Origin: an uncultured delta proteobacterium
GTDB taxonomy: Bacteria; Desulfobacterota; Binatia; UBA9968
Length of the DNA stretch: 64,000 bases
Assembly (NCBI GenBank): GCA_963816145.1
Contig: CAWFJP010000001.1
Span: forward strand, 64,001-128,000
Direction: 5' to 3'
This document shows positions 1 to 64,000 of this stretch, piece by piece. Below the pieces are notes generated by a model. That model ran no database searches. It was not told where the DNA came from and saw only the letters and a list, made by a program, of their open reading frames with translations. The translations under genes and the position numbers were made by a program. How positions within the stretch are numbered: position 1 is the first letter of the stretch; each line of letters starts with the position of its first letter.

Positions 1-1286
1 TGTAAAACGCGAATCGTCACCGCTGTCTGATTGTCCGCGGCGGTGGAGAAAACCTGGCTCTTCTTAGCCGGGATCGTCGTGTTGCGCTCGATCAGCGTGG
101 TGTTGACGCCGCCCAGCGTCTCGATGCCCAAAGACAACGGTGTCACGTCGAGCAACAAGACATCTTTCACTTCGCCTTTGATGATCGCCGCTTGAATCGC
201 CGCGCCCATGGCGACGCAATCCATCGGATCGACGCCGCGCTCGATCTTCTTGCCGAAATAATCCTCGACAAATTTCTGCACGATCGGCATGCGCGTCGGG
301 CCGCCGACCATGATGATCTTGTCGATATCCGAGTTGGCAGAACTCGTGCCTTCTTTGGCCAAGCTCTCTTTGGCGTCTTTCAACGCTTGTTCGAGCGGCC
401 CGCGGCAGCGCTCGACGATCGGCGAGATCAATTCTTCAAGTTTGGCGCGGTTGATCGATAGCGTTAAGTGTTTCGCGCCGCTGGCATCGGCCGTGATGAA
501 AGGTAAATTGATATCCGTGCTCAGCGCGCTGGAGAGCTCGACCTTGGCCTTCTCCGCCGCCTCGCGCAGCCGCTGTGTCGCCATCTTGTCGTCGGTGAGA
601 TCGATGCCGCTCTGGCGCTTGAACTCCTTGATTATGTATTCGATCATCACCCGGTCCATATCGGTGCCGCCCAGTTGGGTATCGCCGCTGGTCGCGACGA
701 CTTTAAAGCCGCCCTCTTTCCACATCTCCATGATCGTCACGTCGAGGGTGCCGCCGCCGAAATCGAAGACGAGAATCTTGAGTTCCTTGCCGGCTTTCTC
801 CAAGCCGTAGGCCAGACAAGCGGCGGTGGGTTCATTGATCACGCGCAGAACTTTCAGGCCGGCGATTTCGCCGGCGTCCTTGGTGGCGGTGCGCTGGTTG
901 TCATCGAAATAAGCCGGACAGGTGATCACCGCTTCGTCGACTTGATCGCCCAGATACGCTTCGGCATCTTGTTTGATCTTTTGCAGGATGAAAGCGGAAA
1001 TCTGCTGCGGCGTGTACTCTTTGCCGAAGACTTTGAATTTGAAGTCGCTGCCCATCTTGCGCTTGGCCGCTTGGATGGTGCCCTCGGCATTGATCGCCGA
1101 TTGGCGTTTAGCCGGTTCGCCAACCAAACGCTGGCCGTCCTTGGTGAAGGCCACGTAGGAGGGAAATGCCTTCCCGGACGCAACCCCCGCGCCCTCCGCC
1201 GAAGGAATGATCACCGGCCGGCCGCCTTCGACGACCGCGGCGGCAGAATTAGAAGTCCCCAAATCGATCCCGATTACTTTCGCCAT
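1..1286 (-). CDS. dnaK: Hsp70 chaperone DnaK (3' end outside window), lacking the diderm insert
   Basis: Manual translation [17 protein letters not shown]...[24 protein letters not shown]...INEPTAA...[10 protein letters not shown]...[16 protein letters not shown]; RBS AGGAGG upstream; absent from the ORF track because it is truncated. Confidence 0.97.
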
Positions 1287-1318
1287 CGCTCACCTCCTGG
1301 ATTCAAGATAACCCTAGA

Positions 1319-1333
1319 GCAATTGGCATACCT
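1319..1333 (-). promoter_or_regulatory. Putative sigma-54 promoter of dnaK
   Basis: AGGTATGCCAATTGC (GG-N10-GC) ~33 bp upstream of ATG. Confidence 0.5.
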
Positions 1334-1396
1334 CGATGGAGATTCAACGTTGTTTGGCGTGTACGCCCAATAATCATAGCGACACCGGCGCCTCGC

Positions 1397-1441
1397 TGTC
1401 ATTGACGGGAATCGGCGACCGCGCTTTTGTCAGTTATGAAA
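1397..1441. promoter_or_regulatory. Paired 14-bp palindromic operator (putative enhancer)
   Basis: TGTCATTGACGGGA (1397) and TGTCAGTTATGAAA (1428), 31 bp apart, between divergent sigma-54 motifs. Confidence 0.6.
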
Positions 1442-1471
1442 AGTTTTTACCGTTCCACGTGGCTGTGCTGC

Positions 1472-1486
1472 TGGCACGACGCTTGC
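1472..1486 (+). promoter_or_regulatory. Sigma-54 promoter
   Basis: TGGCACGACGCTTGC, exact TGGCAC-N5-TTGC match. Confidence 0.85.
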
Positions 1487-1578
1487 GCTCTTATTGAATT
1501 GACGGGAGGGCCATCGAGCAGCCGGCGCTGGTTCCCGCCCAAGCTTTTGCAGCGAACCGGCTGGAAAAGGAACTGAAC

Positions 1579-1899
1579 ATGCTAGGTTTATTTCTACTCA
1601 TCGCCGGGGTTATCGCTCTGGGACTCTACTTCATGGTCGCGCCTGCGGTTCTCAACACCTACCGCCGCTACCGCGGACGTCGGACCATCATCTGTCCGGA
1701 AACCGATCAAATCGTCGAAATGGAATTGAAAGCTGGCCGTGCCGGCGTCATGGCGGCACTTGGCAAGCAAGATCTGCGGGTTAAATGGTGCAGCCTGTGG
1801 CCGCGCCGAAAGGGTTGCGCCGAGGAATGTGCAAAATCTGACTGGCCCACGGCCGGGGAGCGCCGCGACCACGACAAGGGCCATGCCAACGGCGTATAG
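1579..1899 (+). CDS. Membrane-anchored Cys-rich hypothetical protein
   Basis: N-terminal TM helix, then CPET...CSLWPRRKGCAEEC; RBS AAGGA. Confidence 0.75.
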   Translation: MLGLFLLIAGVIALGLYFMVAPAVLNTYRRYRGRRTIICPETDQIVEMELKAGRAGVMAALGKQDLRVKWCSLWPRRKGCAEECAKSDWPTAGERRDHDKGHANGV

Positions 1900-1989
1900 A
1901 AACAGCGAAAGCCGAAACCTTCGGGACCTTCGTATGACTGTAGCTTACAATTTGCCCGGCTTGGGCAAATGATTCGGAAGTTGAAGACA

Positions 1990-2182
1990 CTCGGATTCAG
2001 AAATTCCTCCCGCCAAGGCGCAAAGTCGCCAAGTGACGGGGCGAGCCCCGTCATCCCGAACGAATGTGAGGGATCTGAGAAAGATTTCTCCCTTCGGTCG
2101 AAATGACAAAACTCCCCCCTTTGTGCCTTGGCGCCTTTGCCGGAGATATTCCGAGTTTCGCTTGCGGCTGTGCCGCGCTAGG
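1990..2182. repeat. Composite nested palindromic (REP/MITE-like) element
   Basis: Nested IRs CGCCAAGGCGCAAAG/CTTTGTGCCTTGGCG enclosing GTCATCCCGAACGAATGTGAGGGATCT...AGATTTCTCCCTTCGGTCGAAATGAC; core recurs near 22.98 and 29.54 kb. Confidence 0.7.
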
Positions 2183-2226
2183 TTCTTTGCAGTTAATGAT
2201 CCGATTCTTAGTTTTGTCTTTGGTGG

Positions 2227-3549
2227 CTAGGCAGAAGCATCGACCAGCGCCGCGACTCGGCAACCTTCTGCGACATCGACGCGTCGTAACAGCAGTGCAC
2301 CGGCGGCAAACAGCAGGGTGATCGAGACGATACCCCAGCGGCTGCTGCCGGTGAGCTGGCCGACCAAGCCAAAAATCGCCGGGCCGATAATGCCGGCGAC
2401 CTTCTCGCCGGTGCTAAAAAAGCCGAAGAACTCGGCGCTATGGGTTCTCGGCACCATGGCGGCAAACAGCGAGCGGCTGAGCGCCTGGGTGCCGCCCTGG
2501 ACCACGCCGACCATGATCGCCAACGCGTAAAAATCCGCGCTGCTGCGAATGAAAAAGCCGGCCACGGAAATCGCCGCATAGACCGCCAGCCCGGCAAAAA
2601 TGGCCCGCTTCGCGCTCCAACGATGGGCCAGCGCGCCAAAAGCGATGGAACAAGGGAAGCCGATAAATTGCGTGAGAATGAGCGCACCGAGCATGTCGTT
2701 GTGATCGACGCCGATTTCGTCGCCATAGGCGGCCGCAAGCTTGATGATTGTGCCGATGCCATCGTTGTAGAGCCAAAATGACGCGAGAAACAGCGTCAGC
2801 TCGCGGTAGCGGCGAATCTGCCGAAAAGTTTGCAGCAAGCGCGTCAAGCTATCGGCGAAAGCAAGAAACACGGGCGGTCGACTGTGCACCAGGGGCTCGA
2901 CCACGGTGCGAAATAGCGGCACGGCGAAAATCAACCACCAACCAGCCACGCTAATAAAACAGGCGCGCAGTGCCACAGTTCGATCCGCCATCCAGAACCA
3001 ATCGGGACGATAGAGCCAAAGCGCATCGATGACGAGTAACAAACCGCCGCCAAGGTAACCGAGCGCATAGCCGCGCGCCGAGACCCGATCCAAATCGTTC
3101 GCCCGCGCCACCTGGGGCAACAGCGCCTCGTAAAAGATATTGCCGCCGGCAAAGCCGAGGTTGGCGAGGGCAAATAACAGCGAGGCCAGCCGATACTCGC
3201 TTGTGCTGACAAACGCCAAACTCGCCGTACCGAGCGCGCCAAGCCATAGTGCCACCGCCAGGAAGCGCTTCTTAGCGCCCAAAAGATCCGCCGCCGCGCC
3301 GGCCGCTGGACCGAGCGCCGCGACCAACAGCAGTGACAGAGAAGTCGTGTACGCCCAGTACGCCGTCGCAGTTTCCGGCGCCGCGCCGGCGTCCATCACC
3401 AGCGCCCGGTAGTAGACTGGAAAAATCGCCGTAAGGATCACGACAGCGAACGCAGAGTTCGCCCAATCGTACATCGCCCAAGCATGGACGACACGCTGAT
3501 AATCCCATTCGGCGATCTGCGACGGCGACTTCGCTTTGCCATCGTCCAT
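2227..3549 (-). CDS. MFS transporter, UMF1/Atg22-like family
   Basis: AWAMYDWANSAF start, ~12 TM segments, GGTQALSRSLFA...EFFGFF motif. Confidence 0.9.
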   Translation of the reverse strand: MDDGKAKSPSQIAEWDYQRVVHAWAMYDWANSAFAVVILTAIFPVYYRALVMDAGAAPETATAYWAYTTSLSLLLVAALGPAAGAAADLLGAKKRFLAVALWLGALGTASLAFVSTSEYRLASLLFALANLGFAGGNIFYEALLPQVARANDLDRVSARGYALGYLGGGLLLVIDALWLYRPDWFWMADRTVALRACFISVAGWWLIFAVPLFRTVVEPLVHSRPPVFLAFADSLTRLLQTFRQIRRYRELTLFLASFWLYNDGIGTIIKLAAAYGDEIGVDHNDMLGALILTQFIGFPCSIAFGALAHRWSAKRAIFAGLAVYAAISVAGFFIRSSADFYALAIMVGVVQGGTQALSRSLFAAMVPRTHSAEFFGFFSTGEKVAGIIGPAIFGLVGQLTGSSRWGIVSITLLFAAGALLLRRVDVAEGCRVAALVDASA

Positions 3550-3550
3550 A

Positions 3551-4426
3551 TCAGCGCGGCCGGATCACCAGCACCGGGCCCGAAGTGTGACGCACGACTC
3601 GCTCGGTCACACTCCCCAACGGCCATTTGCCGATCCCCGACGCGCCAAGGGTACACATGGCGACCAAACTATCCGGAGTCCTCTTGACCAGGTCGACGAT
3701 CGCGGCTGCGGCGCCGTCGGCGCCGCTTTCGAGCACCAGCGAGTCGACCTGCGAAAGCCCTTGGCGCCGGAGTTGGCTTGCGGTGTCGATCAAGTAACGA
3801 TTCGCCTCGTCGTGCGCCTCGTCCCAGAGTTTCTTAAGATTTGGCGCATTGGCGCCGAACACCGGCAGGAAGGCCTCCGGCGGCGCGCTGTAAATACGTC
3901 TGGCGACGCGAACCAAATCGACTCGGAGCGTCAAGCGCAAAGCCAATTCACTTACTGTCGGTAAAACCGTTTCGGCGAGTTTGGAGCCGTCGAGCGGGAC
4001 GACGACGGCTGTAAATTTCGCCTCAGGGAGAGCTTGGCCGTTTGCCGGGTGCACGAGCAGAACATGATTGGCCGCCGCGTGCAGCACTTTTTCGGCGACA
4101 CTGCCCAAAAGCCAGCGTTTGGTCCCGGAATACCCATGAGTCGCCATGGCGATCAGCATCTCCGGCTCGGCCGCGGCGCACTCGACAATCGTCGCCGCCG
4201 TGTGGCCGGATTCGACAATCAAGCCGGCGGATCCGCCAAAGGACGCGCCGATGGTCGCCAAATATTCGTTCACCATGTAAGGCGCGCATGCCGTGGTGTC
4301 GTGTGGATCGTTGACGCACAAAAGGTCAACCGGGATATTGAGATCCTGCGCCAACAGGCGCGCATAGGGCAGAACCGCTTCGGCAAATTTCGAACCGTCG
4401 AGTGGGATCAAGATCTTGCTATACAT
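3551..4426 (-). CDS. Universal stress protein, two USP domains
   Basis: MYSKILIPLDGSKFAE...MATHGYSGTKRWLLGSVAEKVL and second VVPLDGS...GSVTERVVRHTSGPVLVIR. Confidence 0.93.
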   Translation of the reverse strand: MYSKILIPLDGSKFAEAVLPYARLLAQDLNIPVDLLCVNDPHDTTACAPYMVNEYLATIGASFGGSAGLIVESGHTAATIVECAAAEPEMLIAMATHGYSGTKRWLLGSVAEKVLHAAANHVLLVHPANGQALPEAKFTAVVVPLDGSKLAETVLPTVSELALRLTLRVDLVRVARRIYSAPPEAFLPVFGANAPNLKKLWDEAHDEANRYLIDTASQLRRQGLSQVDSLVLESGADGAAAAIVDLVKRTPDSLVAMCTLGASGIGKWPLGSVTERVVRHTSGPVLVIRPR

Positions 4427-4515
4427 AGAGCCTCGCAGTCTTAATGCGTCAGACAATTCTGGATCGGCCGAAGGAATTGGCGCTCCAGCGCACTGCCATC
4501 TACGTGAACACCAGA

Positions 4516-4530
4516 GCGATAACCGTGCCG
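4516..4530 (-). promoter_or_regulatory. Putative sigma-54 promoter of usp-MFS
   Basis: CGGCACGGTTATCGC (GG-N10-GC). Confidence 0.55.
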
Positions 4531-4636
4531 ACAACCCGTGAGGCTAAATCCCCAGCCGAGTTGGCGCGGGCGACAAAATAGCCTGGCCAGTTGGGGATTT
4601 GCCTTCGAGCCGATGGGCTGCCGAGCTTTTCGCTGA

Positions 4637-4681
4637 TTTCATCCTTGCGAATTTTTTCGCCTGTTTCTGTCAGATATGAAA
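4637..4681. promoter_or_regulatory. Paired 14-bp palindromic operator
   Basis: TTTCATCCTTGCGA (4637) and TGTCAGATATGAAA (4668), 31 bp apart; second site starts 44 bp before the sigma-54 motif, as at 1428/1472. Confidence 0.65.
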
Positions 4682-4711
4682 AAGCTTCCAGCGCCTGCCG
4701 GTGCGATGGTC

Positions 4712-4726
4712 TGGTATGTCGATTGC
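4712..4726 (+). promoter_or_regulatory. Sigma-54 promoter
   Basis: TGGTATGTCGATTGC upstream of the cytochrome c gene. Confidence 0.75.
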
Positions 4727-4762
4727 TCGATTGTTCAATCGCAGCCAAGGAGATCTGACAAA

Positions 4763-5191
4763 ATGGTATCAAACATCTTTAAAGCCACCGGTACGATTCT
4801 CGGTTTGGTCTGGTTATTGTCGCTGCCGTCATCTTTAGCGAGAGCGCAGGAAAGCGAAGTGATCGCCGGCGGTGAACTGGAGTATCAGAACGCGTGCGCG
4901 GTCTGCCATGGCGTCGAAGCCCGAGGCAACGGCATCATGAGCAAGTTCTTAACCGTAAAGCCCGCCAACCTACGTCAGCTCCGGCTGACCCCCGGCGGCA
5001 ACTTTCCCTTTTGGGAAGTTTATCGAAAGATCGACGGGCAGTTCGAGATCAGAGGCCACGGCACGAGAGACATGCCGATCTGGGGCGATCGCTTTCGCGC
5101 TCAAGCTGGCGGCGATGGCAAGAGCGCCCAAACTCAGGCCGCCGGACGCATTCTCAGCTTGGTTTTCTACCTGCAATATATTCAGGAGTAG
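4763..5191 (+). CDS. Monoheme periplasmic cytochrome c
   Basis: Signal peptide, CAVCHG heme motif, HGTRDMPIWG distal Met motif; RBS AAGGAG. Confidence 0.9.
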   Translation: MVSNIFKATGTILGLVWLLSLPSSLARAQESEVIAGGELEYQNACAVCHGVEARGNGIMSKFLTVKPANLRQLRLTPGGNFPFWEVYRKIDGQFEIRGHGTRDMPIWGDRFRAQAGGDGKSAQTQAAGRILSLVFYLQYIQE

Positions 5192-5484
5192 CCACAGGAA
5201 ACTGAAGTAAAATTCCGCTGACTGGTCTACTACCAGACTGCGGCAGAGAACCGGCTCATATACTAGAAGCCGTAAAAAACACTAAGCACAATCAGCGAGT
5301 TCGGGTTAAGCGAGCGGTTCTCAAAAAATGCCGATGGTAGGAGTCTACTCTTAGCCTCGTTCGCTGAGGAGTTATTGCCGTCAATGCTTAAATAACCGCA
5401 TGCGAGCAATGCACCGCTACAGCCATGTGAAACCCGAATTTGAGAAATCGCCGCGGTCCTCGCAGGCGGGATGAGCCGTTCGGA

Positions 5485-6027
5485 CTAGAATGTCTCGGAA
5501 CAGACCGGCTGCGCGGTATTAGATCGGCTGGTATCGACGAGAAAAGTTCCGCTCAGGGCACTGCGGCCAACCAGGAACGGATACATCATTTCCGAGCGGT
5601 CTTTCAAAGTCACCGGGGTGCGAAAGAGTTTTGAACCTAAGCAGATTGAAATTGCCACGACAGGTCTTTTCTCGACGCCCATCGAAGTCTGGATATGACG
5701 CCAGTCGACGACTGGAAGTTGCAGCTGCCGACCACCCCAGCGTTTTCCGAGTTTGAAGTGGGCAACATTATTCTGCACCACTATTTCGCGCGCATCGAGC
5801 GAGGACAGGTCGGCGCCGGTATCGATCCGAGCCGGAAAGCTAATGCCCCAGGGACTGAGGACGACATCTTCAACTACGCCAAGCGTCACCTTGACCGGTT
5901 CGCGACTTGGAGAATATAAAGCTTCGCCCTCTTTTATTTCCTGCGCGTGGAGGATCTGCCCAATCGCATTCGGTCCGGCCAATAAGACCACGAGACAGAC
6001 GAGCCTGCTAAATGTTGATTTGCTCAT
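5485..6027 (-). CDS. Retropepsin-like 'ATP-dependent Zn protease' (RimK-associated) family protein, exported
   Basis: ARIDTGADLSSLDA and LKDRSEMMYPFLVGRSAL motifs; signal peptide. Confidence 0.85.
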   Translation of the reverse strand: MSKSTFSRLVCLVVLLAGPNAIGQILHAQEIKEGEALYSPSREPVKVTLGVVEDVVLSPWGISFPARIDTGADLSSLDAREIVVQNNVAHFKLGKRWGGRQLQLPVVDWRHIQTSMGVEKRPVVAISICLGSKLFRTPVTLKDRSEMMYPFLVGRSALSGTFLVDTSRSNTAQPVCSETF

Positions 6028-6090
6028 GCACGCAGGCTACTCAAAGGGGAAGGGAAATTCAATATCAATCTTTCACGTAGAAATAGGAGT

Positions 6091-6112
6091 GGAGGGAGAC
6101 AGTTCTCCCTCC
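6091..6112. terminator. Hairpin, possible terminator
   Basis: GGAGGGAGA-CAGT-TCTCCCTCC downstream of the small lipoprotein gene. Confidence 0.4.
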
Positions 6113-6168
6113 GCCTACATTATCGGCTAGATCTCGTCGTCGTCTCCGCCGCCGATATATTCATTCGC

Positions 6169-6360
6169 CTAATATTCGTTCCAGTTGATCTTCTCTCGTT
6201 CCTGTTGGGCCTTTTCGAACTCCGCCCTATCCTGTGGGCTCATCTGCTCCACTCGAGCCTGCTCCTCTTCGTATTCCGCATTGAGGCGACTCACAGTGGC
6301 GCAACTTGAACCTAACACGCCAACCAAGAGCAGCAACGTCAACAGACTTGCGGTCTTCAT
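6169..6360 (-). CDS. Small lipoprotein
   Basis: Signal peptide with lipobox-like LGSSC; RBS GGAGGAGG; upstream sigma-54 motif. Confidence 0.7.
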   Translation of the reverse strand: MKTASLLTLLLLVGVLGSSCATVSRLNAEYEEEQARVEQMSPQDRAEFEKAQQEREKINWNEY

Positions 6361-6413
6361 ACAGGTTCACCTCCTCCCTGTTCAGATTCCGCTCCCCTTG
6401 CTCTTTGAATAAA

Positions 6414-6428
6414 GCAAACGTTGTACCA
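6414..6428 (-). promoter_or_regulatory. Sigma-54 promoter
   Basis: TGGTACAACGTTTGC. Confidence 0.75.
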
Positions 6429-6654
6429 ATTCACTATCGCTTGCTGATATTGCCACTGAATTGAAAACTCAAATAATCCGGGTGACTAGAACAAACCATC
6501 CCCAGTCCGTCGATGCCGCCGCAGAGCAGTTAGCAGAAGCGACAATATGTCAGCGTAAGATTTCTCATCGCTCGGACTGACGGCCGAATGCCTCACCGCA
6601 AGTTCGGCAAACCCTAATGGCCGCTGTGCAGTCGGAGGAGTCCATCGGACTCCG

Positions 6655-6669
6655 TGGCACGACCTTTGC
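6655..6669 (+). promoter_or_regulatory. Sigma-54 promoter of archease-rtcB operon
   Basis: TGGCACGACCTTTGC, consensus match 32 bp before archease start. Confidence 0.85.
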
Positions 6670-6701
6670 CATAAAAACTCACCTGTAGGAAATCGTCTCG
6701 G

Positions 6702-7124
6702 ATGTGCGAACCAAGTTGGCAACACTTCCCCCACGGCGCCGACATGGGCGTTCGTGGTATTGGCAAATCGAAAGCGCAAGCCTTTGAACAGGCGGCGATG
6801 GCGCTGACCGCGTTGGTGACCGATCCGCAGTCGGTCTGTGCGGAGATTTTGGTCAAGATCGAATGCAACGCGCCTGACGACGAACTACTCCTGGTCGAAT
6901 GGCTTAATGGCATAATCTTCGAGATGGCAATCAGAAAAATGCTCTTCGCGCGCTTCGCGGTTAACCTCGATGGCAACCGCCTGAACGGAATGGCTTGGGG
7001 CGAAGCCATCGATTTGACCAAGCATGATGCCGCAGTGGAGCCCAAAGGCGCGACTTGCACTAGTTTAGAGGTGTGCCAAGACGAGTCGGGATGTTGGCGG
7101 GCGCAGTGCATCGTCGATGTTTGA
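6702..7124 (+). CDS. Archease (RtcB activator, SHS2 fold)
   Basis: WQHFPHGADMGVRG...EPKGAT...AQCIVDV C-terminus; adjacent to rtcB. Confidence 0.92.
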   Translation: MCEPSWQHFPHGADMGVRGIGKSKAQAFEQAAMALTALVTDPQSVCAEILVKIECNAPDDELLLVEWLNGIIFEMAIRKMLFARFAVNLDGNRLNGMAWGEAIDLTKHDAAVEPKGATCTSLEVCQDESGCWRAQCIVDV

Positions 7125-7134
7125 GGCATACGAA

Positions 7135-8565
7135 ATGGAATTGTCGCGATTACAACAGCAAGCGGAAAACCAGTGGCGCATCGCTCCCTACGGCAAGATG
7201 CGCGTGCCGGCGATTATTTACGCAAGTGAGGCGTTGATCCGCGACATGGATGACAAGGTCTACGAGCAAGTTACCAACGTCGCCAAACTGCCGGGAATCG
7301 TCAAAGCTTCCTACGCCATGCCCGACGCCCACTGGGGCTATGGCTTTCCCATCGGCGGCGTCGCAGCCTTCGATCCGGCAAAAGGCGGCGTGATTTCCGC
7401 CGGCGGCGTCGGCTTCGATATTTCCTGCGGCGTGCGCACCCTGCATACCGGACTGACGCTGGATCAGGTCGAGCCGGTCAAAGAGCGTTTGGCGGATACG
7501 TTATTCGGTAAAATCCCCGCCGGTGTCGGTAGCACGGGACAGTTGAGTCTCAACGAGAAAGAAATGGACGCCATGCTCACCGGCGGAGCGAAGTGGGCGG
7601 TCGCCATCGGCTACGGCCGCCGAGAAGATTTGCAGCGCGTCGAAGAAGACGGCTGCATCCCTGGTGCGGTACCGGAGGATGTCTCGGACCGCGCCAAGAA
7701 GCGCCAGCGCGAAGAGATGGGCACCCTCGGTTCCGGCAATCATTATCTGGAAATCCAGCATGTGCGAAAGATTTTCGACCCGACAATCGCCGCGGCTTTT
7801 GGCTTGAGCCAGGGCGATATTGTGGTCAGCATTCATTGCGGCTCGCGCGGCCTCGGCCATCAGATCGGCACGGAATTTCTCACCCGCATGGTGGCGTCGG
7901 CGGCAACCTATGGAATTGACCTGCCCGACCGCGAGCTGGCCTGCGCGCCGATCGACTCACCGCTGGGACAAGCCTATCTCGGCGCCATGCGCGCGGCGGT
8001 GAATTGCGCGCTCGCCAATCGGCAAATCATCACGCACCTGGTGCGCCAGGCGATTCGCGAAGTCATTCCCCAAGCCGATCTGCCGTTACTCTATGACGTC
8101 TCGCACAATACCTGTAAGGTGGAAGAACATGTCGTCGACGACCGGAAGATGGAGCTTTTTGTCCACCGCAAAGGGGCGACGCGGGCGTTTGGGCCAGGAC
8201 ATCCGGCGCTCCCCGAGTCGTTGCGCGAGATCGGCCAGCCCGTGCTGATCGGCGGCACCATGGGCACCGCATCCTACATACTCGCCGGCACCCGTGAAGG
8301 AATGAATTTATCTTTTGGCTCCGCATGCCACGGCGCGGGCCGAAGCATGAGCCGCCATCAGGCGCTGCGCCAGTGGCGCGGCCGTGAAATCGTTGACAAT
8401 CTGGCGCACCACGGCGTATTGATCCGTAGCCGCTCCATGCGCGGCGTTGCCGAAGAGGCGCCCGGCGCCTATAAAGACGTGAGCGAGGTTGTCGACGCCG
8501 CCGATCGCGCCGGTCTGGCGCGCACCGTGGCACGGCTCGAACCGGTGGTTTGTATCAAGGGATAG
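7135..8565 (+). CDS. rtcB: RNA 3'-phosphate/5'-OH ligase RtcB (archaeal/eukaryal-like clade)
   Basis: MPDAHWGYGFPIGGV, GVGFDISCGVR, GTLGSGNHYLE, HCGSRG, DVSHN, HRKGATRAF, HGAGR, EEAPGAYKDV. Confidence 0.97.
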   Translation: MELSRLQQQAENQWRIAPYGKMRVPAIIYASEALIRDMDDKVYEQVTNVAKLPGIVKASYAMPDAHWGYGFPIGGVAAFDPAKGGVISAGGVGFDISCGVRTLHTGLTLDQVEPVKERLADTLFGKIPAGVGSTGQLSLNEKEMDAMLTGGAKWAVAIGYGRREDLQRVEEDGCIPGAVPEDVSDRAKKRQREEMGTLGSGNHYLEIQHVRKIFDPTIAAAFGLSQGDIVVSIHCGSRGLGHQIGTEFLTRMVASAATYGIDLPDRELACAPIDSPLGQAYLGAMRAAVNCALANRQIITHLVRQAIREVIPQADLPLLYDVSHNTCKVEEHVVDDRKMELFVHRKGATRAFGPGHPALPESLREIGQPVLIGGTMGTASYILAGTREGMNLSFGSACHGAGRSMSRHQALRQWRGREIVDNLAHHGVLIRSRSMRGVAEEAPGAYKDVSEVVDAADRAGLARTVARLEPVVCIKG

Positions 8566-8643
8566 CGGCCGTTGGTCCGAGCCAAATCGATTTGCACCGC
8601 TTGATCGTTGTGAACGATTGGAACCACGAAAGAAGGTGAATTC

Positions 8644-9424
8644 ATGCTAGAGTTCATTCGGCAAATTTTCGGACCGGCCGGCACTGTCTTCGTCATCGTC
8701 TTGATCGTTCTCGTCAGCGGCATCAAGATCCTCAAGGAATACCAGCGCGCCGTGGTCTTTCGCTTGGGACGGATGGTCCGGCCGCGCGGGCCCGGGATCA
8801 TTTTCGTGATTCCGCTGATTGAACGGATGGTGCGCGTCGATCTGCGCACCGTCACCATGGACGTGCCGCCGCAGGATGTCATCACTCGGGATAACGTCTC
8901 GGTCAAAGTCAGCGCGGTGCTCTATTTCCGCGTCCTCGACCCGGCGCGCGCCATTCGTGAGGTCGAAAACTATCTATTTGCCACCTCGCAACTCGCCCAG
9001 GTGACTTTGCGCAGCGTTTGCGGCCAGGGCGAACTCGACGACCTGCTCGCCGAAAGAGAGAAAATCAATGCGCGCATTCAGAGCATCCTCGATGCCCAAA
9101 CCGAGCCCTGGGGCGTGAAAGTCGTCCTGGTCGAGCTCAAGCATATCGATCTGCCGCAAGAAATGCAGCGCGCCATGGCCAAGCAAGCGGAAGCCGAACG
9201 CGAACGGCGCGCCAAGATCATTCATGCCGAAGGTGAATTTCAGGCGGCGCAGAAGCTCGCCGACGCGGCCGAAGTCATCGCTCAGACAGCCCACGGCGAT
9301 TCATCTGCGCTATTTGCAGAGCTTGATGGAGGTCGCGGCGGAAAATAACCAAACCGTGGTTGTGCCGCTTCCCGTCGATATCGTCACCCAGATGTTCGGC
9401 AAAGCTGACAAGCAGACGAAATAG
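8644..9424 (+). CDS. SPFH/band 7 (slipin) membrane protein, frameshift near 9290
   Basis: [11 protein letters not shown]...[22 protein letters not shown]...[21 protein letters not shown]; C-terminus [12 protein letters not shown] in another frame. Confidence 0.9.
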
Positions 9425-9450
9425 CTGCAGCCCAACGGGAGGATGACACA

Positions 9451-9759
9451 ATGACCGTCGAATTTACTCCGGACGAATCTTACCAGCAGCACCGGCGCAG
9501 CGTCGTTTGGTTTGGCGCCGTCGACGATGACAAGGTGATCGACTGCGCGATTTCGCTCGACGCCCTAACCGACCACTTCGGCGCCTATGCCGACGATCCC
9601 CTGCCCGCCTTTAGAAAACACCGCCAACAGATCTGGGATCTCGCCGCCAAGCTGATCGCCCAGCGGCGCTTTGAAGATGACGGCACGATCTTGATTCACA
9701 GCGCCGATATCAAGCTGACGCCAAGCGGCGCAACGACGCCGCCCGTATCAGCGCGCTAA
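9451..9759 (+). CDS. DUF1488-like hypothetical protein
   Basis: CAISLDALTDHFGA...FRKHRQQIWDLAAKLI pattern; RBS GGAGGA. Confidence 0.65.
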   Translation: MTVEFTPDESYQQHRRSVVWFGAVDDDKVIDCAISLDALTDHFGAYADDPLPAFRKHRQQIWDLAAKLIAQRRFEDDGTILIHSADIKLTPSGATTPPVSAR

Positions 9760-9903
9760 AGAGATAGGAAGCCGCTGTCGCATCATTTCTATGAGATGAC
9801 AATCCGACTTAGAGTTTTCCCTGTTGTGCGAAACGCGTTTCTCCGATTTTGCCCACCGCTTTCGATTTAAAGCCGCTCACACAAAATAGGCCCCCAATAC
9901 CCT

Positions 9904-9918
9904 TGGCGTCTCTATTGC
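9904..9918 (+). promoter_or_regulatory. Sigma-54 promoter
   Basis: TGGCGTCTCTATTGC 46 bp upstream of the activase ATG. Confidence 0.75.
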
Positions 9919-9963
9919 GTAATTACAGGGCTGTAAGGCTCATGAGCGTTTATGGGGGCAGCG

Positions 9964-12900
9964 ATGAAATACATCGGCATAAATATCGGCGCCTTGACCG
10001 TCAAGCTCGCGGTTTTGAACGGCGCAGAAACCGCCTCGACGGTTGTGCCGCATTTGGGCCGGCCGCTCGCGGTGCTGGAAAAACTGCTCACCGAGAAGGA
10101 ATATGCTGGGGCCGACTATTTCGGTGTTTCCGGCCATCTCGGCCATATTACCGAGGCCGCGGCGATTCAGCGCGCCCTAGTCGAGCTTAAACGTGATTTT
10201 GATGCGGTGGTTTCCCTCGGCGGCGAGTCATTCCTGGTTTACATTGTTGCCGGCGGCAGGATCAGCAATGTCCTGTCACATAACAAATGCGCTGCCGGCA
10301 GCGGCGAATTCTTCGTCCAACAGATTGGCCGCATGGGGCTGGGTATAGAGGAAGCGATCGAGACTTCGTTCGACGGCAAAGTCGTGCCGCTGGCAGCGCG
10401 CTGCTCGGTGCACTGCAAGTCGGACATCACCCATAAACTCAACCGCAACGAGGCGAGCGCCAAAGACATTCTGCACACCCTCCATGACAGCATGGCGAGT
10501 AAGGTCATTGCCCTGCTCGAAAAAGGCCAGAGCGAGTTGCGTCGCGTGCTTTTGATCGGCGGCGTCACACGCAACGCGGCGATGCTCGCGGCGCTGCGCG
10601 AGAAGCTGCCGTCGACAGAATTCGTCGTGCTGCCCGAGAGCGCGTGGTTCGAGGCCTGGGGCAGCGCATTGCTGACCCGCGACCAGCCGCTTTACTCATC
10701 TCCACAATTCGCGGCGCAGGCAACCCTGAGCCATCTGCCGGCGCTCAGCCTCTACGACGACCGGGTTCAAGTCATTGCCGCGCCGCCGCTACAAGCTCCA
10801 CCCGATGGCGCCATGGTACTGGGCGTCGACGCCGGGTCGACGACGACCAAGGCGATTCTTCTCGATCCAGCCAGCCGCGGCGTCGTGGCGTCCTATTACA
10901 CCCGCACCAAAGGTGATCCGGTCGCGGCGACCCGCGAATGTCTGCGCGCGTTGGTCGATCACGTCGGTAATCGGAGTGTCGGCCTAGTCGGCACCACCGG
11001 ATCGGCGCGCGAACTCGCCGGCGCCTATCTCGGCACCGAGCATGTTTACAATGAGATCTCAGCCCACGCCGCCGGCACCGCCCACTACGATGCCGATGTC
11101 GACACGATCTTCGAGATCGGCGGCCAGGATTCCAAGTACATTTACTTGCGCAACGGCGTTCCCATCGACTATGCGATGAACAATGCCTGTTCCGCGGGCA
11201 CCGGCTCGTTTCTCGAAGAAAGCGCCCACGGCGATCTTGGCATGAACGTCTCGGAGATCGCCGATCTCGCATTGGCTGCCGCCGCGCCGGTGCAGTTCAA
11301 GGCGACCTGCGCGGCATTCATCAACTCCGATATCCGCATCGCGCTGCAAGAAGGACAATCCCGCGAGAACATCGTCGCCGGCCTGGTTTACGCCATCGCC
11401 GGCAATTATCTCAACCGAGTGAAGGGCGCGCGCTGCGTCGGCAAGAAAGTTTTCCTGCAAGGCGGCGTCGCTCTCAATCGCGCCGTCGGCCATGCTTTCG
11501 CCCATAGCGTCGGCCGGCAGGTGGTGATTCCACCCAGCCCGGAGCTGCTCGGCGCCCTGGGCGTCGGCTTGCTGGCGCTGCAAAGAGCGCATGGAGTGCT
11601 AAAAACCCCGACGGATCTTTTGACCTTGGCCGCGCCGGAGATGAAACGCACCAGTCGCTTCACCTGCGGCGCCTGCACGATGTATTGCAGCATCGACCAT
11701 TTCGAAGTCTCCGGGCGGCGCTTTCCCTTCGGCGGTCGCTGCAGCCTCTACGAGAATGTCTGGAAACGAAAAACCCGCATCGCCGCCGCGCCGGATCTGG
11801 TCGAGCAGCGCAGCAAGCTGATCTTTGGCTCGCCCAACGGCGCTAGAGCAGCTAAAGGCGTGCGCATCGGTATTCCCAAGGCGCTGACCATGCATTCGCT
11901 GTTTCCGCTCTACTCGACGTTTTTCACCGGTTTGGGCATGGACGTGGTGTTGTCGGACATCGACCCGCGCGGCGAACTCAAGTCGAATGCCGGTTTTTGT
12001 TTTCCTGCGCAGATCGCCCACGGCGCGGTCTTGGATTTGGTCCAACGCGGGATCGAACTGATATTTTTGCCCCACCTATTGCGCATGCCGGCGCGCGAGG
12101 CTTGGAAAGAAACTTACTTATGTCCGATCACACAAGCGAGTCCCTATTTCCTCGCCAAGGCTTACCCGCAGGTTCATCTGCTCTCACCGTTGCTCGACTT
12201 TAGCGACGGTTACACCGCCAGCTCGGCGTTGGTGGATATGGCCGTCAACGAACTGGGACAAACGCGCGAGCTCGCCGCGCAGCAGTGGACAAAGGCGGTA
12301 GGGGCGCAAACGCAAGCCGAAACCGCAATGCAGCAATTAGGGCAAAGCGCACTGGCGCAAGCGCTCGCAACCAACCAGCCGGCGATCGTCCTGGCGGGTC
12401 ATAGCTACAACGCCTTTACCCCCGAAGGGTCGCAGTCCGTCGGCAAGAAGCTCTCGAGCATGGGCGTGGCGGCGATTCCCGCCGACTGTCTTATCGCAGC
12501 CGGCGCCGGTCCGACCTCGTGGCATTTCGCCAACCAGGTGATGAATGCGGTAAATGTCGTCAAACAGCATGCCAATCTGTTTCTCCTCTGCGTGAGCAAT
12601 TTTAGTTGCACCATTGACGCCTTCACTCAATCGATGCTGGCATCCGAGATGGGCTCCAAGCCCTATCTGATTCTCGAAATCGACGCCCACACCGCCGACG
12701 CCGGTGTGCAAACCCGGTTGGAGGCCTTCCTCGACATCGTCAGAAACTTTCGTGCCGGCCAGAGCGGCCGCGCCGAGCGATTCAACCCGGCTCACCTCAT
12801 CGCCGGCGGTCAACTCCGCCGCGGCAATGGCGAGCAAGTCGCGCTCACCGACCCGCGGGTCAAACTCTATTTCCCCAACTTTTCACAGTACCACTCGGAA

Positions 12901-14130
12901 TCTCTGGCGATGTCGGTGGGCTGGTTGGGCTTGCACGCGGGCCCGGTGACGCCGCTTGAGCGCCGCCAACTTAGCAGAGGTTTGCAATACACCTCGGGAC
13001 GGGAGTGCCTGCCCCTGCCGATTTGCATCGGCCAGCTGCTGGAAATTCACGAGCGGCGCGCGCCCGGCGAGATCGCCGGTTTCTACATGCTGGAGGGCGG
13101 CGCGCCTTGCGTTATCGATGCCTACCTGGGCTATCTGGACCGGTTCATCGTCGAACAGCGCTTGGAGGATCTATTCTTACTCATCCCCGGCGCCGACAAT
13201 GATCACTGCGGCTACGACCAGATGACTCTGGCAAAGTATACCCTGCCAGCCGTGCTGTTGGCCGACATCATGGTCGAGATTGAACAGGTCATCCATGTGG
13301 TCGGCGCTGGCGACGCCAGCGCTCGGCTCAAACAGGAATGGCAGCGCTTCAGCGCCAGCGCAACTTCACTGGAACGATTTCATGCCGCACTCCCCGGCTT
13401 TGTCGAGCGCCTGGCAGCGCTGCCGCGCAAACGCAATCCGCTGGATTGCCCGCGGGTTTTGGTGACCGGCGATTTCTTCACCCGCTTCAGCCCGTTTTTC
13501 ATGGAAGGCGTGCGTGAACTTTATAACGATCGCGGTATCATTCTTAAACCGGTCGATCTGAACGGCCTGCTGCTTTACGGCGCTTACAACATGGTCCATG
13601 ACGCGGCGAACCATTGGGGATTGAAACCGGGCGGCGCGGCGCTGGCCAAAGCTTGCACGAGAATTTTTCAGCCGGACGGCAAAGAGTATCTGCGTCGTTG
13701 GCTCGCCTATCAGACGGAGAAAAGATCTGAAGAATATTACCGCCGGATTTTTCACCGGAGCGGCTATCTGCTGACACCGCACGGCGATGCGTCGGCGACA
13801 TTCATCGACGCGGCTGAGCATATCTCACCGAAAATCTATGGCGAGGTGATTCCGACCGTGGGTGACGGTGTGCGCGCGGAAGTCGAGGGCTATGACGGTA
13901 TCATCCTGATCGGGCCGTTTAACTGTCTGCCGTTCCGCATCGCCGAAGCGATCTTAAAACCGCTCAGCATCCGACGCGGCATGCCGATCCTCACCTACGA
14001 AAGCGACGGCTACGCGGTGTCGCCGTCCTTCTTACGGCAAGTCGAAGTTCATACGCAACAGATTCTTGATCACCATATGCGGCCATTGTCGCGCCTCACT
14101 GAACGACCTGCAGCAGTCGTGCAATCGTAG
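9964..14130 (+). CDS. Acyl-CoA dehydratase activase fusion (two BcrAD/BadFG ASKHA domains plus DUF2229/HGD-like domains)
   Basis: NKCAAGSGEF, GVDAGSTTTKA, EIGGQDSK, MNNACSAGTGSFLEE, CFPAQIAHG, EIDAHTADAGVQTRLEAF, GPFNCLP. Confidence 0.9.
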   Translation: MKYIGINIGALTVKLAVLNGAETASTVVPHLGRPLAVLEKLLTEKEYAGADYFGVSGHLGHITEAAAIQRALVELKRDFDAVVSLGGESFLVYIVAGGRISNVLSHNKCAAGSGEFFVQQIGRMGLGIEEAIETSFDGKVVPLAARCSVHCKSDITHKLNRNEASAKDILHTLHDSMASKVIALLEKGQSELRRVLLIGGVTRNAAMLAALREKLPSTEFVVLPESAWFEAWGSALLTRDQPLYSSPQFAAQATLSHLPALSLYDDRVQVIAAPPLQAPPDGAMVLGVDAGSTTTKAILLDPASRGVVASYYTRTKGDPVAATRECLRALVDHVGNRSVGLVGTTGSARELAGAYLGTEHVYNEISAHAAGTAHYDADVDTIFEIGGQDSKYIYLRNGVPIDYAMNNACSAGTGSFLEESAHGDLGMNVSEIADLALAAAAPVQFKATCAAFINSDIRIALQEGQSRENIVAGLVYAIAGNYLNRVKGARCVGKKVFLQGGVALNRAVGHAFAHSVGRQVVIPPSPELLGALGVGLLALQRAHGVLKTPTDLLTLAAPEMKRTSRFTCGACTMYCSIDHFEVSGRRFPFGGRCSLYENVWKRKTRIAAAPDLVEQRSKLIFGSPNGARAAKGVRIGIPKALTMHSLFPLYSTFFTGLGMDVVLSDIDPRGELKSNAGFCFPAQIAHGAVLDLVQRGIELIFLPHLLRMPAREAWKETYLCPITQASPYFLAKAYPQVHLLSPLLDFSDGYTASSALVDMAVNELGQTRELAAQQWTKAVGAQTQAETAMQQLGQSALAQALATNQPAIVLAGHSYNAFTPEGSQSVGKKLSSMGVAAIPADCLIAAGAGPTSWHFANQVMNAVNVVKQHANLFLLCVSNFSCTIDAFTQSMLASEMGSKPYLILEIDAHTADAGVQTRLEAFLDIVRNFRAGQSGRAERFNPAHLIAGGQLRRGNGEQVALTDPRVKLYFPNFSQYHSESLAMSVGWLGLHAGPVTPLERRQLSRGLQYTSGRECLPLPICIGQLLEIHERRAPGEIAGFYMLEGGAPCVIDAYLGYLDRFIVEQRLEDLFLLIPGADNDHCGYDQMTLAKYTLPAVLLADIMVEIEQVIHVVGAGDASARLKQEWQRFSASATSLERFHAALPGFVERLAALPRKRNPLDCPRVLVTGDFFTRFSPFFMEGVRELYNDRGIILKPVDLNGLLLYGAYNMVHDAANHWGLKPGGAALAKACTRIFQPDGKEYLRRWLAYQTEKRSEEYYRRIFHRSGYLLTPHGDASATFIDAAEHISPKIYGEVIPTVGDGVRAEVEGYDGIILIGPFNCLPFRIAEAILKPLSIRRGMPILTYESDGYAVSPSFLRQVEVHTQQILDHHMRPLSRLTERPAAVVQS

Positions 14131-14154
14131 GATAGTGCAAATGTTTTACTACGT

Positions 14155-14169
14155 CGGCATAGAGATTGC
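14155..14169 (+). promoter_or_regulatory. Putative sigma-54 promoter
   Basis: CGGCATAGAGATTGC upstream of the second cytochrome c. Confidence 0.65.
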
Positions 14170-14220
14170 TCGCTCGCTTGGAGCAGGATTACTTTACGCA
14201 TCTAAGAACAGAGGTGTGAA

Positions 14221-14661
14221 ATGAGAGCAAGCAAGATGGCAGCGGCAATACTCGGCGCGGTAGTAATCTGCGGTGCAGGGAGCCTTGCGTACCCAGCGGA
14301 GACGCAAGCACCGGCGAAATTTGATTTAGGCAAACGTGAATACGATTCAAAATGCGCAGTATGTCACGGCAGTACAGGCAAGGGCGATGGACCTTACGCT
14401 GGATTACTCGACACCAAGGTGCCGGACTTGACGACTCTTGCTCAACGCAACCACGGCATGTTTCCGGTCCTGTGGGTGCAGGAAGTCATCGATGGCCGGC
14501 AAAACTTCAAAGCTCACGGTCCAAGCGAAATGCCGATTTGGGGTCTCGATTACCTGGCGAAGGCCAGGGAATCTTATATGGACCCCTACGAAGCCGAAGC
14601 GTATGTCCGCATGCGCATCCTGGCGCTGACAGAGTACCTATACCGCTTGCAGGCCAAGTAG
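14221..14661 (+). CDS. Monoheme cytochrome c, paralog of 4763-5191
   Basis: Signal peptide, CAVCHG, HGPSEMPIWG. Confidence 0.9.
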   Translation: MRASKMAAAILGAVVICGAGSLAYPAETQAPAKFDLGKREYDSKCAVCHGSTGKGDGPYAGLLDTKVPDLTTLAQRNHGMFPVLWVQEVIDGRQNFKAHGPSEMPIWGLDYLAKARESYMDPYEAEAYVRMRILALTEYLYRLQAK

Positions 14662-14700
14662 GCTCCGCGCCCGGTCCGAAGGTTCCCGCCCTTTTCGCGG

Positions 14701-16110
14701 CTAATCGGACCGTCCGTGCCCCAATTGGTTCGTGCCGTTAACCGCGTCCTTGACGTAGTGAGAATGAGTAAGCACCCCAGCCAGCGACTCGTCGGACTCA
14801 TACCAATCATGCCGCGTCAGAGGCAAGCCGCTCTGTCCGCCGTTGGGTTTGACCAGCAACGATTGATGCAGATTCACCCGCCCGCATTGGAACTCGTAAG
14901 CCGTCCCGGCGAGATAGAGCCTAAACACGCGGCAGCTGACCTCGTCGGCCAGCCTCTTGAGTTCATCCTCGGCGGCCTCGAAACGTTGCAGCCAATGTCT
15001 TAGGGTCAGCGCATAATGTTCGCGCAAACTCTCGACGTCGCGGATTTCAAAACCCACGGTTTCCGCCGCGCTCAAAGTCTGGCCGATCGTGGCAAGAAAA
15101 TGATCGGGAAAAACATAGCGATGGTTGAATGAACGACCGGGTCGTTCTGACGCGCTCGGCGTATGGCTGATCGCATGATGGAGAAATTGGCCGCCGGGAC
15201 GCAGCGACGCAAAGGCTAACTTGAAATATTCTTCGAAGCGGCTTTCCGGCACATGTTCGGCAGCGCCGACGCTGGTCACACGGTCGAAACCCTCCGGCTC
15301 AAGCCAGGCAAAAAAATCATTGACTTCGACGCGACAGCGGTCTTCCAGGCCGGCTTGGCGAATCCGTTGGCGCGCCACCTCGGCTTGCTCCGGGCTTACC
15401 GTCAGACCAACCGCTTCGACGCCGTAATGCTTGGCGGCATGTACGATCAGGGCGCCCCAGCCGCAACCCATGTCGAGCAATCGCAGCCCCGGCCGCAGCC
15501 GCAGCTTGCGGCAGATGTAATCGAGCTTGGCTTTCTGCGCCGCACCGAGCGAATCGTCCGCCGAGCGAAAATAGGCACAGCTGTAGACCAACGATTCATC
15601 CAGCCATAAGCGCCAGAACTGCACCGGATGATCGTAGTGGTAATTAACTGCGGCGCGCGTCCGCGCCGCCGACCCCCGACTACCGGCAGCGCCAAAGCCG
15701 CCGAACAGACCCGTCCGGGAATAACGAGGCGCGGGTATCGACAGGAGCTGTGGGAGCAACTGGCATTTTTCAGCTAAAGACCAAGGGATATTGATCAAAC
15801 GATCGGCGGGCGCGAAGATATCCAAGAGCGAACCGTTGATATCCACCTGATTGTAAACAAACGCTTCGCCAAAACTCAGCGAATCAGCGCGGCCGAACAG
15901 GCCGCGCACCGCGCTCGGCGTCCGCACGACCAGTTCAAAGCGCGCCGGTTCAGCCGTCTGCGCCGGCCACTTCTCACCATCCCAAAGCTGCACGGCAAAT
16001 GCGCGCGGCCCGTAGCGTTCGAGGACAATTCGAAGCAATGAGCGCGCCGCCGCCGCGCCCGGATATTCGTGGGTTGAGCCATTGCTGACCGCCAGGTTCT
16101 CTTGTCTCAT
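14701..16110 (-). CDS. cfa: Cyclopropane-fatty-acyl-phospholipid synthase
   Basis: HYD...YSCAYF...AQKAKLDYICRKLRLRPGLRLLDMGCGWG...RYVFP...HYALTL. Confidence 0.93.
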   Translation of the reverse strand: MRQENLAVSNGSTHEYPGAAAARSLLRIVLERYGPRAFAVQLWDGEKWPAQTAEPARFELVVRTPSAVRGLFGRADSLSFGEAFVYNQVDINGSLLDIFAPADRLINIPWSLAEKCQLLPQLLSIPAPRYSRTGLFGGFGAAGSRGSAARTRAAVNYHYDHPVQFWRLWLDESLVYSCAYFRSADDSLGAAQKAKLDYICRKLRLRPGLRLLDMGCGWGALIVHAAKHYGVEAVGLTVSPEQAEVARQRIRQAGLEDRCRVEVNDFFAWLEPEGFDRVTSVGAAEHVPESRFEEYFKLAFASLRPGGQFLHHAISHTPSASERPGRSFNHRYVFPDHFLATIGQTLSAAETVGFEIRDVESLREHYALTLRHWLQRFEAAEDELKRLADEVSCRVFRLYLAGTAYEFQCGRVNLHQSLLVKPNGGQSGLPLTRHDWYESDESLAGVLTHSHYVKDAVNGTNQLGHGRSD

Positions 16111-16213
16111 GCGTCTTACTCCTTTCGTCTGTCCTGATGTTCGCTGAAGCTGGCTAAATAGATTACGACGAGCAAAGTAAAATGCCAGACCGACGCCATC
16201 TCGGTGCGCGGCT

Positions 16214-16228
16214 TGGCATGCGGTCTGC
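16214..16228 (+). promoter_or_regulatory. Sigma-54 promoter
   Basis: TGGCATGCGGTCTGC upstream of the FmdB-type ORF. Confidence 0.7.
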
Positions 16229-16286
16229 GTAATAAAGTCCTACCAGGCGAACGATCCGGCGGTCAAACTGAAAGCGGTAAGCCATC

Positions 16287-16457
16287 ATGGCAACTTACGA
16301 ATTTCATTGTCGGAAATGCGATTTCAACTTCGAGCTGATGTTCTCATTTGGCAAGTATCGGAAAAACATCAGACCGATCCGTTGTCCCAACTGTAACAGC
16401 ACCCGGGTGTTGCGGCGCATTTCTTCCTTCGAGGTAAAAACCTCGAAGAAGAGCTGA
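16287..16457 (+). CDS. FmdB-family zinc-ribbon protein (56 aa)
   Basis: Manual translation MATYEFHCRKCDFNFE...CPNCNSTRVLRRISSFEVKTSKKS; below ORF-track cutoff. Confidence 0.85.
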   Translation: MATYEFHCRKCDFNFELMFSFGKYRKNIRPIRCPNCNSTRVLRRISSFEVKTSKKS

Positions 16458-16485
16458 AGCGCAGTAAACTCGTATGGCAACCCGT

Positions 16486-17133
16486 TTATCCGACAGCTGA
16501 GACTTTTTCGACATCATGTTTCAAGATCGCAATGACTTCCTCATCGGTAACCTGCGCGAAGTCGTCAAAGAACTGGCCAACCGCGTAGAACTCTGCCGGC
16601 ACGTTCAAACAAACCATGGAGTCGCACTCGTGCAGCATCGCCCGCGCCGCGTCCGGCGACGCCACCGCCACCGCGCCGACGAGTTTCTTGGGTTTGTGCC
16701 CGCGCAATGCCCGCAACGCCGCGGTCATCGTCGATCCAGTAGCGATACCGTCGTCGACGACGATGACGATGCGCCCCTTGGGATCGATCGATTGGCGCGC
16801 CGGCGTGTAGGTCGCCCGCCGCTTCGCCAGGACGGCGAGCTGCCGTTTCTTTTCCGCTTCGAGATAAGTTGGGTCTAAATCGGCCGCCCAATCGGAGATG
16901 AACGCATTGCCCTGTTCATCGATGGCGCCGATGGCCAGCTCCGGTTGCTCGGGGTGGGTCAGCTTGTGCACCAGCACGACGTCCAATTCACCGCCAAGCG
17001 CGTCGGCGATAAATTTCGCCATCGGCACCGCGCCGCGCGGCACGCCGAGAACCAATGGATTTTTGTTTTTGTAGCTCACTCGCAGTCTTTCGGCGAGCAG
17101 CTCCGCGGCATGTTGTCGATTTCTGAATCGCAT
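16486..17133 (-). CDS. Phosphoribosyltransferase-family protein
   Basis: MRFRNRQHAAELLA, LGVPRGAVP, IVVDDGIATGSTM, FYAVGQFF..F.QVTDEEV. Confidence 0.9.
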   Translation of the reverse strand: MRFRNRQHAAELLAERLRVSYKNKNPLVLGVPRGAVPMAKFIADALGGELDVVLVHKLTHPEQPELAIGAIDEQGNAFISDWAADLDPTYLEAEKKRQLAVLAKRRATYTPARQSIDPKGRIVIVVDDGIATGSTMTAALRALRGHKPKKLVGAVAVASPDAARAMLHECDSMVCLNVPAEFYAVGQFFDDFAQVTDEEVIAILKHDVEKVSAVG

Positions 17134-17156
17134 GGTTCACCTCGTAAATCAGCAGT

Positions 17157-17693
17157 TTAACCAGGGCCACCGGCATCGATTAAGTCGCTCCGGTGGTTCA
17201 CATCAAGAGAATCCGACGGCGTTGGTCGCTGCCTCATAGCCGGTGCACTGGGCGGGTTATTTTGTGACGATTGGGCGCTAATCACGGCGCTAAAGAAGCC
17301 TAACGCCTGGCGCAATTTCTCCGCGTCCTCGCTGGCGATAGCGGCGAGATCCGACAGCGAGACGATGCCCAACAGCATGCCGTTCTTGGCGATCGGCAGC
17401 CGCTTGATGCGCCTCGCGCGCATGACTTCGGCCGCAACCGCGACATCCTCTTCAGGTTTGAGGACGATCACCGGCCGATGCATATGCGCGCCAACTTTGC
17501 ACTGATAAGGATCGTGCGCCGCGGCCAGACAAGCCAAGAGATCGCGATCGCTGATGATTCCTTTGACCGCCCCGGCGCTCGTCACAACCAGGCAACCGAC
17601 GGCCTTCTCGCGCATACGCCGCGCCGCCATCGCCACGGTCTCGTCAGGCGTCGCTTGGACCACGGTTTCGATCATCCGCTCTAGCAGTTTCAT
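17157..17693 (-). CDS. CBS-domain protein
   Basis: Two CBS repeats (VGCLVV...GIISDRDL; IKRLPI...GIVSLSDL). Confidence 0.88.
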   Translation of the reverse strand: MKLLERMIETVVQATPDETVAMAARRMREKAVGCLVVTSAGAVKGIISDRDLLACLAAAHDPYQCKVGAHMHRPVIVLKPEEDVAVAAEVMRARRIKRLPIAKNGMLLGIVSLSDLAAIASEDAEKLRQALGFFSAVISAQSSQNNPPSAPAMRQRPTPSDSLDVNHRSDLIDAGGPG

Positions 17694-18133
17694 GCGGCCA
17701 TCTCCGTGTTTTGCGCGACAAACACGCGCAGCAAATCGTTTACCGAAAGCATGCCGACGACCCGTAAGTCCGCTACCACCGGCAACGTACTGATGCGATA
17801 GGTTTCGAGAATCTTCGCGGCCTCGACCAACGGCGTCTCCGGAGAAACGGTCATCGGATCGGCGGTCATCGCCGCCGTGACGGTGAGATTTTCGGTGTAG
17901 CGGCGAATTTCGTCCTCATCGCGAAACAAAGGATAGGCCGGCGCCACTTGGCGCACATCGCGGTCGGTGACGATGCCGACAAGCTTGCCGGCTTCGACCA
18001 CCGGTACCGTGCGAATATCGCGCCGGCGCAGCAGCTCGATCACCCGCTGCAAAGAATCCTTCGGCGCCACCGTCGCCGGATCGACGGTCATGCAGTCGCC
18101 GACTGTCAGCATCTTTTTCGTTTTCGCCATCAT
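17690..18133 (-). CDS. CBS-domain protein (AcuB-like)
   Basis: VGDCMTVDP...GIVTDRDVR...MTADPMTVSPETPLVEAA. Confidence 0.9.
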   Translation of the reverse strand: MMAKTKKMLTVGDCMTVDPATVAPKDSLQRVIELLRRRDIRTVPVVEAGKLVGIVTDRDVRQVAPAYPLFRDEDEIRRYTENLTVTAAMTADPMTVSPETPLVEAAKILETYRISTLPVVADLRVVGMLSVNDLLRVFVAQNTEMAA

Positions 18134-18143
18134 TCACCCCGCG

Positions 18144-18398
18144 TCATTGTTTCCGCGTCGGCTCGCTGCCCAGCCACTCGGGATCGATCGCCTGGATCGC
18201 TTCCTCCCTGAGCGCGGCATAGGACTTGGCGAAGTCGGGATGGTAGCGCTCCATGTAGGTCTTCAATATCTCCAACTCAATTTTGATCGAGCCGAGCGCC
18301 GAAGTGAGATCGATCTTCGCATCCTTCAACAAAGATGCCGTCGCTTCAATTTCCGTCTGCATCAGGTGAAAACGATGCTTGAGATCGGAATCTTCCAC
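18144..18398 (-). CDS. Hypothetical helical protein
   Basis: RBS GGAGG with GTG start; lies in operon between SHOCT and CBS genes. Confidence 0.65.
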   Translation of the reverse strand: MEDSDLKHRFHLMQTEIEATASLLKDAKIDLTSALGSIKIELEILKTYMERYHPDFAKSYAALREEAIQAIDPEWLGSEPTRKQ

Positions 18399-18436
18399 TG
18401 GACACCTCCCATTCGTTGGCGCTTGCGCAAGCGCGC

Positions 18437-18751
18437 TTACGTCAGTTCGCGTTTCTTGGTCTCGAATTCATCTTTGTCGATCTCGCCGCGGGCAAATCTT
18501 TCTCGCAAGATTTCCATGGCCGAATCTGCGCGCGGCAGTTTACTCTGGCCGATAAACCAGCGGATACCTGCGACACCGGCAAAAATCACCACGCCCCAGA
18601 ACAGCAGCATCATCGCCATCATGCCGACGCCCCATCCCCAACCCCACATCGGATGCATGCGCCAACCCCATTCATAAGGCCCCTGCACGGTGAGCAGCGC
18701 GAAAAAGACCTCATCGAGACGTGAGATCACTGACCATTCGCTGGCAAGCAT
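18437..18751 (-). CDS. SHOCT-domain membrane protein
   Basis: MHPMWGWGWG TM segment and C-terminal AMEILRERFARGEIDKDEFE. Confidence 0.88.
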   Translation of the reverse strand: MLASEWSVISRLDEVFFALLTVQGPYEWGWRMHPMWGWGWGVGMMAMMLLFWGVVIFAGVAGIRWFIGQSKLPRADSAMEILRERFARGEIDKDEFETKKRELT

Positions 18752-18805
18752 AACCACCTCCGCCGGTTATGTCGGAAAATTGGAGATCCGACATTTACGA
18801 GAAAC

Positions 18806-18820
18806 GCATAGAGCGTGCCA
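18806..18820 (-). promoter_or_regulatory. Sigma-54 promoter of SHOCT-CBS-CBS-PRT operon
   Basis: TGGCACGCTCTATGC; hairpin ATGTCGGA-N10-TCCGACAT (18769-18794) at predicted 5' end. Confidence 0.8.
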
Positions 18821-18870
18821 CGGACCCGGACTGAAAAATCGACGCAGAATGGCAGGGGGAACGAAAAACT

Positions 18871-18915
18871 TCGCAGCGGCGGGAATTTTCCCGACGAAGC
18901 CTGTTAGGATTGCGA
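18871..18915. promoter_or_regulatory. Paired 14-bp operator
   Basis: TCGCAGCGGCGGGA (18871) and TGTTAGGATTGCGA (18902), 31 bp apart. Confidence 0.5.
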
Positions 18916-18994
18916 AAAAAACCGCGGCGCTGGGGGATCGATCGGAACGTTTTGAACCATTGGAACGTTTGGAACTCGCGGCGCCAGCCGCGCT

Positions 18995-20353
18995 TTATCC
19001 TTCCACGCCCAATTTTTCGATTTTGCGATAAAGTGTCGACAAGCTCAGCCCGAGCAACTCCGCGGCGCGGATCTTATCTCCGGCGGTCTTGCCCAGGGTC
19101 CGCTCGATGTGGGTTTTCTCGTAGAGTTCGATCGCCTTGGTCAAATTATCTTCCAAACTATAATCGCCGTCGGCCGCAGCGTAACTATGGCCTGGCAGAT
19201 CCGCCGGCGCGATCCATTCACCGTTGCCGAGAATCATCGCGCGCTCGAGCACGTTGTCGAGCTCGCGAATGTTACCCTTCCAGGGCAACGACATGAGGAT
19301 GCGCATGGTCGCGCTGTCGACGCCCTTGTAAGCGGTTTTCATCTCGATATTATGGCGGTGGATCAGATGTTCGACCAGCGCCGGCAGATCTTCGAGCCGC
19401 TTGCGCAGCGGCGGGATGTCGATTTCAAAAACACAGAGCCGGTAGTAGAGATCTTCGCGAAAGCGCCCCGCCTCCACTTCTGCTTTCAAATCGCGGTTGG
19501 ACGCCGCCAAGATGCGCACGTTGACCTTCACCGGATTGGTCGAGCCCACCGGCAAGACAGTCTTTTCTTCCAGCACGCGCAGAAGTTTCGGTTGCAGGCT
19601 CATCGGCATCTCGCCGATCTCGTCGAGAAAAATCGTCCCGCCGCGGGCGCGCTGAAATAAACCTTCTTGAGAATTGACCGCGCCGGTGAACGAGCCTTTC
19701 ATATGGCCGAACAGTTGGCTTTCCAATAAGTTCTCGGGAATCGCGCTACAGTTGATCGGCAGAAAGACATTGTCCTTGCCCAAGCTATTGGCGTGGATGG
19801 TGCGGGCGACGACTTCCTTGCCGACGCCGCTCTCGCCGCTGATCAAAACAGTGGTCGGCGTCGGCGCCACCTTCATGATCATCTTGACGATTTCCTGCAT
19901 CGCCGGACTGCGCCCGAGCGGCCGGTCGGGAGCAAAATGGCCGCTGACTTCGCGCCGCAAAAGCTGGTTCTCCCAAGCCAGTTGCCGATGGCTCATGAGG
20001 TTTTGAATTTTGCGCAGGACATCGTCGAAGACCAACGGCTTGAGCATGTAATCCTGGGCGCCGGCGCGGATCGCCTCGACGGCGGTTTCCACCGAGGCGT
20101 GGGCGGTCATCAGCACGACCAAGGTCTGCGGCGAGACTTCACGGACATGCTTGAGCACGGCCAAGCCGTCCGCCCCCGGCATCATCAGGTCGGTCAAGAC
20201 CACATCGAGATCGAGCTGATTGATTTTGCTGATCCCCTCTTGCCCGTCGGCGGCCTCATGCACGTCGTAGCCTTCACCGCGGAGCAGCTCAACGAGGCTT
20301 TCGCGAGCGCTCTCCTGATCTTCGACCACAAGTATGTTGCCGTTTGAGCTCAT
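18995..20353 (-). CDS. Sigma-54-dependent response regulator (REC-AAA+-HTH, NtrC/AtoC family)
   Basis: REC with TDLMMP; Walker A GESGVGKE; GSFTGA loop; FLDEIGE; FREDLYYRL; WKGNIRELDN; Fis-type HTH LGLSLSTLYRK. Confidence 0.96.
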   Translation of the reverse strand: MSSNGNILVVEDQESARESLVELLRGEGYDVHEAADGQEGISKINQLDLDVVLTDLMMPGADGLAVLKHVREVSPQTLVVLMTAHASVETAVEAIRAGAQDYMLKPLVFDDVLRKIQNLMSHRQLAWENQLLRREVSGHFAPDRPLGRSPAMQEIVKMIMKVAPTPTTVLISGESGVGKEVVARTIHANSLGKDNVFLPINCSAIPENLLESQLFGHMKGSFTGAVNSQEGLFQRARGGTIFLDEIGEMPMSLQPKLLRVLEEKTVLPVGSTNPVKVNVRILAASNRDLKAEVEAGRFREDLYYRLCVFEIDIPPLRKRLEDLPALVEHLIHRHNIEMKTAYKGVDSATMRILMSLPWKGNIRELDNVLERAMILGNGEWIAPADLPGHSYAAADGDYSLEDNLTKAIELYEKTHIERTLGKTAGDKIRAAELLGLSLSTLYRKIEKLGVEG

Positions 20354-20364
20354 CGGGTTGCTAT

Positions 20365-20408
20365 TTGCACTTGTGCAAAATCGCCCTTCGCCTTTCGCAA
20401 ATTTGCAA
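20365..20408. promoter_or_regulatory. Paired operator upstream of the activator gene (possible autoregulation)
   Basis: TTGCACTTGTGCAA (20365) and TCGCAAATTTGCAA (20395), near-perfect palindromes 30 bp apart. Confidence 0.6.
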
Positions 20409-20487
20409 AGAAATAGCCATTCGCCTGCGTGATACTTTCTTGAGCGGGTAATTCAGCAATTAACAGGCCAGCAGGCTTTGGGTCATC

Positions 20488-22867
20488 TCATAAGATGGCC
20501 GGCAATTGGATCGAAAATGTCGTCCCCTTGCCCGCTTGGCTGCTGTAGCCGATGCTGCCGCCATGGGCCGCGAGGATTTGCCGGACAATGGTCATACCGA
20601 TGCCGGTGCCAAAGGATTTCGTTGTAAAGAACGGTTCGAAGATGTCAACCTCGGACGGTATCCCCGCGCCGGTGTCGGTAACTTGCAAAGTCACCGCCGC
20701 CTTGTCGGTCGATCCGGCAAACATGAGACGGCCGCCCGTCGGCATCGCCTCGACGGCGTTCTTAGCTAGGTTCAAGATCACTTGTTTCATCTTGTCGATA
20801 TCGACGCGTACTTTCGGCAGGTCCGGGGCGAATCGCGTTTCGATCTTCACGCCGCGCTCTGCATATTCGGGTATTTCGATCTCGATCGCTTCCGCGACAA
20901 GCTCGGCCAAACTGACAGTTTGAAAATGGTAAGTCTCCTTGCGCGACAGCGAGCGAAAATCTTGCAGCAGCGAATTGAGCCGGGAGATTTCGCTCTTCAG
21001 CCGCATCAATGTCGATGACACCTGGTCGTCCAGCGCCGGCAACTGCTTTCTCAGACGTTGCTCCAGCAGCTGGATTGTCAATGACATGCCGTTCAGTGGA
21101 TTGCCCAGTTCATGGCCAAATTTTGCCGCCATAGTGCCGATGGTCGCCAAGCGCTCGCTCTCCACCGCCAGTTGCTGCAAGTGGCTCTTGTCGGAAATAT
21201 CGCGGATAAATGCGCCGTATTGAACTTCCTCAACCGTGGGAATTTTCGCCACTGACAACTCGATCGGAAAGGTCTCGCCGTTCTTGCGCTTGGCGGTTAC
21301 CGTACGGATACGGCCGATGGCATGAGCTTCGCCGGTCCGTTCGTACCGTTCGATGTAGCCGTCATGCTCCGAGGTATAGGGCTCGGGCATGAGCATGTTG
21401 ACTTTCTGACCGACTACCTCTTCCGGCTGGTAGCCGAAGATCCGTTGCGCCGCTGGATTGAACAGGACGATTCGCGCCTGCCGATCGATGGACACCACCG
21501 CATCTTGGGTCGTTTCGATCAGACTGCGCACCCAGGCTTCGGCGCGCCGCTGCTCGGTCACGTCGCGCATGACCACTTGGACCGCTGTGCCGTCATCCCA
21601 TGCCAGCGGCGCGGCAACGGTCTCGGCATAGACAAACGAACCGTCGAGACGGACTCGGCGTTGAATACTCGGCGGGTTGGGCTGGCCCGACGCCAGCGCG
21701 CGCTCGTAGCGCTGCTCGACTTCGGCTTTTCGTTCCGGTTCGACGAACTCGAACGGCGAGCAGCCGAGTAGATCTTCCGGCGAAGCCGCGCCGAGAATAC
21801 GGGCCGCCGCGTTGTTGACGTAGACGATTTTCTTTTTGAAAACAACCAACACCGCGTCCGGGTTGACCTCGACCAGAGTTTGATAGCGCGACTGCGCCGC
21901 TCTGAGTTCCGCTTCAACGGTTGTGCGGTGCTGGAGTTCCGTCGAAAGCTCGCGGGTTCCCTGCTGCCACGCGCAAGGCCAAGCGCGCATCGCGAAACGA
22001 CACCAGATAGCCGATCGCGCTGAGGAACAGCGCACTGGCGAGCATACCGATATCGAAGATCACCAAGTCGCGGCGGATCGCGCCGTTCCAACCCTTGACC
22101 GGAATTGCGGCAAGCTCCCAGTGCCCGTCCGGCAGATTGATGCGGTGGACAACCGGACTAGAATCGAAGACCATCTGATTACCGAAGAACACGCGTCCGC
22201 GTCCGTCCCTAAGCGCCAGTTGCGTGCGTTGCTGATTTGTTATTCCGACCTCAGCCAAGATCGGCGGTAAGTCGAGCGCTACATTGACGAAACCCCAGAA
22301 ACTATTCTTGGTGAAATATCGCTAATCGAGCGATCGCGCCGAATCCACCTACCAGCAACTCATAGGGGCCGCTAATAACGATCTTACGCGTTTTGATCGC
22401 ACGTGCGACATCTTCGATCGCACTTCAGCATGGGATGGTTGAAGACATTGCGCCCCAGGATCGCCTCGTTGCCGACCCGCGGATAGACGAGCCCAACCAT
22501 CCCGCCGGCGCGAAGAGAAATTACGTACACCAACAACGCTTTCGGTAAGTCGACGGGCAAACGGTACGAAGTTGTTGGCAATCTCCGTCTTTGAGGAAAT
22601 GGTAGCGACCCAGCCGCGCAAAACCGTAAGATCAGATCGAAACGCCGCGTAGGTCGATTGTCAGCGCGTTGCCGTAGGGATCAAGTTCAGCGGCCAGGTC
22701 GCTGCGCAGTTCGATCAGCAGAAGTTGCGATACCAGACATGAACGCCCCACGAGAGTATCGCCAAAAGCGCGACGAAGATGAGAAGCGCAACTGCCAGAG
22801 CCTTGCGCCTCGGCGGCGCCAAGTAGCTGGAAACTGGACCAGTATCAATTGGGATGGAATCCGCCAC
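20488..22867 (-). CDS. Sensor histidine kinase TM-CHASE-TM-PAS-PAS(FixL-like heme)-HisKA-HATPase; several frameshifts in 5' part
   Basis: CHASE pieces (VYPRVGNEAILG, ISGPYELLVGG, FWGFVNVALDL); PAS-B LMPEPYTSEHDGYIERY..TG...IG; H-box FGHELGNPL; N-box NLAKNAVEAM; G-boxes. Confidence 0.85.
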
Positions 22868-22950
22868 GCGATATATTTCGCATTGTCGCGAAATGAATTC
22901 AAACTCGCTCCTGGCAGCGTCAACACAAAGCACAGCCGATCGGCGTGGAA

Positions 22951-23102
22951 GCCAAATCTGGGTAGTGGTTCAGTTAGATAGAGATCTCTCACTTTGTTCG
23001 AGATGACAAGGCGACTATTCTGCTGTCATTTCGAGCGAAGCGAGAAATCTTTCTCAGGCCGAAAACTTCTGCCCACTCAAACGGAACCATTAGCCAAATC
23101 TG
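22951..23102. mobile_element. MITE-like element with internal REP palindrome
   Basis: Imperfect TIR TAGTGGTTCAGTTAGA (22963) / TCAAACGGAACCATTA (ends 23092); GCCAAATCTG directly repeated on both flanks. Confidence 0.6.
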
Positions 23103-23105
23103 CGG

Positions 23106-23537
23106 TCACTTGCTACCATGGCAAGAGTCGCACGCCCCACGCACTAGCGCGGCGAGCAAAAAATTTGGCGGATCACGCTCGATGCCTTCCCTGGCAAGCT
23201 TTAGATCGCTGCGGAACTTCGGTAGATTCATATCAACCTTCGGATGGTTGGTCGAAAAGCCGGACTGGTCGAGTTTCACTGCCAACGATTCCATGGCGCG
23301 CAGGTGCTCGATTATTTCGCGTCGATGCTTCTCCGGCGCTTCGTCTTGCAGCATTAACTCATCCAGCTGGCGCGAATGAAGCGCCAATTGGCGCATGGTC
23401 GCGCGCACTTCATCGCGCTGAACGTAACGAAACTCCGAAGGATAGGTGTACTGGCGCACCCACCGAGCCATATCCGAGCAGCCTGACAACTGCACGGCAA
23501 TCACCATTGCCAACATCAAACGGTAACCCACTGCCAC
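23106..23537 (-). CDS. Class II (c'/b562-like) cytochrome c lipoprotein
   Basis: Lipobox LSGC, helical body, C-terminal CDSCH. Confidence 0.85.
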   Translation of the reverse strand: MAVGYRLMLAMVIAVQLSGCSDMARWVRQYTYPSEFRYVQRDEVRATMRQLALHSRQLDELMLQDEAPEKHRREIIEHLRAMESLAVKLDQSGFSTNHPKVDMNLPKFRSDLKLAREGIERDPPNFLLAALVRGACDSCHGSK

Positions 23538-23579
23538 CTCCCGGATTTCATCAGATAACCAACTGCAGCAATTGACTAC

Positions 23580-23594
23580 GCATTCTTCTTGCCA
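23580..23594 (-). promoter_or_regulatory. Putative sigma-54 promoter
   Basis: TGGCAAGAAGAATGC. Confidence 0.6.
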
Positions 23595-23718
23595 AAGTCA
23601 CTGGACCCGCCTGCTCGCGATGGACTCAATCTTGCTCGGTTGGAGCATCAGCGGTCTACGACAGTCTATTCTTAGAAGAAATGGGAAAACACGACCGATA
23701 TTGTTCCCAAACTCGGGA

Positions 23719-24126
23719 ATGGACGATGACAGAGTGATAACCCAAACGCTAACCCCGGGGATCCTGGTTGCCGAAAGAGAAGCGACGGCGCGCACCAGTT
23801 TAAGCGAACTCTTGCGCGAAGAAGGTTACCGGGTGGTCGAAGCTGCCGACAGCGCTACGGCAGTCAATGAGCTCGGCCGTGATTCAAGCATCAAGGTAGT
23901 CCTTGCAGATCTGGAAATGCCATCGTGGCCCAGCATTATTCAACATGCCCGCAGCCAACTGCCCGAATCGTTCATTCTCGGCATGCTACGTTACGGCGCT
24001 CTCGCCAATGCTCTCGAAGCCCAACGCCTCGGTGCTCAAGCTTATTTAGTTAAGCCTTTGGACTTTGCCGAGGTGAACCAGTGGATTCGACGCTACCTCA
24101 CCGGCCAGTCGTCGATCAAAATCTGA
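23719..24126 (+). CDS. Stand-alone atypical receiver-domain protein
   Basis: ILVAERE...ADLEMP...YLVKP; start codon uncertain. Confidence 0.8.
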   Translation: MDDDRVITQTLTPGILVAEREATARTSLSELLREEGYRVVEAADSATAVNELGRDSSIKVVLADLEMPSWPSIIQHARSQLPESFILGMLRYGALANALEAQRLGAQAYLVKPLDFAEVNQWIRRYLTGQSSIKI

Positions 24127-24133
24127 TCGCAAC

Positions 24134-24148
24134 TGGCATCTTCTTTGC
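24134..24148 (+). promoter_or_regulatory. Sigma-54 promoter
   Basis: TGGCATCTTCTTTGC. Confidence 0.75.
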
Positions 24149-24197
24149 TCATGTTATCTAGCAGGTTAATACCGGTGGGCTTAAACCCGAGGTAGTT

Positions 24198-24308
24198 ATG
24201 GCAAACGAAAATGAACTCTTTTTTCTAGTTCTGATCATCGTCTTAACCATGATCATGCACTTCATTCTCGCGTGGAAGGGATCGGGCCCTCATAGCAAGA
24301 CTAAGTAG
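24198..24308 (+). CDS. 36-aa single-TM small protein
   Basis: MANENELFFLVLIIVLTMIMHFILAWKGSGPHSKTK; RBS GAGGT; own sigma-54 motif. Confidence 0.55.
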   Translation: MANENELFFLVLIIVLTMIMHFILAWKGSGPHSKTK

Positions 24309-24332
24309 ACGAATTACTTACCAGCGCGAGGG

Positions 24333-25469
24333 TCAGCGGCTGGATTTGCGCTGCGGCGCAGTGAGAGATTTGCCGGCGACGAAAGCTTGGCAATCCCTTT
24401 CGTCGGTGAGCGGGCAATAGCGTCTGAGCAACGTATCGTGACAGCTGTAGCGGTACGGAAAGCGATGCAGGTAGGCGGATCGCACCACGCTGCCAAGCTC
24501 CTCGGCGGACAATTCGATGCGGTTTTTGCCGTTCCATTCGCGCAACTTGTTTTCGCACTCCGCAGCGCTCAATCCGAGCAACCGCAGCTCCGAAGCCAGG
24601 CGAATCGCGCAGTTATTGCGGTAGCCCGGCTCGATATGGCGCTGCCAGATCGCTTGGGCGCCGGCGCAAGGGAATTGCATCTCGGTTAGATTCATTGGCC
24701 GGCTGAAGCGATAGTCGAAAGGCCGCCGCGTTAGCTTTTTGAACTGGCGCTGAATGCGCCCGAGCAATTCACCGGCGGCAAGATTTTCCGCGACCGCCGC
24801 TTGCGACAGCAATCCGGTTTCATCCGTCAACAGCAGAGGAATGGCCTGCTTTGCCCGTTGACGAATCTGGTCGGCATTGAGCTTTAGCAAATCCGCCGGC
24901 GCAAGCAGCGTTTTGTAAAGCTGCGATTTCTCATGAACCGTATTGGGCAAGCGCAAAAGGCGCATGCGGTCTTTTATCGATAGGTCGACGACATCGCGCA
25001 GTCGCTCGGGCAGCTGCTGGGCGACATGACGCCGCAGCGCGTCGAAGATCATGGGCCAGTTGCGCGCCGGCGCCATTTTACCGAACAGCCGGGTGTCCAG
25101 CATGAAATGAAAACCCTTGGCGCCGCTGAAATAGATCTGCAAGCCATTGGGATCGATGCGCCAGCGGTCAAGGAATAGGTCGCCGAGCAAGCGCGCGCAT
25201 TCCAGCGCCGGCAGCAAATCCGGATGATCTATATCGATCGGCAGATAGGGCGCCCAGACCTTGCCTTGGTAGCCGGAAACGCTCGGCGCCGCGGCGGTTT
25301 GCGCGCTCATGTATGTCAGCAGCTCGTCGGAAAAGAAAAAATAGCTGCTGTAGCAGCCGAAGTATTTGAACTTTTCCAGCAGCCCCGGCACATCGGTAAC
25401 CGGCACGACATGGTTGCGAAAACCCTTCTGGTAATGGGCGGCAAAATCGACCAAGCGATAGCGGCTCAT
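24333..25469 (-). CDS. Archaeo-eukaryotic primase (AEP/prim-pol)-like protein with PriCT-1-like C-terminus
   Basis: Motif I PIDID, motif II FSGAKGFH, motif III region DLSIKDRMRLLRLPNT, C-terminal GYRNNCAIRLASEL...EL..VVRSAY plus Cys residues. Confidence 0.82.
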   Translation of the reverse strand: MSRYRLVDFAAHYQKGFRNHVVPVTDVPGLLEKFKYFGCYSSYFFFSDELLTYMSAQTAAAPSVSGYQGKVWAPYLPIDIDHPDLLPALECARLLGDLFLDRWRIDPNGLQIYFSGAKGFHFMLDTRLFGKMAPARNWPMIFDALRRHVAQQLPERLRDVVDLSIKDRMRLLRLPNTVHEKSQLYKTLLAPADLLKLNADQIRQRAKQAIPLLLTDETGLLSQAAVAENLAAGELLGRIQRQFKKLTRRPFDYRFSRPMNLTEMQFPCAGAQAIWQRHIEPGYRNNCAIRLASELRLLGLSAAECENKLREWNGKNRIELSAEELGSVVRSAYLHRFPYRYSCHDTLLRRYCPLTDERDCQAFVAGKSLTAPQRKSSR

Positions 25470-25475
25470 GGAGCG

Positions 25476-25481
25476 ATTATA
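25476..25481 (-). promoter_or_regulatory. -10 box of probable leaderless sigma-70 promoter
   Basis: TATAAT 6 nt upstream of the AEP ATG, no RBS. Confidence 0.5.
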
Positions 25482-25602
25482 ACGCGCTGATTGCCGACCG
25501 CGAAGCGGCGGCAGCCAAAGCATCGCCGCCGACCCGGCTGGTTTTACTGAAGCCATGTTATCTAGAAAATGCAAAATACGCGCCCTCGATTCACAAGCAA
25601 TT

Positions 25603-25648
25603 TCTCACCGGCGCAAAGCGATCATGGCGAATATTCTCAGTTCTGACG
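25603..25648. promoter_or_regulatory. Paired 14-bp operator
   Basis: TCTCACCGGCGCAA (25603) and TCTCAGTTCTGACG (25635), 32 bp apart. Confidence 0.45.
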
Positions 25649-25697
25649 ACCGGTGTTCTAATTCAGAAATTCGTTGATCAAAAACTGTGTTGATTCA

Positions 25698-25793
25698 GAA
25701 AATCCCCCCTTTGGAAAAGGGGGGAAAGGGGGGATTTTCTTGAGCGTACCGACTGCAAATCCCCCTCAGTCCCCCTTTTTCCAAGGGGGAGGT
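25698..25793. repeat. C/G-run palindromic repeat pair
   Basis: AATCCCCCCTTTGGAAAAGGGGGGAAAGGGGGGATT and inverted AATCCCCCTCAGTCCCCCTTTTTCCAAGGGGGA. Confidence 0.75.
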
Positions 25794-25892
25794 TTGGAAC
25801 GATTTAGCCAAGGTAATTATCGGCCAGGCCAATCGTCGGATCGGAGAGCGGCGAAGCGCAAAATCAATCGAACAGCTCGGGCCAAAATTACG

Positions 25893-25907
25893 TGGCATAG
25901 CTCCTGC
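25893..25907 (+). promoter_or_regulatory. Sigma-54 promoter of BON-FmdB-CBS operon
   Basis: TGGCATAGCTCCTGC. Confidence 0.75.
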
Positions 25908-25935
25908 AAAGTCTCTACTCGGAGGCCATGGGTCA

Positions 25936-26709
25936 ATGCTCCACAACCAGAAAGAAGCAGCGCGCCGGCAAACCACCAAGCGACAAGTTGGCCACGGCGC
26001 AATTATTAACCGGATCGGCGCGGCGCTGGAAAAGGAAACCAGGGTCAATCTGCATCGTCATGCGATCAAGCTGGAGTTCACCGGTGACGATCTCGCGCTA
26101 ACCGGCGAGCTGGAGGATGTCGCTGCGAAAAAGATCGCCCTAGAATTGGCCGCGACGGTCGCGCCGGGAGTGGGCCTCGTCGATCGGCTGAGAGTAACGC
26201 CGGCACAGTCCATGAGCGACGCGGAATTGCGTGATCATCTGCTCAAAATATTGCTCGACGAGCCGGCGTTGGAACATTGCTTGTTGCACAGCCGGCTACC
26301 GCAACAATTACAAACCCATCGTAATGACGTCCCAGAGCCCGTCGGCACCATTGTGGTCGAAGTCCGCGACGGTGTGGTCACACTCAACGGCGAAGTACCG
26401 AGCCTGTCGCACAAGCGCCTCGCCGGCCTGCTCGCTTGGTGGGTTCCCGGCTGCCGTGACGTGATCAACGGTTTAGCCGAGGTGCCGGCGCAGAAAGACA
26501 ACGACGACGAGCTCACCGACGCGGTGCGTCTGGCTCTCAAAAAGGATCCTTTCGTCAATGCCACGAAGATGCAGGTCAGGAGCAAAAATGGCGTTGTCAC
26601 CTTAAACGGATTAGTCCCAAGCGAGACCATGCAACGAATCGCCGTGCGCGATGCTTGGTTCATATTCGGGGTCAGGGATGTCGTCAACAAGATTCAGGCC
26701 AAATGGTGA
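25936..26709 (+). CDS. BON-domain protein (three BON domains)
   Basis: VEVRDGVVTLNGEV...PGCRDVINGL; KNGVVTLNGLV...GVRDVVNKI. Confidence 0.88.
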   Translation: MLHNQKEAARRQTTKRQVGHGAIINRIGAALEKETRVNLHRHAIKLEFTGDDLALTGELEDVAAKKIALELAATVAPGVGLVDRLRVTPAQSMSDAELRDHLLKILLDEPALEHCLLHSRLPQQLQTHRNDVPEPVGTIVVEVRDGVVTLNGEVPSLSHKRLAGLLAWWVPGCRDVINGLAEVPAQKDNDDELTDAVRLALKKDPFVNATKMQVRSKNGVVTLNGLVPSETMQRIAVRDAWFIFGVRDVVNKIQAKW

Positions 26710-26727
26710 GGCACAGGAGAAACGGCC

Positions 26728-26901
26728 ATGCCAACCTATGAGTTCCGCTGCGAGAAGTGCGGCAAAGTATTCGAGCAAGTTTGGTCGCTGTCGGACTATG
26801 ACCGCAAGCTGAAAGAAAAACAGAAATGTCCGTCCTGCCACAGCACCCGCGTGGTCAAGACGATTTCCATGGTGCAGGTAAAAACCTCGAAGAAAAGTTG
26901 A
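26728..26901 (+). CDS. FmdB-family zinc-ribbon protein (57 aa)
   Basis: MPTYEFRCEKCGKVFE...CPSCHSTRVVKTISMVQVKTSKKS; RBS AGGAG. Confidence 0.88.
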   Translation: MPTYEFRCEKCGKVFEQVWSLSDYDRKLKEKQKCPSCHSTRVVKTISMVQVKTSKKS

Positions 26902-26914
26902 TGAGGGTAAGAGT

Positions 26915-27343
26915 ATGAACGCCGCCGCCCAAGCCTTCCTTGAAAAAACCGTCGCCGAAGTCATGAGCACCGATTTGATAACCTTGAAGCTCAACGACAC
27001 CCTGCGTTTGGCCGACGACATGTTCAACTTGGCGCAGGTCCGCCATTTTCCAGTTCTCGACGGCGACATGGTCGCCGGCATCGTCAATCAAGACGATCTG
27101 CTGCATGCCTCGATGGTTTCCTTGGCGCGACATCCTAACGATTCGCCGCGCGAAGCCCTCGGCGCCGTCGTGGTCAAGGACATCATGAAAACGGCGATCA
27201 CCATCAGCCCGGACCTGCCGATCCGCGCCGCCGCCAAAACCATGATCGAAAATGGTATCGAAGCTTTGTTGGTGGTGAGCGGTGAAAAGTTACTCGGCTT
27301 GGTGACGCGGACCGATTTGCTCCGCGAACTGGCCAAAGCCTGA
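26915..27343 (+). CDS. CBS-domain protein
   Basis: VAEVMSTDL...VRHFPV...GLVTRTDLLR. Confidence 0.9.
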   Translation: MNAAAQAFLEKTVAEVMSTDLITLKLNDTLRLADDMFNLAQVRHFPVLDGDMVAGIVNQDDLLHASMVSLARHPNDSPREALGAVVVKDIMKTAITISPDLPIRAAAKTMIENGIEALLVVSGEKLLGLVTRTDLLRELAKA

Positions 27344-27362
27344 GACGAGAGAGGAGCAGAGT

Positions 27363-27974
27363 ATGATCGTTGGCAACCGCATGACCCAAGAACCGATCAC
27401 CGTAGACCCCGAAGATTTATCGATCCGCGCTTCGCTTAAGATGCAAGCAGGCGGGTTTCGCCGCCTGCCGGTGGTGAGCGACGGCAAGCTCGTCGGCATC
27501 ATTAGTGAGCGCGACCTGCGCGAACACCGCGGCCATCTGGAACAGATCAAAATCAACGGCATCATGACCGAAAACCCGATTACCGTAACCCCGACGACTA
27601 CCGTCGAGGAAGCCGCGCAGATCATGCTGGAACGGCGGGTCGGCGGCCTGCCGGTGGTCGCCGACGGGCGCGTGGTCGGCATCGTTACGGCAAGCGATAT
27701 TTTGCGCGCCTTCCTCGATGTAATGGGCGCATCGCATGGCGGCAGCAGCCGGATCGATTTTCTCCTCGAGGGTGAAGAGCATGGCTTCGTCGAGGCCACA
27801 CGCTTAGTCGCTCGTGAAGGCGGCGAAGTCCTAGGCGTCGGCACCTATCGGGAAAAACTTGGCGACAATCCAGTTTGCTACCTGCGCCTAGTCGGCGGCA
27901 CGCCGGATGATTTCGCCAAAGCCCTGCGCAGCAGGGGCTTCACTGTATTGGGTGTTCATAAAATCGGCGGCTAA
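27363..27974 (+). CDS. CBS-pair plus ACT-domain protein (AcuB-like)
   Basis: Two CBS repeats then SSRIDFLL...GGEVLGV ACT-like region. Confidence 0.88.
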   Translation: MIVGNRMTQEPITVDPEDLSIRASLKMQAGGFRRLPVVSDGKLVGIISERDLREHRGHLEQIKINGIMTENPITVTPTTTVEEAAQIMLERRVGGLPVVADGRVVGIVTASDILRAFLDVMGASHGGSSRIDFLLEGEEHGFVEATRLVAREGGEVLGVGTYREKLGDNPVCYLRLVGGTPDDFAKALRSRGFTVLGVHKIGG

Positions 27975-28038
27975 AGATCTAAGCGCAAACGACTTTAACT
28001 TTTTAAAGGCTTGAACCCAGCTGAGCGAGGAGGTCACG

Positions 28039-28467
28039 ATGTCACTACAACCCTACTGCCGCAAACCAGTGATCAAGATTTCACCCGAAACCAGCATCAC
28101 CGAAGCCTGCCATTTGATGGAGCAAAACAACGTCGGCTCTCTGGTCGCTGAGAAAAACGGCAAACTTTGCGGCATCGTCACCGACCGCGATATCGCCCTG
28201 CGTGTCGCCGGGGCCAAGCGCGATCCGGACAAGACCACCGTCAAAGACATCATGACACCGGATCCGATCCGCATCTCGGTCGACAAGGACCTGCATCATT
28301 TGACCGCGCTGATGCATGCCTACCATGTCCGGCGCGTGCCGATCGTCAACGGCTTCGACACCACGCTCGGCATCGTTACACTGGACGACTTGATCGCCCA
28401 GTTGGGCGATCAAATGGCGGATATCGGCAAAGCGATCTCCGAAGAGTTTCTCCAGGGCAATGCTTAG
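28039..28467 (+). CDS. CBS-domain protein
   Basis: NVGSLV...GIVTDRDIALRV...VRRVPIV...GIVTLDDL. Confidence 0.9.
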   Translation: MSLQPYCRKPVIKISPETSITEACHLMEQNNVGSLVAEKNGKLCGIVTDRDIALRVAGAKRDPDKTTVKDIMTPDPIRISVDKDLHHLTALMHAYHVRRVPIVNGFDTTLGIVTLDDLIAQLGDQMADIGKAISEEFLQGNA

Positions 28468-28512
28468 CTTCCATGCGATCGAAGCACGGCGGCACGAACC
28501 AAGGAGCCGATT

Positions 28513-28788
28513 ATGTCGGAAGTCATCCAAGCACTGCGCGACGAGCATCAGCTCTTGCGGCCGGAGATCGAGAAGCTGCTTTTGGTCGCGGATGGCATCG
28601 GCGAATTGTCGCGCGACCGCCTGCTTGAACTGAATAGGCAGGTTTATGAAAATCTCAAAGCTGAAAAACATCTGGCGATCGTCGAGGGAGCGACCGATCT
28701 GTTTGCGGAGCGCGGGACTTTGCGCCAAGTGGCGCGACTGGCTGCGAATTGGTTCACGCGCCGCCTCGGCAACAAAACAGACCGCTAA
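28513..28788 (+). pseudogene. Chimeric ORF: hemerythrin-like N-terminus joined to alpha/beta-hydrolase (DLH-like) C-terminus
   Basis: ALRDEHQLLRPEIEKL..VAD, then LELNRQVYENLKAEKHLAIVEGATDLFAERGTLRQVARLAANWF. Confidence 0.5.
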
Positions 28789-28818
28789 CACAACCCGTAA
28801 GACCTCGGCGCCGCACCG

Positions 28819-29304
28819 TTAAGCCGCCCACAGCGGCCGCGTTTCGTCGCTCAACAGAGCACGAATCTCCTCGCGATGCTTCGTTGCGTCCGCCTCGATA
28901 CGATCAAGCAAGGCGACGAGCGCCGGGAATTCGGCGCCGATCGCAAGCTTGTCTTCGGCGATTTCCGCGATACAGCGGCGCTCGTCATCAAGATCGCTGC
29001 GCAGATACTCCCAAGGATTATCATGGCTACAATAAAAAGCGGTTACCGTCGGCGGCGTGCCGCCGAGGCCAACGATGTTTTCCTCGATGACACGGACGTG
29101 ATCGGCTTCTTTGGCCGCCATACGCAGTAAGGCCCAGCGGATCTGGTCATCAGCGATTCTCCCGGCGTGCTGGCGAAAGCGCATCACATGCTGCTTCTCG
29201 CGGACGTAGCGATGACACAGCACATCGAGAACCCTATCCCGGGCGTCACCGGTGGCGTTATTCGAGTCCGGGTGAACCGCGAACCCTGTGTTTTGCAGCA
29301 ACAT
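28819..29304 (-). CDS. Ferritin-like (rubrerythrin/bacterioferritin-fold) protein
   Basis: EKQH, EADH, LGG, DLDDE, DATKH carboxylate/His pattern. Confidence 0.8.
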   Translation of the reverse strand: MLLQNTGFAVHPDSNNATGDARDRVLDVLCHRYVREKQHVMRFRQHAGRIADDQIRWALLRMAAKEADHVRVIEENIVGLGGTPPTVTAFYCSHDNPWEYLRSDLDDERRCIAEIAEDKLAIGAEFPALVALLDRIEADATKHREEIRALLSDETRPLWAA

Positions 29305-29360
29305 ACCCGACTCCTTTCCGGCAGCTTCCAGACCGCCCTACTTAGCTACCAAAGGATTGA

Positions 29361-29375
29361 GCAAGGACGACACCA
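29361..29375 (-). promoter_or_regulatory. Putative sigma-54 promoter
   Basis: TGGTGTCGTCCTTGC. Confidence 0.65.
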
Positions 29376-29436
29376 AACCGGAATTGATGCCGTCGGGAAG
29401 CTGAAGGGACATCAGTCAATTTGGCGGAGCGACGAT

Positions 29437-29481
29437 TCGCAGAGCCGAGAATAACCCCGGCGTCCGGTATCAGTTCTGCTA
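29437..29481. promoter_or_regulatory. Paired 14-bp operator
   Basis: TCGCAGAGCCGAGA (29437) and TATCAGTTCTGCTA (29468), 31 bp apart. Confidence 0.55.
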
Positions 29482-29500
29482 ACCCTTCCGCCGTCCACAA

Positions 29501-29632
29501 GAGGCTGTGTCGTAATGCGCAAATGCCCCACATTTGTCATCCCGAGCGCAGCGAGGGATCTCGTGTTTTCAGCCACATACGAAGAAGAGATTTCTCGGCT
29601 TCACCTCGAAATGACAGTTGCGACACAGTCTC
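29501..29632. mobile_element. MITE-like element with 15-bp TIR and internal REP palindrome
   Basis: GAGGCTGTGTCGTAA / TTGCGACACAGTCTC; CAA on both flanks; internal GTCATCCCGAGCGCAGCGAGGGATCTC...GAGATTTCTC...CGAAATGAC. Confidence 0.65.
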
Positions 29633-29784
29633 CAAGTGGAGACAGAGTTGTAAGCGGTTTTCTTCTTGCCCCGTTGCGGCGTATCCCGCTCCCGCTTGAG
29701 GGGGAGGATGAAGCTGGGAGTGCGGTCCTTACCTTACAATGCTATCCGCAATCGTTTGCGCAACCTGCGCAAATCTTCAGAGGA

Positions 29785-29872
29785 CTCACCGCGGAGACGC
29801 CGAGCACGCGGAGTAAAGAGATTTTTGATGAAGATCATTCCGAACTCTGCGAACTCTGTGCCTCTGCGGTGC
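29785..29872. repeat. Palindromic repeat, separate family
   Basis: CACCGCGGAGACGCCGAGCACGCGGAG ... CTCTGCGAACTCTGTGCCTCTGCGGTG. Confidence 0.6.
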
Positions 29873-29905
29873 CATTCCGTTTTTTTTCGGCGCTGCGACG
29901 TGTTC

Positions 29906-30427
29906 TCACGCCGGCCAGACCGACTGCGGGTCGCTGCGCGCCGCCATATCGCGAATCTCGCTGCGGTGTCTTTCGCCGTCTTCGTAGATCCGTTCGAGCA
30001 TCGCGGCGATATCCGGAAGCTCGTTGCGTACCGTCTGCATTATTTCGATCAAATCGTCCGAGCAGTGTTTTTCTTCCTCAAGATCAGCGAGTAAGTACTG
30101 CCAGCTATTCCTACTCGTCGGCGGCTGCTTCGGCACGTTGGGGATAGTCCCGCCAAACAGCGTGATCTTCTCCGCCAGCCACTCGGCGTGACGCGCCTCA
30201 TCCGCCGCGATACGCAACAGCTTCTCGCGGAACTGCGGATACTGCATCTGTTCGGCGTGCGCGGTATAGCGTCGCACATGCTGCATCTCTTCGACATAAC
30301 GGGAACTGAGAATTTTGATTACATCCCGGTAGCCGCCCGGTGAAACGCCAAGAAACTGCCGCCACCAATCCGACCAGCTTTTCTCATAAGTCATAAGCGC
30401 GACCCTTCCCTCATTAGTTTTCATCAT
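29906..30427 (-). CDS. Ferritin-like protein, paralog of 28819-29304
   Basis: EEMQH, DEARHAEWL, FGG, DLEEEKH, DGERH. Confidence 0.82.
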   Translation of the reverse strand: MMKTNEGRVALMTYEKSWSDWWRQFLGVSPGGYRDVIKILSSRYVEEMQHVRRYTAHAEQMQYPQFREKLLRIAADEARHAEWLAEKITLFGGTIPNVPKQPPTSRNSWQYLLADLEEEKHCSDDLIEIMQTVRNELPDIAAMLERIYEDGERHRSEIRDMAARSDPQSVWPA

Positions 30428-30452
30428 CCTACCCTTCCTACAAATAGCTATA

Positions 30453-30467
30453 GCAAAGGTCGATCCA
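30453..30467 (-). promoter_or_regulatory. Putative sigma-54 promoter
   Basis: TGGATCGACCTTTGC. Confidence 0.65.
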
Positions 30468-30530
30468 CTCAGCGATATCGAGAATTTCCGGCAAGCAGGC
30501 AGCGGGGCCATCAAAAAGAGTTTAGCTGAT

Positions 30531-30575
30531 TTGCAGAACTGAGAGGCGTTCGGAGTGCTTGTCGCAAAACTGACA
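30531..30575. promoter_or_regulatory. Paired 14-bp operator
   Basis: TTGCAGAACTGAGA (30531) and TCGCAAAACTGACA (30562), 31 bp apart. Confidence 0.62.
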
Positions 30576-30609
30576 AGCACTGTGATTTCCGCTCGTGCCA
30601 GTTTAAATT

Positions 30610-30753
30610 TTGAATTCGTCGACTGGAAGTCGACTCTTCCTTTCGTCATCCCGGCGCAGCGCCTGCCCCGGCCTGATCCCGGGCCGGAATCCAGGTTTTC
30701 TTTGGCCTTCCAACGAAACCGAAGATGGCTGCCGGCCTTCGCCGGCATGACGA
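30610..30753 (+). repeat. ~140-bp dispersed repeat, copy 1
   Basis: AATTCGTCGACTGG.AGTCGACTCTT.CTTTCGTCAT.CCGGCGCAG...GGAATCCAGGTTTTCTTTGGCCTT.CAACGAAACCGAAGATGG.TGCCGGC; reverse complement at ~44540-44705. Confidence 0.85.
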
Positions 30754-31079
30754 CTCAAGGGAGGAACCATGGCGTGCTGGGGAGATGCAATCTCATATTC
30801 TCTAGACGAGATTCAGCTCATGGACACTTGTGGTGAGAATATTTCCCCCGTTTGGTTGCGGCGGCGACGAAGCAGGATACTCGTCCCTTCGCGGAACTTG
30901 ATTTCGTTAATTCGATGCTGACCCAAGTGCGTCCGGAATAGTTCGAGTTCTTGGGGTGAGCCGACCAACTGGGTGGCGCCATACAAAACTCTCTGTTTTT
31001 CTTCCGCGCGATCTCCACGCGCTCTTCTTGCCAAGAATGAGAATTCTTGAGTAAAGTAAATATTTAGAATCACCTAATC

Positions 31080-31250
31080 AGTGTGCTGGCCCAGAAGTTC
31101 GCAAAATAAGTCGGAGGTCTTCACATCGTCATGCCGGCGAAAGCCGGCATCCAGGGGCGAGATTGTTCTGGATTCCGGGTCGCGCCAGCTATCGCCAGCT
31201 TGCCCGGAATGACGGATGAATTATGCAGTGAACTTCTGGGTCGGGACGCT
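31080..31250. mobile_element. MITE-like element with internal GTCATGCCGGCGAAAGCCGGCATCC palindrome
   Basis: Imperfect 23-bp TIR AGTGTGCTGGCCCAGAAGTTCGC / GTGAACTTCTGGGTCGGGACGCT. Confidence 0.6.
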
Positions 31251-31415
31251 AGTTCCGGCAATAAACTATCACGGTAACGCTTTGTCTTAGCGATCCGGCG
31301 CTGTCAGACAGAGATCAACGGTTTTTCTGTTAACCTAACGATCGATGATCTCTCAATTTGCAACGATGACGGTAATCTATTTGAACTATACGCAAACCGA
31401 GCCTATGTGGTGTCT

Positions 31416-34400
31416 ATGACCAAGAAGAAAAAACCGACCGCACGGCCGGCTCAAAAAAAACCCCGGATATCTTCTCGGCATAGAATCTCGACTTCGCCTG
31501 TTGAGAGCAAAAGCCCTCTCATCGTCGGCATCGGCGCTTCCGCGGGCGGATTGAGAGCGTTCGAGCAATTCTTCACCCAGATGCCGCCTGACGGCGGCAT
31601 GGCTTTCATTCTGGTTCTTCATCTGGACCCGACCCATGTCAGCATGCTCCCTGAGCTATTGAGAAAATTTACCCAGATGCCAATCCGGCAGGCCGAGGAT
31701 GGCGCGAAGGTTGAGGCCAACACGATCCACATCATTCCGCCAAACAAGAAGATGGCCATAAAGCATGGCACGCTGGTTATCACCGAGCCCACCGAGCCGC
31801 GCGGTTTGCGGCTGCCCATCGATACATTTTTCCGCTCACTGGCCGAAGACCAAGGCAGTAACGCGATTGGCATTATCCTTTCCGGAACCGGTACCGATGG
31901 GACACTGGGATTGAAAGCAATTAAGCACGCCGGCGGTCTGGTCATCGCCCAGGACTTGGCATCGGCCGAATTCGACGGCATGCCAAGAAGCGCCATCGGG
32001 ACTGGTTTGGTGGACTATGTGCTGGCCGCCGAAAAGATTCGGACGCAGCTCATGACATTATGCGAAAGGTTCCCGTCCCCAGCGCAGCGGCACGGCCACC
32101 GCCCTGTCGGACAATTTCCCCGAGACCCTGGAAAAGATATTCCAGGTCTTGCGCTCTCAGACCGGCCATGACTTCTCCGCTTATAAGAAGAGCACGATTT
32201 GCCGGCGCATCGATCGGCGCATGAACCTGCAGCAAATTGAAAACCCTGCGGTCTACCTTCGGCTTTTGGAGCAAAACGCTCAGGAAGCCGCAGCGCTTTT
32301 CAATGACCTGCTGATCGGCGTGACCAGCTTTTTTCGCGACCCGGAGGCTTTCAAGATTCTCAGTCGAGTCCTCAAACAGATGCTGGCGAAGACACCGAAA
32401 GATTCTACCTTGCGGGTCTGGGTTCCCGGCTGTTCGAGCGGCGAGGAGGTCTATTCCATCGCGATCGTCCTGCGGGAATGCATGGACGCGTTAAAGAAGC
32501 ACTTTGGCGTGCAGATTTTCGCCACGGACATCGACGCCGAGGCGATCGAGACGGCGCGCGCGGCAATCTATCCCGACAGCATCCGCAAAGATGTCGCGCC
32601 GGCGCGGCTCAGGCGATTTTTCCTCGACGAAAGCGACGGCTATCACATCAAAAAAGAAATCCGCGAAATGGCGATTTTTTCGCTCCAGGATCTGGTCAAG
32701 GACCCGCCGTTTACCAAACTCGACCTGCTCAGTTGTCGGAATTTGTTGATCTACCTGGATGCCGCATTGCAGAAAAGACTCGTGCCCCTGTTCTATTATG
32801 CGTTGCGGCCGGATGGCATTCTCTTTCTTGGCCCCTCCGAATCGATCGACGGCTACGTCGATCTGTTCGCCGAGCGTAATCGGCGATGGAAGATCTTCAA
32901 GCGCAAGCACTCGAAGCATGGGGCTGGAGCAACCCTGCCCTTTCCCTTTGCCCCGCGCCGCCACGAGACCGGCGAGACAACTTCCCGGGGACAAAGCGCC
33001 GCGAGCCGGGACACGCGGATCTCCGGAGTTGCGGAGAAGCTGCTGCTCGACCGCTACGCGCCGCCTTGCGCGCTGGTCAACAAATCCGGGGAGATTCTTT
33101 ACAGCCACGGCCCGACCAGCCGATATCTGGCGCTGCCCCAAGGCCAGGCAAGCTTGAACATCCTGGCCATGGCGCGCGGTAGCGTCAAGAACGCGCTCGC
33201 AACTCTCATGCGCCAAGCGAGCGCGCAAAAACGACCGGCTACGCGGGCCGGCGTGCAACTCAGGAGCGATGATAAATCTCACCGGCTGAACCTCATGGTC
33301 ACGCCTTATCACGGCGGTCAGGGAGCCGGGGAATTATTGCTGATCGTCTTCGAAGACGCCGGCCCGCGGAAACTAAAGACCCGAACAGGAGTGCGGCCGG
33401 CACCGCGCAATGCCGAGCAGGTGGCTCGATTGGAGCAGGAGCTATGGGATGCGCGGGAACAACTTCAAATGGCGCGCGCGGAGACCCAACCGCCCGAGGA
33501 AGAGCTTCGCTCGTATAACGAAGAACTGCAGTCAGCCAATGAAGAGCTGCAGAGTCTGAATGAAGAGCTCGAGACTTCCAAGGAAGAGCTCCAGTCGCTC
33601 AATGAAGAGCTGGCAACCGTCAACGCCGAGCTGCAAGGAAAAAATGCAGCCTTGTCTTCCGCCAACGATGACATCAGAAATCTCCTCGACAGCACAAAAA
33701 TCGCCACGCTCTTTCTCGATACCCGGCTGGGCATCAAGCGCTTCACCCCGGAAGTGGGCAAAATCATCAACCTGGTTCAGGAAGACATCGGCAGACCCGT
33801 GAGCCACTTCAAATCCAATTTGGTCGGCGACAATCTGGCCCAACATTCGCAAGAGGTGCTCGACACCCTCCTGCCGAAGGAAAATGAAATCAGCAGCACC
33901 GATGGCCGGTGGTACCTAAGCCGCATCCAGCCCTACCGAGCGACCCACAATGTCATCGGCGGCGTTGTCGTGACGTTCATCGACATTACCGAACGCAAGC
34001 GCTTGGAATTGGCTGCCGAGGAAGCGCGACAATTTGCCCAGGACATTGTCGAAACCGTGCGCGAGCCGCTGATCGTGCTCGACCGGGATTTCCATGTTGT
34101 ATCGGCCAACCAATCCTTTTACCGGAAATTCAAATTGACCGCGCCACTGACCGAACGGCGCCCTTTGTTCGAGCTCCATAAGCGGCAGTGGGATCTTCCC
34201 GAGCTGCGCCGGCTGCTGGAGAAAGTTCTTTCCGAGAATCACGCGTTCGATAATTTTATGATCGAACATGACTCTGCCGATCTCGGTCACACAGTGCTAT
34301 TGCTCAACGGACGCCGCATTCGGCGCGGCGCGCTGGGCGGCGACCTCATCCTGCTGGCATTCGAAGATATCACCGACCGTGAAAAAAGAGCCGAGCTGCG

Positions 34401-35037
34401 CGCCCTTGCGGCTCGCCTCCACGCCGTGCGGGAAGACGAGCGGACCCGGCTCGCCCGCGAGATTCACGATGAGCTGAGCGGCAGCCTGACCGCGCTAAAA
34501 TTGGATCTGTCTCTCCTGCCGGACCGAGCAGCCAAGGATCACAAGTTGTTTTTGGACAAATTGCGATCCATGTCCCAACTGATCGACACGACGTTGGCTC
34601 AAGTTCACACTATCGTCGCGGATCTGCGTCCGGTGGTTCTCGATAAACTGGGCCTGGTTGCAGCCATGGAATGGCAAGCCCGGGAATTTCAAGAGCGCTC
34701 GGGGATCGCCTGTGAGACTCATCTGCCGGCCGACGAGATTGCTCTGGACCCCGACCGAGCCACGGCGTTTTTCCGGATCTTCCAAGAGACCCTGACTAAC
34801 GTCGCGCGCCATGCCAACGCCACTAAAGTAACCGTGGAGCTGAAACGCGAAGCGGACAGTTTGATTCTGGCGGTGCGCGATAATGGAAAAGGTATCGACG
34901 AAGCGGCCATTAACGCCGCGAACTCGCTCGGCCTACTAGGCATCCGCGAGCGGGCGACCGCCTTTGGCGGAAACATAGAACTGACCGGGTTGCCGGAGCG
35001 CGGCACTTGCGTGACGGTGCGGATCCCGATCGGTTAA
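31416..35037 (+). CDS. CheB methylesterase-CheR methyltransferase-PAS-coiled coil-PAS-HisKA_3 kinase fusion (frameshift ~32060)
   Basis: VGIGASAGG, HLDP, LSGTGTDG; RVWVPGCSSGEEVYS, FATDID, SCRNLLIY; EELQSANEEL repeats; ERTRLAREIHDE; DNGKG. Confidence 0.9.
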
Positions 35038-35055
35038 CCCGAGAGCAATTTGCCG

Positions 35056-35685
35056 ATGAAAATTCTTATCGCCGACGATCATCCAATTTTTCGCGCTGGC
35101 TTGAAAGAATTTCTCGGCAAGGAGAAGGACGTGAAGGTGATCGGAGAGGCTGACAATGGTCGTAAAGCTCTGGAGCTTGCCCGCAAGCAGCGCTGGGATG
35201 TGGTGCTGCTCGACCTCACGATGCCCGGCACCGATGGCCTGGAGGCCCTGCAAGAACTGCGGCGCGAACAGCCGAAGCTTCCCGTGCTGATTTTGAGCGC
35301 TCACCCGGAAGATCAGCTGGCTTTGAGATTGTTGAAAGCCGGAGCCGCGGGATACCTCACCAAGGACAAAGCGCCCGAGGTTCTGCTCGCCGCCGTCAGA
35401 AAAGTTTTACGCGGCGAAAAATACATCAGCGAGTCGCTGGCGGCGAAGGTTACTTTGGATGTGGTAACCGGGGCAAAGCCGGCCCTGCACGAGGCGCTTT
35501 CCCATCGAGAGTATCAGGTCATGCGCATGATCGCCGCAGGAAAAGCGATTAAAGAGATCGCTGCAGAACTTTTCCTGAGCGTTCGAACCGTCAGCACCTA
35601 CCGCGCGCGCTTGCTTGAAAAGATGAAAATGAAAACCAACGCAGACCTCATCCGCTACGCTTTGCAGCACAATCTTGTCGACTAG
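35056..35685 (+). CDS. NarL/LuxR-family response regulator
   Basis: ILIADDH...LLDLTMPG...LSHREYQV...SVRTVSTYRARLLEK. Confidence 0.95.
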   Translation: MKILIADDHPIFRAGLKEFLGKEKDVKVIGEADNGRKALELARKQRWDVVLLDLTMPGTDGLEALQELRREQPKLPVLILSAHPEDQLALRLLKAGAAGYLTKDKAPEVLLAAVRKVLRGEKYISESLAAKVTLDVVTGAKPALHEALSHREYQVMRMIAAGKAIKEIAAELFLSVRTVSTYRARLLEKMKMKTNADLIRYALQHNLVD

Positions 35686-35748
35686 CCGCTCCGTCCGGAT
35701 TTTGCGTCCTGTCTGTCATTCCCCGTCACCTTCCGGTCACCAAACCTT

Positions 35749-35769
35749 TGTAGTCCTAGAACGGACACA
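35749..35769 (+). promoter_or_regulatory. 21-bp conserved motif, copy 1
   Basis: TGTAGTCCTAGAACGGACACA followed by AATCATGCTTTTG. Confidence 0.7.
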
Positions 35770-36074
35770 ACAATCATGCTTTTGCCGACAGCGTGCCCTC
35801 GGTTCGACGTGCTAGTACTTTGAGCGAATTGCCGGGGTTATGGCGAAAAACAACCCGGTCGCGCTTTGACCAACCTCAACCGCAACGACGCTCAGAAGAT
35901 CACGCCTGTGAAAGGGGCATAGTAAATTGGCAGGGGCCGAATCGATCAAGGCTTCTGTTTCGGCGCGTGAGTTTCGCAACGATACACACATGAGTTGGCT
36001 TGCCTTTAAAATGGCATGCTCGTGAGCTTAGCGTTAATGGATTTTACTCATGACAACCTGGCGATTTACCATTT

Positions 36075-36902
36075 ATGAATGGAATAGAAACTGAACTTGA
36101 ACAAACGGGAGAATCCGCTGTAGCGCTGCGGGATGGATATCCGGAGTCCCGGAAGAAAGCTAGGTGGGCTGGAAATCCAGTCTTGGCCGATCGGCTACAT
36201 CTGTATCGGCGACTTGTACCTATTCCCATCGCTGTGGTCTTGTTGGTGATTTTTCCGCCGCAATTGTCGGGCGATCCATCTATCGATGTGCCGATAAGCG
36301 CCATTGGTTTTCTTCTGTGTGCGACCGGCCAATCGCTCCGGCTCTGGGCCTGGGGAAGCAACCCACGGACCGAACAAGCGCCGGTCCGCGAGCGCGGCGC
36401 TTACGCCCTGATGCGCCATCCGCTTTACGCCGGCAACTTCCTCATAGTCGCCGGACTGACCGTGACCCACAACAACCCCATGGCCTATGTGCTTTTACTC
36501 GCGCCTTTCGCGTTCGTCTATCACTTGATCACGCGAACCGAAGAGCAATCGATGATGCGACGATTTCCAACTGCTTATGAGCAATATATGGCAAGGTCGT
36601 CGTCGCGATTTTTGCCGGTGACTGGCAACCTGGCTGGGGCACTCCAAACAACCTTCCCTTTCACTTGGAACTTTGCCTGGCGCAAGGAATACCCCTCGTG
36701 CTGCGCTTGGCTCGCCGGACTCGCCGGCTTGGAGCTTTACAAACAACTGCTGGCTTACGGCTGGACGCTGTCCTGGTCCACCTGGGTATGTGTCGGCGTC
36801 ATTTTTAGCTCTGGAACCCATACGCTCATCCTAAGGCATCGGAAACAACGCGCTAAGATCGTCAGCGCCGCCTGGCAGCGCGAAACGCAGTCGTCAAACT
36901 GA
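36075..36902 (+). CDS. Isoprenylcysteine carboxyl methyltransferase (ICMT/PEMT)-family membrane protein
   Basis: LRLWAWG...GAYALMRHPLYAGNFLI...EEQSM..RF..AYEQY. Confidence 0.82.
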   Translation: MNGIETELEQTGESAVALRDGYPESRKKARWAGNPVLADRLHLYRRLVPIPIAVVLLVIFPPQLSGDPSIDVPISAIGFLLCATGQSLRLWAWGSNPRTEQAPVRERGAYALMRHPLYAGNFLIVAGLTVTHNNPMAYVLLLAPFAFVYHLITRTEEQSMMRRFPTAYEQYMARSSSRFLPVTGNLAGALQTTFPFTWNFAWRKEYPSCCAWLAGLAGLELYKQLLAYGWTLSWSTWVCVGVIFSSGTHTLILRHRKQRAKIVSAAWQRETQSSN

Positions 36903-36979
36903 CATCGAAGAGTTCGCTGTTTTTATTCGTGCTAAACCCAGCACGAATTCCGAATATTGTCAGATCGATCGCGCCGCTG

Positions 36980-37000
36980 TGTAGTGCTAGAACGGACACA
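36980..37000 (+). promoter_or_regulatory. 21-bp conserved motif, copy 2
   Basis: TGTAGTGCTAGAACGGACACA (one mismatch). Confidence 0.65.
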
Positions 37001-37062
37001 TATGCATTGCTCTTTCGAGCTCATCCAAGATGCGATTGATACGCCTGCCGAACTCGGAATGT

Positions 37063-37725
37063 TTATTTCTGTAGCGAAGTGAGCCCCTCTCGAACGGCAT
37101 ATTTGGTGAGCCCGGCGACGCTGTGGATGTCCAAATTGTCCATGATCTGCTTGCGGTGGGTTTCCACGGTTTTTACGCTGACGTAAAGCGTCGCGGCTAT
37201 TTCTTTGGTGGATTTGCCCTCGGCAATGAGCTGGAGAACTTCCTGTTCGCGCTTTGACAGTTTGGCTCGCTGTGATCTGGCTTTGGAACCGAGGCGTCCG
37301 AGAGACTGTCCCACAACAACACCCGTTATGGCGGGGCTGAGATATATCTGACCTTTCAGGACTGCTTTAATCGCGACTGAAAGTTCCTCAAAGGCCGCGT
37401 CCTTTAGTAGATATCCTGACGCCCCGGCTTCAAGAATTCCCAGCACAAAACCACTCTCGGTATGCATGGACAAAGCAAGGACCTTTGACCGCGGCGCTTC
37501 GGCGCGCACCTGCCGGGTCGCCTCAATGCCGTTCAGATCGGGCATGGCGATATCCGTGATAACGATATCCGGCTGCAATTGCTTGGCGAGTCTCACTGCG
37601 CTACGCCCATTATCCGCTTCTGCAACCACCTGAAAGCCATCGCGCTCAAGCAAAGCGCGCAGTCCTTCTCTGAGCAGCCTGTGATCATCGGCAATGAGAA
37701 TGGTTTGGGTCATGGAACTTTTCAC
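37063..37725 (-). CDS. NarL/LuxR-family response regulator
   Basis: ILIADDHRLLREGL...DIAMPDLNG...LSKREQEVL...SVKTVETHRKQIM. Confidence 0.95.
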   Translation of the reverse strand: MKSSMTQTILIADDHRLLREGLRALLERDGFQVVAEADNGRSAVRLAKQLQPDIVITDIAMPDLNGIEATRQVRAEAPRSKVLALSMHTESGFVLGILEAGASGYLLKDAAFEELSVAIKAVLKGQIYLSPAITGVVVGQSLGRLGSKARSQRAKLSKREQEVLQLIAEGKSTKEIAATLYVSVKTVETHRKQIMDNLDIHSVAGLTKYAVREGLTSLQK

Positions 37726-37729
37726 CCGG

Positions 37730-39875
37730 TTAAGCAGGGACCGTCACGGTCGCTCTAGTACCCTTTCCCGGAGCAGAATGGATCTGCAGCTCGCCGCCCA
37801 ACAGCGCTAAACGCTCACGGATGCTAAACAAGCCAAACCCTCTGGTGGTGGAGTTGGCAAGAGTCACGAAAGATGAGTCGAATCCGCAGCCATCGTCCAC
37901 GACCTGAATGGTCACAGCCGCTTCACTCCCTTTCAGGATAACCGTCGCCTGTTTTGCTCGCGCATGCTTGGCAACGTTAACGAGCAGTTCGCGGGCCGCC
38001 TGAAAGAGGATCACCCGGCGGTCTTCCCTGATCGCTCTTCGTAATGGCGTTATCTCTGCTGCGCAGCGCAGACCGTATTTCGCCTGACTTTGCTCCGCCA
38101 GCCAATCGATAGCCGCTTCCAACCCCAGCTCGTACAGCACCTGCGGGCAAAGATCGCGAATCAAAGAGCGCATGTCTTTTATGGACTGGTCGAGGAGTGT
38201 CCGGACCTGTTCGATAGAAGCCGAATACGGAACGGGCAGCACAGTGTTTAGCTCGCCCAACTTCATTTTCGCGAGCATCAAGTTTTGCCCGACGTCGTCG
38301 TGGAGTTCATCGGCGATTTGACGCCTCTCCTTTTCCTGGGTCAAGGAAACTTCCGCGGCCAGATTTCTTAAGGCCTCCCGGTGCGACCGGAGCGTCTCCT
38401 CAAACGACTTACGCTCTGTAATGTCGACAACATTCGCGACCATGCGATGAGGCCGGCCGTTAAGTCGCATCATGGCTCCATTGACGGAGACCCAAATGAG
38501 CTTGCCGTCCTTTCGGACATATCGCTTTTCTATTGACCACATGCCGGCTTTTCCCTTTACGACCTTCTGAATCTCGGCCAGGTCGCGGGTGCGATCCTCG
38601 GGACAAGTGATATCCCGAGAGGTCATGTTGAGAAGTTCCTCTTCCGTATAACCAGTCATGTCGCAGAACTTTCTGTTGACGCGGGTAAAGCGGCGCGTAT
38701 CAGGATCAGATTGAGCATTGCCCACCGCGGCGAGCTCGAACATGGAGCGAAACTCTTCTTCCCTCGCCTTGAGTGCCTCATCAGCCAACTTGCGATCGCT
38801 GATATCACTATGAATGCCGACCATGCGTAGCGGTCGTCCCCTGTGGTCTCGTTCGATCAGCCGCCCCGCGTCGTGAATCCATTTGTAGGAACCGTCCGCC
38901 ATCCGCAACCGGAAATCGCAATTGTAGAATTCACTTTCACCGGCAAAGTGGGCCGCCACGAGGCGGTTGACATTTTCCAAGTCATCCGGATGCAAGCTGT
39001 CAAAAAAACGCCGCGCATCGGTGCCGAAGGTCCCGGGCGCGTATCCCAGCATCGTGCAGAAGCGGTCGTTCACATCGATGGTGTCGGCCGGGATATTCCA
39101 GTCCCAAGTCCCCACATCGGCACCGGTGATGATAGTCGACAACTTGTCACGAGACTCGCGTATCTCTTCTTCCGCCTGCTTGCCCTCCGTCAGGTCCTGG
39201 ATGAGCGCAAAAAACCCCCGCACCCGATCCATGTTGGCGATCGGGAACGTACGTAACCCGGACATAACGCCGCCCTGCTCCCCTATAGGGTATGAACTCT
39301 TCGAACGTCACCAACTGACCCGATAAGGCGGCTTCGACTCGGCGGCGAATAGCCTGGTAGGCCTTCTCGCCCAAGACCTGCTTGAGGTGCTTTCCTTCGA
39401 CATATTCGCGTGGATGGCCAAACCAGTGCTCATAACCTTTGTTGATAAAGCGATAGCGTTGATTTTCATCCACGTAGGATACCAGCATCGGGAGATCGTC
39501 GGTAAAATGCCGAAGCCGTTCTTCGCTTTGACGCAGTGCTCGCTCGCTCCGTTTGCGGTCCGTGATATCCGAATGGGTGATAACCGCGCCGGCAGCAGTT
39601 TTTTTTTGCCGGAGCACAGTCATTTTGAACCAGCGCTCCTGCGAAGGGGACGAGCACTCATAGTCCATGGTGAAGTGGCGCTTCGTGCCGTTCAGCACGG
39701 CCGCAATTGCCTTCAAAGCTTGCTCGGCGGCTCCATTCCCTGCTTTTGCCGCCTGCCGGCAAACATCTAGGTAGTTCGCACCGACGGAGACGCGCGATGC
39801 GTTAGCCGCGCCGTTTTGTGTTGCAAACTTTTCCCAGGCCTCGTTGACTGCGGTGATGGTTCCTCGCCCGTCCAA
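37730..39875 (-). CDS. Cytoplasmic multi-PAS HisKA_3 sensor kinase (frameshift ~39240; true start probably ~40000)
   Basis: Four PAS/PAC repeats; ERRQIADELHDDVGQ; NVAKHA; DDGCGF; GFGLFSIRER. Confidence 0.87.
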
Positions 39876-40542
39876 GACAGCGATATGGTCGTCAAGGGAT
39901 TCAAGAATCGCCCAGGCAAATCGCGGTGATTCTTTCGATGCTTTTTCTCTCAGCTTGCGTAAAGAAATATCCCACCCCCGGGGGAAGCCCTAAGCGGCTT
40001 CATTCTCAAAAATTAATAGCTCACTCAAGCAAGACATCTATTCGCAAGCGAGAGGTTATTTTTCCACTAACCTAGCATCCCTCCGTTTCAGTCCGGCTTA
40101 AATTTCCGCAGAACAGAGAACGAAGCCCCGCTTATTCAGTTCTTAGCGATACCAGGCAATCTTGTACAAGTTCCTGCGGTGATCGTGGACAGAAAGACAT
40201 CCATTCACGTGATTGATGACCGCATACCCGCTGGTGGTTAACTCGAATGGCCTGCTGGGATGCAACTCCAATATCTAGTCTACAATTTCTTGCAATTGAA
40301 AACCATCAGGGATTTCGAACACAAAATTCAGGGAATTCAATGTTTGCAAGAACACGGGTACGTGTTTAATTGCACAACGGATAGGACAGGACTCTGCTCA
40401 AATCAAGCAGGGCTCAGCAGGCTAGGTGAGAAAACAGCTTGGTACAGATGACTAGAGCCGCGAGTCGGCGCCGGCGGAAAGTGAATCGCCGACGGAATCG
40501 ATGTGTATCTTGCCCGTATATAATGCCAGTAGGTGATTTGAC

Positions 40543-41007
40543 ATGAAGACACGAGTTCTTGTGGCGGAAGACAACAAAGACGTGCTTGAGCTTTTATGTC
40601 GGCAATTGGATTTTCTCGGCTACAACGTAATGGCTGCAAGAAACGGTTTGGAGGCGGTGGCGCTGGCGCTGTTTCAACATCCAGACGTGATCGTAATGGA
40701 CATCCTGATGCCCGAAATGGACGGTCTTGAAGCGGTCTCGCTAATCCGAGATAACCCGAAGACGCGAGAAATTCCTATTTTGGCAACCACCGCGTGGGTG
40801 GACTTTTCCTCCAGCCGAGACAAATATCTGAAAAGTGGCTTTGACGGTTACATCGCCAAGCCTTTTACGCTCAGAGACTTTCAGAACGCCATCGGAAAAC
40901 TTCTAAGAAACTCGCCTGAGGGCTCAGTGACAGGTGAACAGCTGGTTGATTCAATGGACCAGTCCAATGCAATCGCACCTGCTGTTTCCGCCAAGCCAAT
41001 TTTCTAG
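40543..41007 (+). CDS. Single-domain response regulator (DivK/CheY-like)
   Basis: VLVAEDN...MDILMPEMDG...IPILATTA...YIAKPF. Confidence 0.9.
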   Translation: MKTRVLVAEDNKDVLELLCRQLDFLGYNVMAARNGLEAVALALFQHPDVIVMDILMPEMDGLEAVSLIRDNPKTREIPILATTAWVDFSSSRDKYLKSGFDGYIAKPFTLRDFQNAIGKLLRNSPEGSVTGEQLVDSMDQSNAIAPAVSAKPIF

Positions 41008-41091
41008 CCGTTATCGACGAGGATGTGAATCGGATTTGAACATTCACAGCTTGACTTAACGCGCTAGAAACACCCCTCGGAGGACATCATT

Positions 41092-42060
41092 ATGTACTTG
41101 ACACCAAACAAATCACAGGGTTCGGCGACTCGCTGCGGAATCGTATTATCTGCCGGAAACGGAACGCGGCTACGCGAGTTTGTCCATCAGCGACGGGGCG
41201 ACCACTTGCCCAAACAATACAACAACTTCACCGGCAGACGCTCTATGCTGGAGCATACCTATGATCGGGCGGAAAGATTGATCCCCGCACAGAGGCTTTT
41301 TGTCGTCGTCGCCAAAGAACATCTCAGATTCTGCGAAGTTCGCCAGCAGCTTGCCTTGAGACCACCGGAGACGGTGGTTATTCAACCCGTCAACAAGGAA
41401 ACCTCTCCCGGCGTTTTGCTTCCACTAATGCGGCTTTATAAACGCTATCCCGATGCAATTGTCGCCTTGTTTCCCTCGGATCATTACGTTCTTGAAGAAG
41501 ATCTTTTTATGCGTCATGTCGACGACGCATTCCGGCTGGTCGAATCGGATATTTCCCGCATGGTCCTTTTAGGCCTCGAGCCCGACGGACCGGACCCGGA
41601 ATACGGTTATATTGTCCCAGGGGAAACAATTGATGCTTCCCGATCTGATTCGGCGAGACGGGTCGAGATGTTCGTGGAAAAACCATCCATCGCAGCAACA
41701 GCGAAAATTATTGCCAGCGGCGCGCTATGGAATACCAAGGTTATGGTCTTCGCTTGTGAAACCTTATTATCCGTAATCGAATGTGGCGCACCACAGCTCT
41801 ATCGTTCTTTTGAGCCGATCCAAAATGCTCTTGGGATGGCCGATGAGCAGGAGGTGATCGAACAAGTTTATCAAACCTTGCCGTCGCATAATTTTTCCAA
41901 GGGTGTTCTTGAGGCACTTTCATTCGAGCATCGCCGGGCGCTCTTAGTTCTTCCAGTGCGGGGTGTCACCTGGAGCGATTGGGGAACGGTTAATCACCTG
42001 TCGAGCATGCGGCGCAACAACTTGCACGCATCGGGATATGTTTTCAATCAGCAAGCGTAG
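41092..42060 (+). CDS. Sugar-phosphate nucleotidyltransferase (mannose-1-P guanylyltransferase-like)
   Basis: IVLSAGNGTRL, PKQY, QPVNKET, FPSDH, EYGYI, FVEKP, WSDWG. Confidence 0.85.
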   Translation: MYLTPNKSQGSATRCGIVLSAGNGTRLREFVHQRRGDHLPKQYNNFTGRRSMLEHTYDRAERLIPAQRLFVVVAKEHLRFCEVRQQLALRPPETVVIQPVNKETSPGVLLPLMRLYKRYPDAIVALFPSDHYVLEEDLFMRHVDDAFRLVESDISRMVLLGLEPDGPDPEYGYIVPGETIDASRSDSARRVEMFVEKPSIAATAKIIASGALWNTKVMVFACETLLSVIECGAPQLYRSFEPIQNALGMADEQEVIEQVYQTLPSHNFSKGVLEALSFEHRRALLVLPVRGVTWSDWGTVNHLSSMRRNNLHASGYVFNQQA

Positions 42061-42113
42061 CTCAAGATACGCAGCCAATTGGGCGTGCCTATGTCACCCA
42101 ACGAAGCAGCCTT

Positions 42114-42134
42114 TGTAGTCCTAGAACGGACACA
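42114..42134 (+). promoter_or_regulatory. 21-bp conserved motif, copy 3
   Basis: TGTAGTCCTAGAACGGACACA followed by AATCATGCTTTTG. Confidence 0.7.
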
Positions 42135-42237
42135 TTAATCATGCTTTTGGAGACTATTGCTCCAAGGCTCCGGTTGATAGAAATATCTCCTCTTCTGCAA
42201 GTCTTTGCTGCGCCTAACCGGGATCGCTGGAGGAGCC

Positions 42238-43296
42238 GTGTACGACGTAAATAGAATCGATGCAGCCAGGTCCGATCATCGCTGGGGAATAGTTTTGGCG
42301 GGCGGAAATGGCACGCGACTGCGCGACTTGGTCTATCGCAAGCGCGCCGACTATCTGCCCAAACAATACCTCAACTTCACCGGTAAACGGTCGATGTTGG
42401 AGCACACCTTGGACCGCGCCGAAAAGTTGATTCCGGCGCCGAAACTTCTCACTGTCATCGCCAAGGAACACCTTCAGTTCCCCGAGGTAAGCCGCCAGAT
42501 CGCTGCGAGACCGCAAGAGTGCATCATCGTTCAGCCGGAGAACAAAGATACCGGACCCGGCATTCTTCTGCCGTTGATGCATCTGCACAAGCGCAATCCT
42601 GCCGCCGTCGTGACGATTTTTCCCGCCGATCATTTTATCCTTGAAGAGCGCGTCTTTATGCAGCATGTCGAGCAAGCGTTCCACATCGTCGAGACAGATG
42701 ACTCGCGCATGGTCCTTTTAGGCACGGAGCCGACCGAGCCGGATGCGGAGTACGGTTACGTCCTCTACGAGGAACAAATCGACAAGTTATATCTCGACGG
42801 AGGTAGAACCGTTGAGATGTTTGTCGAAAAACCCCCGGCGGACGCAGCCAAGCGGATGATGCGAAACGGAGCCCTGTGGAATACCCTCATTTTAGTTGCC
42901 ACATGCGAAACATTGTTGCGGGCGATCAAGGGCGTGGCGCCCAGGCTGTATGGCGCCTTCGAGACCATCCAAGACGCCATCGGAACCGCCGATGAGCAGC
43001 GCGTGACTGAACGCGTTTATCAAACCTTGCCTTCGGTGAATTTTGCCAAAGACATGCTTGAAGTTCTTCCTTATGAGTTTCGGCGAGCGCTGCGAGTGCT
43101 TCCCGTGCGCGGCGTCACCTGGAGCGATTGGGGAACAGCGGATCGCCTGTCGAGCAGCGTGCGCGACATGGGCGCATCGGCGCATCTACCATCGGTAAGC
43201 GTGCGTCAAGACCCGCAGCAAGTTGGCCATGGCTTGAACAAGGTCACCGGCAGCAGCGCTTTAGAGAATCGACGTATGGCTGTCAAAGAAAGCTGA
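42238..43296 (+). CDS. Second sugar-phosphate nucleotidyltransferase paralog
   Basis: IVLAGGNGTRL, PKQY, QPENKDTGPG, FPADH, FVEKP, WSDWG; GTG start after GGAGGAG. Confidence 0.87.
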   Translation: MYDVNRIDAARSDHRWGIVLAGGNGTRLRDLVYRKRADYLPKQYLNFTGKRSMLEHTLDRAEKLIPAPKLLTVIAKEHLQFPEVSRQIAARPQECIIVQPENKDTGPGILLPLMHLHKRNPAAVVTIFPADHFILEERVFMQHVEQAFHIVETDDSRMVLLGTEPTEPDAEYGYVLYEEQIDKLYLDGGRTVEMFVEKPPADAAKRMMRNGALWNTLILVATCETLLRAIKGVAPRLYGAFETIQDAIGTADEQRVTERVYQTLPSVNFAKDMLEVLPYEFRRALRVLPVRGVTWSDWGTADRLSSSVRDMGASAHLPSVSVRQDPQQVGHGLNKVTGSSALENRRMAVKES

Positions 43297-43306
43297 GGAA
43301 TTACCT

Positions 43307-44461
43307 ATGCCAGAGCCTGATGCGGTTAGTAGTTATTTCTCTCAATCTAAGTTTTTTCAATATATCGCCCGTGAGTTGGCCAACCCTTTGAACGGCATGC
43401 TCGTGAGCGTCGGGGCCTTGGAGAGCTATGCCGAGGCCAACCCGGGTGCCATGGACGAGATCGGTGATTTGCTGGGAATATTGCGAAACGAGGTTAACCG
43501 ACTGGTTCTCTTTCTGAATGAGCTTCGTTCCACCGGCGTGTTGCGCGACATCGTTCTGCAGCCAACCTCTTTGCCGGCGGAAATCAGCGAATTGCTGGCT
43601 TTGGAATCCGCATGTTATGAGCAGCGCCGGGTGCGCATTAACCTGGATGTTCCGTTAGATCTGCCCGGCATGATGGCCGACAGAAATAAACTCAGGCAGG
43701 TTCTTTTGAATCTCTCCAAGAACGCGGTCGAGGCCATGCCCAATGGCGGAACACTGACGATTCGAGGTTGCGCGAGCGAGGCATGGCTGTGCTTGGACAT
43801 CACGGATACCGGGAATGGCATTTCAGCGGGGATGCCGGTCTTTGAACCGGCGGTCACCGACAAACCGCAGGGCAGCGGCCTTGGGTTGGCGATTGTGCGT
43901 GAGATTGTTCACCAGCACAAGGGCACGGTTTCGTATACCTCCCAGTTGGGAAAGGGAACCACGTTCCACCTCAAGTTTCCTATCCCAGTGAGTACCCCGT
44001 GGAACAGTGAAGAAAAGCCCCAGGCTTGGCGCGAGGACTACCGCCGGCGAAGCCAAGACGACGAATACCGCTGGGGCGGCGACTCCCGGCGGCTGCGTCT
44101 CCGCAACAGCGGACGATTCCTGGGCAGCATCGGTACGCTCATTGATATCGCCGATCGCCAGCCGGCCGACCATGCACTCCGGTTGAAAGATGCTAAATCG
44201 CCCACGGAAATCGCCAACACATGCTCGGCAGCACTGCGTTTGCTCAACACAGGGCTGTTCGCCCGTGCAGCAGCTCAAGGGGTCGACCAGGCGCTCTTCT
44301 CGACCGCGCTTGAGTGCGGCCTGAAAGGTATAAAAGCATCACCCAAGCTTTTCGCCGGCAACTTGAGACGGAGCGGCAGATTCGCTTGGTTCAGCCGGCG
44401 CTTGGGCAGTTCTCAAGAGTGTTCGCCAAATCCAAGACCTGGTTCAAGCCGAAAAAGTTAA
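43307..44461 (+). CDS. Sensor-less histidine-kinase-like protein lacking the phospho-acceptor His (C-terminal extension doubtful)
   Basis: IARELANPLNGM (R in place of H), NLSKNAVEAM, DTGNGI, GSGLGL. Confidence 0.75.
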   Translation: MPEPDAVSSYFSQSKFFQYIARELANPLNGMLVSVGALESYAEANPGAMDEIGDLLGILRNEVNRLVLFLNELRSTGVLRDIVLQPTSLPAEISELLALESACYEQRRVRINLDVPLDLPGMMADRNKLRQVLLNLSKNAVEAMPNGGTLTIRGCASEAWLCLDITDTGNGISAGMPVFEPAVTDKPQGSGLGLAIVREIVHQHKGTVSYTSQLGKGTTFHLKFPIPVSTPWNSEEKPQAWREDYRRRSQDDEYRWGGDSRRLRLRNSGRFLGSIGTLIDIADRQPADHALRLKDAKSPTEIANTCSAALRLLNTGLFARAAAQGVDQALFSTALECGLKGIKASPKLFAGNLRRSGRFAWFSRRLGSSQECSPNPRPGSSRKS

Positions 44462-44537
44462 TCTCCCTCTCGGGGATGGTTGAATTCTCTCGCCCCTTCG
44501 ACCTTGCTCAGGGCAGGCTTCAAACGACGAGAGGATT

Positions 44538-44705
44538 TGTCATGCCGGCCCTTCGACCAAGCTCAGGATAAACTCCGGCCGGCATCCATCTTCGGTTTCG
44601 TTGAAAGGCCAAAGAAAACCTGGATTCCTGCCCCGGTTCAGGTCCGGGGCAGGCTCTGCGCCGGAATGACGAAAGAAAGAGTCGACTACCAGTCGACGAA
44701 TTTAG
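44538..44705 (-). repeat. ~140-bp dispersed repeat, copy 2 (inverted relative to 30610)
   Basis: Reverse complement of 30610-30753 with an extra CTTCGACCAAGCTCAGG insert. Confidence 0.85.
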
Positions 44706-45139
44706 AACCCCCTCGGCTTCAAGCGAGGGACATAAGGAGGAGATCTCCGGGCGCTGCACCGCCTCGACGAAAGCGGTGGTTTCAGCCAGCAATTTGACCT
44801 TCGGCAAAATATCAGGTTCGACCGGGACCGGAGGCTTTCTCATCGACAGCGATTACTTGATCTGGGAAATTTCTCATCCTTGCGCCATCCGCGACCTCCA
44901 AATTGCCAAGAATGAAAACTCTAGTAATTAAAACCTCATGAAATCCCGTAACTCCAAACAGCGAAAACTTTGCATCGAAATTGCAAATGCAGATCACCAA
45001 GGGTGGGAACATACCAAGGAGGACCGAGTTGAAATGTAGACTAAGGAACAGATCGAGGCAGGATCACATATATTAATAGCTTTCAGAGCTCCGTTCCTGG
45101 CTGTTTGGTTATTTGTTGATTCGCCTATTCGAGCCGACA

Positions 45140-45154
45140 AGGTGCCAAGCATGC
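45140..45154 (+). promoter_or_regulatory. Possible sigma-54 promoter
   Basis: AGGTGCCAAGCATGC; operator-like pair TCTCATCCTTGCGC (44872) / TGCCAAGAATGAAA (44904) upstream. Confidence 0.4.
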
Positions 45155-45181
45155 GTAACGCTAAACCCAAAGGAGGGATTT

Positions 45182-45493
45182 GTGATTCAGGCATTTAAAA
45201 AGTTTACAGCGGCGCTGGCATTCGTGTTTTTGATAGCCGGCTGCCAAGCCATGACCGGTGAAACCGCGGGGCAGAACATCGACGACGGCACGCTCACGAC
45301 ATCTGTGAAGACGTCACTCGCAGGCGAGCGGATCAACACCCTGACACGTGTGGGAGTCGAGACCAACAACGGCATTGTGGTCCTTACCGGCGAAGTCGAG
45401 ACCGCCAACGAGAAGTCGCGCGCTGGAACGGTCGCGTCGCAGGTAAAGGGCGTCAGAGGAGTCACGAATAACCTGCAAGTGATCAAGCGTTAG
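45182..45493 (+). CDS. BON-domain lipoprotein (OsmY-like)
   Basis: Lipobox IAGC, GQNIDDGTLTTSVK, NGIVVLTGEV, GVRGVTNNL; RBS AGGAGG with GTG. Confidence 0.9.
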   Translation: MIQAFKKFTAALAFVFLIAGCQAMTGETAGQNIDDGTLTTSVKTSLAGERINTLTRVGVETNNGIVVLTGEVETANEKSRAGTVASQVKGVRGVTNNLQVIKR

Positions 45494-45553
45494 AGACTGT
45501 TTAGATCAGTGCGGGCGTAACCAAAGAGAAGGGTCAACGCATGAGAACCAACG

Positions 45554-45766
45554 ATGACGGCAAAATTCTTCTTCTTGCTCATAGGTCTGGGGCTAGGGGC
45601 CATCGGCGGGCTGATCGCCGCGTTGCTGGCGCGAGAGGAAAACCGTGAGGCGCTGCGCGAGGGCGGCGCAAAGAGCCTTGAGTACCTGAATGAGCAAGCG
45701 GAAAAACTTCGGGAAACTACCGAAGCTATCGTCGAAAAAGGCAAGGATCTTATGGGTCATGGTTGA
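45554..45766 (+). CDS. YtxH-like protein
   Basis: GLGLGAIGGLIAALLA TM then charged helical tail. Confidence 0.65.
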   Translation: MTAKFFFLLIGLGLGAIGGLIAALLAREENREALREGGAKSLEYLNEQAEKLRETTEAIVEKGKDLMGHG

Positions 45767-45882
45767 TGCTCCGTTGACGCCACTAAGGTAGCCGAAAAGA
45801 AGGTAGAAAAGGAAGAACGGGGAGAAATAGTGCACGGATAGGAAATCCGACAGGGTGGGTTCCCTGTAGAAAGGAGTCGAAC

Positions 45883-46029
45883 ATGCTTTGGACTATTTTT
45901 GTGATTCTATTGATCATGTGGGCGCTGGGGTTGGCCACTTCGTACACGCTCGGTGGCTTCGTTCATATCCTATTGGTCATTGCCTTGATCATGCTAGTGG
46001 TCAATTTGGTTCAGGGACGAAGAATCTAG
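45883..46029 (+). CDS. lmo0937/DUF5670-family small membrane protein
   Basis: MLWTIFVILLIMWALGLATSYTLGGFVHILLVIALIMLVVNLVQGRRI; RBS AAGGAG. Confidence 0.85.
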   Translation: MLWTIFVILLIMWALGLATSYTLGGFVHILLVIALIMLVVNLVQGRRI

Positions 46030-46065
46030 CAGCGCTCTCGGCGATCTGACGAAGAAAGGATGGTT

Positions 46066-46294
46066 ATGCGCATCAATGCGATAACAGTTGTTGGGATCGC
46101 TCTGATCGTGCTGGGGATCGTGGCTTTTGCTTACCAGGGCATAACCTAAACAAGCCGCGAGACAGTTATCGATATTGGCCCTATTCAAGGCCACCGCCGA
46201 CACCCAAAAGACAATCCCGCTCTCCCCTCTCCTGGGCGGGTTGGCCCTTGTCGGCGGGATCGTCCTGGTGGTGGTCGGAGCGAAGAGGGCGTAG
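46066..46294 (+). pseudogene. DUF3185-like small membrane protein with in-frame TAA and a frameshift
   Basis: MRINAITVVGIALIVLGIVAFAYQGIT*TSRETVIDIGPIQ / ATADTQKTIPLSPLLGGLALVGGIVLVVVG. Confidence 0.65.
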
Positions 46295-46342
46295 TTCGAC
46301 TTGGCGGATTGGCCGCCAAGTTGTCTACGACGATATAGTCTC

Positions 46343-47131
46343 ATGATTCGACAGGATTCTCTCTCTGACGAATTCAAACAAAAACTGCGCGAGTCGCTGC
46401 AGCGGGAGCCGCTCAATTGTCGCACGGTCAAAATTGCCCGCCACGCCAATGTCTACACCTGCGGCGATCACGACGAGATGGTTTTCTTTATTGAGAGCGG
46501 CCGGATCAAACTGCTCATGCTCTCGCCGGAAGGCAAAGAGTGCCTGTTGGTGATCCACAGCGCGGGAGATATTTTCGGTGAGTTATGCCTGTCCGGTTCC
46601 GGCGCGCGTCTGGAAACCGCCACGGCGATGGAAGAAACCATCTTAAAGAAAATTCCCCGCAGCCACTTTCTCGCCGGCTTGAGCCGTGACTCGCTGCTGG
46701 AGGGGTATGTCCGATACCTGGCGGTGCGCATCGCCGAGCAACAGCAGGTCATCGCCGATCTGGTGACGGTGGACAGCGAACAGCGCTTGGGCAAGACGCT
46801 GTTGCAGTTGGCGCGCGCGCTGGGCAAGAAAGACCAACAGAGCACTCGCATCGAACTGAAGATCTCGCACGAAGAGCTGTCCGAGATGGTCGGCACGACT
46901 CGGCCGCGGATCAGTCTGTTCATGCAGCGCTTTCGCAATCTCGGCTTGATTGAAACTGACCTCGATCGCTCTCTTGTCATTCATGAAAAACAACTGACTT
47001 CTTACCTGGATGTAAGAGCGGCTGAGCATGGCTGCGCGCGGCGCGCTGATTTTGATCAAACCCGTCCAGTTGTTGAACCAAGGCCCTTTATCAAACTCGC
47101 CGGACGTCATATCGCAACAATGGGGAGGTAA
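46343..47131 (+). CDS. Crp/Fnr-family transcriptional regulator
   Basis: VFFIESGRIKL...GDIFGE...SEQRLGKTLL...ISHEELSEMVGTTRPRIS. Confidence 0.92.
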   Translation: MIRQDSLSDEFKQKLRESLQREPLNCRTVKIARHANVYTCGDHDEMVFFIESGRIKLLMLSPEGKECLLVIHSAGDIFGELCLSGSGARLETATAMEETILKKIPRSHFLAGLSRDSLLEGYVRYLAVRIAEQQQVIADLVTVDSEQRLGKTLLQLARALGKKDQQSTRIELKISHEELSEMVGTTRPRISLFMQRFRNLGLIETDLDRSLVIHEKQLTSYLDVRAAEHGCARRADFDQTRPVVEPRPFIKLAGRHIATMGR

Positions 47132-47137
47132 CTTACT

Positions 47138-47287
47138 ATGGGACTTATATTATTGATCGTCTTGATTTTGCTCCTGTTTGGCGGTCTGCCCCGCTGGGGA
47201 TATCACTCATATGGCTACGGTCCCTCGGGCATCGTCGGGACGATTTTAATAATCGTGCTGATTCTATTCCTGTTGGGGCGGATCTAG
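47138..47287 (+). CDS. DUF3309-family small membrane protein
   Basis: MGLILLIVLILLLFGGLPRWGYHSYGYGPSGIVGTILIIVLILFLLGRI; RBS GGAGG. Confidence 0.85.
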   Translation: MGLILLIVLILLLFGGLPRWGYHSYGYGPSGIVGTILIIVLILFLLGRI

Positions 47288-47780
47288 GGGGCTCAGGGCC
47301 TTTGGGGCACTTGTTTGTGACAGCTAGATTCACGCTGGCGCAAACATTCCCGGCAGAGGGCGGGGCGTGCCATGATCAAACAAATTGAAATCCACGGTCA
47401 GTGCTTCGAACTCTATAGCCCGATAATGGGCGCACCTGGTCAAGCAGTCCCCAATCGATCGTTGCTTATGGGCGCAGGAAAAAGAAGTTGCGCATGGAGT
47501 TACAGAAGCGGTTTGAATTGATACGCGCGACCGATGGTCTCGATACCAATCAATTCCCCGGACCTGAGGCTCCAAAGAGCGTCAGAAAGGCAAAGGAAAA
47601 AAGATTATGAACGGATTTGCGGCAACAGTGCCAGTGCACTCGATCCAGGGTGTGCGCGCGGTCAAGGAGTAACTGCGCCTCGAAACACCCTAACGCTAAG
47701 GCAACCCGCGGCACGGCGCCGCAAAAACTCACGAGTCGACCGCTCAGGCGGTCGGCTCCTTAACCAAAAGGAGCACGGCA

Positions 47781-47972
47781 ATGAGTGGAAAAACCGACCA
47801 AATCAAAGGGCGGATCAAAGAGGCCGCGGGTGTACTAACGGATAACGAACGCCTCAAACGAAAGGGAAAGCTCGATCAGGTGGTGGGGAAGGTGAAGGTT
47901 GCGGCGGAGAAGGTGGTGGATAAAGCAAAGGATGCCGCGGAGAAGGCGGTTGACAAAGTAAAAGACGCCTGA
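47781..47972 (+). CDS. CsbD-family stress protein
   Basis: DQIKGRIKEAAGVLTDNERLKRKGKLDQVVGKVK. Confidence 0.88.
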   Translation: MSGKTDQIKGRIKEAAGVLTDNERLKRKGKLDQVVGKVKVAAEKVVDKAKDAAEKAVDKVKDA

Positions 47973-48069
47973 CCGACAACATCTTTGAAAATTAAAGCCA
48001 AATAACCAACGTGGTTATTGTTCATAGAGGAAAAAAATCCATGTATACATACAGTGGAGTTCAACAAAA

Positions 48070-48277
48070 AATGATCCGAGTTGTTGCTAGCGCGTTGCTA
48101 GTGATGGGGTTCACATTAGTGGGTGTCGGCTGCGAGCGCGAAGGAGCCGTCGAGAAGGCTGGCAAGCAGGTCGACAAGGCGGTCGAGGACGTTAAGGACA
48201 AGATCAACCCTGAGGGACCCGTCGAAAAAGCCGGCAAGCAGGTCGACAAGGCGATCGAAGAGGCGAAGGGCAAGTAA
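48070..48277 (+). CDS. Small lipoprotein with internal repeat
   Basis: Lipobox-like GVGC; EG(A/P)VEKAGKQVDKA twice; start uncertain. Confidence 0.75.
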
Positions 48278-48298
48278 ACTCGCGTCGCTCGTCATCGC

Positions 48299-48320
48299 GG
48301 GCGGGGCATTTGCCCCGCCC
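48299..48320 (+). terminator. GC-rich hairpin, probable terminator
   Basis: GGGCGGGGCA-TT-TGCCCCGCCC just after the stop codon. Confidence 0.5.
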
Positions 48321-48464
48321 TTGACCAAGGCGGTGCTACACGCCCCTTCTGAGGTTAGCGACTCAGACAATAGAATAATCAAGAGATAATCAAGGCTGCA
48401 AACCTCGAAGCCCCGCACACTGCTCAGCTATCCAGGAAACACCTAAATATGTTAGACACCAAAC

Positions 48465-50256
48465 ATGAGCGGCGATACGAAGATCAAAAGCATGGGAGCC
48501 ATTCCTCACAAGGGCGGAGTTGGGTTTCGCGTGTGGGCGCCGAATGCACAGCAAGTGTCCGTTATCGGAACGTTCAACGATTGGGACGGCGGCAAACATC
48601 CCATGCGAGCCGAGGAGAACGGCCACTGGTATGCCGACATTGCCGAAGCTCATATCGGCGATCAATACCGTTACCTGCTGACCACGGCAAAGGGCGAGTT
48701 CAAGCGCATCGACCCGTATGCCCGTCAGGTGACCAGCTCGGTCGGCAACGCCATCGTGCACGACCCGAGCTTCGACTGGGAGGGCGATGACTTCCATCTC
48801 GCGGCGCGCAACGAACTGGTCATCTACGAACTCCATATCGGCACGTTCAACGACCAGGAGAACGACAATCTGCCCGGCAAGTTTGCGTCGGTGTCGTCCC
48901 GTCTGGGACATTTAAAAAAGCTTGGCGTCAACGCGATTCAGATCATGCCGATCGCCCAGTTCTCGGGCGAGCGGTCATGGGGCTACAACCCGGCCCATAT
49001 CTTTTCGGTTGAGCTCGCCTACGGCGGCCCTTTGGCGTTCAAGAAGTTCGTCAAGCGCGCCCACAGACACGGCATCGCCGTCATCCTCGATGTCGTTTAC
49101 AACCACTTCGGCCCGGGAGATCTCGATCTTTGGCAGTTCGACGGCTGGTCCGAGAACGACCGTGGTGGCATCTACTTCTACAACGATGACCGGGCGCAGA
49201 CGCCGTGGGGAGAGACCCGTCCCGATTACGGACGCAACGAGGTCCGGCAATATATCTTCGACAACGTCTTTATGTGGCTCGATGAATACCATGTCGACGG
49301 CCTGCGCTTTGACGGCGTCTCCTACATTCATTCCTACCCTGGATCCAGTCGGCCAGGATCTGCCCGAGGGCTGGAGCCTGCTCCAATGGATAAACAGCAT
49401 GGTCGCCGAGAAATTTCCCGGTCGCATCACGATCGCCGAAGACCTGGAGAACAACAACTGGATTACCACGAAGGATGTGGGGGCCGGCGGAGCTGGATTC
49501 GGCTCGCAGTGGGATGCCAACTTCGTCCACCCGATCCGCCAGGCGGTGATCACCTCCGAGGATGAGCAGCGCTCCTTGAGCGCCATCCGCGACGCCTTAT
49601 GCTATCGCTACAACGACGACGCCTTCGACCGGGTCATCTATAGCGAATCGCACGATGAGGTGGCGAACGGCAAAGCGCGCGTGCCCCAGGACGTGAACCC
49701 GGAGGACGCTAAAGGCTGGTACTCGCAGAAGCGCTCGACGCTGGCTGCGGCCATGGTGTTCACCGCGCCGGGCATCCCCATGCTGTTCCAGGGCCAGGAA
49801 TTCCTCGAGGGAAATTATTTCCGCGACACGGTGCCGGTCGATTGGGACCAACGCGAGGAGTTCCACGGAATTCTTCGGCTCTACCGCGATCTCATCCGCC
49901 TGCGGCTCAATCGCGACGGCTTCAGCCGCGGCCTGTGCGGGCAGTTCACCCAGGTTTACCACTTGTGCGATGAACGCAAGCTCATCGCCTACCAGCGTTG
50001 GGACAAGGGCGGCCCCGGGGACGATGTCGTGGTCGTGGCCAACTTCCTCAATGAGCCGCAGGATGGCTACGTCATCGGCTTTCCATCCGCGGGAACTTGG
50101 AAGCTCCGCTTCAACAGCGACTGGCAGGGATACAGCGACGCCTTCGAAGGCCATTGGACTGGCGAGTTGGTCGCGCAACCGGGCGAGTGCGACGGCCTCC
50201 CCTTCCACGGCGCGCTTTACATCGGCCCCTACAGCGTGCTGATCTTTTCGCAATAA
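48465..50256 (+). CDS. GH13 CBM48 enzyme (1,4-alpha-glucan branching enzyme / TreZ-like), frameshift ~49340
   Basis: FRVWAPNA, IYELHIGTF, SWGYNP, DVVYNHFG, DGLRFD, IAED, ESHDEV, PGIPMLFQGQE. Confidence 0.88.
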
Positions 50257-50436
50257 TCGAAACAAATCTGCTCGGGCGACGGCTAAGAGCATCCGCGACC
50301 AGAACGGCAGGGCATGAACGAATTTCCGGCACATTTCTGAAGCATCCCAGCAAACGAGATGCGGCGGGGAGCAGCTAAAGACAACCGAGCAAGTCAATCC
50401 GAGTTGTTATTTGACGAGCAATAGTCAAAGCGGAAA

Positions 50437-50982
50437 ATGTTCCAAACGAATCTTATATTTGGCGTCACCCTGCTTAGTCTGGCAGTTTTCCAAAGTGGCG
50501 CGCTGGCAGCAAGCGGCTTGATCGGCTCCCCCGCTCCCTACTTTAGCGTTGGATCGGGCGATGACAAGGTACTGACCTTGGACATGATCAAGGGCAAAGT
50601 CACCGCCATATTCTACGAGAATAGAAAGATTGTCGACGCCAACAAGCGACTGAAGGATGAACTGAATAAGCTCTATCACGATCAGACAGATACCTTAAAA
50701 GACGGTCTCCTAAGACTGCCGATTATCGATTGTTCGGACGCGATCTGGCCCTTCCACGGGTTATGGAAAAAAAAACTCAGGGAACACTCCAGCAAAGAGG
50801 GCACGACCATATACTGTGACTGGAGTGGCAAGATGGCGTCTGCTTACACAATGAAGGACGACGTGAGCAACGTCGTCATCATCGATAAAGCCGCAATCAT
50901 CCGCTCTTTCACCTCGGGAGAGGTCACGGCTGATCAAATCGACCACGCGAAGAAACTATTGAAAGTGTTAGTAGCTGAGTAA
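50437..50982 (+). CDS. Exported YtfJ/thioredoxin-like protein
   Basis: Signal peptide; IGSPAPYFSV...KGKVTAIFYE...VVIIDK. Confidence 0.65.
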   Translation: MFQTNLIFGVTLLSLAVFQSGALAASGLIGSPAPYFSVGSGDDKVLTLDMIKGKVTAIFYENRKIVDANKRLKDELNKLYHDQTDTLKDGLLRLPIIDCSDAIWPFHGLWKKKLREHSSKEGTTIYCDWSGKMASAYTMKDDVSNVVIIDKAAIIRSFTSGEVTADQIDHAKKLLKVLVAE

Positions 50983-51528
50983 ATCTTGCCCAGACGCGGT
51001 TGCTAATCCTTAAGTCCGGATGATTGAAGACAATCCGATGCCACAGACGCTGCCGATCGAGCGATATTTCGCGGGATCCGAAATAGCGAGTTCGACAGCA
51101 CTTTCAAAAATAAACGTACAATTCAACAGGCTGAAAAATTGGTTGGTCCGAAGGTAATTGATCGCGAACCGGTCGAAGGTACATTACACGCAAACCGAGT
51201 TCCCGTTAACGTTTACGCTGGACTAAAGGACGCGGGTCGGGAACTGAGGCATTTCACCTCGACCCCTCACTGTTTTACCACACCCCCAGGCGCCGGACCT
51301 CTTGCCTCTCGGGTGCGCAGAGGAAAGCTCGCCTTACTAGGAAAAAACCGACGGTGATTTATCGCCGTGCGATCATTCCATTCCGGCATTGTTCTTGCGG
51401 AATCAAGTTCAGAGAGCGGCTGGACATCGCTCCGCAGTGCGCGATGAATCTTTTCGAAATTGTCCAGTATCAGACACCGTTCGCTCGTGCAGCAACAATA
51501 GGCGTAGTCCGTAACAAGGAGGAAAACC

Positions 51529-52056
51529 ATGGCTGAGAATAACGCAGTAGTTGGCATCTACAACTCCCACACCGAGGCAGAAGCGAGCATCAAAGAACTC
51601 CAGCGGTCTGGGTTCGACATGAAGAAACTGTCCATCGTCGGTAAGGACTATCACACCGAAGAGCATGTTGTCGGCTACTACAATACCGGGGACCGTATGA
51701 AGGTCTGGGGTAAACTTGGGGCCTTTTGGGGCGGCTTTTGGGGCTTGCTGTTTGGGTCGGCGTTTTTCTTTATCCCGGGCATCGGACCCCTGATCGTATT
51801 TGGCCCAATGGTCGGTTGGATTGTCGGAGCGCTGGAAGGCGCCTTTGTAGTCGGCGGCCTAAGTGCATTGGGCGCCGGACTGGCCAGCATTGGCATTCCC
51901 AAAGACAGCATCGTTCAGTATGAGACGGCGCTCAAGAGTGACAAGTTCTTGGTGATCGCGCACGGCACAGCGGAAGAGGTAGCCAAGGCCAAAAGCATCC
52001 TCGATACCACTGGCGCGGCACAAATAAGCGCCCATCAAGGTTTGTTGGCAGCTTAA
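51529..52056 (+). CDS. General stress protein (YflT/17M-like with glycine-zipper TM)
   Basis: VVGIYNSHTEAE..IKELQRSGF...GAFWGGFWGLLFG..FFIPGIGP...GIPKD. Confidence 0.85.
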   Translation: MAENNAVVGIYNSHTEAEASIKELQRSGFDMKKLSIVGKDYHTEEHVVGYYNTGDRMKVWGKLGAFWGGFWGLLFGSAFFFIPGIGPLIVFGPMVGWIVGALEGAFVVGGLSALGAGLASIGIPKDSIVQYETALKSDKFLVIAHGTAEEVAKAKSILDTTGAAQISAHQGLLAA

Positions 52057-52099
52057 CTTTAACTTAGAAACGCCCCACCACGGCAAAACAATGAACTAC

Positions 52100-52499
52100 C
52101 CCTGCCTATCGAGCGCGTGCCGACGATAAACGCGCGGTAGGCAGGCAGTTGGTCGATTGGCAGTGCGCTCTGGAACAGAAATGGGCAATGCTGCACTTCG
52201 GGGAAGTGAAGATTGACACTGTCGAGGCGGAGCACGTGTTTGAAGTTCAGACCTATCTAGGCGAAGTCGATCCAGATGGGGTTCGCGTCGAGCCTTAGGC
52301 CAACGGAATCAACGGCGAGGGCCCGGTCCGGCAGGAGATGAAGCGTGTTCGCCAACTTGTGGGGGCGGTTAACGGTTACGTTTATAGCGCGACGGTGCCG
52401 GCGACCCGTCCGGCGACGGACTATACGGCGCGAGCGCTACCGCACTGCGCCCGCGTTGCGGTTCCTCTGGAAGCCGCTCACATCCTGTGGCAGCGCTGA
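52100..52499 (+). pseudogene. glgP: C-terminal remnant of alpha-glucan phosphorylase
   Basis: LHFGEVK...FEVQTYLGEVDPDGVRVEP*ANG...YSATVPATRPATDYTARALP...VPLEAAHILWQR; no start, internal TAG. Confidence 0.7.
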
Positions 52500-52652
52500 T
52501 TCAATTCGAGAATGAAGACGCTCGAACGGCCGCTGTATGATTACCCCGCCCATCCCAAAGGTCAATGACGTTTTATTGAGCGTTAAGTTTGCGCTATAGC
52601 CATGACGGTCTGCCGCGTTCTCGGTCGCCGCTGGAATCAGGAGTATTGAAGC

Positions 52653-52800
52653 ATGAAGACAAACACTTTTTCCCCGGAACTGCTCCACAAGATGGATGCC
52701 TACTGGCGCGCCGCCAACTATCTTTCGGTCGGCCAGATTTATCTTTACGACAATCCGCTGCTGAAACGGCCGCTGACGCTCGCGGATGTAAAGCACATGC
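52653..52800 (+). pseudogene. xfp: 5' fragment of phosphoketolase, near-duplicate of 57037 start
   Basis: [49 protein letters not shown], nearly identical in DNA including RBS. Confidence 0.85.
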
Positions 52801-52940
52801 CGCCGGAGCACTTTACGCGTGGGGCGTGTTGCTCACTCCTGCCCTGGGCGTTGCTCACTCCTGCCCTGGGCGCGGTGTTGATGTCGACGAGCAAGGTGAT
52901 TGTGGCCATCAACGCGCGACTGCTGAGACTGATGAAGTGA
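52801..52940 (+). pseudogene. C-terminal remnant of heavy-metal (Cu) P-type ATPase with 22-bp tandem duplication
   Basis: [33 protein letters not shown]; GTTGCTCACTCCTGCCCTGGGC twice at 52828-52871. Confidence 0.65.
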
Positions 52941-53062
52941 TCCAGTTGTTGACGAACGGGAACAACAATATTCGATTCACACGAGACAATGTGAAAACCG
53001 GAATCAAAAGACAGTGACACCAACAACCAGGAAACACACATGACCATGGGGGGAGCGAATCC

Positions 53063-53230
53063 GTGACCAAAGACCCCATCTGCGGCATGACAGTGGACGA
53101 AGCAAGCGCTCTTCACGCCGAACGTGACAGACAGACATTCTACTTTTGCAGCGACCACTGTCGGCAAACGTTTTTGTCCACGCCCGCCGGTGCTAAGTCA
53201 AAGGACAAGTCTGAAGGCTGCTGTGGTTAA
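53063..53230 (+). CDS. YHS/TRASH-domain small protein
   Basis: KDPICGMTVD...TFYFCSDHCRQTF...GCCG. Confidence 0.8.
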   Translation: MTKDPICGMTVDEASALHAERDRQTFYFCSDHCRQTFLSTPAGAKSKDKSEGCCG

Positions 53231-53232
53231 AA

Positions 53233-53340
53233 ACGCGGCGAATGAGGACGTGATTTCTATGGACGCGAGCCGGGCCACGGTCCGCGTCATGTGCACGGAC
53301 GAAGAGCTGATGATTGCGCACTCGGTGTGGCGCATAGAGA
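53233..53340 (+). pseudogene. ackA: C-terminal remnant of acetate kinase
   Basis: NAANEDVISMDASRATVRVMCTDEELMIAHSV matches the AckA C-terminal TDEELMIA motif. Confidence 0.65.
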
Positions 53341-53401
53341 CAACGACGCTGGAGAGTAAGGTTCTGCCAAGGGCGGAGCTGACAATTGAAGGAGCCAGCG
53401 C

Positions 53402-56166
53402 ATGACCCCCCCACCCGCCAGAGCCGAACAACCAAAGGGCAAAGCCTGGCACAGCCAGTCTGCCGAAGAAGCGCTGGCACTTCTCGGTTCCTCAGCGACT
53501 GGGCTGTCTGCGCAGGAAGCAGCACAACGCCTCGCGGCTGACGGCCCGAACGAATTGAAAGAAGGCAAGCGGATCAGCCCGCTGCAGATTTTCCTCGGCC
53601 AGTTCAAGAGCCTCATCATCTGGATTCTCATCGCGGCCGGTGTCATCTCCGGCGTGCTGGGCGAAGTGGTGGACGCCATCGCCATCCTCGCCATCGTCGT
53701 CCTCAACGCCGTCATCGGCTTCTACCAGGAGTTCAACGCGGAGAAGTCCATCGCGGCGCTCAAAAAGATGACCGCGCCCCAGGCGCAAGGTGCGACGCGA
53801 CGGGCAAGTCACTTCGATTCCTGCCTCGGGAATCGTCGCCGGTGACATCCTCGCGCTGGAAGCCGGCGACCTGGTCGCGGCTGATGCCCGGCTCCTGGAA
53901 GCGGCCTCGCTCAGGTGCATCGAGTCAGCGCTGACCGGCGAGTCGGAGGCGGTGACGAAGCAGCCCGCGACTTTGGAACAGCGCGACGTCCCGCTCGGCG
54001 ACCGCGAAAACATGGTGTTCATGGGCACGAGCGTGGCGGCGGGCACCGGCCAGGCCGTCGTTGTGGCCACGGCGATGAAGACCGAGCTTGGGCCGCATCG
54101 CCGGATTGATTGAAGAGGCGGGCGTGGCGGAAAGCACCCCGCTGCAGCAGAAGCTCGACTCGTTCGGACGCATCCTCGTCTGGGCGGCGCTGGGCATCGT
54201 CGCGCTGCTGTTCGGGCTGGGGCTGCTGCGCGGGACGAATCTTCTCGAGTTGTTCATGACCTCTGTCAGCCTCGCCGTGGCGGCCGTGCCGGAAGGGCTG
54301 CCGGCCGTCGTCACGGTTGCGCTCGCGCTCGGCGTGTTGCGCATGTCCCGCCGCCGCGCGCTCGTGCGCAAACTGGCCGCGGTCGAGACGCTCGGCTCGA
54401 CGACGGTCATCTGCACGGACAAGACCGGCACCTTGACCGTCGGCGAGATGACCGTGCGCGCTCTCTACGTCGCAGGCCAAAGCTACGAGGTCACCGGCGA
54501 AGGCTACGGTCCGGATGGCGAGGTGCGCTTCGAGGGCAAGAAGGCGGAAGCGCCGCACACCGCGCCGTTGCTCGAACTCGCGACGGTCCTCCTCGGCTGC
54601 AACAATGCGCATCTCGTTCAGGAAGACGGAACGTGGAAAACCGTCGGCGATCCTACCGAAGGCGCGTTGCTTGGCAGCCGGCGCCAAAGCCGGCGGCGAC
54701 CGGAAGCGCATCGAGAAGGAGCTGCCGAAGCATCACGAGATCCCTTTCGACTCCGACCGCAAACGCAGCACGGTGATTCGCCGGATGCCGGATGGGAAGC
54801 TCCGCGCCTTCATCAACGGCGCGCCCGACGTGCTGTTGGAGCGCTGCACACAGCCTTTACACCAGCACCGGGATCCGCCCCATGACGGACGAGGACCGCC
54901 AGAACATCGTGGCGCAAAACACCGCGATGGCGCAGCAAGCCCTGCGCGTGCTCGGTTCGGCCTATCGCGACCTGGACAACGCTTCGCCCGCCGACCTCAC
55001 AGCGGACGCCGTCGAGCACGATCTCGTGTTCGTCGGTCTGACGGGGATGTATGATCCGCCCCGGCCCGAGGCCAAAGATGCCGTCGCGAAGTGTCGCGCC
55101 GCAGGCATTCGCGTGGTGATGATTACCGGTGACCATCCGCACACCGCGATGGCCATCGCGCGGGAAATCGGCATCGCTTCAGACGACGACACGGTTATCG
55201 CGGGGGTGGAGTTGGACAAGATGTCCGACGAAGAGCTGCGGCGGCGCGCGCCCGAAGATCGCCGTCTACGCCCGCGTCACCGCCGAGCACAAGCTGCGCA
55301 TCATTCGCGCCTTGAAAGCCAATGACGCCGTCGTGGCCATGACCGGTGATGGCGTCAACGATGCCCCGGCCATCAAGGGCGCCGACATCGGCATCGCCAT
55401 GGGGAAAGCGGGAACGGAAGTCACCAAGCAAGCGGCGGACATGATCATCACCGATGACAACTTCGCCACGATCGTCGCCGCCGTCGAAGAGGGCCGGGGC
55501 ATTTACGACAACATCCGCAAGACGCTCCAATACCTGCTGGCGGGCAATACCGGTGAACTGCTGCTCATGACCGTCTGCGTGATCATCGGTCTGCCGACGC
55601 CGCTGCTGCCGATTCACCTGCTCTGGATCAATCTCGTCACCGATGGCCTGCCCGCGCTCTGCCTGGCCACCGACCCCATCGACCCCGACGTGATGAAGCG
55701 CCACCCGCGCCGCCGTTCTGAGCGCATCACGAACCGCAGCTTCCTCCGCACGATGTTCTTCACCGGCTTCCTCACCGCTGGCGTCGCGTTCGCGGTTTAC
55801 TTCTACGTCCTGAAGACGGGAACCGCGGAAACGGCCCGCACTCACGCCTTCGCCGTGCTGGTCTTCGCCGAACTCTTGCGGTCCTTCGGCGCCCGCAGCG
55901 AGACCAAGCCGGTCTGGCGCATCTCCCTTTTCACGAACGTCAACCTGGTCATCGTGGTTGCCATCTCTTTCGGCCTCCAGGTGTGGAGCCAACACAACGC
56001 GACTCTGGGCCGCTTCCTGAAGACGTCATATATGCCGTTCGCCGATTGCTTCCTGCTTCTCGCCGTGGGCGCCATCCCGCTGTTCGTTCTGGAGATGGTG
56101 AAGGTGGTGCGGCACGCCCTGCGGCAAAGAAAGGCTGAGCCAGATGAATATGCCAAGCCGGCTTGA
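53402..56166 (+). CDS. Cation-transporting P-type ATPase (P2A-like), about five frameshifts
   Basis: [61 protein letters not shown] across frames. Confidence 0.9.
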
Positions 56167-57017
56167 CCAAAAGACGCGCAGGGTCTGGGCGATATTTTGT
56201 CTCAGCGTCAAAAAGTTTTCGCGCATTGACGGGGCACAGCGGGCGGGAGCGTTCGCGTTCAGTGCGTTCTTTTCGTTGTTTCCTTTGATGATCCTGCTCG
56301 TCACGATTGCCTCATCCTTTGTTGACCGGGACAGGGCCGGAAAGAGGCTATTGCGTACTTGGAAAGCTACGTCCCGATTAGCGGTGAAGATGCAACGTCA
56401 CATTTTTGAAACCATCGCCGGTGTGATCACAGCGCGTGAGCGGGCGGGCGTGGTCGCGTTTCTCGTCCTGGTCTGGGCCTCCCTCCACTGTTTCACCACC
56501 CTCATCAGCGCCACCAACCGAGCCTGGGGCGCCGACGTGCTACAATTGGTGGCGACTGCCGCTCAAAAGCCTGATTTTTCTCGCCATCCTGATCAGCACG
56601 GCCCTCTTGGGCGTCGCGGTGCCGGTGCTGGCGAAAATGGCGAAGGATTGGCTCTTTCCAGTGAATGATTTCAGTTCCTGGGTCTATGCCCTAGGAAGCT
56701 TTTTCATCCCCTTGTTGGTGGTGTTCGTCAGTCTGAGCCTGTTTTACAGGCTGGCTCCGCGCCGGCCCACGCGCTTTGCCGAGGTCTGGGCCGCTGCCCT
56801 GTGCGCCACGGTTCTCTTGCACGCGGCCGAAAGTCTATTCGTGATCTACCTTAAGAACTTCGCCAGGTTAAACGCGGTTTATGGAGCGTTCGGCGGGACC
56901 ATGGCATTGCTGCTGTGGATTTATCTTTCCGGGTGCATTTTCATCTTCGGCGCCTGCCTGTGCGCCGCTCAGGCCGAAGAGCGTTCAGCGCCGGCGGAAC
57001 CGATTATGGCGCACTGA
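56144..57017 (+). CDS. YihY/BrkB-family membrane protein, frameshifted
   Basis: AGAFAFSAFFSLFPL...YGAFGGTMALLLWIYLSG..FIFGA. Confidence 0.82.
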
Positions 57018-57036
57018 ACGAAAGGAGAATTGAACC

Positions 57037-59418
57037 ATGAAGACAAACACTCTTTCCCCGGAACTGCTCCACAAGATGGAAGCCTACTGGCGCGCCGCCA
57101 ACTATCTTTCGGTCGGACAGATTTATCTTTACGACAATCCATTGCTGAAGCGGCCGCTGACGCTCTCGGACGTAAAGCACATGCTGCTGGGACACTGGGG
57201 CACGACCCCGGGACAGAACTTCATTTACGTGCACTTGAACCGGATCATCAAGAAATATGACCTCGACATGATTTACGTCTCCGGCCCGGGGCACGGTGGG
57301 CCGGCTGTCGTGGGCAACACTTATCTCGAGGGCACCTACAGCGAGATTTATCCCAACATCAGCCAGGATGAGGCCGGGCTGCGGAAGCTGTTTCTGCAGT
57401 TTTCTTTTCCTGGAGGAATTCCCAGCCACGCATCGCCGGAGTGTCCGGGCTCGATCCACGAGGGCGGCGAGCTGGGCTATTCGCTCAGCCATTCGTTCGG
57501 CGCGGTGTTCGACAATCCTGATTTGATCGTTGCCTGCGTCGTCGGCGACGGTGAAGCGGAAACCGGACCGCTGGCCACGGCGTGGCATTCGAACAAGTTC
57601 CTCGATCCAATAACCGACGGCGCAGTGCTGCCGATCCTGCATCTCAATGGCTACAAGATCAGCAACCCGACTATCCTGGCCCGCATCGAACATGAGGAAT
57701 TGCAGCAATTTCTTCGAGGCTGCGGATGGACGCCCTACTTCGTCGAGGGTCACGAGCCCGGGCCGATGCATGAGGCCATGGCCGCGACCCTCGACACGGT
57801 GGTGGAGCAGATCACAAAAATCCAGCAGGACGCCCGCGTCCACGGCAACTCGGGCAACTTCGCGCGGCCACGCTGGCCGATGATCGTCCTCAATTCACCC
57901 AAGGGCTGGACGGGGCCGCAAGTGGTGGATGGCTTGCAGATCGAAGGCACCTTCCGCGCGCATCAGGTGCCGCTTCACCCGAATGCTCATCCCGAGCACC
58001 TCAAGCTGTTAGAAGACTGGCTGCGGAGCTATCGGCCCGAGGAACTCTTCGATGAACAGGGCCGCTTGAAACCGGAACTGGCCGAACTGGCGCCCGAGGG
58101 CGAACGACGCATGGGCGCGAATCCCCACGCCAACGGCGGCAAATTGCTGCGAGACCTGCGCATGCCGGATTTTCGCGCCTACGCCGCCGAAGTGCGCGAG
58201 CCGGGCGCGCGCGGTATCGGCGACACGCATGTGCTCGGACCTTTCCTGCGCGATGTGGCGAAGCTGAACAGTGAGCAGCGGAATTTCCGAGTCTTTGGCC
58301 CGGACGAGACGCTCTCCAACGGCTTGGAAGCTCTTTTTGAAGCGACCCAACGCCAGTGGGACGCCGCGACGGTGCCGAACGACGAATTCCTCGCACCCAC
58401 TGGACGCGTGCTGGACTCTATGCTCAGCGAGCATCAATGCGAGGGCTGGCTCGAGGGCTATCTGCTTACCGGGCGCCATGGCCTTTTCAACTGCTACGAG
58501 GCGTTCATCCACATCATCGATTCGATGTTCAACCAGCACGCCAAATGGCTGAAAGTCACGGCGCACCTGCCGTGGCGCCGCAAGATCGCTTCTTTAAACT
58601 ATCTGCTGGCGTCTCATGTTTGGCGCCAGGATCACAACGGCTTCACGCACCAGGATCCCGGTTTCATCGACCATGTCGTCAACAAAAAAGCCGAGGTCGT
58701 GCGGGTTTACTTTCCGCCGGATGCAAACTGCCTGCTGTCGGTGATGGACCACTGCCTGCGCAGCCGCCATTACGTCAACGTCGTGATTGCGGGCAAACAT
58801 CCGGCGCCGCAGTGGCTGGCGATGGACGCTGCCGTCAAGCACTGCACCCAGGGCATCGGCATCTGGCAGTGGGCCAGCAACGATCAGCGCGTTGCCCCCG
58901 ACGTGGTCATGGCCTGCTGTGGCGACGTGCCCACCCTGGAGACGCTCGCCGCCGTCTCGATCATGCGCGAGCATCTGCCCGACCTGAAAATCCGCGTGGT
59001 CAACGTTGTCGATCTCATGAAGCTGCAGCCGCCAAGCGAGCATCCGCACGGCTTGAGCGACATGGATTTCGACGAACTGTTCACCAAGGACAAGCCGGTA
59101 ATCTTCGCGTACCATGCCTACCCGTGGTTGATCCACCGGCTGACTTATCGCCGCACCAACCACGACAACATCCACGTCCGGGGTTATAAGGAAGAGGGCA
59201 CCATCACCACGCCCTTCGACATGACGGTGCTGAACGATCTGGACCGCTTCCACCTCGTGATGGACACCATCGATCGCCTGCCGCAGACCGGCGACAAGGG
59301 CATATATCTGAAGCAGCAGCTAAAGGACAAGCTGATCGAACACAAGCAATACATTGAAAAATGCGGCGAGGACCTGCCGGAGATTCGGAATTGGAAGTGG
59401 AGTCAGTACGGAACCTAG
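57037..59418 (+). CDS. xfp: Xylulose-5-P/fructose-6-P phosphoketolase
   Basis: [59 protein letters not shown]. Confidence 0.97.
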
Positions 59419-59461
59419 AAAGAGAACGCGCCGGCGGAAAAGACCTGTGTGCCGAAATTAA

Positions 59462-61417
<1,956 letters not shown>

Positions 61418-61425
<8 letters not shown>

Positions 61426-61756
61426 AAGCGCAAAAAAGAAACCTGCTGCGGATAACGCGACGGTATTCAGCCAACAAGTGGCTGCAAAGGCAGCGCGCAA
61501 GCTCAAGGCGCGCAAGTCCGGCCAAGGCGTCTGGTTTGGCCTGGGTATGATGGGGCTCATTGGCTGGTCGGTGGTGGTGCCGACATTGCTCGGTGCAGCG
61601 CTCGGCATCTGGTTGGACGCACACCATGCGGGGAAGCATCCCTGGACGCTGGCGCTGTTGATCGTCGGCCTGGCGATCGGCTGTTTGAACGCCTGGCATT
61701 GGGTCGCCAAGGAAGACAAGGAAATGCGCGAGGAACAGGGGGATAATGATGAATGA
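61418..61756 (+). CDS. atpQ: N-ATPase AtpQ (AtpZ/AtpI family)
   Basis: WFGLGMMGLIGWSVVVPTLLGAALGIWLD...GCLNAWHWV. Confidence 0.85.
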
Positions 61757-62060
61757 AACTTTGACTCTAGTGTTGGCTTTGGTGACGGGCGTTTTGCTTG
61801 GTGTGATGTTCTTCGGCGGCCTTTGGTGGACGGTGCGCAAAGGCGTTTCGTCCGCACGGCCGGCGCTTTGGTTCCTTGGCAGTCTTTTGCTGCGAACGAT
61901 TATTACCGTGACTGGTTTTTATTTCGTCGCACGCGGGGATTGGCAGAGGTTGCTGATGTGCCTGCTTGGATTTGTCATCGCGCGTCCAATCGTTGCGCGG
62001 CTTACCCAGCCAACTCAGACGCGAACCCGATTGTCGAATGAGGTGAGTCATGAATCTTAG
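61749..62060 (+). CDS. atpR: N-ATPase AtpR
   Basis: GVMFFGGLWWTVRKG...WFLGSLLLR...LLGFVIAR. Confidence 0.85.
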   Translation: MNETLTLVLALVTGVLLGVMFFGGLWWTVRKGVSSARPALWFLGSLLLRTIITVTGFYFVARGDWQRLLMCLLGFVIARPIVARLTQPTQTRTRLSNEVSHES

Positions 62061-62745
62061 TTCCGATCAACAGATCCTGTGGCAGTACGGATTTCTCAAG
62101 CTCAACGGCACGGTTGTCACGACGTGGGCCCTGATGATCGCGATGGCTGTGGGCGCGAAACTGATCACTCGCAAGCTCGCCACCGACGGGGCAATTTCCC
62201 GATGGCAAGGATTTCTTGAACTCGTCGTCACAGCCATCGAGAAACAAATCAAGGAAGTCGGTCTGAGTGAGCCGGCGAAGTATCTCGGCTTTTTGGGCAC
62301 ACTCTTCCTGTTTGTCGCCACCGCCAGCCTGTGCACGCTAATTCCCGGTTACGAGCCGCCAACCGGATCGCTGTCAACCACGGCGGCGCTCGCTCTGTGC
62401 GTGTTCGTGGCCGTGCCGCTCTTCGGCATCGAGGAGCAGGGGCTGGGCGGTTACCTCAAATCCTACATGCAGCCGACGTTCATCATGCTGCCGTTTAACA
62501 TCATCAGCGAACTTTCGCGCACACTGGCCCTGGCTGTCCGTTTGTTCGGCAACATGATGAGCGGGGCAATGATCATCGGCATTCTGCTCACCATCACGCC
62601 CTTCATCTTTCCGATCATCATGACGGCGCTCGGTCTGCTCACCGGCATGGTGCAAGCCTACATCTTCAGCATTCTGGCTGCCGTTTATATCGCCGCCGCC
62701 ACGCGCGTTCGCAAGTCCAAGCCTGAACCTGATCGCCAGCAGTGA
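62050..62745 (+). CDS. atpB: N-ATPase subunit a
   Basis: PPTGSLSTTAALA...SRTLALAVRLFGNM...GMVQAYIFSIL. Confidence 0.95.
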   Translation: MNLSSDQQILWQYGFLKLNGTVVTTWALMIAMAVGAKLITRKLATDGAISRWQGFLELVVTAIEKQIKEVGLSEPAKYLGFLGTLFLFVATASLCTLIPGYEPPTGSLSTTAALALCVFVAVPLFGIEEQGLGGYLKSYMQPTFIMLPFNIISELSRTLALAVRLFGNMMSGAMIIGILLTITPFIFPIIMTALGLLTGMVQAYIFSILAAVYIAAATRVRKSKPEPDRQQ

Positions 62746-62781
62746 AACAACGACACTAACGATGAAATAAAAGGACACAAT

Positions 62782-63063
62782 ATGGATAACATGACTCTTA
62801 TCGCAATCGCTTCCATTATTACCGCCGGGCTGACGATGGCGGTTGGGGGGATAGGACCCGCGCTTAGCGAGGGACGGGCAGTCGCGACGGCATTGAGCGC
62901 GCTGGCGCAGCAACCCGATGCCTCCGGCACCATCACTCGGACCTTGTTTGTCGGTCTGGCGATGATCGAGTCCATTGCCATCTACTGCTTTGTGGTCTCG
63001 ATGATTCTCATCTTCGCCAATCCTTTCTGGAACCACGTCATTGTCCAAACGACAGGAAAGTGA
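62782..63063 (+). CDS. atpE: N-ATPase subunit c
   Basis: GPALSEG...AQQPDA...GLAMIESIAIY...FANPF. Confidence 0.95.
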   Translation: MDNMTLIAIASIITAGLTMAVGGIGPALSEGRAVATALSALAQQPDASGTITRTLFVGLAMIESIAIYCFVVSMILIFANPFWNHVIVQTTGK

Positions 63064-63066
63064 CCT

Positions 63067-63978
63067 ATGCTAATCGATTGGTTCACTGTCGCTGCGCAGG
63101 TAGTCAACTTCCTCATCCTGGTATGGTTAATGAAACGCTTTCTTTACAAGCCAATCCTTAACGCCATCGACGAGCGGGAGAAGCGGATCGCCACTGAACT
63201 CGCGGATGCCGCCGCGAAAAAGGCCGAAGCGCAAAAGGAACACGACGGCTTTCAGCACAAGAACGAAGAGTTCGAGCAGCAGCGCGCCACTCTCTTGAGC
63301 AAAGTAAGGGACGAGGCGAAAGCCGTACGTCAGCGGCTCCTCGACGAAGCGCGGAAGGAGGCGGACGGCCTGCGCGTCAGGCGGCAGGACGCCTTGCGAA
63401 ATGACCAAAAGAGCCTGAGCGAAGAGATCACCCGTCGAACCAAGGAGGAAGTTTTTGCGATCACGCGAAAGACGCTCGCGGACCTCGCCACGACGACACT
63501 GGAAGAACGCCTCGGCGAAGTATTCACGCGCCGTTTGCGACAGATGGACGGTAAGGTGAAAGAAGGTCTTGCCCAGGCCCTTAAGACATCGTCCGACCCG
63601 GCGCTCGTGCGCAGCACGTTTGACCTGCCTGCGAAGCAACGGGACGCGATACAAAATGCGCTCAACGAGACCTTCTCGGCTGAAATCCGCGTCCGGTTCG
63701 AGACGGCTCCGAAGCTGGTCTGCGGGATCGAACTCACCACGAATGGACAGAAGCTGGCTTGGAGCATCGCGGATTATCTCGCGTCGCTGGAAAAGAGCGT
63801 CGGCGAACTTCTAGACGCACAATCCAAATCTGAAGCCAAAGCCGAGCCGAAACCGGAGACTAAACCTGATGAATCCAAGCCGGACCTACACCTTGAGCCT
63901 AAGCAAGAGGTCAAGCCCGAAGCAAAGCCCGCACCCACGCCAGAGCCGAAATCTGCCGCTCCCGTGGAGGCCAAATGA
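63067..63978 (+). CDS. atpF: N-ATPase subunit b with delta-like fusion and PEK-rich tail
   Basis: MLIDWFTVAAQVVNFLILVWLMKRFLYKPIL...CGIEL...WSIADYL. Confidence 0.93.
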   Translation: MLIDWFTVAAQVVNFLILVWLMKRFLYKPILNAIDEREKRIATELADAAAKKAEAQKEHDGFQHKNEEFEQQRATLLSKVRDEAKAVRQRLLDEARKEADGLRVRRQDALRNDQKSLSEEITRRTKEEVFAITRKTLADLATTTLEERLGEVFTRRLRQMDGKVKEGLAQALKTSSDPALVRSTFDLPAKQRDAIQNALNETFSAEIRVRFETAPKLVCGIELTTNGQKLAWSIADYLASLEKSVGELLDAQSKSEAKAEPKPETKPDESKPDLHLEPKQEVKPEAKPAPTPEPKSAAPVEAK

Positions 63979-64000
63979 GCGCGCCACCCGACACCCTGAA
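63975..64000 (+). CDS. atpA: Probable start of N-ATPase alpha subunit
   Basis: ATG overlapping the atpF stop after GGAGG; identity inferred only from the atpDCQRBEFAG gene order. Confidence 0.5.

Follow-up and report, generated by a model that had tools for sequence, protein, structure and literature searches.

A candidate low-oxygen sigma-54 regulon with a FixL-type PAS kinase in an uncultured Binatia bacterium

Do the many sigma-54-like motifs surrounding a FixL-like kinase and an NtrC-type activator in an uncultured delta proteobacterium (Binatia; UBA9968; assembly GCA_963816145.1) mark an oxygen-responsive regulon? The window analysed is the whole 64,000-nt stretch of contig CAWFJP010000001.1, positions 64,001–128,000, forward strand; the island is its part at about 1300..30600, with boundaries chosen in an earlier sequence-only reading. 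Near-identical DNA is present in wetland and soil metagenomes. Island gene families were checked by Pfam; genes were called with a home-made program, which overlooked three island genes or misplaced their starts (14221, 16287 and 24198). The locus probably belongs to a low-oxygen, energy-crisis (dormancy) sigma-54 regulon of a Candidatus Binatia family, in which a FixL-PAS kinase would act on the activator.

Table 1. Features of the island, with window coordinates
Feature	Position	Strand	Evidence
Second dnaK copy, off window edge; site 1319-1333	1..1333	-	9.5 bits; enhancer 100 bp upstream
Enhancer common to divergent promoters 1333- and 1472+	1425..1444	.	13.6 bits
Site 1472-1486; 106-aa membrane protein	1472..1899	+	16.8 bits
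Site 4516-4530; tandem USP, ATG22-like MFS transporter	2227..4530	-	Pfam, matrix
Enhancer pair, 31 bp apart, between divergent 4530- and 4712+	4634..4684	.	8.5 and 9.1 bits
Site 4712-4726; monoheme cytochrome c	4712..5191	+	Pfam, matrix
Site 6414-6428; 63-aa lipoprotein-like ORF, RimK-type Zn protease family	5485..6428	-	13.9 bits; weak enhancer 6.2
Site 6655-6669; archease, RtcB, SPFH, DUF1488	6655..9759	+	15.2 bits; weak enhancer 6.2
Enhancer 9815-9834, site 9904-9918; 1392-aa acyl-CoA dehydratase activase family	9815..14130	+	Pfam, matrix
Site 14155-14169; cytochrome c	14155..14661	+	11.4 bits
Cyclopropane fatty-acid synthase (cfa)	14701..16110	-	Pfam; no 8-bit sigma-54 site at head
Site 16214-16228; 56-aa zinc-ribbon protein	16214..16457	+	No enhancer within 130 bp
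SHOCT–CBS–PRT operon; enhancers 18868-18887, 18899-18918; site 18806-18820	16486..18918	-	Pfam, matrix
REC-AAA+-HTH sigma-54 activator, 452 aa, GSFTGA loop	18995..20353	-	Pfam
Tandem enhancer pair in activator leader, 30 bp apart	20362-20381, 20392-20411	.	18.4 and 17.8 bits
Sigma-54 site of activator gene	20456..20470	-	13.7 bits; similar site in relatives
Sensor kinase, CHASE-TM-PAS-PAS(heme type)-HisKA-HATPase	20488..22798	-	Open frame 20488-22035
FixL-type heme-PAS, His200/Arg206/His214/Arg220 equivalents	21181..21549	-	Alignment to FixL structures
Strong enhancer-type site just 5′ of kinase start	22875..22894	.	18.0 bits; kept in relative G003
Enhancers 23670-23689, 23702-23721; site 23580-23594; lipoprotein-like protein	23106..23721	-	Matrix
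Single-domain REC protein	23719..24126	+	Pfam
Site 24134-24148; conserved 36-aa membrane peptide	24134..24308	+	No enhancer within 130 bp
PriCT-1-containing primase-like protein; possible site 25571-25585; enhancers 25600-25619, 25632-25651	24333..25651	-	Pfam, matrix
Site 25893-25907; BON-BON, zinc ribbon, three CBS proteins, 91-aa ORF	25893..28788	+	Pfam
Enhancer 29434-29453, site 29361-29375; ferritin-like protein	28819..29453	-	Pfam, matrix
Enhancers 30528-30547, 30559-30578; site 30453-30467; rubrerythrin/ferritin-like protein	29906..30578	-	Pfam, matrix

Sigma-54 promoters and a paired enhancer

All 15 motifs of the sequence-only reading, which gave minus-strand sites by the low coordinate of the 15-mer, have GG-N10-GC on the strand claimed and score 8.9–16.8 bits with a textbook −24/−12 matrix (island not used for training; cut-off 8 bits). 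Their placement upstream of genes was also borne out: 14 measured sites end 24–91 nt 5′ of the start codon, and the 24134+ site ends about 48 nt before the 36-codon ORF. Sites occur at 14 of 22 island unit heads, compared with 421 of 4890 elsewhere in the genome (Fisher p 2.5e-10), with a mean of 2.0 and a maximum of 6 in 200 dinucleotide shuffles, and with 2/22 on the wrong strand. The island ranks top among 30-kb windows of the genome; the rest of the window has sites at 3/22 unit heads. The motif had been ascribed to nearly every unit; this holds for those 14 heads, and cfa (6.9), the kinase, the lone REC gene (7.2), SPFH and DUF1488 lack an 8-bit site. Two sites are additional to that reading's list: that of the activator itself and, doubtfully, one preceding the primase-like gene.

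Chance matches in AT-rich intergenic DNA are hardly a credible source of these motifs. Genome-wide, 292 wrong-strand heads also reach 8 bits, and, given the 421 on the right strand, single weak sites (8.9–9.5 bits) may be noise; for the motif set as a whole, chance is refuted by strand bias, shuffles, hotspot rank, conservation, helical phasing and fixed pair spacing. The data support the prediction that the island promoters form a sigma-54 regulon whose gene content resembles that of DosR and lxa.

A palindromic enhancer, tTTCgCA-N4-TGcGAAa, was found de novo and is a new element relative to the earlier reading; its matrix was trained on 94 promoters of relatives only. Sites of at least 8 bits lie within 260 bp of 13/17 island promoters (961/6846 general upstream regions), and within 130 bp of 10/17 (70/425 other sigma-54-like promoters) and of 9/15 promoters listed earlier. 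Enhancer–promoter distances are phased at 10.5 bp, with R 0.63 (n = 45) outside the island and 0.54 (n = 14) inside it; control anchors gave 0.03 (n = 40) and 0.24 (n = 6). Partner sites are 30–31 bp apart in 41 cases, any other spacing occurring at most four times. The enhancer is present in the activator leader of 16/16 orthologues with sequence and of 0/7 paralogues with another recognition helix, and the two sites in the leader here are the first and third strongest of the window. Often paired and placed on one helical face, the predicted enhancer is supported as the tie between the adjacent activator and the promoters.

The genome has one rpoN copy and 34 full-length activator ATPase matches, and the island might be a mixture of sigma-54 regulons, the kinase–activator pair running some promoters and others of the 34 activators running rtcB, the cytochrome c genes and small ORFs. 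This is improbable, and partly compatible with the low-oxygen regulon favoured here. Five or six island promoters have no nearby enhancer: none of 8 bits lies within 130 bp of 6428-, 6655+, 14155+, 16214+ and 24134+, and the sixth, 25893+, has one only at ~250 bp, its nearest pair being about 250–280 bp upstream. At 14155+ the enhancer score is below 0, and the element is absent in the one orthologue too; gene order among relatives is heavily shuffled. However, archease–rtcB promoters carry a site and a strong, correctly phased enhancer 67–69 bp upstream in 4/11 orthologues, the 36-aa ORF and zinc-ribbon promoters have a phased enhancer in some relatives, and sigma-54 activators can work from distant or weak sites.

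Site and enhancer are both kept in 2/4 dnaK orthologues, in 2/2 orthologues of the activase-family gene and, for the operon encoding SHOCT, an 84-aa protein, two CBS proteins and PRT, in relatives. The unit for the lipoprotein-like protein, which ends in CXXCH, is conserved in 3/4 relatives, and the rubrerythrin/ferritin-like unit is also conserved in relatives. Among the extra members proposed earlier, DnaK and the activase are supported and RtcB only through relatives; membership of cfa is unsupported, as neither this gene nor its one inspected orthologue has a site. The 106-aa membrane protein matched no Pfam family.

The sensor kinase, two activators and the reach of the regulon

In this assembly, indels and a stop disrupt the 5′ third of the kinase gene; the indels are absent from contigs of three DNA runs, and CHASE is present in an intact orthologue. 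The FixL-like PAS was confirmed: the second PAS, placed directly before the kinase core, matches FixL structures with E 1.7e-29 and retains both the proximal His and the distal Arg. Roles of the His200, Arg206, His214 and Arg220 equivalents follow the account in PMC10765370. Among the homologues listed, the proximal His occurs in 120/120 and the distal Arg in 119/120, with varying N-terminal domains. Heme binding and O2-inhibited autophosphorylation would be expected of this kinase; we infer O2 as the signal because of the sensor type and gene content. Many orthologues have CHASE or GAF domains, through which other signals could be sensed, and NO and CO are described as further ligands of heme-PAS domains (PMC10765370).

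Pfam REC, Sigma54_activat and HTH_8 matches bear out the activator beside the kinase; this activator scores below every NCBIfam equivalog cut-off shown (NtrX equivalog, 348 vs 600); three orthologues have GAFTGA as the loop. The kinase is directly upstream of the activator in 15/20 orthologue-bearing genomes, apart in two and undecidable in three. For the lone REC protein, the best genome match after one lone-REC paralogue is the activator's REC, and we take it as a candidate phosphate sink.

Neither a single activator for all sites nor the island as the whole regulon could be upheld: 5/15 promoters are without a nearby enhancer, a REC-less sister activator exists (G000:C29:112455), and the predicted regulon is genome-wide, with about 40 promoters. 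The sister belongs to the nearest clade, has an almost identical recognition helix, ferritin-like neighbours and a 19.5-bit enhancer-type site before its operon, and may share the predicted enhancer sites as a second input route. Predicted genome-wide targets include USP, CBS, Hsp20, the ribosome hibernation factor HPF, PFK, ClpB, DnaK, glycogen phosphorylase and ferritin-like proteins; the families match hypoxia-induced lxa genes. The proposed hypoxia/dormancy gene kit of the DosR/lxa kind is present, both in island Pfam families and among genome-wide targets. No cbb3 subunit FixO was found in the genome, in contrast to FixK or NmpR regulons; heme-copper oxidase subunit I is encoded there by two genes.

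A general growth-arrest or stress regulon, driven mainly by the REC-less activator and its ferritin-like neighbours and with the heme-PAS kinase as one of several inputs or as a reader of NO, CO or redox state, is a rather unlikely alternative. It would accommodate the sister's helix and its 19.5-bit site, the generic stress genes (chaperones, RtcB, Hsp20), the missing FixO and the persistence of the enhancer–promoter pattern in genomes without the pair: 3–6 times each where only the REC-less activator occurs (n = 6) and 2–3 times where neither does (n = 3). Yet where only the window-type activator occurs (n = 8), 2–12 matches are kept, often the highest counts; the enhancer in all 16 activator leaders, the nearly invariant O2-binding Arg of the kinases listed, and the class II RNR, PFOR, USP and phosphorylase content consistent with anoxia also argue for the low-oxygen regulon.

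In that regulon, O2 would leave the heme of the FixL-type PAS and switch the kinase on, as in deoxy-FixL; the kinase would phosphorylate the adjacent activator, which would oligomerise on paired enhancers and open about 40 promoters genome-wide. The activator may also bind its own leader and that of the kinase (autoregulation of either sign), the lone REC protein could buffer phosphate, and the REC-less sister probably supplies a second route to these sites. More tentatively, and with some doubt, the system could be an independent invention of a hypoxia–dormancy switch: a FixL-type kinase, often with tandem heme-PAS, directly phosphorylating a sigma-54 activator, whose enhancer code would be shared with a REC-less sister under the control of a di-iron partner; two metal-based O2 sensors would then converge on ~40 promoters across a whole uncultured soil family.

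If the low-oxygen regulon is real, the USP/CBS/Hsp20 kit has been rewired again, beyond DosR, Fnr/Anr-type and globin–NmpR control, and FixL-PAS to sigma-54 wiring uses an activator unrelated to NmpR; the two-gene heme-PAS–sigma-54 switch would be a tight O2-responsive part. For an uncultured soil/wetland lineage, an O2 sensor, its regulator, a binding site and a regulon are predicted, all testable in a laboratory host, and RtcB–archease, the second DnaK, several microproteins and the primase-like protein become candidates for anoxia genes.

Comparison with known systems

As here, Brucella NtrY–NtrX and Vibrio FlrB–FlrC combine a heme-binding PAS kinase with an NtrC-family regulator; to our knowledge, the NtrY and FlrB PAS domains are not FixL-type and NtrX does not act as a sigma-54 activator. 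The targets of FlrC are flagellar genes. The mycobacterial DosRST system has GAF-heme sensors, a LuxR-type regulator and sigma-70-type promoters, and the PRT, NAPRTase, CapA, nrdZ, PFK and Rv2004c-like content here presumably parallels its regulon. A heme sensor kinase, autoregulation, heat-shock proteins and USPs are likewise shared with DosRST as described in PMC10034137. The low-O2-induced lxa locus of Burkholderia cenocepacia is similar in clustered USPs, alpha-crystallin, phospholipid-binding proteins, class II ribonucleotide reductase and a cation ATPase; its motif is given as TGA-N6-TCA, Anr/Fnr-like, with CRP-family candidate regulators (PMC3721108). No exact FNR/FixK-type box occurs in the island.

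The PAS-PAS(heme)-kinase layout with the His200, Arg206, His214 and Arg220 equivalents resembles BjFixL as presented in PMC10765370; the partner there is FixJ, whereas here it is a sigma-54 AAA+ activator. The kinase was rejected as a FixL equivalog (score 233, cut-off 850).

The sequence-only reading did not recognise a sigma-54 hypoxia regulon as described, but M. xanthus NmpRSTU is already published (PMC11841059). In the accounts cited, it comprises a heme O2-sensor kinase and an NtrC-like activator on paired palindromes, needs a sigma-54 site, is autoregulated, responds to hypoxia by inducing CBS and USP genes and has a receiver-only phosphate sink (PMC11841059, PMC6211767). CBS and USP targets under sigma-54 and autoregulation recur here by prediction. 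Its sensor NmpU is described as a protoglobin, active with O2 and inverted by the hybrid kinase NmpS, in contrast to the FixL-type PAS kinase beside the activator; no protoglobin (PF11563) match was found in this genome, rated 99% complete. The NmpR site is reported as GCGCA-N5-TGCGC, mostly with 14–15 nt between, against TTCGCA-N4-TGCGAA at 30–31 bp centre to centre here; window 1-32000 has no exact GCGCA-N5-TGCGC. Orthology of the activator to NmpR was rejected with three Nmp-like activators from myxobacterial loci, picked by protoglobin-kinase adjacency, standing in for M. xanthus NmpR: in an AAA+ tree of 59 sequences they fall in a different clade from the activator here, are 40–44% identical to it and have another recognition helix. 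NmpR is reported for seven promoters, including cbb3 oxidase and hemN, against about 40 here. As far as the published accounts of NmpRSTU go, the hypoxia–sigma-54 logic itself is already known, and the difference lies in the sensor, the activator clade and the site.

Sigma-54 promoters and their enhancers

All 15 GG-N10-GC motifs that the sequence-only reading had pointed out between about 1300 and 30600 of the window (the island) were confirmed, each in the correct orientation. Promoters were scored at unit heads from a home-made gene caller, using a fixed −24/−12 matrix from the textbook consensus and a threshold of 8 bits; an EM-trained matrix (non-island upstream regions) drifted to noise and was dropped, the fixed textbook matrix being kept. 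The supposed excess over background was borne out, since the threshold is reached at 14 of 22 island unit heads versus 421 of 4890 elsewhere in the genome, and 200 shuffles averaged 2.0 such heads, with 6 at most. At 8 bits, the wrong strand of the island heads yields 2/22 and the window outside the island 3/22. The island is the top-ranked 30-kb sigma-54 hotspot of the genome, followed by regions at about C1:144–159 kb and C2:36–78 kb; these two and C1:6–28 kb contain further USP, CBS and Hsp20 genes. The genome has one rpoN copy and 34 full-length activator ATPase matches. An FNR-type box was rejected as an island element; the island scan gave four one-mismatch matches and no exact one. The sigma-54 regulon is well supported as real, and it is probably controlled by O2.

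A palindromic search of 111 promoter-upstream regions (17 from the island, 94 from relatives) returned the enhancer tTTCgCA-N4-TGcGAAa in about 80% of them. With a relatives-only matrix, which is not fully independent of the island because relatives share orthologous promoters, matches of at least 8 bits within 260 bp occur at 13/17 island promoters (three of the 13 lying more than 200 bp away) versus 961/6846 general upstream regions. Within 130 bp, the figures are 10/17 island promoters versus 70/425 other sigma-54-like promoters. Distances from the enhancer to the −24 element cluster at 36, 46, 56, 67, 77, 88 and 99 bp, with a period of 10.5 bp (R 0.63, n = 45 outside the island) and flat controls. 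A partner enhancer lies 30–31 bp away 41 times; any other spacing (12 to 79) occurs at most four times.

Elsewhere in the genome, 44 promoters reach both the sigma-54 and the enhancer thresholds. With the enhancer at 12 bits, 40 of the 425 promoters pass against an expectation of about 11, which leaves roughly 30 real ones, or about 40 counting the island. Among 45 scanned proteins, comprising listed targets and neighbours picked by the analyst, the families represented include USP, CBS, Hsp20, HPF, PFK, phosphorylase, malic enzyme, PFOR, ClpB and DksA-type fingers. In 61 genomes, a degenerate enhancer–promoter pattern has matches in 36/36 members of family f1 versus 8/19 of family f3, and in these small, noisy counts it does not track the presence of any one activator.

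Sensor kinase, activators and proposed mechanism

The second PAS domain of the kinase resembles the heme domains of FixL (E 1.7e-29) and, more weakly, DosP (1e-14). Alignment to FixL reveals equivalents of His200, Arg206, His214 and Arg220; His200 is the FixL heme ligand and Arg220 binds O2, according to the available text of PMC10765370. In the 120 homologues listed out of 988, the last PAS has the His in 120 and the Arg in 119, and two heme-type PAS domains are present in 84; the N-terminal parts of the homologues vary (CHASE, GAF, further PAS). The kinase is present in 22/36 family genomes versus 0/24 from other families of the order and, at E 1e-90 with six candidates scored per genome, in 1/300 phylum-wide genomes, that one being of the same family. 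Twenty genomes have an activator orthologue of at least 72% identity; in 15 of them the kinase immediately precedes the activator, in two the genes lie apart, and in three the arrangement is undecidable. No FixL-type PAS was found at E 1e-10 in 80 distant activator loci, which are often short. In this assembly, indels and a stop disrupt the 5′ CHASE part, and the PAS–PAS–kinase frame is open; most of the listed indels are missing from contigs of three DNA runs and are therefore an assembly error or strain-specific decay.

A second FixL-type PAS kinase in the genome (368 aa) has no activator alongside. Its cluster encodes NAPRTase, a hydrolase, class II RNR, an archaeal-type SAM synthetase, PRPP synthetase, CapA, ClpB and DksA-BON, and presumably resembles the Rv0569–0574c block of mycobacteria.

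The three strongest enhancer sites of the 64-kb window are the activator-leader pair and one before the kinase. The leader enhancer (9.6–21 bits) recurs in 16/16 orthologues with upstream sequence, one locus without sequence being left out, and in 0/7 paralogues, which have about 60% identity and a different recognition helix. The REC-less sister activator falls in the same well-supported clade as the window's activator and has an almost identical recognition helix. It is found in 13/24 genus genomes, and six of these 13, all without the window's activator, retain the enhancer–promoter pattern. The shared clade, the helix and these site-bearing genomes count against exclusive ownership of the enhancer by the window's activator. 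One of the two small genes before the sister activator is weakly ferritin-like (E 0.003). A paralogous activator absent from this genome (about 60% identity, different recognition helix) occurs in loci L141–L146 and L010; in five loci it has its own strong sigma-54 site, and its neighbours are presumably CsbD-like, CBS or 2-oxoacid dehydrogenase genes.

At the sequence level, the putative promoters, the enhancer geometry and the conserved kinase–activator linkage are in evidence. We infer heme binding, signal polarity, phosphotransfer and induction. When O2 falls, the heme of the PAS would be freed and the kinase would autophosphorylate, by analogy with deoxy-FixL, which does so according to the text available (PMC10765370). 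Phosphate would pass to the activator, which would assemble on enhancer pairs with a three-turn spacing and open the sigma-54 promoters. The lone REC protein, likened to the activator's REC (37%), may act as a phosphate sink.

Regulon membership and genomic setting

Locations of the features discussed (window positions unless a contig is given)
Feature	Location	Strand	Remark
Second dnaK	1-1286	-	56% identical to G000:C17:241948
Zinc-ribbon microproteins (PF09723), two paralogues	16287-16457; 26728-26901	+; +	First: antisense between PRT and cfa, own sigma-54 site
Activator	18995-20353	-	REC-AAA+-HTH
Activator-leader enhancer pair	20362-20411
Kinase	20488-22798	-
Lone REC gene	23719-24126	+
Membrane peptide, 36 aa	24198-24308	+	Unannotated; strong sigma-54 site upstream
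PriCT-1 primase-like protein	24333-25469	-	Stand-alone
Short repeated intergenic elements	~22990-23060; 25700-25740; 29515-29600		Likely REP or MITE-like
CheB-CheR kinase	31407-35037		Broken across frames
Nucleotidyltransferase-family paralogues	41092-43296; G000:C1:147701, C3:5812, C30:129028	+ (first)
Glycogen-branching-like enzyme	48465-50256		Broken across frames
P-type ATPase	53500-56166		Broken across frames
Phosphoketolase-like gene, then F-type ATP synthase operon	57037-64000	+	Atypical order; operon presumably N-ATPase-like
Second FixL-type kinase	G000:C23:78533
Cluster of second kinase (L137)	G000:C23:64081-79639
Sister activator operon	G000:C29:111381-113399 (L136:11382-13400)		REC-less activator (C29:112455) behind two small genes; enhancer-type site (19.5 bits) before it

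The proposed inclusion of DnaK and the activase is supported: each has a site and an enhancer, both retained in 2/4 and 2/2 orthologues, respectively. For RtcB, membership is backed by a strong site and by both elements in 4/11 archease–rtcB orthologues, and weakened by its own poor enhancer (6.2). Cfa, also proposed, lacks support, with no site here and none in the one orthologue; its head has no sigma-54 site reaching 8 bits, nor do those of the kinase and lone REC genes. An enhancer was not found near promoters 14155+, 16214+ and 24134+. The second dnaK was found in only 4/60 family genomes, and its N-terminus may resemble that of archaeal DnaK. The 36-aa peptide occurs in four relatives, with a sigma-54 site in each. 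The primase-like gene accompanies the kinase–activator pair in several relatives, often with an upstream enhancer, and two of the nucleotidyltransferase-family paralogues are preceded by a sigma-54 site and an enhancer.

For 11 of the 63 long proteins taken from relatives, the genome (7.8 Mb, 31 contigs, about 56% G+C) has no full-length match; together with the frame-split genes, this suggests indel errors in the assembly. In metagenome contigs, the first two repeated elements reach very high depth. The kinase and the activator have named relatives in Candidatus Binatia, which points to this lineage for the genome as well. DNA near-identical to the window is carried by wetland and soil metagenomes, and 19 DNA runs contain at least half of its sampled words, which are almost absent from three RNA runs. 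Three of the 19 supplied the contigs compared with the kinase region. Contigs of a soil metatranscriptome (X20) are 88–98% alike over several island genes and cover almost nothing of the kinase; this dataset was set aside because its contigs carry no starts, strand or level.

Comparison with known systems

The regulon had not been recognised as described in this form. The coupling of a FixL-type kinase to a sigma-54 activator was indeed not found in the literature searched, which excluded most subscription journals and supplements; the hypoxic sigma-54 regulon itself has a precedent in NmpRSTU of M. xanthus, the sole direct one that the searches returned. Titles and abstract openings of the Binatota literature gave no paper on such regulation. 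NtrY–NtrX and FlrB–FlrC are partial precedents.

The published NmpRSTU system directly anticipates the logic: in the available text, its sensor depends on heme, its activator is NtrC-like, a sigma-54 site is required, hypoxia induces the regulon, and the targets include CBS and USP genes (PMC11841059). The window system is not a member of it, because it has no protoglobin (none in the genome), a different site and an activator elsewhere in the tree. Three Nmp-like activators from myxobacterial loci, 40–44% identical to the window's, branch apart from it in a tree whose deep branches are weakly supported and from which M. xanthus NmpR itself was left out. The NmpR site was rejected as the island enhancer; with up to two mismatches allowed, no exact site was found in window 1–32000. 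The loci of these three Nmp-like activators have paired GCGCA-N5-TGCGC sites beside USP or CBS genes. A myxobacterial locus (L160–L161, G362:C156) encodes two protoglobins and an Nmp-like activator and carries several paired sites of this type with USP, CBS, PRPP synthetase and AAA_33-like genes; it has much the same target kit as the window regulon under another regulator.

The window system is not FixL–FixJ either. Its gene content parallels, as far as the available texts go, that of the lxa locus (PMC3721108) and of the DosR regulon (PMC10034137). In Planctomycetes, USP and CBS families are enriched behind predicted sigma-54 sites, according to the accessible part of PMC12316311.
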